Of a stretch of 64,000 nt of DNA, positions 1 through 64,000 are shown in pieces. Numbering within the stretch: the stretch's first letter is position 1; each line of letters opens with the position of its first letter. Position numbers and translations under genes: made by a program. Where the stretch lies: positions 5,828,001 to 5,892,000 of the forward strand of contig JAWMAR010000076.1 in assembly GCA_036785375.1 (NCBI GenBank). Direction: 5' to 3'. Below the pieces are notes generated by a model. It made no database searches. It had not been told where the DNA came from and saw only the letters and a program-made list of their open reading frames with translations. The DNA is from Leucoraja ocellata. Taxonomy: Eukaryota.

Positions 1-863
1 TTGAATAGGTTGGGTGAGTGGACAAATGCATGCCAGATGCAGTATAATGTGGATAAATGTGAGGTTTTCCACTTTGGTGGCAAAAACAGAAAAGTAGATT
101 ATTAGCTGAATGGTGGCCGATTAGAAAAAAGGGGAGATGCAACGAGACCTGGGTGTCATGGTACACCAATCATTGAAAGTAGGCATGCAGGTGCAGCAGG
201 CAGTGAAGAAAGCGAATGGTATGTTAGCATTCATAGCAAAAGGATTTGAGTATAGGAGCAGGGAGATTCTACTACAGTTGTACAGGGTCTTGGTGAAACC
301 ACACCTGGACCATTGCGTACAGTTTTGGTCTCCTAATCTGAGGAAAGACATTCTTGCCATAGAGGGAGTACAGAGAAGGTTCACCAGACTGATTCCTGGG
401 ATGCAAGGACTTCCATATGAAGAAAGACTGGATAGACTCGGCTTGTACTCGCTAGAATTTAGAAGATTGAGGGGGGGTCTTACAGAAACTTACAAAATTC
501 TTAAGGGGTTGGACAGGCGAAATGCAGGAAGATTGTTCCCGATGTTGGGGAAGTCCAGAACAAGGGGTCACAGTTTAAAGATAAGGGGGAAGTCTTTTAG
601 GACCGAGATGAAAAAAAACATTTTTCACACAGAGAGTGGTGAGTCTCTGGAATTTTCTGCCACAGAAGGTAGTTGAGGCCAGTTCATTGGCTATATTTAA
701 GAGGGAGTTAGATGTGGCCCTTGTGGCTAAGGGGATAGGGGGTATGGAGAGAAGGCAGGTACGGGGTACTGAGTTGGGTGATCAGCCATGATCATATTGA
801 ATGGCGGTGCAGGCTCGAAGGGCCGAATGGCCTATTCCTGCACCTATTTTCTATGTTTCTATG
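1..863 (+). mobile_element. CR1-clade (HER1-like) LINE 3' fragment, young subfamily
   Basis: RT C-terminal ORF (RDLGV...PHLDHCVQFWSP...), 3' UTR and (TTTCTATG)n tail. Confidence 0.92.
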
Positions 864-1094
864 TAATACAACCAGCAGCACTTCTCGAAGCAAGAGTGAA
901 CTGCATGGATACGCGTCAAATCATCATGCTTTCTCTATTGAGGCCAGGATTGAGCCACTGGAACAAGCCCAATACAGCCTTCGAGGTAAGGCCTGAGCCT
1001 CCAGGCCAAATCTAAGTCTGCTAGTGTCTCCTCTTCAAGATCAAGACTCAGCTGCCATGATCAGCCCAAGACAGGCAGCACTGCCTCATATGCA

Positions 1095-1340
1095 GTGTTT
1101 ACATGAACATCGAATTCTCCCTATTTTGTTAGTCCTTGCTGTCTCCTCCCCTTCCTCAGTCCCCCTGCTGTCTCCTCCCATCCCCCAGCCTTCGGGCTCC
1201 TCCTCCTTTTTCCTTTCATGTCCCCGCCCACCCCCGCCCCCGATCAGTCTGAAGAAGGGTTTCGGCCCGAAACTTTGCCTATTTCCTTCGCTCCATAGAT
1301 GCTGCTGCACCCGCTGAGTTTCTCCAGCTTTTTTGTGTAC
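1095..1340 (+). mobile_element. Penelope-like element 3' fragment/pLTR with 14-bp TSD
   Basis: CTGCCTCATATGCA duplicated at 1081-1094 and 1341-1354; same sequence family as the GIY-YIG-bearing copy at 41.8-42.5 kb. Confidence 0.85.
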
Positions 1341-1469
1341 CTGCCTCATATGCACACTGATGATGGAGTGACTGTACCCCCACTCAAACCAGGACTTTCT
1401 CATCACTATTCTCCTTCATATAAATAAATTATATGATGTGACTGCACCGTACTGCGAGTGATGGTGCAG

Positions 1470-1680
1470 TCAGTGTGGTGAACCTGTGGAATTCATTGCC
1501 ACAGATGGTTGTAGAGGCCAAGTGTTTCTCAAGTGAAGATTGACAGGTACTTGATTATGGTGTAAAAAGTTATGGGAAGAAGGCAGGAGAATTGTGTTGA
1601 GAGGGAAAGATCAAACCAACCATGATTGAATGGTGGAGTAGACTTGGTAGGCCGAATGGCCTACTTCCACTCCTATGACA
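1470..1680 (+). mobile_element. Older CR1 3' end fragment
   Basis: gtggtgaacctgtggaattcattgccacag...ggccgaatggcctact similarity to the young CR1 3' end. Confidence 0.7.
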
Positions 1681-2090
1681 TACAAAATTATTGGTAACCC
1701 AGCATCATCACTGATGACCCTGTGTGTAAAATTAAACCATATGAAATTGAAGATAATATTCTATCATGATTGAAAGTTAATTGCTAGACAGGGAGAAGCG
1801 ATTAGGGATAATTGGACAAGAATAAATAGAATGCAGGGCATTCAAGATCATTACAACTCACTGTTTCCAAAAAAAATATTTTTGGCCTTTATAAACAGTA
1901 TCGCTATTCCTATCACATCCACTCATAGTTTTGTAACTTTGAATATCCCCTCTTAATCTCTTGTTGGGCTTTGCATCTCTGAGAACCATCTGTACTTTTC
2001 CAAACACTTCTTTACCCCCAGTGTGTTGTTATTAACTGTTAAACAAAATAATGTTAAAATAAAAATAGAGAGCAGTTTAATTTCAGTAGT

Positions 2091-2096
2091 TTTATT
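2091..2096 (-). promoter_or_regulatory. Probable polyadenylation signal of COL12A1
   Basis: AATAAA on the minus strand followed by a U-rich tract, at the end of a roughly 3.2-kb stretch with no recognisable transposon. Confidence 0.55.
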
Positions 2097-3366
2097 GAAA
2101 AATGCCTCTTTTGTTTCAGAAATAAATAGGAAATTTAGGCTGTGAAATTCACAATGGGCAGTTACAAATATGAAGCAGCAATTCTATATCCATAGGCTTG
2201 CAAAGATTCCAACTGCATTCATGTTTCCGAAAACACTATATTCTGGTAAAAGTTCCATACTAAATATACATCACAGACATGCTTTTCCATCATTTTATGT
2301 AACAATTCTGCTGAGAACCAGCACATTTACATTTAAAGTATTAAAGTCTTAATGTAAAAAATAGTTCTAAGCAGTGTTAAGTACTGTGTCTGGTAGGTAC
2401 ATTGAATCTAAGCAGTATTCTTTTTAAGAGTGTGTTGCACTTAATCTTTTGATGTAACCAGCTGATACACTTGTAAGATAAAGTAAAATATTCCTATAAG
2501 CTTATAACTTAAAATACAGGCAGACTATATAATAATTGGAATGTATTGACAAACAGGTCTTTGATTAATTGTCGCTATTGTTTGAACATAATCTGGAGTG
2601 CTAACATTGGGTAAAGACTCAGAGTAACCATTGTGAATGCAGGCATAATGGGGACATTTGAAATTGGATAGAGAGACTGTGGTGTAGACTGATGTGAACA
2701 AAGATATTTCAAAAATATTGTAAACCTTTTTTTAGTGTTTTGGCATGTAATTCTGTGATGTAATTAAAATTAATGGGGATGCAGTTAAAACCAATCAATG
2801 CATCTGAATAACAGCAAAGGCATGTTACAAAGTAGAAGCATAAACACAAATAGGAAGAAAGTAACAGGCGTGAGTACAAAGAGGATATTTGCTGTACAGA
2901 AATGCCATTTTTCAAATGTTGACAACGAGGAAAGAAAAGGCTAACCTGATTGCTGTGGTTACAACATTGAAAGATAGCTTGCCATTGTTTTTAACCAAAT
3001 CGTTTCTACAGAAAGCTTTAATGCACATTGTGCAGGGGAAATTGTGTGGATATTAGGAACTCTTCCAGATTTTGCATGTAACAATGTTGCAGTAACAAAA
3101 ATGTATCTACTTTCATTCAAGTCAATTTGGGAGAATTGTTCACTTATTGTCAAATGAATTTATGCAAGATATAAATCCAAAACCGAAAAGTTACAATTCA
3201 GATCATGAATATTTTCTAGCTGGTCATTCAAAACTAAATAATCCAAAATATAGAAGCTTCTGCAGAAATGAATGTGGCAATAAGGCACAGACTGAAATTC
3301 AACTGGATTCAATGCATCTTCATGCCCTCCCCCATTTATTGGAACAATGATGGACATTCCTCATGA

Positions 3367-3506
3367 TTACACTTGACTAAATCCAGGCGACTGAATTTCA
3401 GATTCAATTTGGTCGATTTCTTCATCCTCTTCCCTTTCTATGGGAACAACACGGGTTTCTGGACGGTAGGGTTGTTGCTCGTAATGTCCTGGTTGGAAAT
3501 ATGGGT
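3367..3506 (-). CDS. COL12A1: Alternative terminal coding segment, long acidic NC1 variant (NPYFQPGHYEQQPYRPETRVVPIEREEDEEIDQIESEIQSPGFSQV*)
   Basis: Open phase-1 frame of higher GC inside an AT-rich UTR; resembles tetrapod long NC1; gag| acceptor with CTGAC branch motif 25 nt upstream. Confidence 0.75.
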
Positions 3507-5263
3507 CTCATATATCAAACACTATAATTGTCAGCCTACCAGTCCTCATGTGTAGACATGTACACATGTTGGACACAAAATCTTACAACATATTCATTTA
3601 TATATAATATCTATATATGTATACATTTATATGCATATTTTGATTTACATTCACCTGAAAATTAGTCTTTTGCACAGTTATACTATTTTCTAACAAAGCA
3701 ATGGGGAACAATAGAATTGCTTCTTTTTAACTCATCAGTAAGATTTGTTTAAACACCTTTTTCCTGAATAAAATAATTAAAAAAAATAAACCAAAACAGT
3801 AATTGAACATGAAGCATAACCATCATCACATTTGGAATTGTAGGGCAGCTTAAATCATGTGGTGCAACATACATAAAGGGATGCCCAATAAAGGACAAAT
3901 ATTTTGTTAAAAATTCTATGTAGGTCTGAGCATGATTAATACTCACACTGAATGTTCTGATTTTGAACTGCCCAAGGCTGTTAACAAATACCCACTAAAT
4001 ACAATTTAATAATATGAAGGCAATTGCAGTTTTAAATAGGACAACTAAGGGAAAATAGCAGACAGAAATACAAGGTAGTCATGGAAGAAAAAGGGGAAAT
4101 AAGTAAGAACAGTGGTGGATGCATTGCTCATATATTTGAGGCTCTAATTCACAAATCATGGGGGAATTTAGTTTGTTTGGAGTATGAATCAGAGGAATTA
4201 CCGATACTCTTACTCATGTTTGGCTGTGTGTGGCTCCTTACAAGAAGAACAGGGACAAACAAATTCAGACTTAGAAATTGTGGTATCATTCCTAGATTAT
4301 CACCACCTATGCAGCTGATAATATTACAACAGCAAAGCCATATTGTTTGTTTCTTATTGTTGTACAACCATTTTTCTAGTTAAACCAAAACATTTAAAAT
4401 ATATATATGCTCTGCCTTCATGGAGTCTGAAGTAAGTTATTTTGACCTCACTCCAGCTTAACCTGCATTTCTTCATGCCTATCGTGTCTTAGAGAAAGAT
4501 TTTGATGAAATATGTTTTGTTTTTGGTAGCAAAAAATGGCATTAGTGAATCAATAGCCCATTTAACTTTCAATCTAATTTTCGTTTCAAACTTTGTAAGA
4601 CGTTATCTGGCCTGTAGAACATATATCCAATTAACGATTGCTCATTGTAGATTACCAAAGACAAATTTCACACCTCTCTATGCTTCTATGATTCTTTTGA
4701 TTTATTTCAGTATTGTTGTATCAGTTTTTAGGGGGATACTTTAATGCAAGAATGGTTACTTTCTAAAGCAAATAGCAAATAGCAGGCCTGAATATAGAAG
4801 CTGATTTAATAGATATTACATCTGGTGTGGGTTGTGATTTAGATTGAACCATTGAAATGCCACAATTAGTTATTTACAGAAACAATACGACAAAATAATT
4901 TGAACATTCCAAGCTAAAAATCTATGATTTTGTTTGTTGTGGTTTGCAAAATAATACAACCTCCGTGGGGTTAGTTGTAATTTTAAGCTTTGTTCGTGTG
5001 TGAGATTTTTTTTGCTTCACGATGAAACAATCTTACTAGGACAGGCATCTCTGACGTCTGTTTCATATATAGAAATTGCAAACTCTCTTAGTTTAGTAGG
5101 TGTGATTTTCTTTCCTTATGAAGAACTGATGGTCAACAGAGTTCGTTAAATCAACTCCTGGTGAATTTTCCAAAAAGGCTCATTTCTTATTAAGATCGGG
5201 AACAAATATTTCAGAAACAGGACTTTTCGGTTTTTTGTAAGCATCATAGGTAGCTAGTAAAAT

Positions 5264-5274
5264 TTATCCGGAAC
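5264..5274 (-). CDS. COL12A1: Terminal coding segment, short NC1 variant (SSG*)
   Basis: ttcttaacctatttcag|GT TCC GGA TAA; phase 1 joins the previous exon; equivalent to the mammalian GYPGSG* ending. Confidence 0.85.
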
Positions 5275-8200
5275 CTGAAATAGGTTAAGAATGATATTAG
5301 TTTTGGGAAAAATAACTAAATATATATATATATATATATGTATATATAGTTTTCTCTTTTATTGCAGTGGCGAATAAACAAGATTTTTCTAATTTCTTTT
5401 AATTATTCAGTACAAAAATCAAACATGTTACATCACAATATTTAGACCATTAACATATCTGGGAAGAGGGTTAATTTTCTCTGTGCCCTAGTTGGTGTTA
5501 ATTCCAGGAAGCCTTTTTATCTACACCGATTTGGTTGTATCTTAAACACAGTAAAACTATTGCACTGAGAAAATTAAAGTCTCTTTTATTGATGTTTTTA
5601 TTGTATTTAACAACATTTGTTTAGTTTATTTTTTTTTTATTGGTAGTAAGTTAAAAAAAAAAACAACTTAGTTAGATTTTAGTATGTTTCAGCATTTTAT
5701 AAAGTTAATTTGTTCTCAAGATCTGTTTATGTTTCTTGTGAAGATTTTTTATTACTTTTCATTTATTTATTTTTGTTAAATTAGACTGCAAATTCAACTC
5801 TATAGCACTTTTAAAATAAACAATGGCTACAGTTGTAGGGTCAATATATTTTATCATCAGTTCATGGATTTATCTGCAATAATAAAGCTCTAATAATATT
5901 AATACTTTTGTTCACTCTGGCCATAGCTTTCTTTGATGATTAGAACGATTTCAGCTCAGATAGTTTGACCAAGTATATCACATTTTTGTCTGTTGGAGAG
6001 AAGGGGATCATCAAAATCAAAGAAATGAAAGTCCTGAACACCGATTACCAGGGAAAGGAAATCCCTGAACAGTTGAAGGAAAGTTTGTGGGACTGGCGAT
6101 TAGGACCGAGATGAAGAGAATGTTATTTCTAAAACCAATTATGAAATAAATTGGAGTTTAAATTGGAGATAGGATAATGAGAAAGGGAAAGGAATGCATA
6201 TTTTGAAGTGTTGAAGGAAAGGAAGTCCTGGAAATAGGGGTAGAAAAGTTATATTTGCATAGATTTTATAGTGGGAAAACTTTGAATGTACGGGGCTTTT
6301 AGGTGAGGTGAACCTCTGCATTCATTGGCTTTGTGAGGTTGGAAAATACTGCACTCGTGGTGTCAGTGGAGGAAGAGGACACTTTAAATTGGGGGGGGAA
6401 TGTAGCAATGCCTGAGTCAAAGCTATGATATTTTCTATTCCTATCAAATCAGCCACCTTCCTTCCAATGCGAACAAGGCCAGCCTATTTAATCACCCAGC
6501 ATAACAAAAGTAAATATTAAGCATAATTTTAGTCTACCCTATATTTTCTAAACTATTGAAGAATGGGAGATAATCTCATTAAAACTTGTGAATTTAATGT
6601 GAGGTTTTGATGGGATAGAGTACATTACTAGAAAATCAAGAGCAATAGAAAATAATCTGAGAATTCTCGTTTAGTTGTGATTCTTTGAAACTCCCCAAAA
6701 GACTATGGAAGCTCGGTTATGAATACATTAAAGACGATTAAATAGATTTCTAGGACCAAGTGAATCAAAGGATTTGTAAAGCCTATGGGCATGGGGTTGA
6801 AAGGCTAATGGGAACAGCATTGAGAAGGGAGAAGGGTAACAATTGTGGGTTTAACAGATGAGGGGCAGTGTTGCTCATATTAGTATATATTTTTTATGTA
6901 TGAATAACAAAATTGCAAAACAGGAACAATAATGCAAGTAACCCAGTGGACAGAAAGTGCTTAAATGAAAATAGAGTGCTGCGAATATTATGTAAAATTC
7001 TAGGTTTCTCTTTTGTAGCAGTCAAAAGTTGTTAGTTATCTTTGCATATACTGTAGATGGTGAAAGTAGTTTTCACTTTGAGGTGAATTGTTGCAAGCAA
7101 TGGTAACAGGTTTTTTGCTTCAAGAAAGACCAGATACAGTCCTGGTGAAAATAAGCAGTTATTTTGACAGGAGTGATAGAGATATATGGCATGTCCTGTC
7201 ATACAGTAATGAGGGGCAGGTAACATAAGCTTAAGGAACATCACCTTATCTTTCAATTAGGCATATTACACCTCTCAGGACTCAATATTGAAATCAGCAA
7301 TTTTAGATACCAGACCTTCCAGTTTATATCAGATCTGCCCAGTACTAAAAGTGTTTTGTACCATCATCCCTTGTCATTCGTCTCCTTCTAATTACATCTG
7401 TTCCAGACTGATATTAAAGGCTTCACCACTTTCTATCTGCTAGCACCAGACTGTTTGCATTATTCAATCTCTCTTTGTCATTGCTCAGTCATGGTAATTC
7501 CCTTTGCCCTCTCCATGCCTCTTCTTAAAAGCAAATTTGTTTTTAACTTTTCCTGGTTCTGATGAAAGGTTAATCTTAAATGTTAACATTGTTTTTCTCT
7601 CCACAGATGTTGCCAATTCTGTTCAATGTTTCCATAATTTACTTATTTAATAATTTTGAAATGGATATCACTCTCTGTATTCCATGAGTATTCCATAGAA
7701 ACCTTAATTGGAGTTTCAAAAGTGGCTTTCCAGTTGTGACTTTCCTGAAAGATTCTCTTCCGTTGGTGTTTCCTTTCTCACTTTCTTTCTCTCTACCTCA
7801 TCAATTGTGGCATATGGTCAACTGACATTATTCCAAAAAGTGACACTTCTCACAGCATGAATTAGTGATCACTGCTGAATTACAGAATTGGAATATTTGA
7901 CCATGTTTTCTTTCCTGCAGGCGCATGTAACTTAGAGAACCACAGGCAAAAATCTGAGATGCAAACAATGAATTGGAATAGCTAATACTTTTTTCTTATG
8001 TTTCTTATTGTGCCTGGCGCAGAGATAGAAGGTTATTTGACCCAATGTTTCAAAGCTGCCTCTTTTGAAGAACTTTGCAGTGAGGCCCACTCTGACACTC
8101 TTTTCTCTTAGTTCTATAAGTAATTCCTGTTACTGTTGAATCTGCTACCACTGCTCTTTAATGTAATGTAAATCAGATCATAGCTTTTTTTCTTATATTC

Positions 8201-8659
8201 CTTCCATTCTGAAGGAAAAAATGTTAAATTTATGTCTTTGAGAATGGAAAAGGTTATTCTTATCTACTCAAAAGCACTCAGAATTTTGAACTTAAAAAAA
8301 AAATCTGCTCGAATCATCTCCATCTCTCTTGTTCCTTAACATAACAGATTACTAAACTCTGATATTGTTCTTTTTTTCAGGATGTTTCTCAGGATGACCT
8401 CTTATTTCATGCCAGTTGGTGTGTCTATCTCAATACCTCTTAAGCATTTCTATTGTATTTGGTTCTATGACCATACTTGGCAGTGCATTCCAGGGACTTA
8501 CCACTCTTTGAGTAAAAAAACACTTATCTCCCACATCTCTTTTAAAGCTTCTCTCTCTTCTCTTAAACCTATGCTGTTAGTATTTTAAATTTCTGCCTTG
8601 GGAAAAATACTTTGAAAGATTCAACCCTATCTAAGCCTTGCATTATTGTATATGTTTCT

Positions 8660-9256
8660 AGGAGTAAAGAGGTTCTTCTGCAGTTGTATAGGGCTCTGGG
8701 TGAGACCACATCTGGAGTATTGTGTACAGTTTTGGTCTCCTAATTTGAGGAAGGACATCCTTGTGATTGAGGCAGTGCAGCGTAGGATCACGAGATTGAT
8801 CCCTGGGATGGCGGGATTGTCATATGAGGAAAGATTTAAAAGACTAGGCTTGTATTCACTGGAGTTTAGAAGGTTGAGGGGGGATCTTATAGAAGCATAT
8901 AAAATTATATAAGGACTGGACCAGCTAGATGCAGGAAAGATGTTCCCAATGTTGGGCGTGTCCAGAACCAGGGCCACAAGAATAAAGGGGAGGCCATTTA
9001 AGACTGAGGTGAGAAAAAACTTTTTCACCCAGAGTTGCGAATTTGTGGAATTCCTTGCCACAGAGAACAGCAGAGGCCAAATCACAGGATGGATTTAAGA
9101 TAGATCTTTAGGGGCTGGTGGAATCAAGGCATATGGGGAGAAGGCAGGCACGGGTTATTGATTGGGGACGATCAGCCATGATCACAGTGAATGGCGGTGC
9201 TGGCTCGAAGGGCCGAATGGCCTCCTGCTGCACCTATTTTTTATGTCTATGTTTCT
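8660..9256 (+). mobile_element. CR1 LINE 3' fragment, abutting an older minus-strand CR1 remnant at about 8380-8655
   Basis: [17 protein letters not shown]; tail ttatgtctatgtttct. Confidence 0.9.
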
Positions 9257-10049
9257 TTAAGGGGGAATCTATCCAGTAAGTGCCTGGCAATTATATACTT
9301 TAAATAAGTGCAATGTAATATGAGTGAATTTCAGAGATATAATTATTTGCCAAGATAGTGTTGCAGCACAGAGTTATGTGTCATTATTATCATCAATAGA
9401 AATATATTACCCTTTAATCATCATATAATATTCGTGTTTATGTCTTTATCCAAAAGGATCTTAGAATTGTTTCTGGGAGCTATTCGGGTCTGTTAGACTG
9501 ACGCACTAGGACTTGCCTGTCACCTTACCCTTTCCATTCATTCCCTTTGTTTCCCACTAACCAGACTGCAAATATATAAAAATGTTATCCAGTGTGTAAA
9601 CCACTGGCCACAAGTGACTTAAGAGAAATCCAGATTTTGCATCTGATTAATAGATAACGAGAAGTATTTGGTAATGTGGTTATGGATATGTGTTTGTTTA
9701 ACATAACTATGGTTACTGAATGATAATAATTGTTAATTTAAAACACATTTACTGAAACTGTGTGAATATGTGTGAAGCACTAAAATTAATGTATGTAACT
9801 AAATATAGCCACAACAGTGACCAGTCAACACTTTCAAATGAGTAACATTGATTTAGCTATGCATTTCATCATCCATGAAAACATCTTAATTTTCTGTGGA
9901 AAGAATTGCCTGTCATCCTGCCAGGAGGATACAATTCAGCTACCATGCAATTCCTGGAGAATCTCAAACAATCAGAGAGCCTTGACAACCCTAACTGTGG
10001 TCCTCACTCGCCTTTGGACCTGATAGTCATGTGAACCAAGCCACAGATG

Positions 10050-10181
10050 GACACAAAATGCTGGAGTAACTCAGCGGGACAGGCAGCATCTCTTGAGAGA
10101 AGGAATGGATGAAATGGGAGTTATTCCAGCATTTTGTGTCTATCTTCAGTTTAAACCAGCATTTACAGTTCCTTCCTACAC
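10050..10181. mobile_element. Short fold-back Penelope-pLTR derivative
   Basis: GACACAAAATGCTGGAGTAACTC ... GAGTTATTCCAGCATTTTGTGTC inverted arms. Confidence 0.7.
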
Positions 10182-10875
10182 ATTGAATTAAGCCACATCC
10201 TGGCTTCACAAATCCTTCTAAATAAAATTATTAGTGGAAAAAGATCTAATACAGGTGCCATACCATGACAAATCACTTCTTACAGATAACATCTCTGCCA
10301 AATACCACAGTTATTCCACGCTCTCTTATTAAAGTGATTTGTTAACTTATGTTGTTATTTCAGTTACTTGTTGGTTTAGCCATCTGTTTAAATTCAGATT
10401 TATACAAGCAGCCACAGGAGCAATAAAAAAAAAATTCCAGTAACTGCTTTCATTTGCAAAAAAATGATCAATGTTATAACACTGCAATTAATATTTATTA
10501 TGTTCTGGTTGACCTATCGATAAATAAATTGCATACCACAGGACAGAATGGTCGACTGATCACACTCCAGTTTTCTGAAGCTTAAACTATTCATTTGTCA
10601 AATTGATGGTTGGTTTACAAGCTTCACCAGAAGCCTATTAGTTTTTAGTACCTTGATTTACATTGTTAATTACTATGTTAAAAAGTCATATTTTTAAAAA
10701 TAAAAGTTATCTTTTAGAAAAATATTTATAGCATAATTATAAAAGTAGTTAAAGAAGTTCTGAATTTACCAAATCAACAGGAGTTTATTACGAAAAGGTG
10801 TTTAAAAACTATTGTCAGTTATATGATTTCAAAATACAAAAATTTGCATAATTAACTTTCAAAAGTATAACCTAC

Positions 10876-11040
10876 TTGGATATCCATTGTAAGGGATGCC
10901 TGCACACATTGAGGAGTCGCAGTAACCAGGAGGGCCAGCTGGACCTCTAATTCCATAATGTCCTTGACGACCAGGTGGTCCAACGGGTCCCCTTGGACCT
11001 GAACCACCTGCCGGACCAGTTCTTGATTCTCCTGGTGGGC
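10876..11040 (-). CDS. COL12A1: COL12A1 exon, end of COL1 and start of NC1 ([12 protein letters not shown]...[20 protein letters not shown])
   Basis: 165 bp, ttatag| and A|gtaggt; FACIT C-x4-C motif and GESRTG imperfection. Confidence 0.94.
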
Positions 11041-11394
11041 CTATAAAGAGAAAACAGACTGATCATGCCTGGTCCAGAATAATGTTAATATTATTTCCCT
11101 GTTTCAGTTTCATTTCCTGTTTCAGTTTAATTTCCTGCCTCAGTTTCATTCGATCTCTATTATGTCTCATCCTTTAATTACCTCAGCAAACCCACAACTC
11201 TGTTGGAACACAGAACAGTGCAGCTCAGGAACAAGCCCTTCAGCGCACAATGGCTGTCCCCAACTTGATACCACTTCAAACCAATCTCCTCTGCCTGCAC
11301 ATGATCTATATCCTTCCTTCCATCCACCAATTAATGTACATATCTAAAAGCCTCAAGGTTACAAGGGAGGTAACAAATAAGGTTGATCAGGGTT

Positions 11395-11755
11395 GTATTT
11401 CAAGTAGAACTGCAGATGCTGGTTTGCAAAAAAATGACATAAAGTGCTTAATTAAGCGGGTCAGACAGCATCTCTGCAGAACATGAACAGGTGACGTTTT
11501 GGATGGGGGAGTGAGAAGCTGAAGGAGAGGGGGCAAAACAAAGTCTAGCAAGTAACAGGTTCATACGGGTGGGGGAGGGGACTAATAAGCAGCTGGTTTG
11601 ACAAATGCTAAAGATGAAACCAAAGGTGTGGACAAAAGGATTGAACAGTCGTGAATTTAAGCTGGAGGTAAGAATGTAGGTGGAAGGGGAGGGGCCAGGG
11701 AGAAACAGGTGCATGTCCAGATGGGGCACAGGGAGGGGAAAGAAGGGTGGAAATG
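11395..11755 (-). mobile_element. Decayed Penelope-like pLTR
   Basis: gaactgcagatgctggtt...cagacagcatctctg motif followed by a purine-rich tract. Confidence 0.6.
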
Positions 11756-11759
11756 TGCA

Positions 11760-12326
11760 CAGCTTTACTGGGCACAGCTTCAAGGTGAGAGGGGCAAAGT
11801 TTAACGGAGTTGTGTGAGGCAAGTTATTTTAGACAGATTGATAACAGGGGTGGTGCTGGATGTAGATATTATGGTTAAAGAGGCTTTTAGATTGGTGCAT
11901 GGATATCCAGAGAATGGTGGGGTAAAGATCACAGACAAACAGAAGGGATTAATTTAATTTGACATTATGTTCACCACAGACGTTGTGGGTCGAAGGGCCT
12001 GTTCTTGTACTGTTTGGTCTGTGTTCATGCATGCAGAAACGTATATCCATATAAAAGTTATTGTTTACTCTAAAAGATGAACTCACTTCTTAATATAGCA
12101 CACAGAGGATGGTGGGTGTATGGAACAAGCTGCCAGAGGAGGTAGTTGAGGCAGGAACTATCCCATCATTTAAGAACCAGGTGGACATGTACATGGATAG
12201 GACAGGTTGGGAGGGATATGGACCAAGCGCAGGCAAGTGGGACTAGGGTAGAGGACATTGTTGGCCGGTGTGGGCGAATTGTGCCGAAGGGCCTGTTTCC
12301 ACTATGTATTAATCTATGACTCTATG
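11760..12326 (+). mobile_element. Two tandem older CR1 3' fragments
   Basis: ggaacaagctgccagaggaggtagttgagg; gaagggcctgtt; (actctatg) tail. Confidence 0.7.
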
Positions 12327-13930
12327 TACTAACAGTGTATGTGTATCCATATATTTTAGAATGGGGAGAATACCCACAAGCATAATAATATTTCTGATTA
12401 TGCACTGAATAGAATATGAGCGCCACTAATGCTGGTGACTTTATTTTACTATGTAGAATGGGATCACCCTTTTTTTCTTATTTTTTGTTTGAATGGATAT
12501 TGTAAAATCCCGAGTTATTAAATGAAATCAGTGCGTATGTACATTGAAACACTAGTGATTTAATATATTTTCTTTTCTCGTCCTCTTTGATAATTAACTT
12601 GCAAAACTTATGTCTAACCCCAGAACAGCCTGGCAGCTGTGCCTCTTAGTGTCTAGACTCCGTCCACATAATTCAAGAACTGTCTTCTGTAACTTTAAAC
12701 ATATGTTTTAAATTAAGCTACAAAGCTAGGAGCCCTTCACCCAACCTTCATGAGGTCTTACCTGCCCCTTACCCCTCCCCCCCCACCCCACCCATCAGCT
12801 TTGCTCCTGAAAGGAAAATGAAAATGTCTTATCACTGTATAAGTGACTCATGTACCTCCCCCCCCCCCCCCCCCCCCCATTTTCCAAGATCAAATTACTC
12901 TCATATAATTACTAAATTATTCACTTATGGCACATAGACTCAATATGCTACAAATGAACACATGGCAAATCAAAATCTCTTTAATTTACAGCAGGAATGT
13001 GAGAAAAAAAGTTTTGCTTTAAATTATGAGCTGTGGCTATTTTGGTTGATAGCCTACCTTAAACAAATAAAACAAGCAACCACCTATGCCTCCCTAAAAC
13101 CCAAAAGGGGATGATGTAATATTTATGTTGGATTGAGACATTTCAAGGATAACAGAATAAATCAACCTCGTAGTGTTGAAGACTGAGAAAACCATATGGA
13201 TTCCAGATCTTGTGTTTCTCAACAAAATAATGCTTAAATAACAGTAATATAATTCGAAGGACATGGTATGTTTCAATGCTCAATGAATTGTTGTACATCA
13301 GTGACACACCTTTACCATAAGAAATGTTCTGTGAATGATGTTTTCAGAAAGGTTTGAAAAGAGAGACTTGGGGGTTAGTGGGTGGGGGGGCAGTGAAATT
13401 AAAAACCCTGGAAGCTGCTGCCTGTAACCTAGGGAGAAATCATATCATCACCATTTTCCTTTGTAAATGATTTACTATTACAAACTAATGAAGCTCATTA
13501 GTTTATACTGTTGTGTGGTCTGGACATGTTATTTCAGGCTTTGTCTAACTGAATTATTGTTAACATGGGGCAGAATATTTCAGGAAGAAATTTGGAGCTA
13601 TTATGTGTTTTTGTCAGGGAAACTGAGAATTCCTCGCCAAAATATTTCAGTACAATGGCTCAAAAATTAAAAATTAAATTTCCCCAAATCTACTTAACGT
13701 TAAATTGAAATAAATTGCAAAATCATGATGGTGAGCCAATTCACCATAACCCATTTCACACAATCATTGAAAATTGTAGTATCTCCATGATATTGGCATT
13801 CAAGCTAAATAGTAGAGCAATTTGATTTTAATTCATAAATCCCCAACCAATTTGGAGCAATAAAATCTGCATCACGTAAATTGCATTCCTTGCTCATTGG
13901 AAATATTTCTTTATAAATAAACCCACATAC

Positions 13931-14008
13931 CAGGAGGTCCAGGTAAACCTGATGGTCCTTGCTTCCCAATACCTGGATTACCCCGTTCACCCTTTTCTCC
14001 TGAAGGTC
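13931..14008 (-). CDS. COL12A1: COL12A1 exon, COL1 (GPSGEKGERGNPGIGKQGPSGLPGPPG)
   Basis: 78 bp, ttgatag| and G|gtatgt, phase 1. Confidence 0.92.
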
Positions 14009-14996
14009 CTATCAAAGACAAAAAAAATGCTTTTACATCATTGAAAGGCTCAGATGCGTAAACAATTATACAGGCAAAGTCTACTTCACAGTACTTTCTT
14101 GGGACATATTGCAAAAACAAAGCTGGAACACCATCAGTAAATGAACCACAGCAAATTTTCTCAACATAATCCTTTATTACCACAATAATTAACAGTTTAG
14201 TTCAGATTAAATTTGATATTACATTGTAATATCATAGATTCAGCTTTTTGAAGACTAGGAGTCCACAAGTTCTCCTTGTTATAATGCAACACAAAATCCC
14301 ACAGACAGTCCTGCTTGTGACTGCAAACATCCAGACCAGACCAGACCATCCCACATATCTTGAATGACTGCTCATTGAGGCTTTTTCCCTGGTGGCATCA
14401 AAGCCATCCACCCAGTAACTGATGCTGTCCTGGCCTGGATGTCTACCCTTGATCTACAACTTTAGGCTGTGCACGCCATACGCAAGAAGACGACAAAATC
14501 CCCCCCACCACTGATGGGCCGTGGTTTATTTCTTGCTGGCACAATTAAACAGGTAATGCCTATATATGGGAAGCTGTGGATTTAGGAGACTGGGAGATAT
14601 GTACATGCAACAACTCCATGGACCAGACTTTACAACACTTGGCAAAAGATCATCACTGCAGCCTGTCAAAGGATTTGGATTCCTAGCAAAGGGTTTGAAA
14701 ATGTAGTGTCCAAAGGTGCACTTTGAGTGAACAGTTATCAACTACAGCTTTAGAAATTAACTGTTGAACACTAAAAACATTGTGGCTTGTTAGATCTCTT
14801 CCAAAGGTGAACTATATCAGAGCTGTTAACCAATGTATAAAACCAGATGGTGTTTGGGCTAACTTTTATCGGCCAATTATCAACAAGAGGCAATCTGTCT
14901 ATCTCTGGTTCAGGCTCTGTATGTCTGGAAATGTAGTGTTCAATTTCAATTCAAAATCTTTATTTTTTTCGAGAATAAAACATGATATTTCCAAGG

Positions 14997-15335
14997 CATA
15001 AAATCAATACAGCCCCTTAGGCCCAACTTGCCCACACCGGCCAACATGTCCCAGCTGCACTAGTCACACCTGCCCTCGTTTGGTCCATATACCTCCAAAC
15101 CTGTCCTATCCATGTACCTGTCTAACTGTTTCCTAAATGTTGGAATTTCTCAATTACCTCCTCTGGCAGCTTGCTCCATACACCCACCACCTTTGTGTGA
15201 AAAAGGTGCCCTTCAGATTCAGATTAAATCTTTTCCCCTTCACCTTAAACCTATGTTCCCTGGCCATCGATTCACCTACTCTGGGCAAGATTCTCTGTGC
15301 ATCTACCCAATCTATTCCACTCGTGATTTTATGCA
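14997..15335 (-). mobile_element. CR1 3' fragment
   Basis: ORF 15154-15336 HRFKVKGKRF...FFTQR. Confidence 0.75.
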
Positions 15336-16129
15336 TTTAGTGGTAGTGGTCATTTAATGGTAGAGGCTATTTCTGCAGCAGCTGCACATAGAATGGCATC
15401 ATTTCAAGGGAAAGTTAACAGGGAACCACAAAGCATGGGCACTGATGGACCAACCTGTATCTTCTATGCACAATGTGGGATTGGACTCCTGTAAATTGAA
15501 TCCCACACTTACCTTTGATTATTTAGGATCCACCCCTCCTCTAAACACGAGTCCAAGTCCATAATGTAGACCCAAAACTCTATCTTCTCGCAATCAAGCT
15601 TTAAAAATTGCCCCCCTCAAATCTTTCCCTTCACCAGCCATCTACTCTGCATGCTGACACAAATTCAGACCTCAAACCTAGACCTGTAGATATAAATTCT
15701 TCTCCTCTTGTCCCTGGGTCAAGCTTTAATCAAATAGAGCATGTTTTCAAAATTGTGTAATATCCTTTAAATACTACTGAATTATTATTATTAGTAGTTT
15801 CAGGGCATTCTCGTGGACCTATTTTTTTTGCAGTAGAATTTCCAGGTCCTATTTGTCCCCTGCACAATGTTGCCAACCATTTGCAGGAGCTAGAATGGAT
15901 CAACCTCACTTAAAGCAGAGCTCATTATTCGTTTCTCAAAGTTGTATCAGTAAGTAATGATTTATACTAGGAAGCATTTAGTTGAAAGTCCAGTACCCAG
16001 TCGCTACACAAATGTTGAATAATGTAATATTTTTCCTTAAATTATGATTATCTGCAATTGTAACTGGAACATTCTGGGAAGAGAAGAGATTCATCTGCAA
16101 TTGAATAGTGTAGAATGAACAATTCATAC

Positions 16130-16318
16130 CTCTTTCACCTGGTGTTCCTCGATCACCAGGTGTTCCAGGGAATCCTGATGGACCTGGTTGTCCTGTTTCT
16201 CCTACTGGTCCACGATTACCTGGTTGGCCAGGTGAGCCAGGTGGGCCTGGGACAGCACGGTTACTGTGGTAACCATTAGGAATCTGGTTTATCATTGAGT
16301 TCACTCTTCTCATTTGGT
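16130..16318 (-). CDS. COL12A1: COL12A1 exon, NC2/COL1 ([28 protein letters not shown]...GTPGERG)
   Basis: 189 bp, tttttag| and G|gtatga, phase 1. Confidence 0.94.
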
Positions 16319-17897
16319 CTAAAAATAAGAACATAAGTTAACAGAATATCTTAAATCATGATCATTTGTTAATGTCATGGTATGAATCTTGTCTTATATA
16401 TCCCTAAAGCTGCTAGTTCCTGGGGGCGGCAGCTGTTTGAAACCAATCTCGGGATATTCATCTACATAGACTACTAGGATTTTTGTGCAGTTAGTCTAAT
16501 TAAGGCTTCTAAAAGCAACATACTGCTCATCAATAATAAGCAAGCAATCAATCAGTTAATCTTTAAGATATCCAAACATGACATAAGGAAAACCCCCAGT
16601 GGAAGCACAGTTCAAAGCCAAACATTTCCCAAGCTTGCTGAGTTACTGTCTTGACTCAAGTACGGTATACATTTTTTGGAGATAGCAACCTCAATATCAA
16701 ACTAACTTTTGCTTCTTTCATGATAATTATCAAATATGATTATTATAAATATCTTGCCAATGATGCCTACTCAAGCTATAATTTCATAATGAATTCACAA
16801 ACCTTATTTGATGATACCTGGATAACCTTTTCAACCTCAACATATTCTTCAAACAATTAGCAAATTTGTTTGATCACAGAAACGTCTTGAAAGTTAATTT
16901 AAGAGTTGTATACTAAAATATGTTCAGATGGTCTTTCTGTCTTTCTCTCAAGTCTCATCCAGCTTTGTTGTAGTATAGTTAGGAATAATGTTAGTAAAGT
17001 CATGGAAACAGGGAGGGTGACTGAACTTCCTTTTGGACAGTCACTCAGCAGCAGGACTGAAATTAGGATAAATTAGTTGTCTGCTTTGTCTTTTCTATAC
17101 ATAATATCCATCCATGATTTCTATCCATATTAGTCTCATTTTGCTGCATTCAGCCATATCCCTTTAAACCGTTTCTCTCCCAGCTCTCACACTTAATTTG
17201 TACCACATCTGTATACGATCAACTTTTGTAAGATGACAAAGTCAATTAGCAAATACATTCTTTTCTTAATGATCTATAAAATCTTTTAATGACTGTTTAG
17301 GAATTAAGGCTTTTCTGTTTGGCCAGTGGCATATATGTATATTTGAGTTCAAACGTAACATCTTTGCTCATATTTGTCCCCCGAAAGCAAAAACCACAAC
17401 ATTTTATATATTTTTTCATATTTACTTTAATAGTGTTTACATAGTGCTTAATCTCTGCCCTAGGAGAACTGTAGATACTCTACGATATCACACTGAAAAA
17501 AATGACCACTTTTGGTCATTTGACTTTGAGAATGGAATCCCACCATTAAACTCAACATGTCAGAAAAGCTTTATCTATCATCAGGAATGATAGAACAGGT
17601 CCGACTGACATTCGTTTAATCAATTATTGCCAATGTTCTCTAACTTTGCTTCAGGAGAGCAGCAGTCAGCCTCTGTCTCACAGCAATGAAGATGGAAAGT
17701 TTGAGAGCAATCTGATGATTGATGTATATTTCATTCCTTTCATCTCCCCACTCACTGAATTATGAGAAAGCACATCAAATAGAAAACTTAATACTCATAG
17801 CTGTCTCAAGTATAGGAAGCAAAGAATATTGCAAGCTGCCCAGCCCTCAGCTCCCAAAGTCCTGTAGTTGCCTGTGGCAACTTGACAATTTACTCAC

Positions 17898-17964
17898 TGT
17901 TCATCATCTGCTCACAGACTTGTCTTGAAATTGCTCTCATCATGTTCTGAGAGGCAAAGTCTCC
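17898..17964 (-). CDS. COL12A1: COL12A1 exon, NC2 (GDFASQNMMRAISRQVCEQMMN)
   Basis: 67 bp, ttccag| and A|gtgagt, phase 0 to 1; not in the ORF track. Confidence 0.93.
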
Positions 17965-18039
17965 CTGGAAAAGTAAAAAAAAAATTACATCTCACTAATT
18001 TAATTAAATCCATGTAGAAAGCAAAGGAAGACTTCTGCA

Positions 18040-18400
18040 TATGTCATATCTTCCAAGCCCGAAAATAAATTCCCGAGTGTTTACAGTCAATATAGTACTT
18101 CTAAAATATAATCATAGTTGTAATGTAGGAAACGTGATTGCCAATTTGTAAACAGCATCTCCATTTATTTGTTGGTTAGAAGATAAATTTGCGTTACAGT
18201 AAGAAAGCCCCTATTCTTTGCCAAGGGTTATGGTATGTTTTACAACCGCCAGAGAGAGTGAAATACTGAGGCCCGAGTTCCCTTGATCTGCGTTATCAAT
18301 TATATTCCCTCCTTCATAACAACAACAGAATTGTCCATCTGAGAATACATAATTCAATTTCAAACTCTTCAGATAATTACCACCCTGAACATTTGCTTCC
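18040..18400 (-). mobile_element. Ancient Deu-domain SINE remnant (SacSINE1/AmnSINE1-like)
   Basis: tttacagtcaat...gttgtaatgtaggaaac...gccaatttg...gttggttagaagataaat, recognised from memory of the Deu consensus; related copies at about 39.8-40.07, 44.2-44.55, 46.75-47.06 and 63.25-63.9 kb. Confidence 0.55.
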
Positions 18401-19426
18401 CCATCACTGGCTGATTGTGATACACTATATACCATTTCCAAAATGCACTGTATCTGTTTGCTAGTGCTTATGCATTACTTTGCAAACCCACTCAATAATC
18501 ACTGCAGAGGAATGGCACTACAAGATTTTGAAAAAAACATAGAAATTAAAAATATGAGTAGGACATGTGGCTCCTTGAGCCTTCACAACTATTCAACATG
18601 ATTATGGCTGATCTGACCACGCCTTAGCTCCACTTTTCAGGAGGCACAAGAGACCATAGATGCTGGAATCTTGAGTGAAAAACAAAGTGCTGCAGGAAGT
18701 CAGCAATTGAGGCAGCATCTGTGAAGGGAAATGGACAGGTGACATTTTGAGTTGGGACTCTCCCTTATACTGATCTTAATGCACCCTTTCATCCTTGACT
18801 CTCAACAGATCAACAATCTAGCGTATGAAAGAATTTCAAAGATTCACATCCCTCAGAGAAGAAATTCATCCTTTTCCATCTTATTTTGAAACCATGCCCT
18901 CATTTTACATTTCTCAAGGAAGGGAAATATCCTATCAACATCTACCTTGTCAAATTTCCTCTATGTTAAAATATGATCAGCTCCCATTTTCCTGAATTCC
19001 AAATGAGTACTAACCTAACCTATTCTATACCTTTCATCCCAGGAATTCTGAACAGTGCCCAAATCAGGTATATCCCTCCTCACCAAATCTAGAACATGAC
19101 TTTTCTATTTTTATACTCATCCCCGCAGAATAAAGGCCACATTCCTTTTGTCTTTCTCATTAATTGCTGTAACACATGCATTCTGTTTCAAGTCTGAGGA
19201 ATCCAATTTCCTCTATATTATTCTATAGTTCCTCTCCATTTAAACAATATTCTGCTTTTCAAATTTTCACACCAATTGCATACTCTTACATTTTGCCATG
19301 TTATATGGTATCTGAAACATTTTTGCCTGTTGTCTTGGACTTTGCAGAACTCAATGATATCCATACACTATGCATCTTGCTTATCCTTATATCAATAGTG
19401 CACCTGACCCTTCTTCTAAGTCGCTA

Positions 19427-20010
19427 GTGTAGGAGCAGGGAGGTTCTACTGCAGTTGTACAGGGTCTTGGTGAGACCACACCTGGAGTATTGCATACAGT
19501 TTTGGCCTCCTAATCTGAGGAAGGACATTCTTGCCATAGAGGGAGTACAGAGAAGGTTCACCAGAATGATTCCTGGGATGTCAGGACTTTCATATGAAGA
19601 AAGACTGGATAGACTCGGCTTGTACTCGCTAGAATTTAGAAGATTGAGGGCAGATCTTATAGAAACTTATAAAATTCTTAAGGGGTTGGACAGGCTAGAT
19701 GCAGGAAGATTGTTCCCGATGTTGGGGAAGTCCAGAACAAGGGGTCACAGTTTAAGGATAAAGAGCAAATCTTTTAGGACTGAGATGAGAAAAAAAAAAA
19801 ATTACACAGAGAGTGGTGAATCTCTGAAATTCTCTGCCACAGAAGGTAGTTGAGGCCAGTTCATTGGCTATATTTAAGAGGGAGTTAGATGTGGTCCTTG
19901 TGGCTAAAGGGATCAGGGGGTATGGAGAGAAAGAAGGTACAGGATACTGAGTTGGATGATCAGCCATGATCATATTGAATGGCGGTGCAGGCTCGAAGTG
20001 CCGAATGGCC
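19427..20010 (+). mobile_element. CR1 LINE 3' fragment, young subfamily
   Basis: ORF 19455-19853 near-identical to the copy at 1-863. Confidence 0.92.
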
Positions 20011-20320
20011 CAGGAACTTCCATTGAGCAAACAATATAACTAAGCCAAATACTAATATCTTAATGAGATAACGGCTGCCTTATAGTATGGTCCTTCATGC
20101 TTAATGCTTTTGTGCGGTTCTTGGTTTAGCAATTTGTTTTGTTGGTCGGTCAATCCAGCCTAACTTTCCATTAATCTCTATCCCATAATTCATTCTCAGC
20201 TACTCTGAGATATAAACCTGCATTAATAGCTGTCACAGACTCAATCAGTTTAATTGATCTCAGCTTTTTATGATGATGCAATTTTTAATGTTTGGATTAC
20301 AATATCCTTTTGGCACTTAC

Positions 20321-20356
20321 TCGGTCACCCTTCTCACCCTTCGGTCCCATTGGTCC
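20321..20356 (-). CDS. COL12A1: COL12A1 exon, end of COL2 (GPMGPKGEKGDR)
   Basis: 36 bp, ttttcag| and |gtaagt. Confidence 0.9.
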
Positions 20357-21049
20357 CTGAAAAACAAAGACAAAAAATACTTGAATTGCGTTATTCTTTT
20401 AAAGGTAAAACTATACAATGCTTAACACAGAGTGTTCAAGGCACAAAAAAAACCCCAAATAAGGTCAATATGTTATATATGCAGTCCAGTGCAGTGGATG
20501 CAACCTCATGTGCTTTATCATCTCACCCTTGTGCTCACCAACAGCTTAATGTATTCCAAACCCATATTTTATCCAGCAATAATTTCTATTAATTAGAACT
20601 GATTCAAATATATGAACATATAAACATTTGATTAGGATAATCAAGGGTAATCACCCATAAGTCTGCTCTACCATTTCATATCATGGCTGGTCTTGTGGTA
20701 AACCTGATTCTGCATTCTTGTCTGCAGTAATCACCTCCTTGTACATCAAGAATCTATCTATCTCTGACTAAAAACATTTAAAGAACCTCTTTGCACCATT
20801 CTTTCAAAAAGAGCGATTCAAATCCTTAAAATTCTCTAAAAGACACAAAGAACACCGTATATCTGGTGTTAATTTTAAACACTCTCTGCATTTTTAACAG
20901 TTTGAACTTGAACAAGTTGGCACCGGAAACATGGCAACTCTTGTGTACTACATCAGTGTGATCTATTCTTACACTCTTGTACAAGTATCATTATACCTAT
21001 GTACAGTAACTTTTTTACTGAACTGTATGTAAAAAATAATCACTGCACA

Positions 21050-21430
21050 GTTAGATGGACATTGGCTAATTAGGGATAGTCAGATGGTTTTGTACATGGG
21101 AAGTCGTATCTCACGAATCTGATTGTGTTTTCTTTTTGTGATTTGACCAAAAAGGTTGACATGGGCAGAGCTGTATATATGCATTTCAGCAAGGCATTCG
21201 ACAAGGTTCCACATGGTAGGCTGCTCTGGATGTTTAGAGCGCATGGGATCCAAGGATGGATAGAAAATTTGGCTTCATGGAAGGAAGCAAAGGGTGATGG
21301 CAGAAGGTTGCTTTTCAGACTGGAAGCCTGTGACTAATGGTGTGCCTCAGGGTTTGGTGCGGGGCACATTGCTGTTTGTCATCTATATCAATGATTTGGA
21401 TGAGAATGTACATGGAATGTTTAGCAAGTT
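21050..21430 (+). mobile_element. Older CR1 RT fragment
   Basis: AVYMHFSKAFDKVPHGRLL and GVPQG motifs. Confidence 0.8.
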
Positions 21431-21700
21431 TAGTTTAGTTTAAAGATACAGCGCGGAAACAGGTCCTTCAGTCCACCGGGTATGCGCCGACCACCAATCC
21501 CCGCACATTAACACTATCCTACACCGACTAGGGACAAGTTTTACATTACCAAGCCAATTAACCTACAAACCTGTACATCTTTGGAGTGTGGGAGGAAACC
21601 GAAGATCTCGGAGAAAACCCACGCAGGTCATGGGGAGAATGTACAAACTCCGTACAGACAGTACCCGTAGTAGGGATTGAACCCAGGCCTCCACCGCTGC
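21431..21700 (-). mobile_element. HE1-like V-SINE (tRNA-derived)
   Basis: Minus-strand B-box GGGTTCAATCCC, V-domain GGTTTCCTCCCACACTCCAAAGA, LINE-like tail ending (AAACT)n. Confidence 0.8.
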
Positions 21701-22850
21701 ATTCGCACATGGTATTGGGGGTTCAGTATTGATGTGGATAGAGAACTGGCTGGCAGACAGGAAGCAAAGAGTAGGAGTTAATGGGTCCTTTTCAGAATGG
21801 CAGGCAGTGACTAGTGGGGTACCGCAAGGCTCAGTGCTGGGACCCCAGCTATTTACAATATATATTAATGATTTGGACGAGGGAATTGAATGCAACATCT
21901 CCAAGTTTGCGGATGACATGAAGCTGGGGGACAGTGTTAGCTGTGAGGAGGATGCTAGGAGGCTGCAAGATGACTTGGATAGGCTGGGTGAGTGGGCAAA
22001 TGCATGGCAGATGCAGTATAATGTGGATAAATGTGAGGTTATCCACTTTGGTGGCAAAAATAGGAAAGTAGACTATTACCTGAATGGTGGCTGATTAGGA
22101 AAAGGGGAGATGCAACAAGACCTGGGTGTCATGGTACACCAGTCATTGAAAGTAGGCATGCAGGTGCAGCAGGCAGTGAAGAAAACAATTGGTATGTTAG
22201 CATTCATAGCAAAAGGATTTGAGTATAGGAGCAGGAAGGTTCTACTGCAGTTGCACAGGGACTTGGTGAGACCACACCTAGAGTATTGCGTACAGTTTCG
22301 GTCTCCTAATCTGAGGAAGGACATTCTTGCCATAGAGGGAGTACAGAGAAGGTTCACCAGACTGATTCCTGGGATGTAAGGACTTTCATATGAAGATAGA
22401 CTGGATAGACTTGGCTTGTACTCGCTAGAATTTAGAAGATTGAGGGGGGATCTTATAGAAACTTACAAAATTCATAAAGGGTTGGACAGGCTAGATGCAG
22501 GAAGATTGTTCCCGATGTTGGGGAAGTCCAGAACAAGGGGTCACAGTTTAAGGATCAAGGGGAAATCTTTTAGGACTGAGATGAGAAAAACATTTTTTAC
22601 ACAGAGAGTGGTGAATCTCTGGAATTCTCTGCCACAGGATGTAGTTGAGACCAGTTCATTGGCTATATTTAAGAGGGAGTTAGATGTGGCCCTTGTGGCT
22701 AAAGGGATCAGGGGGTATGGAGAGAAGGCAGGTACAGGATACTGAGTTGTATGATCAGCCATGTTCATATTGAATGGCGGTGCAGGCTCAAAGGGCCGAA
22801 TGGCCTACTCCTGCACCTATTTTCTATGTTTCTATGTCTATGTTTCTATG
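21701..22850 (+). mobile_element. CR1 LINE 3' 1.15 kb (RT core to tail), with stops
   Basis: GVPQGSVLGP...SKFADD; tail tttctatgtttctatgtctatgtttctatg. Confidence 0.93.
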
Positions 22851-22859
22851 AAAGCATTC

Positions 22860-22976
22860 GTTCATTCTTTTCTTCCCCCCCCCCCCCCCCCCCCACCCCA
22901 CCCCCCCCCCCCCCCCACATCAGTCTGAAGAAGGGTCTCGACCCGAAATGTCGCCTATTTCCTTTGCTCCATAGAT
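22860..22976 (+). mobile_element. Penelope pLTR fragment with poly-C and hammerhead-like motif
   Basis: CTGAAGAAGGGTCTCGACCCGAAATGTC at 22925. Confidence 0.75.
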
Positions 22977-24866
22977 AATCTCAGGTGTAGTCTGCATAGA
23001 GTCTCCAGTTTCCCTCCCCATCCCAAAGATGTGCTGTAGGTTAACTCTCCACTGGAAATTATCCCTTCATGTAGGATAGAGAATCAGTTCCAGAAAATAA
23101 GAAGAGAAGAGAATCTGGATGTTGTGACTGTTCTGTTGAGACCTATAATAAGTCAGATGGAATAACTTCCACCTGTTTGGATGAATGTACCCTTAACAAC
23201 ATCTATGTAGTTTGAAACATTTGAAAACAAAGTTGAACACTTAAGTGGCATCACATGCACCATCCTAAATCCCTCCACTATCATGACTGCGCTGTAAAGT
23301 GACATTGCGTTTTCTTAACTGGCGTACTCTTAACAGCACCTCCCAAAACCTCCTCCATCAAGGAGGCTGTTGCTTTATGGGAATATCATTGCCTAAATTT
23401 ACAAGCAACAATCTTGGAATTATTTCTCCATTCTTGCATTATGTAAATGAAATTATGGATGAACTTCATCAAAGGGACGTAAGTTATTTAAGAAAGTGAC
23501 ATTACCATCTTCTCCACATTGACCTTGCCAATGACATTGACATCTCATGAAATTAGTTTTCAAACAATTTGGTGTACAATCTCTGGCATTGTGGACTTCA
23601 AACATCAATGACTGTTTACTTTCTTGGGCTCTGAGTCAACCTATTGCAAGTACATTTCCAATTATCATATTCCAGGGGGATGGCACAGCCAGCAAATTCA
23701 AATTGTCTGTGCCTTTACCTTGACTATACCTCTGAATTAACATAGGACCATTGCCCTAACATTCTTTCCAGGTTCAATCATCAATATCATTGCTTGCCCA
23801 CATACTTTCTCTTACACACAAATATAATTTTCCATTCTATGTGTACCACCCACCTCATCCAAAATTGCCTATGAATTGGCTAAAGAAAATTAGATGCAAA
23901 TAATGCAAACAAACTCAGCTCATCGATCGGGATAAATGAAAACTCTAGGTCAGTGCTTGGAAGACATTAGGCTAGGAATCATCCATATGCATCAGATCAG
24001 GGCCTATTTGAAACATCGCTGATGTCCTCATCATACTCTAGTGGAGCGCTCAGCTCTAGACTTATACAACATCTGTGCTTAATTTATTGATATGTCAGGC
24101 TACCAAGAATAATTTAGCTCAAAACAGTCTGAAAACATCACATAGCTTGAAGCTGTCAAAAGTGAGAATCCTAAAGGCTTTGGAATTATGCTCAGGATTA
24201 GGGTGTGAATGTTTGGTGAATTCGTTTAAAATTTCCCTGTGTGTGGAATTTATAGTGAATGTGCCCAGCATATTTATCAGGCAGAGGAAATTGATGATTT
24301 ATTTACTATTTGTGTACTAATGGACCATTTGATTTAAAGTTTACTGTTATTTTCTAATACCATTTACTTCTTCGTTGTCCTTAACATTATATAATAGGAT
24401 TTTAAAATAAAGTCTTAATCACAGAAGTAGAGCTGAAATGGTTTTAAATTGTCTAACAGTCATGGAGAAAAAGCATTCTAGAAATCGGTCTAAATGTTCG
24501 GAGGTCCTTGAGAATTTCCAATAAAATGTCATACAATAATAATATTTGAACGTGTACAGAATGTATTCAACTATGCATAAATTCAGTCTTTTGCCATTTT
24601 AACACAAGAAAGGATTTAGAGCAATCATTCTTCCAAATCCACCTGCTTGAGGTATACAGAGCAACTGGATGTCTGCAAGTGTTTGCCTCTGCTGAGATCT
24701 CAGGGACACACAGTATTAAGCACAGGTCTTTGAAAGTAAAGATATTTTTTTGAAACAGAAGATCTGCAGGAATCTGCAGATACATAGAAAAACTGATGAT
24801 GATAACAATTCCTTATTCACCAATTCCTTCAACCAGGATATTGAATTACTTAAGTTGACAACTTAC

Positions 24867-24938
24867 CTGCATTCCTGTGGAACCTTGTTTCCCTTGATTC
24901 CCAAGGGGACCAGGCGAACCTGGGTTACCCGGAGGACC
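24867..24938 (-). CDS. COL12A1: COL12A1 exon, COL2 (GPPGNPGSPGPLGNQGKQGSTGMQ)
   Basis: 72 bp, attcag| and CAG|gtaagt. Confidence 0.92.
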
Positions 24939-25434
24939 CTGAATTAAATGAGGGAAATAAGAAGTGAGTTTCTGAACCATGATCCGATTCCCTCATATTT
25001 CACATGTGATTACTTGAATAAGGCCCAGGATTACAGATATTAACATAAATTAAAAATTGAGAATATTAGGATATTGGCTTTCCTTGATCTCTTACTAAAC
25101 TGGTGGATGTTCCCTTAATGTTAAAACTGATAAAACATTTGAGACTCAAAATCAGAAGGGACAGTTTAAGGTTTCTCAGCCAATATGATTTCTCAGGCAT
25201 ATTCTGCTGAATGGCCTTCTTCTCTGCTGTAAAACACAATAATTTTAATATCAAATGTTTAGACTTCACATTTATGCAGGTTTGAAGAAATTAATCTTTC
25301 TCGTTTTTGCCTTGTGTTTTAACATTGAGTTTTTGAAAAGATGCTGCCCAAAAATGATGAATTTTAGATGCTATTATGATGAAGATTGACACATTCACAT
25401 TAAATAACAATACATTTCTGAAGACATGACTTAC

Positions 25435-25488
25435 GATTGGTCCTTGGGGTCCACGTGGACCAATTGGTCCATCTTTACCTGGGAAGCC
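25435..25488 (-). CDS. COL12A1: COL12A1 exon, COL2 (GFPGKDGPIGPRGPQGPI)
   Basis: 54 bp, ttgtag| and |gtaagt. Confidence 0.92.
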
Positions 25489-26872
25489 CTACAACATAAA
25501 ATAAATATTGCTTCAATAACGTCAAAATAAGTTATTATACCTTTTCGCATTCAATTCCCATTCAAAGTAAAGCATCAGAAATTGTTTTTTCGGAGGGTTG
25601 TGAGGTAGAATTAGATGTCTAATTAAATGACCACTAAAGCTTGTTAATGTCTACTATTACCTATGATATCAGAAAGGGTTAAATATACACAGACAGAAGG
25701 AATTAGCACGTGGATCAGATGCCTGGATAGTTTGAGTGAATGGTTACTTTAATGGAATTATGGAGCCCACCTAAGAATTCCAGGCATGTCCCTTGCCAAA
25801 ATCAGAGCAAATCTTGAAAGCTCCTTCTTGAAGACAAATGGCTGTATTCACCGGCAAGTAAAAAATGACATATTTGGTGCCATTTATCCTTGCATTGGTA
25901 GATGCCTAGCAGTTATTCCACAATGACCGTTTTGCCTAACTACATGACTCCCTATTGTTCACATTAGGCCTATATGCTTCTAAACCCTGTTTATTTAAGT
26001 ATCTGTCGAATTGCCATTTAAACGTAGTAATTATATGTGATTCCAGCAATTCATCTGCTAGTGCATTTCAAAAAACCACCATTCTATGTGTAAAACAAAA
26101 CTATCATTCCTATCCCTTTTAAAACTCTCACCTTAAAACTATGTTTTCTTAATTTTGTAATTGCTACCTGAAAAAGATTTTGACTACCCTATCTACCCCT
26201 TTAATAATCTTATTATCAGATCACTCCTCATCCTACTTTGCTCCAGAGAGAACAAGCCCCAGCCTATTCAAACTCTCCCCATAACTAAGATCTTCCAATA
26301 CTATCATAATCCTGGCAAATTTCCTCTGCATTCACTCCAGCACGATCAGATTCTTTCTATTGTGTGGTGATCAGAAGTCGTGAGGGGAAGGGGTGGGAAG
26401 TACAACAGAGGACCCGGCATGGGCGAGCTGCAGTGACGGTGGGGGGAAAAACAATGGGGGACCCGGTGTGGGGGAGACCACCGTGAGGGGGAGGGGGGGG
26501 GGCGAACAAAGGAGGAGCCAAATTTGGAAGATGTCAGTCTGATCGGTTTATAGTTTGTCCCTCTCCCTTTTTAAATAGTAGATTTAAATTTGCCATCCGC
26601 CAAATATGGAAATATACTCTTTTATGTGTTGAACTCATTCTCCATACTGTTAATGCAGAAATTGATCTGCCTAGTTAATATGTAAATTTTAAAAAATAGT
26701 TCCTACTTTGCTCTGTGACTCTCCTGATTGATACCTTTTACCTAATGTATTATCCACAGGCATAAATCATGGACAAAAACTGAAAGCTACTATACCACAA
26801 TTATTTCAGCAACCAAGTTAGAGCAGTGAATCATCTTTAAACCAGTTTTTATATGACAGCAAAGGTACCTAC

Positions 26873-26926
26873 CCTTGAGCCGTCTGATCCTGGCGAACCC
26901 GATGGGCCTTGTCGTCCAATTAATCC
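26873..26926 (-). CDS. COL12A1: COL12A1 exon, COL2 (GLIGRQGPSGSPGSDGSR)
   Basis: 54 bp, taatag| and |gtaggt. Confidence 0.9.
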
Positions 26927-28179
26927 CTATTAACAAACAAATGATTTAGTCAGACATTGCTGTTAAAATATGTCTTATTAAAAAATATGTAATCTTGTGC
27001 ATTTCCCAATGTGCATCTGACCTTTACCATAAGACTGTAGAAACAAGTATTTAAATACTTAATACATTGCTAAGGTCGACATTATAAATAGTTTTTCCAA
27101 ATACTGACACTATCTTTTCTTACAAATTAAACATCTGAGACATGGCACACAAGCATTCTTTTTCATTATTCCACTGACACTTTTCACAGATGCACAGTAG
27201 GACGACGCTTTTCACAGATGCTGCCTGACCTGCTGTATGTTTCCAACATTTTCCATTTGTATTTCAGATCTACAGCATTTGCATTTTTTTAATTATCATC
27301 TAGTCCAAAGGAATTTACTGTTGTTTATAGTAAATTTCAGCAATGGCTGTTCAGCTACCTCTTGACAAACAAGAATGTGGTCATAATGAAATCTGATTAA
27401 AGATGGGATCTTAAATTTCAATAGAACATACATACTGGCAGAAGTACAAAGCAATTTTAAAATCTTCTATGAGAGTAGAATTTTTTTTAATGTAGCAAGA
27501 TAAGCAGAGTCATTTTAGACCAATCTCAAAACATCGTGTAATAAAAGATCCAATTATTATATTACAGAACTGATTCAGAAATTCAAAGGATGTGAGAAAA
27601 AGGTTGGGATAATCATTGCGATAGTGTAATATCAAATTCAACAGGCTTTTTATTATATAGGTATACAATTTTATATAATAATATATAATTTTAGTTCACT
27701 AAAGATTAGTCAACTTTGCAACAAAATTATATGTTGCTCTGTATAAATGAAATAGTACATTAATGTTGCCTAAGAGTGATTTTATAAAATGAGCATTATA
27801 ACAATTATATTATTCAAAAAAAACAATAGAACATTGGTTAAATGCAATATTCTATTAGCCTTTGATCCAAGGTCAGTGCAAGGTAAAATTCCACTATACA
27901 CGGTTATCAAGTATACTCAAGTCTCAGGTGGGACTGAATTCTTGGTAAAACGTTTTAATGAAATGCTTCATCAACTGTTTCTAGGTATAAAAGGGCTACC
28001 CTATCAAATAATCAAAGAAGAGAACTGTTTATAATATTATTATAAATTGTTTATATTATTATTATTATTAATTATTATTAATTATTGTTTATTCCCTACT
28101 GCAAACATTAGTTGACTTTCTAAATGAGATTCCCAATTACATTCATTAGGTGTATTTAAATGAAAGAGATAATACTTAC

Positions 28180-28233
28180 TGGTCGTCCTGCTATTCCGTG
28201 TTCACCTGCATCACCTTTCATTCCAGAACGTCC
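28180..28233 (-). CDS. COL12A1: COL12A1 exon, COL2 (GRSGMKGDAGEHGIAGRP)
   Basis: 54 bp, tttacag| and |gtaagt. Confidence 0.92.
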
Positions 28234-28464
28234 CTGTAAAAGACAAAGTCCACATCATCAGCATGACAAACAAAATTATCCTGAAATGATCTATACGGTT
28301 AACAGTGTTCCCAGCTGTATGACGGATTTGATGGAAGTTGCAAGGTTAATATTAGATCAAAGATAGACACAAAGAGTAACGTAACCAAGGGGAAACGTAA
28401 TTTCGATCCTCTGTGTAACTACTGTTGCGTAATTGAATTGACAATAAAGTTTACTTTGAACTTT

Positions 28465-28725
28465 GAACTCAGCGGAACGGGCAGCATCTCTGGAGAGAAG
28501 GAATGGGTGACATTTCGGGTCGAGACCCTTCTTCAGACTGACGTCAGGGGAGAGAGATATACAAAGATAAGGAAGTGTAAGGTGCAAAATAGGACAAAGG
28601 GAACAGATAACAAAGCAAACAGATAAAATGTAGTCGGAAACAGTAAGACTAGTCAGAGAACTGGGAAGGGGAGGGATGGAGAGAGAGGAAAAGCAAGGGT
28701 TACTTGAAGAGAGGAATTCAGTCAA
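28465..28725 (-). mobile_element. Penelope pLTR fragment with hammerhead-like motif
   Basis: Reverse complement reads CAGTCTGAAGAAGGGTCTCGACCCGAAATGTCACCC. Confidence 0.78.
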
Positions 28726-28729
28726 TATC

Positions 28730-28945
28730 CACGAGGACCAACAAACATCCGTACACTGGTTATATCCTAACCATTCGGGACTATTTACAGAAGCCTACAA
28801 ATCTACATGTCATTGGAATGTGGAAAGAAACCTGAGCACCAGGAGAAAACCCTAGTGATCACATAGAGAACATCTAAACTCCATACAGACAGCACCTGTA
28901 GTCAATGTAAAGTAGAAACTCTACTGCTGCGTTACTATGCCACCC
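28730..28945 (-). mobile_element. Older V-SINE
   Basis: ggaatgtggaaagaaacctgagcaccaggagaaaacc...aaactccatacagacagcacc. Confidence 0.7.
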
Positions 28946-29580
28946 CCTTGATCCATTTTTCACCTTCTGGTCCCTTTATCACCTCCTCTCCTCCTCATTA
29001 TACCAGCTAACTTCCCTCTCCATTCTCAGTCCTGGTGCAGTTTCAACCCAGAATGTCAACAATTCCTTTCCTTCCACAGGTGCTGCTCAACCCGCAGCTC
29101 CTCCAACAGATTGTTTTTTTGCTCTGGAAACCCATATATATTCTTGCTAATAACGGAAGCAATTCTGAATTTAGAAACTTCACCATGATAATCAAGAAAT
29201 CAATGCATCAACGTGTAGAAAATATTAAAATTCTCCTTTCTCCAAACATAATATTTCAACAATTAATAAGGGGATTATGTCTTTGAATGCTTTTATTTGT
29301 TAAATGAAAATTGTTGCTATGCTTGTGTATACACTGATCCCTCTATTTTCCCCTCTATTTGCATCTTGTCTGTTCACTGCCTTACAGGATAACACCCAGT
29401 TATGGTCTCACGGCAATGATGTCCCAGAGTGTTAAAATTGATTCTGTCTCCAGAGCGGAAAGGACGATGATGGTGGAGCAAAGTTAAATTTTAAATGGCT
29501 CGTTAAAAAATTGATTGATTTAATGGTTCCAGTTAACCTGCATGGTAAAATAAAAAATAAAAATAAATAAATAAATAAAA

Positions 29581-29913
29581 AGGGTCTCCTCCTCCATTGC
29601 CAGAGTGAGCAACACCGGAAATTGGAGGAACAGCACCTCATATTCCGTCTGGGTTGCTTGCGTCCGGATGGCATGAACGTTGAATTCTCCCAATTTTGCT
29701 AGCCCTTGCTGTCTCCTCCCCTTCCTTAACCCTCGAGCTGTCTCCTCCCATCCCCCCGCCCTCGGGCTCCTCCTCCTCCCTTTTTCCTTCCTTCTCCCCC
29801 CCCCCCCACTCCCCATCAGTCTAAAGAAGGGTTTTGGCCCGAAACGTCGCCTATTTCCTTCGCTCCATAGATGCTGCTGCACCCGCTGAGTTTCTCCAGC
29901 ATTTTTGTGTACC
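29581..29913 (+). mobile_element. Penelope-like 3' fragment (ORF C-terminus plus pLTR)
   Basis: Encodes HCQSEQHRKLEEQHLIFRLGCLRPDGMNVEFSQFC*, a PLE GIY-YIG C-terminus, followed by pLTR. Confidence 0.85.
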
Positions 29914-31234
29914 TTTGGTCACTTTAGACAAGCCATTTAGTTTCTGTTTAAAACATTATTACTTCACTTCTAAGAATTTAGGAACAGGAATTATCCAATC
30001 AGATCCTTGAGGTTAGTTTGTTGGCATGACTTTCATTTGAGTATTTCAGTGCCAACAGATCTTGTCCCACTTAAGTCTCAATGCCAATGGAGCAGAGCCA
30101 TGGATAAAGTAGCAGATTGTTGAAAGATTACTTGAAGCTCAGGAGTAAAAAAGTCACAGCTAGTCCAAAATCCACCTTGGAAAGTTGTTAAAAGACCCAA
30201 GACAGAAAAACAAACTTTCTTTTGCAGCTGAAGCATATCTGTGAAAACTATCATCGTGAAGCCAGTCTAGGTTTTAAATATTTTTCATAGATATATTAAA
30301 GGAGCATGATTCAAATTATTTGATTAATGGTCCTCTTTGTTTCAACTATAGGAGCATGGCGGTCTGAACACAAAACATACATGGGAGAGGGGGGCAGAGC
30401 TGAAAGGAGAACTTGGAATTTGCTCACAGTAAAAATATTATTGCTGACACCATCCCTTACATATGTTCAAGCAAGATCTTTTTCAGTAATGTTATCTGAA
30501 TATTAGGACAAACTCCATTGTATTTGTACATGGCAACTTCCCAAATTGTTCCCATTTATGCAATGTGAGATCACCTCCCCAAGTAATAGAATGGAAAATT
30601 ATTATGTTTACTATTCCTTCTCATGTGAATCTTCATAATAGCTGTAGCCTAAAACAGCTGATAACTAGAAACATCTTGAAACCAGTTTCTCTTGATAAAT
30701 CCCAAATTACCAAAATCCAAATGACTACAAATGGCTGGAGTTTTAACATTAAAATTAAACACCCAAGGAAAAGACTTGACCAACTGTGTTCAGTAATCAT
30801 TTTTGAGGTTCATATTGTTGAAATTGTTATGCAATATGTAAAGAAAATCAACTATTTTTTTGACAGGTACAATCATTTTTAACAGACGTATTAGATAATG
30901 TTCACAGCTGCAAAATAATTGTTCATAAAAGAGAATTGTGGCTTGATGTAATTGTGATTGACAATCAGCCATTGGAAGTATAGATCTATGAATAAGATCT
31001 TCCTATTCAAAATTATATTTTGTTTAAAAAATGCTGCAGTACTGGGATATTATATATTCTGGGCTGGCCATACTCTGGTTTGCTAAAAGGCTGACCATAT
31101 TGATGTTTGCATTAAATACAGAGAGAGCCAGTAGGTCTTGTGCTGCCTGTTGCTCATGGCAAAACAAATCCTGTGAAAATTTAGACCAAATAAGGTTTTT
31201 TTTAAATGGCATTTCTTTCCCTGCCCACATGATT

Positions 31235-31612
31235 TACGAGGATATTGTCAGGATAAGAGGGTCTGAGCTATCGGGAGAGGTTGACTAGGCTGGGACTCTA
31301 TTCCTTGGAGTGCAGGAGGATGAGGGATGATCTTATAGAAGTGTATAAAATCATGAGAGGAATACGTCGGGTAGGTGCACAGAGTGGGTGAATCGAGGAC
31401 CAGAGGGCATAGATTGAAGGGGAAAATATTTAATGGGGGTTACTTTTTCACACAATGGGTGGTGATTGTATGGAACAAGCTGCCAGAGAAGGTAGTCGAG
31501 GCAGAGATCATCCCAACGTTTAAGAAAGTGAGGCAGGTACATGCATAGGACTGGTTTGGGGGGGGGGGGGGGGGGTATGGACCAAATGCAGGCAGGTAGG
31601 ACTAGTGTAGCT
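31235..31612 (+). mobile_element. CR1 3' fragment with poly-G run
   Basis: ctgagctatcgggagaggttg...gatcttatagaagtgtataaaatcatg. Confidence 0.75.
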
Positions 31613-32106
31613 GTTCTGCTCCCCATTCACATAATTTGGACATATATTGCCATTTCTTCATCATCCCTAATACAAAATCATGGAACCTGCTCCCCAACAT
31701 AATGTAGAGCTATTTCACCACATATACAGCAGTGGCTTAAATGGCAAGATTACAGTATCTTCCTCGAGTCAAATTGTGGAAAGGTAATAAATACCAGTGC
31801 CTTCTTTGATAGTGGTACCTGATAGTGAAACCAAAAATGGATAGGTGTCAAGAGTCTGAATTTTTCTTTATTATGAGCAACACCAATAATTCCAACCTAT
31901 TGGTTCTCTTCTCTTTCATGAAATGCCTTTAGATTATTTACCGAGTAAACTATACTGTTCTGGCATTGGTCCTGCTGTTGATTTCTGAAAGCAAACTAGA
32001 TTATGCGCAATGGCTTTGATTCTATAAAGCAGGTTGATCAGCCTAACACGTTATGAACTGACTATAACCTCATACTCACAGGTAGTAATAAAACAAACAG
32101 ACTTAC

Positions 32107-32202
32107 CGGTTCTCCTGGAATTGAGAGTCCATTAGGACCCTGAGGGCCTGGCAGACCTTGTGGACCTGGGGCGCCTGGCTCACCACGATTTCCTGAAGAA
32201 CC
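32107..32202 (-). CDS. COL12A1: COL12A1 exon, COL2 with GLSIPG imperfection ([32 protein letters not shown])
   Basis: 96 bp, ctgcag| and |gtaagt. Confidence 0.93.
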
Positions 32203-32757
32203 CTGCAGAAAGGTAGTTCAGCATTTTTATTATTTTTGAGTTCTGAATGACAAACATAAATAAATCTATTGTTGTCATTGCATTCATCCGTATCCATTAC
32301 ATAATTGCACAAATTGGTCCAAAGCAAACATGCATATATTTCACCCAGCTATCAATCAGGCATTGAGAAATCCTAGCAGCTCAGTAGGAAAAAACGTCAA
32401 TCAACATCGAACAGAACCAGTCCGACTATGGTCGATTCACGATCTGTGCTGCATGAACTGATTGGCTTGTTGTATTGTCGGAAATTGCAGCAATCAATTC
32501 ATGCTCAGAAAGATCCCACTGCTGCCACTCAGGGCTTTGAATGTTTTTCTGGATTGTTAAACTGATCCCCAAATTGCCAGTCTGTTAAATTTGCCACTAT
32601 TACATTGAGCTGGGTGCCAAAATTGCCAGAGATCATAACCTGTTGATGTTTATAGTCATGGAACCAGAGGATTTTTAACTTAAACTGGAACCAAGCATCA
32701 ATTAATATTTTATAGAAAGATAGAAAGAAAGTTAGAATAAATTAAAATTAAACTTAC

Positions 32758-32811
32758 AGGTGATCCATGTAGTCCTCTGTCTCCTCTGGGACCTTTGCCA
32801 CCAATTTGACC
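32758..32811 (-). CDS. COL12A1: COL12A1 exon, COL2 (GQIGGKGPRGDRGLHGSP)
   Basis: 54-bp Gly-X-Y exon, tttacag| and |gtaagt. Confidence 0.92.
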
Positions 32812-33253
32812 CTGTAAATGAGAGACAACACAGATAAGATAAACAAAATGCTTCTTTTAGTCTATGCACTTGAATTACTTTCTTTCAAGATTTTCCCTAG
32901 CTCTTAAAACTCCCCAGAAAAGCACGGGGTACATATGAGATTATAAGATTTGATATGCCAGGAGACTAGTGCAAGTCTATATGCAGCAGTGGAATTAATA
33001 AATACAAAACATATGTCTAAAATTGCTGGCTCAATATACTCTGTTTGCTTGACATTGGAATTATCATGACTTTACTCCTCTTGAATTTAATGATATACAT
33101 ATTCACAAATGTTCCCTGTAAAATTTTGCTGTTGTTAATTCCGTTGCAAATCCCTCTCTCTCTCTCTCTCTCTCTCTGTTTCCCAGTATTCCCACAGATC
33201 AGAATTATATAAGATACATAAGGAAGACAAGAAATAAACAAATATTTCCTTAC

Positions 33254-33340
33254 AGCAGGTCCGGGAGGTCCTGGAGGCCCTTTGCTGTCTTGAGAACATG
33301 TGCAAGCATGCGGAAGGGCAGGGCATTTTGCTTCATCTCT
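33254..33340 (-). CDS. COL12A1: COL12A1 exon, NC3/COL2 junction ([29 protein letters not shown])
   Basis: ttttcag| acceptor, GCT|gtaagg donor, 87 bp. Confidence 0.94.
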
Positions 33341-33939
33341 CTGAAAAACAAACAAAACAGCAACCATCAAATTATGGAACAAAGTGTCACAAAAAGAACA
33401 ACATTTTTAAAAAACGAATCTATTTCCTAATCAAACCAATGGCTGTTGGCTATGAAATTCTGAAAACAAATTGAACTGCTATATCATTCAAATTAACTAA
33501 AGCAGAGATATTAATGGACCTTGTATGACACTTTTTTCTGGTAGCTTTTAATCAGTATTTTCATTTGCACATGCATTTGTTGGCAACATGAATAATACCT
33601 CCATGCTAAACAAGCAGCGAAGAAATAGAATTGACCTGAAAACAGTCAATAGTGATTTATAAAAAGGTTATGTATGAAGGAACTGCAGTTGCTGGTTTAA
33701 ACCGAAGATCGACACAAAAAGACCCGTCTCGATCCGAAATGTCAACCATTCCTTCGCTCCAGAGATGCTGCCTGTCCCACTGAGTTACTCCAGTTTTTTT
33801 CATTTTTTAAAGGGAGTTGGACACCTGAGGGCCAGTACTTTAGAGGGATACAAGAGTAAAAGAGGGAATGAAACCAAATCATTTGATTTACAAGAAGCAT
33901 ATTCTTCCAGTATATCTGAAAAAATAACACGGAGGCACA

Positions 33940-34926
33940 TGGAAGCAGAAGAAACTGCTGATGATGGAATCTTGAGTAAAAAACAAAGTGCTGGATATTA
34001 GGCAGCAATTGTGAAAGGAATGGACAGACTACACATCAGGTCATTAACCTTTTACAGATAGATTGGACTGGCAAGGAGAAAGCTGGAAAAAGGAGGTGGA
34101 GGTTGGGCAAAGTCTGGATACAGATGTAGGGAGGGTGGTTAGTGATGGGTGGAGTAGGTAATACTGCTGCAAGGTGAAAAGGAGACAAGGGGGTGTTAAT
34201 CAAGGAAAGAAGAGAAAGAGTGAAATGTGAAGCTGGAGAGAGGGATTTACGTTTGGGCTCGCCAATATAAAGGAGGCCAATACTTCCCTTTTTTCCTCAT
34301 TTTTTGCCCGGCTACCCAGGTCCCTCCATCCAACCAGATTCCTCACTCCAGCTTATCAGACTGTCTTTCCTTATTGAACACTCTTTTGTCTCCCTTTCAC
34401 TTCTACCCTTATAGAAACATAGAAACATAGAAATTAGGTGCAGGAGTAGGCCATTCGGCCCTTCGAGCCTGCACCGCCATTCAATATGATCATGGCTGAT
34501 CATCCAACTCAGTATCCCGTACCTGCCTCTCTCCATACCCCCTGATCCCCTTAGCCACAAGGGCCACATCTAACTCCCTCTTAAATATAGCCAATGAACT
34601 GGCCTCAACTACCCTCTGTGGCAGAGAGTTCCAGAGATTCACCACTCTGTGTGAAAAAAGTTTTTCTCATCCTGGTTTTAAAGGATTTCCCCCTTATCCT
34701 TAAGCTGTGACCCCTTGTCCTGGACTTCCCTAACATCGGGAACAATCTTCCTGCATCTAGCCTGTCCAACCCCTTAAGAATTTTGTAAGTTTCTATCACT
34801 TGTTCCACCCATATACCGATAATAATCCCCTACCCCACCTCTATTGCAACTTTCTCCTTCCCATTCCAATCAATCTGAAGAAGGGTTCTGGCCTACTGAA
34901 TACCTCCAGTACATTATTTTTTGCTC
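33940..34926. mobile_element. Fold-back Penelope-derived element, arms about 33960-34250 and 34330-34926, right arm interrupted by CR1
   Basis: aaggtgaaaaggagacaag versus ttgtctccctttcactt and further reverse-complement blocks. Confidence 0.6.
34411..34796 (-). mobile_element. CR1 LINE 3' fragment, young subfamily
   Basis: Reverse complement of about 22455-22835; (CATAGAAA)n tail. Confidence 0.92.
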
Positions 34927-35370
34927 GTGGAAATACATGAGTTAATTTACTCAGATACCCAAATTCAACCAATCATTCAGAGCAGATTTTTGAACCACCC
35001 TTTTTGTGTTTGTGTGTAGTGTCAATTTATAGTTTAAAAAAAGGTCAATATTTTGTGCTAGTAAGATTGCAACACCTCAAGCCGTGTAGCCAACCTTAAC
35101 ACTATTATTCGTGATCAAAACTATGCTCCCTTCTCATACTTCTTGTTATTCAGCTGGATTACTCTTGACAATAATCAAATATTCCCTTTTCTCCAGGTTA
35201 AAACAAACCAAATGGAAGAATTTAAACAAAATAGCATTTTGTTTAATATCACAATAATTACATGCAGTGTAAATGCCTAACAGTTGAATCAGGGAAGAAT
35301 TAAATCAAAGGAAGGAACTCAAGCAATCACAACCTGACAATCTGTCATCTGCTGGGTATTAGATACTTAC

Positions 35371-35448
35371 CATGGAAGGGATGTCGCAGCATTTGTCTCT
35401 TATGGCCCAGCCCAGACTGCAGATGATATCAAAACTTTGGATCTCGAA
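35371..35448 (-). CDS. COL12A1: COL12A1 exon, end of TSPN (FEIQSFDIICSLGWAIRDKCCDIPSM)
   Basis: ttctag| acceptor, ATG|gtaagt donor, 78 bp; FACIT CC motif. Confidence 0.93.
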
Positions 35449-37314
35449 CTAGAATTGAGAGAGAAAAAAATGTTTTATAAGCACATAGCAAGCAGTTGCT
35501 GCAGCTGTATAAACTTTAATTCACATAGCAGTTGTATAAAACTTTGCTTAGTCCAAATTTGAGTACTATGCAGTTTTGGTTGCTGCATTATTGAATGGAT
35601 ATGGATGGTGAAGAAGACATTCACTCGATCATAAGGTCATAAGTAATAGGAGCAGAATTCAGCCCATTCAAGTCTACTCCGCCATTCAATCATGGTTGAT
35701 CAATCTCTCCCTCCTAACCTCATTCTCCTGCCTTCTCCCCATAACTCCTGGCACCTCTGGATTGGATATTATCTATCAGTTAATATTGGACTAACTTTGA
35801 TTGTTTTTTCTGGAGTTTTGAAGCCTGAAGGGTGAATTATATAAAAGTGATAGAAGTATATACAATTTTGAGAACAATTTATAGGGTAAATAGTCAGAGT
35901 CTTCTCAGGGTAAAAATGTCAAATACAAAAGGACATAGCTTTGAAATGAGAGGGGGGAAAGTATAAAGATTTGCTCAACAAGCTTTTTTGAGAGACCGAT
36001 AGGTGCCTGGAACATGTTGCCAAGTGAGGTGGTAGCAAATACAATATCAACGTTGAAGAGGCATTTAGACAAACTGTCAGAGAATAGAGGGATATGGACC
36101 CAGATGGGGTTTGTTAGATTGGCATTATGGTCAGCATGGATGGAAGGGTCTGAAGATGCAATCATGTATTATGTAATCATGTAATCATACATATGTAATC
36201 ATGTATTATCTTTCTGCTGACTGGTTAGCACGCAACAAACTGTACCTCAGCACAAATGACGATAAACACAACTGAACTGAACAATATCCTCCAGAGATGT
36301 TGCCTGACCTGCTGTGTTACTTCAGCACTATTTTTCGAAACTAGCATCTGCAGTTCCTTGTGTCTCCCAATTTGTATATGGTTTGAGCAATGTCAAGGAT
36401 GGTGAATGCAGTAGACTAGATTTGAAAAAGCGTAATTGTTGCTTCACCCAGTTTGTGCTCCTGGCTGCTGGGAAGGGAAAAATGAAATGAATGGATTAGT
36501 ATTGCATCTCTTCTTACTGCGAGGGAAAGTGTCAGTGGAGGGGGCGAGGTGGGTCTGGATGAAAGTGTGGATAAAGTAGTGACAGAAAATAGTCCTTGCA
36601 AGACACAGAAAGGAGATGAATAATTTGTTGAATGTTATGGCTGGTGGTTGGGGGGATACCAGGGGAACAAGATGCATGTTTGTGTGCCCTCAATTCTGGT
36701 TGGAAGTATTTTGTGCCGTGACCACTGGAAGGAAATCACAAACTCTCTAGGCATACAACATCACAATACATTATCACTAACACATGGAGATGCAGTTTAA
36801 ATCTGTTCTATCTCTTTCAGACAGCACGTGATATTAACTTTGCAAATTGAGTAAGTAAAGAGGGAAGGGCAAGGCAAATGAAAAGGTAGTTTGATACAAA
36901 GAGTGGAGGGGTAAGTTGTAGATTTGCTAAAAATAAATATCTTTATTTTTTATGTATGTCTCTATTCTCTGACAGCATCATCTTGGGTTCTTGGTTGATA
37001 TACATAACCCCATGGGCCCTGAATAGGTAGTGTAAGCCACATTGAGAAATTAAACTGATGAATAACATTTGTATGCAGCAGGGAGGAGGAAATGTGCTAT
37101 CTGATATCTATCACTGGCACAGACTGTGCCATTACTAATTCCGTTTCAGATTGAAGCTAAGGAGAAAGGACCTAATTTCAAAAGTTACTTAATGTTCCGC
37201 GATTGCATAAAAATGAATTGCAAACCAACAATCTGGAAGGAATGTTTATAAATGAGCATCGAACACCATAGTGAATGTAATTTGCTTTTTAACAATAAAA
37301 TGTACACCACTTAC

Positions 37315-37473
37315 TGCAGCAGACTTGCCCTTTGGCCCTCGAGATTTAACCAGTTTTCCAAGGCTTTCATATCCATTTGTTGTTATATTGCCAGGTGGGT
37401 TTGCCATCTTCTCTTCAATTTCTTGACAGTCCACGATCAGTTTAACACTGTTTTGATTTACCAAAATATGAAC
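37315..37473 (-). CDS. COL12A1: COL12A1 exon, TSPN (VHILVNQNSVKLIVDCQEIEEKMANPPGNITTNGYESLGKLVKSRGPKGKSAA)
   Basis: tgcacag| acceptor, GCA|gtaagt donor, 159 bp, phase 0. Confidence 0.93.
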
Positions 37474-40400
37474 CTGTGCAGGAAATATTTAAAAATATAT
37501 ATTTGGGTCAATGTTTATCATTGTCAATTGGATACTTTCTTGCAGTCACAAAATTGAAGGATTGATTGAAGTCTGTGTTCCTTTCATCCCCTGGGCCTCC
37601 AATTTTCATCATCTAATAGTTCTTTGCCTTAAGCTCTGTAATTAAATATCAGATTTCACTTACCTAGTCACAGATTTATTTTCCATCACCACTGGTAAAT
37701 CTGCCTTCATTTCTAGCTTATGAGATTTACTACTTGTTTAAGATAATCCTTAAACCCATACCTATCACAAGATTTTTGTTCCTTGCTTCTACCAAATGTC
37801 TCTCCCTCAGGATCTGAAGAAGGGTCTCGACCCAAAACATCACCCATGCCTGTCCCACAGAGTTACTCCAGCATTTAGTGTCTCCATCAGGATCATGTCA
37901 TCTCATGTTGGAGGTCCCAGTGACCTATATATATCTTGGGCCTATTTATATTTGACCCAATATATCTTGGGCCTCTCTAACTCACAACCTAGGCCAACTT
38001 ACCTTTCTCTGCAGATTCCATGATAGTAGAAGCAAAATATAAGTCTTTGAGTATCTAAGGCCTTTATGTGCAACATAATTTTTCAGCAGCGGACCCCAAA
38101 ACATGTTGTTACTCTACCTTCAAATTCTATTTAATGTTCACATGGGCATTTAGTCAGTGACATAAAACTGGAGAATTCAACTGGAGAATTGGGTTGTAGA
38201 CTATCCAAATCGAATATAAGGTGGTGTTCCTCCAGTTTGAATGTGGCCTCACTCTGGCAATGATGGAGGCTGACGAGGTCAGTAAAACCTATTCAAGCCT
38301 TTGAAGCAATGAAATAAAGAGTTTTCCATTGAGTCTTCAAAGGTTGGATTGATGAAGGTGCAGTAACTGCCCTCAGATAAAATTAGTAAACAATCAACAG
38401 GAAGGTGTTGATGAAGGGTGTTAAGTGGAAACGTTAGCAGAAGGAAAATTAAGAGGCAGAAGTGAACAGAGTCTACTGAGCTTCTAGGAAAAGCAAAATT
38501 ATGACATCAATTGTGTCTCATATGATCTGTAGGAAAACGAGATAAAAGATCTCTTCTTGAGCACTCAAAGTACTAACCTATACAACATGAAAGATATAAG
38601 ATACCTTATGGTCTTCCGTATAAAGAAAAGACCAAAAATTGAATGCTAAAAATATAATGGAAGAGGAACATTTGCGCAGAAGACCGAAAAACATGATTAA
38701 GGAGAAAGATATTGTGGCAGTTTTCTAAAAGCTTGAAAAAGGTGCAAGATAATTGGATTAGGCAGGGGTCGAACGTATAAGTAAAATAAGTTAAACAATA
38801 ACAATTTGTTTAAAGGGTTTTAAACTCTGACAAAGACTTTGAAAGTTTTTCAGTCATTAATTAATGAAATATCAGCCAATATGTTTCAACCATACAGCTG
38901 GAGAATGCAAAATATCAGTCACGATTTGGGGAAAATCAATGGTGAAATTGACCGTATTTTAAATTTTATTTTTCGAGTAAAATGGTCGAGTGCCATTTTA
39001 AAAGTACTTCCTTATCCTTTCTAATTCTTTAATGGGATGACAAATTTTGTTTTCTGGCTTGAAACCTCTTAGTCAAAATCCAAATCCAGTTAGGATTGAT
39101 GTTTATCTCTGAGATTGAGATTAGGACCACCATGAGTGGAGGTGTGTCCAATATTAAAAACTCCATAAAATGAAAAACAATTTCAGGAACTGGAAAATGC
39201 ACTAAAAGTATTAGTCCACTCTGCTGATTAACTGATTACCTGCACTTTTTGACTATTCATACTGTTTTACCAGGGACTGGATTGTTTTTATTTTATGTGT
39301 AAAATGTTTAGGTTTTATGTGCGATGCTCCGGTATTCCCTGGGAAACGTCTTCTCATTTTGCACTGTACCTGTTGCTTTGCAAGATGACAATAAAGGTTG
39401 ATTGATTGATTGATTGTTTGATTTAATGGAACCCTGTAAACCAACTAACATTATAATTTTCAGTCTTTTCAACTTTTTAACTAAGCCCTCTTCAAACAAT
39501 CCTCATTCAACATGTTTTCGTCATTTTCACTCAGCATTTTTGTTTGTTTAAACTGCATGCTTTTAAGTAATTTTGGCTGGGTTCTTAGTATATGAATGCT
39601 TTATATTCTTTACAGCTGGCGACTTTTTAAACTGCTCTGTCAGTACTATGGCAATGAGGATTTTGAAATCTCTGTGTTTATCTAGCTCATCCTCAACAAG
39701 GTACTTGCTGGGTTGGCTCTCATCCATCAAAAACTTTATTTAAAAGATTCAGCTGTTCTTACCATCTGCTGCCTCCTGCAATGTGAATGGAAAACCCATG
39801 TAATCAAGCACATTCAGATCTCAATCTCTCAAAATTGTTTTTTCCTGAAAAACAAATTTCCCCTTGATGTTGCTTTGCAGGATATCACTGAGTTGAATAG
39901 CTCATATTATCAATCCCTGACGTGACCCCGTCATTATAATGCAAATGTCAGTGCACAAATTGGCAGCATTCCTACATATATTATAACAGCCCCTATACTT
40001 CAATTGCTAAAAAAATATTTCAGTCAGCCTGCGGTTGTGATATGCTCTATGTAAATACAACTCTTTCCTTAAAGTAGTTATAACTTAAGTGCATTGCACT
40101 CAACAATATTATGAAAATAGAAGCAGATGACTAGTGTTCTGGAGCTGAAATCTGTAACTTATTTACAAACTACTCAGTACTTTTCTGTCAATCTCTGACA
40201 CACAAATTTATAAAATCCCATAAGGAACATTTGGAAATTATTCCAAAGACATCATTAGTCATTCAGGCATAAATCCATGGTATCTCCAATCTCCAAACAA
40301 ATAATTTATGTTTCCCTTCATACTACCCATTCTGCCAAGTCTTACTGCACTGATGACATAAGATTTGGAATGAAACCAACAGGGATCTTAAAACAACTCT

Positions 40401-40719
40401 GTCCCAAAATGACTATCACCAGTGGTTTGATAGGTAAATGCAAAGCTTGATGTAACTGAATTTATAAAGGTCTTTCTCTTCTGTGGTCCCTCCGGATTGA
40501 GGGTGACTTGCGTATATCTAATCCAATGCAGTGAGTTCAGAGTTGATTGATGAGCCCCATTGTGGGACATATGATTCAGCTTGATGGTTTGAGTGCATGG
40601 GTGGTTTGGGAGGTGGTGAACTCTTTCCATTATTTTGATGCACCACCATGTGCTTCCAATGGAGATATTCAGTGCCATCTCACATAGGTAGTTGGGGCAT
40701 TATGTTAGACCTGTAAAAG

Positions 40720-41250
40720 TAATTGATAATACCTCGATTGGAGTATTGTGTACTTTTCTGGGCACTCTTATAGGAAGGGTGTCATTAAACTGGTAAAAGA
40801 TGCAAAATTAATTCATGAGGATGTTACTGAGTTTAGAGGGTTTTGAGTTATAAGGAGAGGGAGGATAATTTGGTTTTATTTTTCCTGGACCAGTGGAGGC
40901 TGAGTGATGACCTTACAGAGGTCCATGGAATTATAATGGGCACAGGTGGGTGGATATCTACAGTCCTTTTCCCAGGATAGGAGAGCTTTAAACTAAAAGG
41001 TTTACATTTAGGATGAGAGGGGGAAATTTTAAAGGTATTTAAGGAGCAACACAGAGATTGATGTGTGTATGGAACAAACTGCCCGAGAAAGTCATACAGA
41101 CAGAAACAATTAAGACATTTAAAAGACACTTAGATGGGTACTTGGATAGGAAAGACTTGGAGGGATTTGGAGGGAACCAGGCGCAGGCAAGTGGTAACTT
41201 GATTAGCATGGACGAGTTAGGCCAAAGGGCATGTTTCCATGCTATGTAGT
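40720..41250 (+). mobile_element. Decayed CR1 3' fragment
   Basis: ttggagtattgtgtac...tggaacaaactgccc...ggccaaagggcatgtttcc. Confidence 0.7.
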
Positions 41251-41269
41251 CCTACGATGCTCCTCTAGC

Positions 41270-41470
41270 ACACCAAGGAAATCAAATTTTCAAGGAGACT
41301 AAAAACATCCTTGAAACATTTCCTTTGACCTGGTAATCGTTTGCCATGACAAAGCTTGACGAAGAGTACTTTTTTTGGAGTTTAGTATTAAACATGTGAA
41401 CAAGTGACTAGCCCACTTGAGATGGCTCAATATAATTAGAGCCTCGATGCTGAGGATGTTGGCATGAGAG
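41270..41470 (-). mobile_element. RTE-clade LINE remnant
   Basis: Minus-strand frameshifted IEALII..HLKWASH motif typical of the RTE ORF C-terminus. Confidence 0.5.
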
Positions 41471-41820
41471 AATTATACACTTCATCTGGCAGCTCATTCC
41501 ATATATAATGATCCTCTGGGTGAAGATGTTTCTCCTCAGTTCCATTTTAAATCTTTATACTCTCACCTTAACCCTCTACTACCTGATTCCACTACCCTGG
41601 AAAAAAAACTGTGCAAGTTCACCCTATCCATTCACCTCATTATTTAGCAAGTGCCAGTGAATGAAGAAATCAAATTGCTATTCCAGAAACATACCTATAG
41701 GATGAACAAAGCTTGAAACGAAATATTCCAGAGTATTCAATACAAAGGAAGGACGGAAAGAGTTAAGCAGATAGACACAAAAGGCTGGAGTGACTCAGCG
41801 GGCCAGACAGCATCTCTGTA

Positions 41821-42528
41821 AACAAAAGTGCTGGAGAAACTCAGCGGGTGCAGCAGCATCTATGGAGCGATGGAAATAGGCAATGTTTTGGGCTGAAACC
41901 CTTCTTCAGACTGATGTAGGGTGGGGGAGGGGGGGACGGGGAGAAGAAAGGAGAAAGGAAGAGGAGGAGCCCGAGGGCTGAGGGAGAGCTGAGAAGGGGA
42001 GGAGACAGCAAGGGCTACCGGAAATTGGAGGTCAATGTTTATGCCACTAGGATGCAAACTGCCCAAGCGGAATATGAGGTTCTGCTATTTCAATTTCCGG
42101 TGGTGCTCACTCTGGCCATGGAGGGGGCCCAGGACAGAAAGGTTGGATTTGGAATGTGAGGGGGAGTTGAAGTGCTGAGCCACAGGGAGATCAGGTTGGT
42201 TAATGTGGACCGAGCGGAGGTGTTCGGCGAAACGATCGGCAAGCCTACGCTTGGTCTCATCGATATAGATCAGCTAACATCTAGAGCAGCGGATGCAATA
42301 GATGAGGTTGGAGGAGATTCAGGTGAACCTCTGTCACACCTGGAACAACAGCTTGGATCCGTGAATGGAGTCGAGGGGGGAGGTAAAGTGACAAGTGTAG
42401 CATCTCTTGTGGTTGCAAGGGAAAGTGCCCGAGGAGGGGGTGATGCGGGAGGGAAGGGAAGAATTGACCAGGGAGTTACGGAGGGAGCGGTTTTTGCGGA
42501 AATCAGACGGGGGGGGGGGGGGGGGGGA
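41821..42528 (-). mobile_element. Penelope-like retroelement fragment with GIY-YIG endonuclease coding region and pLTR
   Basis: Minus-strand CNHKRCYTC...LIYCIRCSRC...IYIDETKRRLADRFAEHLRSV; pLTR with hammerhead-like motif at about 41885-41912. Confidence 0.9.
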
Positions 42529-45500
42529 GATGTAGAAAAGGAATGGGTGATGTTTCGGGTCAAGACCCTTCTTCAGATTGAAACATAGAAACATATGGGC
42601 CATTCAGCCCAACGAGCTAGCACTGCCATTCCTGCTTTCCCCCCCTATTCCTTTATTCATTTAACCATATAAGACCTAAATCCAACTATCTCTTGAAAAC
42701 ATACAGTGAATTTGAAGAAGATTGGAATCTGAAGAAGGGACTCAACCCAAAATGTTACCCATTCCTTTTCTCTAGAGATGCTGTCTAACCCGCTGAGTTA
42801 CTCCAGCATTTCATGTTTATCTCTGGTTTAAACCAGCATCTGCAATTCCTTCCTACACACTATGGAAAGTAAAGAAGGTCTGATTGTGCTATTAATAAGG
42901 GATGATATCAGTACAGTTCAGCATGGCTCAGTTAGGTGCAGCTAAGAAGCAGCTGAGGGCAGTAAACATTGTTGGGAGTTGCCCAACAATCTCCTAGCAG
43001 CTGGCTTGATGTAGGCGGGCTGTTCCCGTACTGGGGATTCCTCTCAGAGGCCCGCATCAGATGGCGGGGGTGGCGGGCACATCCGCCTTACCGCATTTTC
43101 GGCAGATTTGGCAAATTTCGGGTTGGCCCTGTAGTCCTGCTGTGAAAACAGCTTCTCTGTCCAGTGGGCAGCTGCTGATCTGCCCCTCATTAGGACTTAC
43201 GAGGACAACTTGCTAAGTGGCACCTCGTGCCTATGCTAGTTTCGCTGTAAAGTTTACATTTATAATTTGTTTTATTTTAGTCTCTAGCAATCCATGATGC
43301 TTTAGAGACATGGGAGGGATATAATTAGTGGGTCAGCAGTGTATTGCTGTATTATTATTATGTGACCTCTGTTGGTCCAGCAAAATAGATTATATAGAAA
43401 GGCTCTGGAACTTAGGGTGCTGCAAAATCGGTGGTGGACCTGTTTTAACAATGTAGTGGTGAATTCCTGGTATGCAGATGAGATAGATTTCTGGATCACC
43501 GTAGTGAGGAACAATGAGGAAGCAGACTGTTTTAGATTGGCATTGCTGAATAAGAAACTTCAGTGAATCTTTGTACAGCTATGCTCAGGAGAGCTGTTGA
43601 AGTCAGGCATTGATTGCATTCACAATAGATCTTGATACATTTCCGAACATTGAAAGAATCAAGAACTAAGGGGATGAAGCTGGAAAATAGCATAATTTTG
43701 TTAACTGGCAGAGTCGTTTAAGGAGCTAAATGGCCTTCTCCTGTTTCTGTCTCTTATATTTTTCTGCTCCATTTTGTTCCTGCTATTTCCAGCTCTAATT
43801 ATATCTACTGAGCAAAAAGACAATTGAAGTTGTCCACAGGAAAGAGGTGCATATTTTTTCTTTAGAATGTTGTGAGACTATATTCCTCATAATTCCTCTT
43901 TGAAGACTTTTAAGCCAGAGCATATGAAAGGTTACTGTGGATAGATGGGAATGCAAAATTAGATTCACTCAGCCATAATCTTGTTCAATGCAGAGTAAAC
44001 TCGAGGAGCTATTGATTTATTTTGACTGTATTATCTTATCAGATTTGTTTATCATATTTGTACAACTCTCTGAATGTTATCATTATGATTATGATAGTTC
44101 AACTGTTTGTGGAAAACCATGTTTCAGGTCCAAGTGTGCATTATTGAAAAGAAATAAGACAACAGAAGGAAAATGAGAGAGGGGGAAAGAAAAACAAACT
44201 TTCATTCACATCGCATTCTTCAACCTGCAATAGCTCTTACAATGGTGACTTTGGGCAGTTCTAAGAAAGCAAAGCAGGCCATTTGCACACAGCATGCATT
44301 CACACTTAACAATGAGATAATGGTCACCACATCTGTTTTGGTATTGTTAGAGGTATAAATATTGGCACGGATAAATGGAACACATTCCGACTCTTTTTCA
44401 TTTGTATCGTGGGATCTTATGCAAAGAAAGCATATAGAACCTTGCCTTAATGTCTCATCCAAATGACAAGCTGGTATTCCAGTGGTCTCTTTATACAGCA
44501 TCTGGTTGGATTATGTCCATAAGTTTATGGAGAGGGACTAAATGAAATGAGAGTCATCTCACTGATCCTTGATTGACACGATTAAGAAGGAACACAAACT
44601 TTAACATGCAGCAAGGCTGATATCATCAGGAAATACAAAATAACAAATCATTTTCTGAATCCTTTTACTCGACTCCACATGCCATTAATCAACTCCTGGC
44701 AGTCTATTTTAAAAGTAGAGATTATTATTGGATACTTGTATTGCAAGCTCATATATTTTAAAATGAATGCAACAGATTTTCCACAATGCATTTTGATAGA
44801 TTCCCTGTTGGACTGTGAAGTTATAACATTGTTAGATAATCTATTTGATGGCTACCTTCATCAGCGGCCGCTAGAATGACAAATCTGTACAATCATGCAA
44901 CAAACTGATATGCAAGAATAGAAGAAAATAGAAGCGAGTAGGTTACATGGCAGCCTGCCCCATCATTTAGAATGATCATGGCTGATCTATGCTGACTTCA
45001 GCTCTTGAGCCATTTCTACACCCTCTACTCAACGATCAATCAAATATTTATCCTCCAGCACTTAAAATATTTTCAGTGCTCCAGCTTCCACTACTCACTA
45101 GGGAAGATAATTTGAGACATTTACAATCCTTTGTCAGTTTTAAATAATGGGCCACTGTCAAGCCTCCTTAATCTTATCATTCTATTATATATTTCATTTT
45201 TTAAACTCCTGGTAAAATATGCCTAATCAGGATCTGCTCTGTCCAATTGATCACTTTCTTCCTTCCATCAACCAGAGAGTATTTTCCACATAGTATCCAG
45301 CTGTCCCACCATTGTGGCTTAATTATCTCTTTTTAGTAAACTTTCTCAGATGCTGATCACCATTTGTGCAAAGAAACCGTACTGTTGGCTTTAACCATAA
45401 AGTGATCTAATGACCGTAATAGCCTTGGCATTAGAGTATACTTTCACGAGTATAATTTCACAATTCCACCAAAAGAACCTAGCACACTTCTACAATACAT

Positions 45501-48439
45501 AGCATGTTCTAAATGCAGAGATCAAGCAAATTAGATATATACACTGTCCCACAAATTTGAGGCACTGCCAAATTTCAGTTAAAAAAAATGGTATCAATAT
45601 TTTCCATGCATGTGTCTTTGAGAAAGATAATAATATGGAATCTATCCCCAAAAGACATTGAGGCTACAATTATACTTAATTCGTGATCAACAGATAATGT
45701 AACATTATGCACATACTTTCCTTTTTCCCTTTTGAAGTTTCCATTTCCAATTTTAGTTCATTCCAATTGGATTAAATCTAACTTTCTGTGTGTGTGAAGC
45801 AATTGAGATGGAATTTCCAAATGTGTTTGAAAAAAAAAAGATGGCACCAGCTTGTTGCTTCAGGATATAGTTGTGTTAATCAAGTGCAGCTTCAATTAAA
45901 TGTGACAGAGTGAAATAAAAGGAGGATTTCAAATTCAAACTACATTCTGTGCCAGATGCAGGCTGTGTTTATTGTGTCCTCCTTGAGTGGATAAAGGAGA
46001 TATAGGAAAGAGATGAGGATGGAGGGTGTAGGGTAAGTGAGTATGATTCCACGATTGACTCATTGAGACAGCAAGATTTCATGATGGGAAGGTGCTGTAA
46101 TCAGACTCCGTGATTCTGGATGATTAATAAGTAATTAGTATCTAGGGTACAGCTCCAACTGTGCTGTATTTCTTTGATTCACATTAAATCTATCGGGTCC
46201 AGTTCAGTTTGGGTTCAAATTTTGAATTTTTACAATATCTGCAATCAAAATGCACAAACAGATAACGAAGAAGGTTGTTTCCACAGAACATTAAAAAAGG
46301 GAATTATATTAGCAAAATAATTGTAAGGGCACATCAAAGAATGGGATAGTGCACAAACTGGGAAGTCCTATCAAATAATTAGAATGGGGATCATTAGAGC
46401 AAATGGCCTCCTGCACTGTAAATCCCACTAATTTTTCCAATTCTGTCAGCATTGGTTATACAATGCAATGGTGGGTGTGAGGGGATTATTTAAGAATAAG
46501 ATATTCCTCACAATGTTGTACTATGCTTTGTGGCCTGAAAGCTCACTGGGTCACGGAATTGAATGTTTAAGGAAGTGCAAAAATGTCTTTAAACTAAACA
46601 GTCAGAAGCCTGTCCTTGGTCACCAATATATTCTGTTCCCTTGCCACCTTTTTGATTCTATTTCTTGTCAACTATCTGAAAGTGATACAAGCTGTTTATA
46701 ATGTTGGAGGTAAGGAGCTTAGGTTCTCATATTGATGCCATTGGAAAGACTTCCACAGCACCACATACTCCACTTCTGTCTCAGGGATGTACTAGAATGG
46801 TGTTCAACTTATTGGACCAGCTACCAGATGATAGCGTGTTTCTCTCTGCCCTCTCAGATGAATATAAAATACATTATTCTTTCTGATATTAATCCATCTT
46901 CAAAGTCACTGAAGCAGATGACTTGGCCATTAGCTCATTGGATATGTGGAAGGTTGGCATGTCCACATTAACTGCAACAGTGACTATGTCTCAGGCGTGC
47001 TTCTTTGTTTTGGATCATTAGAAGATATGGAAGGCTCTATTGTCATGAGAAATGTTATTTGCCCAGAATAAAGAAAATACATATTTTATATGTTGGAAAA
47101 AATTATCTTTCTACCTAATTTATGCATGAATTTCTGTGCCATAATATTGCATTTGGACAAGAAACTGAAGCGTGAGTGTCCAGTGGGAGAGTAATCAAGT
47201 AATAGGATGACGATTGGTATTAAACACTGAAAGATGCATAACACTGTGGTCTTTGTTTTACATGTAACATGTCCAAAATTCACAGCTACTTAATAGCAGT
47301 GATTCCTGATTCTTGTTTTGATGACTACATGGGGGAGTAATTTGTCTGTGAGCTATTTCTGGTGAAATTACACATCCAAATTGCTACTTTTTATATTTCA
47401 GCATCAACCTTTGAGTGAAAGTCATAGTGTCTGCCAGATTTATTTTACTGGGGATGGAAGGAAATCATCTGCTGGGGCATGGGCCAAAGATCAATGACTA
47501 ATGGCCAGGAAATGAATGGACATCAACTAAGACATGAAGTCATATCCAGAGAACTGCTAAACTATTCAATGGGCCAACTTTATTTCCTGTTAGAACCACG
47601 TGAGGTTGTGTGGACTTGGGAATGTGGACAAGGATAAGTAAACTGAAGGACAGCAGGCACACTTAACCAGGAGAGATGAAAGTGCTTATACTACATGCTC
47701 CAGTAGGAGGCTTAGAATCTGTGATCAGACAGATTGAATAGATGAAGTTCATTCAAGCCATGCATTTGGACAGCCAAAGAAGGGGCAAGTACAAAATTCA
47801 CTCACTGAGACTACAAGGTTAAACATCAGGTAATGTGATAATCGGCAAACTATATACTGCCCTGTCTTGTACTGATTTTAATAATATACTAGACGGCCCA
47901 TGGACCCGTTAGGTCCCATCGTGACGCCACCACGACAGAGGAACACATAATGTTGAACAGTAAAGCAAGTTCAGACCATTTTAATATATCCAGGGTAAGA
48001 GGAGCATAAACAAGTACCAATATTTGGTAATTCTGCAACTAATAACCAAAGGAAATAAGAATTTCTATAGCAAATTGAAATCCATCAACTTCTCAAAATC
48101 GGCTTAATTGGAACAGAAACATTAGCATGATTAATTGAGTTTAATAACCTTCTACTGCATATGCTAAACCTTTCTATGTAATGTTAACACAAATATAAGT
48201 ACAGCATTCTTGAAATAAAAATGGTAAAAGGAAGCCTATATCAGTTCCCAAAGCCTGCATATTTACTTCTCTTTGTTGGTAGCAGTACCCACACTTACTC
48301 TCAATTTATTTCCAACATCTAGACCCAACAGTAGTACATAAATGATTGTTAAGACTACTTTGTTATATGCATCTCAGGCATGATGTGAACATGTCCACCA
48401 AAAAATTAATGAATTTTAAAATTAATGACCTATGGACCA

Positions 48440-48771
48440 GTTGGGTCCCCGTTGTTACGCCAGTCAAGTATAACACTCCCCCAACTGCACACGCATGGAT
48501 ACCGGGCCCGGCAACCCTCCCCCAACTGTGCGGGCGCATCTGACGGGCCTGGCAAGTGGGAGCGCACTGTGCAGGCATGAATGCCACCCGTTGGGTCCCC
48601 ATTGTAACGCCAGTCAAGTACAACACTCCCACAACTGCACACGCATGGATACAGGGCCCGGTTACCCTCCCCCAACTGCGCAGGCATGACTGACGGGCCT
48701 GACAAGTGGGAGCACACTGCGCAGGCACAACTACCACCCGTTGGGTCACCATTGCGACATCAGTCAAGTAC
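48440..48771. repeat. GC-rich tandem repeat, 150-bp unit, about 2.2 copies
   Basis: GTTGGGTC recurs at 48440, 48590 and 48740. Confidence 0.92.
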
Positions 48772-49025
48772 ACATGGTAGTATTAGACTTGTCCCGTTCA
48801 CCGTATAAAGTTAATTAAAGTTTATTTGGTGAATTACTTTGTTAAACAGAACAAAACTTGATACTGCACACCACAGGCAAATGTTGAATAAGGTGTCCCT
48901 AAAATTATTGTGCTATCGTGTACCATTTTGGTTGTATTTTAGGAACATACTTACATACAAGATGACACTTTAGTTATATATATTAGATGACCCGTGGACC
49001 CGTTGAGTTTATATATATATGTGCA

Positions 49026-49103
49026 TGGATGGATGGATGGATGGATGAACAGATGGATGGATGACTAGATGGATGGATGGATGAATGTAAATATGGATGG
49101 ATG
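49026..49103. repeat. (TGGA)n microsatellite
   Basis: Direct reading. Confidence 0.85.
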
Positions 49104-49167
49104 TCAGGATCTTACAAGGAACGTGTTGATTTTTTGATCTAGTGTTTGCTTCTGTACAGCACTTGGA

Positions 49168-51380
49168 CGTAGAACATAGAACAGTGCATTACAAGAGCAG
49201 ATCCTTTGGCCCATAATGTCTGTGCCGAATATGATGCCAAGACTATTTCTTATCTCCCCACATATAATCCATATCCCACCATTCCCTGCATATCTGTATG
49301 CCTGTCCAAACTGTCTCTTAAATGCCGCTATCATATCTGCCTTAACCACCAATCCCAGCAGCACATCCCAGGCACTCATTAAAAGTTGCCCCACATATCT
49401 TCTTTAAGCTTTGCCTCTCTCACCTAAAACCATGTCCTCTAGTGTTTGATTTTTTCATCCTGTTTAAAAAGTTGTGTCTGTCTACCCTACCTATGCCTCT
49501 CATAATATTATATACTATTAGATCTCCTGCAACCTCTGGTGTTCCAGAGAGAACAATCCAAGTCTGTCTAACCTCTCTCCCTCACAATGTCCCCTATTCT
49601 AGGCATCATTTTGGTAAACCTCTGCACTTTCCAAGCCTACGCATCCTTCCTGTAATGGGGTGTCCAGAACTGCACACAGCACTCCAAATGTGGCCTAACA
49701 AAGTCTTATAAAGCTGCATCATGACATCCTGACTCTTATACTCAAAGCCTCAACCTATGCATGCAAGTGTGCCAAATGCCTGCTTTACCATTCTATCTAC
49801 TTGTGTTGTCATTTTGTATTGGAGTTTGACTCCAAGGACCCTCTGTTAAAGGTCATGCCATTAAAAACAAAACACAGTATCTCACACTTGCTCAGATTAA
49901 ACTCCATCTGCCATTTCACCATCAATTTCTGTTGCTGATCTATATCCAGCTGCATACTTTGACAGCCTGCCTCACATTCTGTGACACCAGCAAACGTTTT
50001 GTCGGCTACAAGCTTACTAAACAACCTGTCCACATTAACGTCTAAGTCATTAATGTATATCACAAACTGCAGATGTGCCAGCATAGATCTCTAACGAATT
50101 CCACTGGTCGCAGACCACCAGCCTGACTATTGTCTTTCGATTAACCCTCTTCTATGAGTAAGCCAGTTCTAAATCTTTATGACCAACTCACTGTTAATCC
50201 TGTGCATCTTAATCCTCTGGATCAGCATTCCGTATGGGACTATCAAATGCCTGAAGGGCTTGTCACACTTGCGAACATTTCAAAATCCAGCGGCGACAAA
50301 ATAAATGTTGATACACTTGTAAAAACACCGCGTGTCAAACGTCATCATGCCGCGTCACCGCCGTGTCACGCCGCATCGCTCCACAAATTTTTCGGTGACC
50401 CAATACGTCAGTCAATGATGCTGGCAGTCGCCGAAAAAATTCGCCAAGTGGGACAGGCCCTTTTACTAAAATCCATGTAGACAATATTCACCACCCTTCC
50501 CATATCGATCAGGTAGGGCGTCACCTCCTCAAAAAATGTTCTTGTTAATAAGACATGACAGCTATCCTGACTGTCTCTAATTAACCCATTCTTTTACAAA
50601 TGGGAGTAAATGCTATCTCGAAGAATACTCTCCAATAGCTTCCCTACCACTGACGTGAGGCTCATTGGCCTATAATTCCCTGGATTCTCTACTCATTCAT
50701 AAATAAAAATGACAAATCACTCCAGTCTTCTGGGTCTTTGCCTGTGGTTAGAGAAGACTAAAATATTTTGAGCAATCTCCTCTCTTGTCTCTCTCAATAA
50801 CCTGGATAAATCGCATCAGGTCCTGTGGATTTATTCATCTTACTGTTCTTCAAGAGCCCCAACATCTCCTTTTCTAAATTTCAAGCTGCCACTGCCGATT
50901 AGTATCCTCCACACTGATCTCATTGTCCTCCATGTCCTTCTCCTTGGTGAAAACAGATGCAAACTATTTGTTTGGTACCTCGCCTATATCCCCAGACTCC
51001 AAATTCCCTTCTTGATCCGTGATTAGTCCAAACTTCTCCCTGGTTTTAATATAGATATTAAATATTTTGGGATTTCCTTTAATTGTTCCTTCTTTCTTTA
51101 TATTCCACAAAGGGCCCATCTGATTCCATTTTCTTAAGCCTTGCACACGCTGCCTTTTTCTTTTTGACCAAATTTACAACTTCCTTGCTCCTCTAAGGGT
51201 CCCTTACATTGCCATCCTTATCTCTCCTCCTCATTGGAGCATGCTGGTTCTGAATTTGATTAACTGGTCTTTAAGCAATTCCCACATGTCAGATGTAGAC
51301 CAATAACAATTGCTTGCAGTGTTCCCTCCCAAGCTCCAGTCTTAGAACGTTGCAGTTGCCTTGCTCCAATTTAGTGTTTT
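49168..51380 (-). mobile_element. Decayed CR1 LINE, about 2.2 kb
   Basis: VIYINDLD..FSK ORF 49809-50084; YMDFSKAFD split by a MITE; tail at 49168. Confidence 0.8.
50254..50462. mobile_element. PIF/Harbinger-like MITE nested in CR1
   Basis: TIRs AAGGGCTTGTCACACTTG / CAAGTGGGACAGGCCCTT; inserted at the TAA of the host tttagtaa|ggcatttga; CpG-rich interior. Confidence 0.75.
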
Positions 51381-52097
51381 ACTGCCAGGTCTAGCCTTCT
51401 CCCTATTCAAAACAACCATAACACCAGATATGCTGGCAAATAAAGTGAAATATCTGCTTGTCATCTTCCAGTTCTGAGAAAAGATCATTGATATGAAATG
51501 TTAATTTGCTTTCTCACTCTACAGATTAACACGTGCGTATTTCCAACATCTTCCGTTTTAATTTGATTTTTCCAACTGTCACAATATTTTACTTATCAAT
51601 GATAATCCTGTTCTTATTACTATGAACATTTATTACACTGTTGAGAAGAACCATAAGTAGAAACAAGGGAAATAAAATTCTTAAAAGTAAGCTACTGAAC
51701 AACGAATCTAAAGAATGTTTTGCATGTGAATGAACCAGATCGGGCCTTTAAGATGAGCAGAAGCAGGCCTCACATTTCTTTGAAATTCTACTTCTGTACA
51801 AATTGCATGTTAAACTAAGATGTTACTTAAGTTGATTTGGATTTCTTTGCCAATTACTATGTAATGACCCAAATTGGTGCCTGGTGTCTATGTCAATACC
51901 TATGAAGTCTGTCACTAGGTTGACAGTCAAAGAATGCATAATTTTGAAATGGCACACACCACTTCACTAGAGGCTACATTCCATCAAACACCGTTTTCTC
52001 AATGTCTCAAGGACCAAAGAGCCACTCAATCACTAGGTACAAGTATGTTTTATCCTGGTGGAATTAAACATCAAACCAGGACAACACCAGGACTGAC

Positions 52098-52207
52098 CTT
52101 ATGAAAGTTGCCATAGAAGAGTTTCTTCACGTCTTCATTGTCAAATGTGATAGTCTGGGACTCGCCTCTCTCATCCTTGTTAAAATATGATAGTGTTTGA
52201 CTGTTAC
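52098..52207 (-). CDS. COL12A1: COL12A1 exon, TSPN ([37 protein letters not shown])
   Basis: attatag| acceptor, AAG|gtcagt donor, 110 bp, phase 1 to 0. Confidence 0.93.
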
Positions 52208-52887
52208 CTATAATTTGAGAAATCAAATAATTATTAGATGGTAGGTTATTCATGCAAATTAAATAAGAGGCACACTTCCATACTTTTGCTAAAGCATGCA
52301 TAAAGTTTAATCCTGAATTATACTTAACTACTTTCCATAACATGGTTTAAAATTTCTAATTCTTGCTTGAAAATATCTATTCACTCGTGCATTTAAACAA
52401 CCCTTGTCAAAGAATTGGTAAATAAATTACTGAAAGACTTAAAAGTGTGAATACCCAGGTAAAAAAGGATTGATAACTGCAGTATGTTTCACTTAAATAA
52501 AGTGTGCTGGTACCACTGAGATAACAATGGAAATGACAGATCTATTGTTGCGAGGAGTATTGATAGATTGTTGTGAGGTAACGGATAAGTGTTATTCGGC
52601 AGATCACTCATGATTTAATTTGATAACAGAACAGATGAGGAGATAAAGCTTCTCCACATTGCAAAAAATTGCCACAAACTCAAGCATGATGATCTTCTTT
52701 CGTTTTATTGGCAGAATTTGTCCGACACTGGCAAGGCCACCATTTATTGCACCACTAAAATTTCACCTTAAATAAGTGGATGATATTACATTCAGGGATA
52801 TATCTTTATACAGTATATCCCTGATGCCTCTTTGTATCTCCCCCACACCCCGCATTGACACCCAGCTTGATACCATCAATAAACCTG

Positions 52888-53376
52888 TCTAAATACAGTC
52901 TTTACGACGTTCTCGAAGTCCAACTTTAATAGCCATTGCTCCTCGGGGATGGTTAGGAGGTATATTTTACGCACTCACGACACACTTAAGGTAGTAAAAA
53001 CAAATCTTCCAAATGTTGTTTCTTGATTAATTGGTCTTTTATTGGTAGTACATAGCAAATAAATAATCCGTCACTTCACGTTCTTAATCGCTGTTCCATT
53101 TATGTCATATAAATCATATGAAAGTTTATTTCTATTAAAGTATGTTGTCTCATTAACTTGTGCGTGTGTGTGAATAAATGGTAAAAAACTGTATTCTCAC
53201 CATCCTTCCGAGACCAAACTGACTCCTAATCTATGAGTCTGCGCTAGTCCCCTCTAGAAATAGACACACCCCTTCTACGTATCAAATCCCACCTCCAAAA
53301 ATACAGACAAAGACTAAAATATTAAAAATGTTAGACATGACTATAATATACTGACTTAAGCTTAATGGCTCCTACA
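52888..53376 (-). repeat. 3' LTR of BEL element
   Basis: Direct repeat of 58013-58509; starts TGTAGGAGCC after the purine-rich aggggacagta. Confidence 0.88.
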
Positions 53377-56300
53377 TACTGTCCCCTAATTGTTCTACGT
53401 ATATAACAAAGCAATTACTAATTACCATTAAAAAAAAAGGAGCTACAAAAGCTTAACATTTATCAAAAAACAAAAGTAATGTGCATTATATTTAGCATTC
53501 AGAATTCTTTAGCGATTCTTCGATCTTCACCCTCGTCTTCTAGAAGCAGACGTATCTTGGTTATCGGTCTTACCAAGACCAAAGTTGTACTGTACGCACC
53601 AAACCTTTGATATCTGGCATGATTTCCAGTATCCTTCCCAAAACCCAAAGTTTCGACAGCATATAATTTCTTCCTCCATGTCCAATCTGTTCATGGATAT
53701 GTCATAATAGTAGTGTTGAAATATGAAAATTCTTCGAGAGAATAATACGAAGCTTAGCCTCTTCAGGCATTGCTAGTCTATTCAGGCAACCACCTAATCT
53801 CAGAAGTCCTTCCTCCAATACCGGATCAAGCTTATACAATTGACTGTCTCTTTTGACACCATGTACTCCAGCTTCTAACATTGATATTTCTTCTTTGTAT
53901 CTTTGTCTTTGACAGAAATATATAATCGCGTTTTCTGCCTTGAGAAGATCATCAAGACGTAAACCCTATCCACAATACGATGCCTTAAAAACTTGCATCT
54001 TGCTTTCAACATTTTCCTTTCGTTTTTCAGGATCTTTTTCAGAAATACTTTCAGCAATTTCTTTCCTTTTTCGAGCAAATAGCAATAACTTTGTTTTAGC
54101 TTTAAGAACCCAAGCTGCCACAGTCACCAACTTATTCCATGATGAAAAATGGGTAATTAAGTAATTTGTTATGTTTGATGAATCCTTAGCAATAACATTC
54201 ACTTGGATGTTTATGTTGAATTTCTGGATCATTAGCTGAAATTTCAAATCACAGCTCAAGCTTTGGCCATTCTCTGTCTGGTTTACAGAGAAACTCTGTT
54301 CCATTGATCCATCTCCTTCTGCTTTAGAAGCCATCTGCTGTTAATCCTCCAGAAGTTTCATCCGCAGGATTTTCCTTTGTATTAACATATTTCCACTGTG
54401 ATACATTAGTAGCTCTCCTTACATAAGAAATTCTGTTTGCTACAAATGTTAGAAAATGCTTGTTCTCATTGTTAAAGTAAACACTAGTACTATCAGTCCA
54501 GAAGATAGATTTCTCCATTTCTTTTTGCAGCATTATGTCAACTTTAAGAGCTAAGACTGCGGCAGTAAGTTCCATTCTGGGAATCGTCATTTGCTTCAAT
54601 GGTGTCACTCTGGCCTTTACCATTAACAATGCACCATGTACTTCATTGTTATCATTTTCCAGTCTTAAATATGAAACAGTACAACAGTCACTTTCACTTG
54701 CGTTTGAAAAGTGATGCAGCTGTGCATATCTGATTCGACCAAAGTTTGTAGGCTTCATGTACCGGTCCACTTTGAATTCTGAGATCTTGTTGAGATCTGC
54801 TAACCATTTTGTCCATCGCTGAGAGGAAGTTTGCTTTCATCCAATCCAAGTTTTTCCTTGTAAAGATCCTGCAAAATCAACTTGGCTGGCAGTGTAAATG
54901 GTGCGAGAAATCCCAAATGTTCGTAAACAGAACCAATTTTGAATCGAGATTCTGAACTGGAACACATCTGTTTTGACACACCAGTGCAATCCCACTGCCC
55001 TTTTCATTGGCAGATTGTCTTTGTCCAAATCCAATTCCCTGGTCTCCTTAACTCTGTTATCTGGTGAAATGGTTTTTCATACAGCAGGGCTGTTGCTGAT
55101 CCACTTGGATAACATGAATCCCCCCTTATTGCAGTGGGAAGTCAGTTGTTTTATCATTTAAATTGCTTCCTCTTCCAAAGACATGGATTTTAAACAATCA
55201 TCCACATAGAAATTATTCTTTACTGTGTTTGTCACTTCTTCTGGAAAGTGAGCTTTATTGCCCTTGGCAGTCTTCCTTAATGCAAAGTTTGCACATCTTG
55301 GTGATGACACCGCTCCAAAGAATTGTACCTTCATCCGATATTCAATGAGAATTTGTTGTGCATCATCATCAGGCCACCATAGGAATCGCAAATAGTCAAT
55401 ATACTTTTCTGATATTTTGACTTGATGAAACATCACTTTAATATCAGCCATTAAAGCAACCGGTTCTTGTCTGAATTTGATAAGAACTCCAATGAGTGAG
55501 TTGGTAAGGTCTGGACCTTGCAGCAGTTGACAGTTAAGTGATGTTCCTTTGAAGACTGCAGCACAGTCAAAGACCACCCTCAAGGTTTCTTACTTCGAGT
55601 GATACACCCCGTGGTGTGGAATATACCAAAGCTCCGTCACTTTGATTCAGCTGGTCTCTTGGTACCATTTTGGCATAATCATTGACAATCATGTCCTTTA
55701 GGAAAGATGTATATTCATCATGGAATTTCGTATTCTTGCCAAATTTGCGTTTCAGATTCTGGGTGCGATGCTCTGCAATGCGACGGTTATTCGGCAGACC
55801 AACACTTTCTTGTTTGAAAGGCAAGTCTAGGCAATAGTGTCCGTCTATCATCTTTACTGAGTAGTTCATAATATCCAAGAACTTTAACTCTTCTCTGAAC
55901 ATTTCTTTCAGCAAATTATCTGTCCCCTTGACTGCTGACAAACTCTTTAGGTTCCAATGCCTTCAAAGCATTTGTGCCGATAAGTAGGTCGATACCAGAA
56001 GTTATTTTAGTTATCTTGACATCCTTCAAGTAAGGCCATTGTTTCAAGTCTTCCTGCTTGGGTATATTTAGATGAGAAACAGGCATGGTCTCATGTATAA
56101 ACACATCAGATATTGGTATAAAATTGTCTTCATCCAGACTAGATATTTCCATACCTGTAATATGATGGATATTGCAGCATTTCTCTTCATTCATGGTACG
56201 TAAGAAAATCTTAATCTTTTCTCCTGTGATGTCCAGCATTCTCTTCAAGCTTTCTGTGCAAAAGGTAGCCGAACATCCTTGATCCAAAATTACACGTTTG

Positions 56301-56890
56301 CAAAACTGTATTTGCTTGGCTGTTCCTTACCTTTACGGCTAAGATGGAGAAAATGCAGGTTTCTACCCCGGCCCCAATATGCACAATTTTTTGAGGTGAT
56401 GTAACAGCATCACTGGCTTCTCCTGTACTATTTGCCCTGGCTCCTTTGCCGTATTCTTCTGTTCAATATGAAGTAATTCAGGATCTTGTCTGCACTTATT
56501 ACAAGTTATACGACTCTTGCAGTCTTTAACCATGTGTCCTTTCTTCAAACATCCAAAGCAGATTCCCTTCTCCTTTAAGAAATCCTTATTTTCTTTATAT
56601 TCCTTCTTCTTGAATGTTCAACACCACCTTATGGTGTTACCAACCTCATCACATGACAAACAGAATGCTTTTTGTTTAATAGTAGATGCATCTCCTTTCA
56701 TTCCTCCTGTCGTATCTACAGGTATTACAGTGGTAGCAACACTGGTTTCCTTAGATCCGGATCTTCCTTTTGTTTTGGTAATGGTAGAACCTTTAATAGT
56801 TGCTGCTTTAGGATCTTGAATATTCCCAAGGTGTAGATTTGACATTAACCATACTTCCCTTTCCATGAAACTCACCAGATCAGGAAGCAT

Positions 56891-57125
56891 TGTTTAGAAG
56901 GAACTGCAAATGCTGGAAAATCGAAGGTAGACAAAAATGCTAGAGAAACTCAGTGGGTGAGACAGCATCTATGGAGCAAAGGAAATGGGCGATGTTTAAT
57001 TCTGATTTTCTTCTGACACCTAGAGCAGCGGATGCAATAGATGAGGTTGGAGGAGGTGCAGGTGAATCTCTGCTACACCTGGAAAGACGGCTTGGGTCCT
57101 TGAATGGAGTCAAGGGGGGAGGTAA
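56891..57125 (-). mobile_element. Internally deleted Penelope fragment inserted in BEL gag
   Basis: TSD AGATCAGGAAGC at 56877-56888 and 57126-57137; GIY-YIG piece joined to the pLTR end. Confidence 0.85.
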
Positions 57126-58012
57126 AGATCAGGAAGCGTGGCTTCTCGTTTTTCGACTTATCTCTAAGCTTATAGGGCAGTTTTAGAATGATAATTCTCA
57201 TATTACTAACACCATTCAATTCTTCTATGTGGTTGAGATTTCTCATCGAGCTACAACAACCTCTCAGAAATATCGCGAACTCAATCAATGCCTTCACGTT
57301 TTCTGCCTTGATAGTTTTCCAAGCATAGGCCTTCTTCATGCTTGCATTAGCAATCTTCCGTTTATTATCAAAATGTTCTTTAAGCAATTTGCTTGCCATT
57401 TGATAACCCTCCTCTGCAGGCACATTTCGACAAGCTGCTTTGCATATCCGCTTGAGTAGTGCTCCAGAAATTGTAAGAAATCTTTTTAATCAGTAGTTTT
57501 CATTTCCACTCCTTCATGAAACACTATTATGAAAGTTTTGATTGCCAAGGATCACCATCATACTTAGGAATTTCCATTTAGGGTAAGCTAGGCTGATTCT
57601 CGTTTTATTCCTCACTAATTCATAGAATTCACTTTGAGATCCTTGGCTGGGCGCAAATGGATGATGAACAGGCCTCTGAAAAGAATACTGGTCTGGGTAA
57701 GTTTTGTCACGAGTCCCATGACCAGTTATTTGTCTCTGTCTCGAAGCTGTTTTCAAGTCTGCATAAACAAGCTTCCAACTGCATTCTTTATTTCCCCAGT
57801 ATATTCTCACAGGCTTTTAAACATTAATGCTTCTGGCAGTTCTCAAACACGGCAACCAATCGACCTACTCACGGCCCTGATCAATGAATCTACTCGGTCA
57901 ATGAATTCTTCTCTTCCTCGAATGACCCAGGTATCAACCTTGTCAGTTCCTTCAGTACACTGTTGAATCAGTCTTTGTCTTACTACCTCCTGGTAGTAAC
58001 ACAGTTTTTTAC

Positions 58013-58509
58013 TCAATATAATGGCAGTCTTTACGACGTTCTCAAAGTCCAACTTCGATAGCCATTACTCCTCGGGGATGGTTAGGAGGTATATTTTACG
58101 CACTCACGGCACACTTAAGATAGTAAAAACAAATCTTCCAAACGCTGTTTCTTGATTAATTGGTCTTTCATTGAAGTAGTACATAGCAAAGAAATAATCT
58201 GTCACTTTCTGTTCTTAATCGCTATTCCATTCATGTCATATAAATCATATGAAAGTTTATTCTTATAAAAGTATGTCGTCTCATTAACGTGTGTGTGTGA
58301 ATGAATGGTAAAAAAACTGTATTCCAACCATCCTTACGAGACCCAACTGACTCCTAATCTATGAGTTTGCGCTGGTTTCCTCTAGAAATAAACACACCCC
58401 TTCTATGTATAAAATCCCACATACAAAAATACAGACAGATAAGGACTAAAATATTAAAAATTATTAGACATGACTATAATATACTGACTTAAGCTTAATG
58501 GCTCATACA
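58013..58509 (-). repeat. 5' LTR of BEL element
   Basis: Starts TGTATGAGCC; followed by GTAAAAAACTGTG. Confidence 0.88.
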
Positions 58510-59730
58510 ACCTGTACGTTGAACATAGTCCCATCATCTAAATCATTGATATAAATTGTGAAAGGCTGTGGCTCAGTATCAATTCCTGCAGTTCCCCACC
58601 AGTCACCCAATTATCCATCTTGAAAATACTCCATTTATTCCTACCTATTTTCAATAACCAAACCACAATATTTTAATTTATTATCATGTCAATGCCTAAT
58701 TTTTCTTTATATAATGTATAAAAAACATGTGATATTATTCACTGTGGTCGTAAAGAAAATGGAAAAACTTTTTTTTACAAAGATGAAATATTAATGTTAA
58801 AAATAACCTGTACACCTGTCACTTTAAGTTAGCTATGTGAGCAATTAGGTAGTTAAATTGAATGTTTTCTTTAAATAATCTCTTGTGAGGTGCCATTTGG
58901 ATGTACAAATACATTACATCTTTTGATTGTCCCTTATCTATTCTGGTAGTTACATCCTCAGAAACTCCCAATAGATTTATCAAACAAATTTCACTTTCAG
59001 ATCTCCATCAACTTAGCCTAAATCTATTATTATTTTCCATGTGCCCTGCTGGCAACCTTTAATAACAGATTTCAGCATTTTATGAATGAATGAATGAATG
59101 ATTGAATACATTTATTGGCCAAGTATGTACACATACAAGGAATTTGCCTTCTTTTATATCAGACTAACTGCTCTATGTATACCTGTTTTCTCTATCTGTT
59201 TCTTAAATTATATATTTATATTTGCAGCTTACAAATCTATGAGAAGTGTTCCAGAATCTGTAGACTTTTAGTTAAAAGCAACCATAATCAAGTTTTTAAG
59301 TACAAATTTGAATTTCCAAATCCTGTCAAGTAAAGCAGTAAAATTGCACATAATAGAATTGGTAAATAGTGTTCATGAAACTGTTTCTCCAAAGTGATTT
59401 ATGAAATGTTATACAGGTACAGCCATATCTGCCTGTTTTTTTTTTTTATATACAGCCTCCCAGTTGGTCATCATTTTTAACTCATTTTCAATAATCTTAA
59501 AGGATGGTCACTCAAATGCATCTTGTTTGTATGCTTGAAAAAAAAAACTGACGGATCTACTGCACGAGTTTATAATTCCTAGTCATCAATTTCTGTACAG
59601 TTGAATAAACCATAGATTTAAAACTAAAATCCAGGCAAACAAACAATATGTAATGTATCAGTATAGGCATAGAGCACTGGAATCCACCTCGAGGGCAGTT
59701 CCTATTTGATACAATGAGAAACCAACTCAC

Positions 59731-59873
59731 CATCTAGAAGCACTCCAACTTCTGGCTTGAGATCTTTGTCTGTGATCTGCCAAATGGCAAAAGGCTCAGA
59801 GGTTGTGGTTGGAAGAATGCGGAAAAGCATCATAATGGTGTAGCTTAATGGCATGCCACTTGGATGAACATCT
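59731..59873 (-). CDS. COL12A1: COL12A1 exon, TSPN domain ([47 protein letters not shown])
   Basis: ccaacag| acceptor, G|gtgagt donor, 143 bp, phase 2 to 1. Confidence 0.93.
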
Positions 59874-62064
59874 CTGTTGGACAATAAAACACATTAACTT
59901 GGTGAATTAGGTGGATAGTTAGAAGCCATTCAGTTCATTCATCCTCTGTCTTCACTCTGTCCCAATGCAGGATGTCAACAGGAAATGTTGACAGTTCTTT
60001 CCCGCCCACAGTGCTACTCGACCCACTGCGTTCCTCCAGCAATTTGCTGTTCTGGCATCTGCAGTCTCTTATGTTTGTTCTGATGACAGTTGCCGACACT
60101 AACCACAACACCTTGTGTTTGAACCATATCCCACAGGTCACAGCTCTTCAAGTACTCTCAGGTATGGTTTAAATGTGATGAGGCTTTCTGCCTCTCCCTC
60201 CTTTTCAGGTAGTGAGATCGAGACCCTCATCAACCTTTAGTGTAATTTTCTTTTTCATCTCCATTCCAACCTTTCTTCCAGACACTAAATCTTTGCCCCC
60301 TAAATTTTCTGCTTATGAAAATACGTCCTTCTTTTATCAAGGATCCTCAGAAGTTTATATGTCTTTCCTCACCCTATGTCCACAGAAAATAATCTAAATT
60401 TTGACAATACTTCTTTTTAGCTAAAAATCTCAAATCCTAGCAAGACGATTGTAAATCTTCACCATATCTTCTCCACTGTAATTGTATATTGCTTATAATG
60501 TAAATATTGCCCTTATTTCTTTATATTTGGATAGACTCCAGAGGCTAAACGGTTCTCCGTCTATTGTCCGTGAAATAAAGGAGATTGTGAAGGATTCTGG
60601 CAGGGATATTTAAATCCAGGAAATGTAAAATAGAACAGAGAGAAAGTGTTATCACAGATGGCATAGACAGGAATTAGAACAAATAAAAAGGAAAAACATT
60701 TTTACACAGTGAATGGTTGGGGTCTAGAATACACTGTTTGCAGTCATATCAGAGGCAGATTTTAATGCAGCATTCAGAAGGGATTCAGAAGAAACATTCA
60801 TGATCCCAGTAGGTATAAAAAAAAACAAAAATGCAGGTCTATGGAGAGCAGATGGGGGGAGGTTGATGGTGGGAGACAGCTGGATTGCAGGTCTCATTCA
60901 AGAAATAGAAAAAAACATCATAGATTGTGCAATTGAGGGTTGTGGGGGACTGCGCTGAAGAGGAGTTAAGACCAACAAAGATCAGCATGATCATTTGGAA
61001 TGGCTTGTGTGCTGGCTTATTGAAGTGTTAATATTCTCCAAAAATTGCTTTTGGCTTGAGAGGTTGAGTGGTCAGCTTCTGTTTTCCTGTATTATTGTGA
61101 AACCATTATGAAACATGAAGCTATCACCATTCTTTGATATTGTTTCCTGAAGTTGTTTTATGTCTCAGGAATTGCAAGCAAACACTTTGCTTGTCCATTA
61201 ATGTGTAAGACATTTCTATTCAGCTTTGGAAACAACTGGCTTGTTACCAGATTGAAGTACCCCTCCCTCTTATTTTATTTTTAATGTTGTTTCACCGTCC
61301 CAATTTGAGATAAAGGATTAAATTAAATAGCAGCACCACTGATCAATTTCAAGTCTTAGTATAGTTTAAATCTACAAAAAACAAAATAAAAACTCCATGA
61401 ACAGCTTGTAATTGTTTCAAAATGCTAAGCAGTAGCTCTTCCTCCAATGTTACCAAATTTCCATGGTATCCAAATGCCGTGGACTGTTTAATTTAATTTA
61501 TATTGTACACACTTTGTAATAGCAGAACAATTTTAAATAATGGAAGCCACTCTTAATTTTAGACAGTCCCACTGAGTTACGCCAGCATTTTGTGTCTACT
61601 CTTAATTTTAAACAGCTACTTTCCCTACAGGTACTTTATTTACATAAAGCAACGGCACAACTGGAGCAGAAACACATAATTCTACTCAACAAGTCAAGCT
61701 TTGTGCCATTCCAAGCATTAAGCACTTCCCAGCTTTTATTCTTCACATAATCAATTTGTTTCAAAATAATTAATTTTGAATAAGAATGGGGTATCAAATT
61801 AGGAAAAATCTTGCTTCAAATGGACAAGGGCTTTATGGGATTGTTCTACAGGTATTATATATAATTTTTGTCTCATTGTTAGTGGCAATGAGGGGGTTCA
61901 CTGGATTAATTACTGCACTGAAAGAAGGGTCTCATGTATTATATTACACTGCATGGTAATAGGCTAATTTGCCCAATTAGTCCATACCAACCATGTTATC
62001 CATCTATGATCATCTTATCTTCCTGTGTTTGGCATACATCCCTCTAAACATTTCCTATCCTTAT

Positions 62065-63180
62065 GAGGTTGGAATGTTTAATAGCATGATGGCTACAGTG
62101 AAGAAGCTGTTCCTGAACCTAGACCTTACAGTTCTCAGGCTCCTGTACCTTCTTCCCGATGGCAGCGGTGAGATGAGTGTGTGGCCAGGATTCATACACA
62201 GCAAACAATAGTTAGCTTGGGAACTTTAAAGATGGATAGTTATAAATGGGATGGGATCTTTTAAATTTACAAATTAGACTAATTTAGATAGCCAATTTAG
62301 TTGGCAGGTAATCAGTTGAATATGTCCATTCTCTCCACAGATGTTGCCTGACCCACTGACTTCCTCCAGCACTTTATGTTTTGCACAAGATTCCAACATC
62401 TGCAGTTTCTTATGCCTTCCTGAATAGTTATTTTGTTAAGCAATCCGAGTCAGACTTGTAAGTCATAAAGTCAAACTGCTGTAAGGGAGGTCGGTTTGTG
62501 TAATGGTTTAGGCTGCGTCCTCAATTCACTGCAATTTCTTGCGGTCTTGGATGGAGCTGTTCCCAAACTAAGCTGTAATGCATCCTGATAAAATGCTTTC
62601 TGTGGTGAATCTGTAAAAGTTGGTGAGAGCTGTAGGGGACATGCTGAACTTCCCAAGCTTTCTAAGGGAGTAGAGGCATCGGTATGCTTTTTTAGCCGTT
62701 GCTTCAATATGGGTGGTCCAGGAGAAGTTGTTGGTGATAAGAGTCCTAGGAATTAGAAGTTTTCAACCATCTTTACTTTGGCACCGTCAATGCAAACTGG
62801 GGTATGTGTACCGCTTCGCTTCCTGAAGTCAATCCCAATCCCCTTTGTCTTGTTGACACTGAGAACAAAGGTGTTGTCTGGATACCATCATTTTTTTGAT
62901 ATCTAGCCCACAATGAGGGTGTCATTGAGAATTTGAAAATTGAATTAGATTTGCACAATCTTGGGCATAGAAGGAGTAAAGAAGGGGGCTGAGAACACAT
63001 CCTTGCGTATTGAGGATTATCGTAGAGAATGATTTGGCTGCTATCCTCACAGATTTGGGGCTGTTGGTCAGGAAGTCAAGGACCCAGTTGCAGAGATGAA
63101 TGCTGACACCAAGTCTAGCATGTTTGGTGATAAGGTTTGATGTTATAATGGTATTAAAGGCAGAGCTGTAGTCTATGATA
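62065..63180 (-). mobile_element. Rex1/Babar-type LINE remnants (62065-62190 and 62470-63180)
   Basis: Frameshifted [11 protein letters not shown] motif and typical 3' region gaagaagctgttcctgaacct...gtaccttcttcccgatgg. Confidence 0.7.
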
Positions 63181-64000
63181 CAAATGCTTAAAAGACTGAT
63201 AAATTGATGGGAGAAAACCTCGAGAAACCTTCAAAATTACATAACTGGTAGGTTTATTATCTTTTAAAAGTGTAGTCACCATTGTTTTAAAATATAATAT
63301 TATAAACAGTTCAAGGATGGCTATAATGCACAAAGATCAACAATAGTAAAACTGGACGTTCCTGCTCGTGTCCAAATATATTTATTTAAAATGTTTTCAA
63401 CAAACCAGCTGGTGGCTTTATATTTTAGTCCATGGGCCTTGTCTCAAAAAAAACCCCAGTCTCTCTGGATCTGATCCTGGGCTTAATTACAGATATTGGC
63501 CTTAAATCCAGAGGGGGGGGGGGGGGGGGGGGGGTCCTGGCAACTGATTGATACCTAATATCTGAACCTTAAATCTTATGTAAAGTAAGAAAATAGATCT
63601 AGTGTTTTATGGATCAATTTTTGGATGAGAAAACTCACAAAGTACTTTTTATAGAAGTGTTAATGTTGTTGTAGTGCAGGAAACACACGAGTCAATTTAA
63701 GCAAAACAAGGATCCGGATCTAACAATGCGAAACTTCCCACTGCGAATGTAAGCTGAAGGATAAACATTGAATGGAGCGCCAGGGGAAGAAACCATCACT
63801 TCATTAAGTAAGGTCATGGGATTCTTTACAAGGTTGAGGGACCTCAGTTTAGCAACATTTGAAAAATGGCACCTAATTTGTGTTCTTTGATGGGATGGGG
63901 CCTTCAAATCATAAATCTCAAGACTCTTGAGAAAGCTGTAATGAACCAACTTTCTGAACCTTTGCTGTCCCTAAAGTAAAGGAATATTTTAAGTGTTTGG

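Follow-up and report, generated by a model that had tools for sequence, protein, structure and literature searches.

The 64,000-nucleotide stretch of Leucoraja ocellata DNA analyzed here (hereafter the window; contig JAWMAR010000076.1, positions 5,828,001 to 5,892,000, assembly GCA_036785375.1) carries the 3' part of COL12A1 on the minus strand, interspersed with short hammerhead-type motifs and fragments of a Penelope-like element. The original prediction had placed a recurring motif at 11 sites, and the motif is present at all 11, either as such or in decayed form. C3 is at 1249, 22925, 29821, 37814 and 42729 on the plus strand and at 28536, 41909 and 42576 on the minus strand; the minus-strand copy given as 41885-41912 lies 3 bases away. 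Ten window copies served to build a profile, which they match by construction; it returned 22 matches at E ≤ 1, 21 of them at E < 0.01, whereas 10 shuffles of the window gave 0-2 weak matches each, with a maximum of 13.4 bits. An Rfam scan of the window found no hammerhead family at E ≤ 5; these models are probably ill-suited here, as they would hardly accommodate minimal motifs that lack loop 3. The features are as follows:

3370..59872, minus strand: host gene COL12A1, 3' part; 17 coding exons placed, 59872-59729 to 3492-3370
28509..28536, minus strand: best of the sense copies; stem I 2 bp, stem II 4 bp, all catalytic letters kept, 15.2 C>U (AUGU)
28466-28543, minus strand: stub around the 28536 copy, in the COL12A1 intron between exons 32107 and 28233
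41818..42516, minus strand: Penelope-like element truncated at its 5' end; retains a Zn-finger linker and a broken GIY-YIG stretch, followed by pyrimidine tract, motif and 3' end
41882..41909, minus strand: sense copy closing that element fragment; G12>A, 16.2 G>A
42549..42576, minus strand: sense copy; 16.2 G>A (ACAU), stem I 1 bp
42729..42756, plus strand: antisense copy, head-to-head with the 42576 copy; G12>A, 15.2 C>U; stub to ~42864
1249..1276, plus strand: antisense copy past the last coding exon, closing element fragment 1102-1342; 16.2 G>U
22925..22952, plus strand: antisense copy; 15.2 C>U, stem I 2 bp
29821..29848, plus strand: antisense copy closing element fragment 29589-29915; G5>A
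37814..37841, plus strand: antisense copy; G12>A, 16.2 G>A
7559..7584, plus strand: older antisense copy; stem I 3 bp, CTGATGA retained, G12>U
29024..29117, plus strand: older antisense copy of the GTC/GAC stem I subfamily; core broken
59952..60050, plus strand: older antisense copy with ctgtc/gacag arms; core broken
18679..18774, minus strand: additional decayed sense stub; 5 core lesions
56896..57127, minus strand: additional sense element fragment; core broken
10053..10115, minus strand: sense stub without core (profile match)
11450-11504 and 41780-41821, minus strand: partial stubs (profile matches)
27212-27253, 33721-33800, 34869-34894, 36287-36332 and 62326-62378, plus strand: partial stubs (profile matches)

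As had been cautioned, every named copy is damaged in its core, palindrome or stem I. Catalytic letters are intact in four window copies (1249, 22925, 28536 and 42576), and among the eight young named copies the ACGU palindrome is found only at 29821, which itself carries G5>A. The copy at 7559 does keep its CTGATGA, together with the G12 change, and the one near 59960 does have the stem I arms ascribed to it, but its core is broken and it lies antisense to the gene.

These motifs are genuine copies of a hammerhead-type motif belonging to a very abundant Penelope-type element. An exact 28-base pattern with an intact core matches the assembly 30,380 times, an overcount of insertions because the assembly holds near-identical duplicated stretches, and the reversed pattern gave no match. 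The predicted origin in a Penelope pLTR is borne out: the motif follows the GIY-YIG stretch in the window fragment (which is 83-86% identical to other copies), and elsewhere it heads full-length copies of an element with reverse transcriptase and GIY-YIG domains (L104, L109, L121 and L125), with tandem copies at L107/L108 and L126. By their motifs, the element proteins carry a reverse transcriptase with DKG, a CX4CX2C linker and GIY-YIG at the C terminus; of two proteins searched against Pfam, both matched RVT_1 (E 3e-7 and 1e-6) and one matched GIY-YIG below the cut-off (E 8e-4). Judged by these motifs, which leave Neptune and Nematis unseparated, the source is a Neptune-like Penelope element.

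The predicted minimal type I hammerhead architecture is supported. The CUGANGA core with an extra base and GAAA-NN-UH is present in the exact assembly matches and in the four window copies with intact letters, stem II has G10.1-C11.1 and consists of 4 bp plus a 4-base loop, and positions 15.1-16.1 are palindromic (ACGU) in the family majority. Core, G10.1-C11.1 and ACGU are kept across subfamilies that differ elsewhere. The covariation of stem II suggested between subfamilies did not hold up in the majority lines of the two young subfamilies, which show a one-sided change only (U-A versus U-G) and C versus U in the loop. Of the two observations that were to refute the original prediction, the first was a family consensus without a pairable stem I, and the family largely lacks a good one: in 140 intact-core copies it measures 2 bp in 96 and at least 3 bp in 9, the young subfamilies forming U-A or U-G plus G-C. 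In 27 copies of the older GTC/GAC subfamily, which includes the copy near 59960 (3 of 30 rows were dropped), where pairs 1-2 are imposed by the search pattern, pair 3 forms in 18, pair 4 in 7 and pair 5 in 5. A long stem I in this subfamily was thus rejected, only pair 3 being general beyond the imposed two. Small hammerhead variants of Penelope-like elements reportedly cleave as dimers (Lunse, Weinberg and Breaker). In the available sections of PMC4209133, 2-bp helix I variants appear below the 3-bp descriptor minimum, and minimal hammerheads show no activity as monomers and little as dimers.

The three named minus-strand copies (28536, 41909 and 42576) are indeed intronic and in the sense of the COL12A1 pre-mRNA, and it had been proposed that they could cut the nascent RNA, through dimers within the pre-mRNA or in trans with other element RNAs. 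We regard this as very improbable. In its favor, 28536 and 42576 keep all catalytic letters, their AUGU and ACAU palindromes are complementary (duplex -0.3 kcal/mol), and motif-bearing RNA is abundant in related species. Yet these two copies are separated by 14 kb and five exons, their total pairing would be 4+2+1 bp, and homodimers are unfavorable (+2.6 and +3.4); duplex folding of the window copies gave no plausible dimer between any two sense copies. In predicted local folds, which leave out tertiary contacts and proteins, opening the core of the three sense copies costs 7.4, 30.8 and 8.7 kcal/mol; the highest value belongs to 42576, locked in a hairpin and predicted to pair along its full length with the inverted 42729 copy in the pre-mRNA. 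Strand bias across COL12A1 is not significant (15 sense versus 22 antisense, p 0.32, a count that includes a duplicated stretch), and unique bins of the introns have depth near 0 in three RNA runs and one contig set, which are too shallow for this locus. Every sense window copy combines lesions with a predicted buried core, unlike a host-domesticated intronic ribozyme, which would keep an intact, monomer-competent motif at the locus. Since every named copy is damaged, and stem I is 1-2 bp in the sense copies, it is likely, as far as folding models go, that none of them cuts COL12A1 RNA. If they did, pre-mRNAs across the genome would be broken by a very common repeat; the evidence here is against it.

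The edges of the short copies are more informative. We mapped the upstream junctions of 125 de-duplicated copies from one contig, selected through an anchor that lies downstream of the cut site (12 of 91 and 7 of 53 copies were dropped as duplicates): 49 lie at -6..+2, 35 at +3..+45, including 3 at the cut site (+28..+30), and 41 further upstream. The pile-up at the edge departs from a uniform spread with p 5e-12 and 2e-8. For subfamily A the count at the cut site is 0, an approximate value, as gaps misplaced a few places within +3..+45. A repeat resembling a target duplication accompanies 14 of 42 edge copies, against a mean of 0.96 over 500 shuffled pairings; 9 of the 42, on the other hand, adjoin an inverted partner. 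Most short copies begin at the front edge of the motif, likely marking the start of uncut element RNA, and the contrast between 49 and 3 of 125 junctions suggests that the template was mostly uncut. Some templates may nevertheless have been cut, as 2 of 79 sampled copies start exactly at +29. Genome-wide, starts preceded by two non-element letters number 3,839 at -2, 463 at the cut site and 289 at control position +33; once flank composition is corrected for by hand, starts at the cut site amount to ~1.9x the control (~1,340 versus 715), a comparison with one control place only and between patterns that differ in CpG content.

Separately, in 100 rows inspected by eye, the letters before the start are G in 40 and GG in 21, where base composition predicts ~28 and 7. 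This by-eye count raises the idea of an extra, cap-derived G.

Because the element start site is placed by DNA ends only, a reverse transcriptase stop, a template switch or a splice acceptor could mimic the edge. A pyrimidine tract and CAG lie directly ahead of the core, as at a 3' splice site; a D. virilis intron ends at helix I in the relevant parts of PMC4209133 and PMC2377424; and fold-back junctions occur both at the edge and within the stem II loop, where a hairpin could stall the enzyme or make it switch template. Against this, edge copies share no common upstream exon, target duplications adjoin the edge, and no splice joint into the edge was seen among the best 15 of 125 joints in RNA reads of related species. 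We consider it unlikely, though the chance is appreciable, that the edge comes from splicing or from a reverse transcriptase stop or template switch instead of a start site. The idea that splicing might complete stem I was also considered and rejected, as no candidate donor in L108 improves the 5' arm and a common upstream exon is lacking.

In the same reads, the stub is covered by motif-bearing RNA at depths of 1,350-6,900 per strand column, and the element open frame is barely covered. Loose ends pile at the motif 5' edge and at two 3' ends ~35 bases apart; reads do not begin or end in a pile anywhere on the element in these poly(A) and single-cell libraries, which are poor at showing cut ends.

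With high confidence, we read the window copies as decayed Penelope-like end-pieces bearing a hammerhead-type motif, probably inert in the collagen introns and derived as stubs from uncut RNA. Element RNA would start at an initiator-like TCAGT, 2-3 bases ahead of the core, a position with space for no more than a 2-bp stem I. The element's reverse transcriptase may prime internally, ~95 or 130 bases further downstream, in the manner shown for an Anolis element in the available text of PMC11167929, and run off the 5' end of the uncut RNA, yielding many 100-135-base stubs. Cleavage, if any, would take place in the RNA of the element itself and require two intact motifs, probably along with the protein that the element encodes. 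Tentatively, and at somewhat less than even chances, the stubs could be a fossil record of the Penelope cycle, from a capped start 2-3 bases before the core to internal priming in the first pLTR and copying to the uncut 5' end, a short circuit that would explain both the single minimal hammerheads littering animal genomes and a stem I shrunk to 2 bp.

A related possibility, which we hold open to a similar degree, is that the motif is a tightly controlled ribozyme of the element, shut as naked RNA, opened late by the element's protein and cutting a minority of the RNA. The conserved core, G10.1-C11.1 and ACGU and the small surplus of starts at +29 agree with this, as does the GAAGAAGG half of the core, predicted in two intact copies to pair with a downstream CU-rich stretch; the Anolis motif is protein-assisted, cutting only with the element's protein in the portion of PMC11167929 at hand, and inert intron copies are compatible. 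On the other hand, published 2-bp cases have two G-C pairs, unlike the skate stem I, and in the older subfamily most matches (36 of 41) have CUGAUGCA, off the canonical core.

The intron copies as such matter little, as the class has been described since 2014 (PMC4209133) and the copies are decayed. The useful part of our preferred reading, uncut RNA as the source of the stubs, is the stub edge: thousands of junctions point to RNA copied mostly uncut, and the start site is simply testable by cap mapping. The junctions of the skate family thus bear on the role of the Penelope hammerhead, called unclear in the sections available of PMC8557442.

Among known systems, the closest are the metazoan pLTR minimal hammerheads, as presented in the accessible parts of Cervera and De la Pena 2014 (PMC4209133), which share CUGANGA plus an extra base, G10.1-C11.1, GAAA-CG-UH without loop 3, the pLTR location and mass dispersal as single motifs, and are known in fish Xena, Poseidon and Neptune elements. 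The skate helix I is weak, at 2 bp, and the family falls outside the strict descriptor of that work (helix I 3-7 bp; Fig. S7); the 30,380 exact skate matches compare with ~4,000 descriptor hits in coelacanth and ~9,000 in Xenopus, and the words 'shark', 'Callorhinchus' and 'Leucoraja' are absent from the available part of its supplement file 2. Non-LTR retrozymes, reported in one cartilaginous fish in the text available of bioRxiv 10.64898/2026.07.22.740005, also originate from Penelope pLTRs; they form tandem arrays with a hammerhead per unit, whereas the skate stubs are dispersed, single or in inverted pairs, and come from an autonomous element. As for tandem repeats of the core, only short 33-base ones were seen, at L294-L296. 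With Neptune/Nematis EN+ elements (Craig et al. 2021, PMC8557442, in part) the skate element shares the DKG reverse transcriptase, a CX2-5CxxC linker, the C-terminal GIY-YIG, partial tandems, inverted 5' copies and a 30-40-base tail. The Anolis carolinensis Poseidon element, in the portion available of Frangieh et al. 2024 (PMC11167929), belongs to another clade; the skate element has a CX4CX2C linker, and its activity and priming sites are deduced. Both have a pLTR hammerhead, two 3' ends one tail's length apart, no RNA ends at the cut site and, probably in the skate, uncut RNA as the template.

The recurring hammerhead-type motif was found at all the sites named in the original prediction. 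A profile built on 10 copies from the window gave 22 matches there, shuffled sequences gave 0–2 weak matches each, and an Rfam search of the window returned no hammerhead. The exact pattern for an intact core matched 30,380 times in the 3.44-Gb assembly (reversed pattern, 0), and two downstream anchors matched 45,814 and 21,228 times; these counts exceed the true insertion numbers, because near-identical stretches are duplicated in the assembly. Many of the loci drawn from it (L-numbers) are pairs that are 95–99% identical (L001/L016, L003/L014 and L009/L012, at about 0.07–3.1 Mb of contig C1; L051/L053; L056/L057), and thus the assembly likely carries both haplotypes in places.

The motif consists, in order, of CUGAAGA, an additional A, a stem II of 4 bp, GAAA, CG, and UC or UU; loop 3 is absent. 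Its weakness lies in stem I, where U-A or U-G is followed by G-C and then by A-C: of 140 intact-core copies, 96 have a stem I of 2 bp and 9 one of at least 3 bp. In the two young subfamilies, copies diverge from the respective majority line by 5.6% and 8.5% on average. Between these subfamilies stem II shows one-sided changes only, so that its proposed covariation was not upheld. In the older subfamily, most copies read CUGAUGCA, the third stem I pair forms in 18 of 27, and the arms are GUC/GAC, two of these pairs being imposed by the search pattern itself. For two intact young copies, the predicted fold pairs the core with a CU-rich stretch downstream, with stem I and II probabilities of approximately 0.

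Copies are named here by the window position of C3 of the core. Copy 41909 comes after a broken GIY-YIG stretch, and a set of 30 loci found with the frame's 5' part includes tandems (L107/L108 and L126) and copies that start at the motif itself (L104, L109, L121 and L125). The motif is therefore located in the pseudo-LTR of the element, which bears out the suggested Penelope origin. This location is described for metazoan Penelope elements (PMC4209133), and the linker type of the element is a mark of Neptune and Nematis elements (PMC8557442). In L102, L103 and L109, an internal deletion has joined the frame's 5' part to the motif, and the joint lies at the front (5') edge that also dominates stub starts (below). 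At L294–L296, the 33-base core alone is repeated two or three times head-to-tail, as a natural tandem. Perfect fold-back insertions are centred on the stem II loop or on position -2 (L206, L223, L224, L228, and contig C2, 4466262-4466327).

Short end-pieces of the element, or stubs, were sampled with an anchor that lies 3' of the cut site (144 copies; 125 after removal of 19 duplicates), and their 5' junctions were mapped relative to C3. The junctions fell at -6 to +2 in 49 of the 125, at +3 to +45 in 35 (3 of the 125 at +28 to +30), and further upstream in 41; a target-duplication-like repeat was present in 14 of 42 edge copies tested, versus 0.96 for shuffled pairings. Genome-wide, in one subfamily, two non-element letters preceded position -2 in 3,839 cases, the cut site in 463 and the control position +33 in 289 (about 6,900, 1,340 and 715 when corrected by hand with base composition). 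The front edge thus dominates stub starts, and a small excess persists at the cut site.

The edge sequence TCAGTCT agrees with the initiator consensus. The pLTR of D. virilis Penelope contains an internal promoter that includes an initiator (PMC2377424). We infer that RNA of the element would start at -3/-2, that priming, as in the Anolis element, would be internal, and that most of the copied RNA would have been uncut. Two live rivals would place the edge by a stall at the hairpin or by CAG serving as a splice acceptor. A G precedes the start in 40 of 100 rows of the genome-wide -2 set, and GG in 21, as counted by eye, which would fit a cap. In RNA reads of related species, loose ends accumulate at this front edge as well as at two 3' ends separated by some 35 bases, the open frame is hardly covered, and no position was found where many molecules begin or end. 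Backward joints of 32–34 bases across the motif also occur in RNA reads. In L108, a donor-like CAAG|GTATG lies at 607, about 160 bases past the motif, and RNA depth drops after about 675 (630-675); these could reflect an intron in the 5' UTR or a third 3' end.

A minus-strand exon in the window matches collagen XII (top match a catshark protein, 80% identity), pointing to a cartilaginous fish as the likely source. With this protein, 17 exons could be located on the minus strand between 59872 and 3370. Copies 28536, 41909 and 42576 are therefore intronic and in the sense of COL12A1, as had been predicted; the remaining eight named copies are antisense, copy 1249 lying beyond the stop. Features of the window include:

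3370-3492, minus strand: last coding exon of COL12A1, matching the catshark collagen XII isoform in its long C-terminal tail
53966-57489, minus strand: frames in the long intron, adjoining the Penelope fragment at 57015; their translations resemble a BEL/Pao-type LTR retrotransposon
121-676: 3' fragment of a LINE frame (translation), presumably CR1/L2-type
8627-9094: the same
19428-19853: the same
21563-22745: the same

A 980-residue open frame of this CR1/L2 type occurs in L058/L059. The intron before the last coding exon measures 7.4 kb. Just beyond the right end of the window (L064–L070; 65.6–129.2 kb in its numbering), eight COL12A1 exons and their intron repeats occur twice, with equal identities in both sets and a spacing of about 38 kb; either the gene is truly duplicated in part or the duplication belongs to the assembly.

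Copy 41909 carries G12>A, at an invariant position of the hammerhead core. In copy 42576, ACGU has become ACAU and stem I is down to 1 bp; predictions for the pre-mRNA pair this copy with copy 42729, which is inverted (cost of opening copy 42576, 30.8 kcal/mol). Copy 28536 keeps the catalytic letters, with AUGU, a 2-bp stem I and an opening cost of 7.4 kcal/mol; its AUGU is complementary to the ACAU of copy 42576 (-0.3 kcal/mol), 14 kb away. Strand skew across COL12A1 was not significant (15 sense, 22 antisense). Monomers of published minimal motifs are described as inactive and dimers as of low activity (PMC4209133), and for the Anolis motif cleavage is described only with its protein (PMC11167929). 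Given the lesions, short stem I, opening costs and weak published activity, the proposal that sense copies cut nascent COL12A1 RNA is very improbable. The motif copies are real and of a known kind, and are decayed at this locus.

The published descriptor requires a 3-bp stem I, which the family here fails when it is applied strictly; 2-bp cases, of G-C pairs, are given in the same source (PMC4209133). The family nevertheless belongs to the broad group of Penelope pLTR hammerheads and may work like them.
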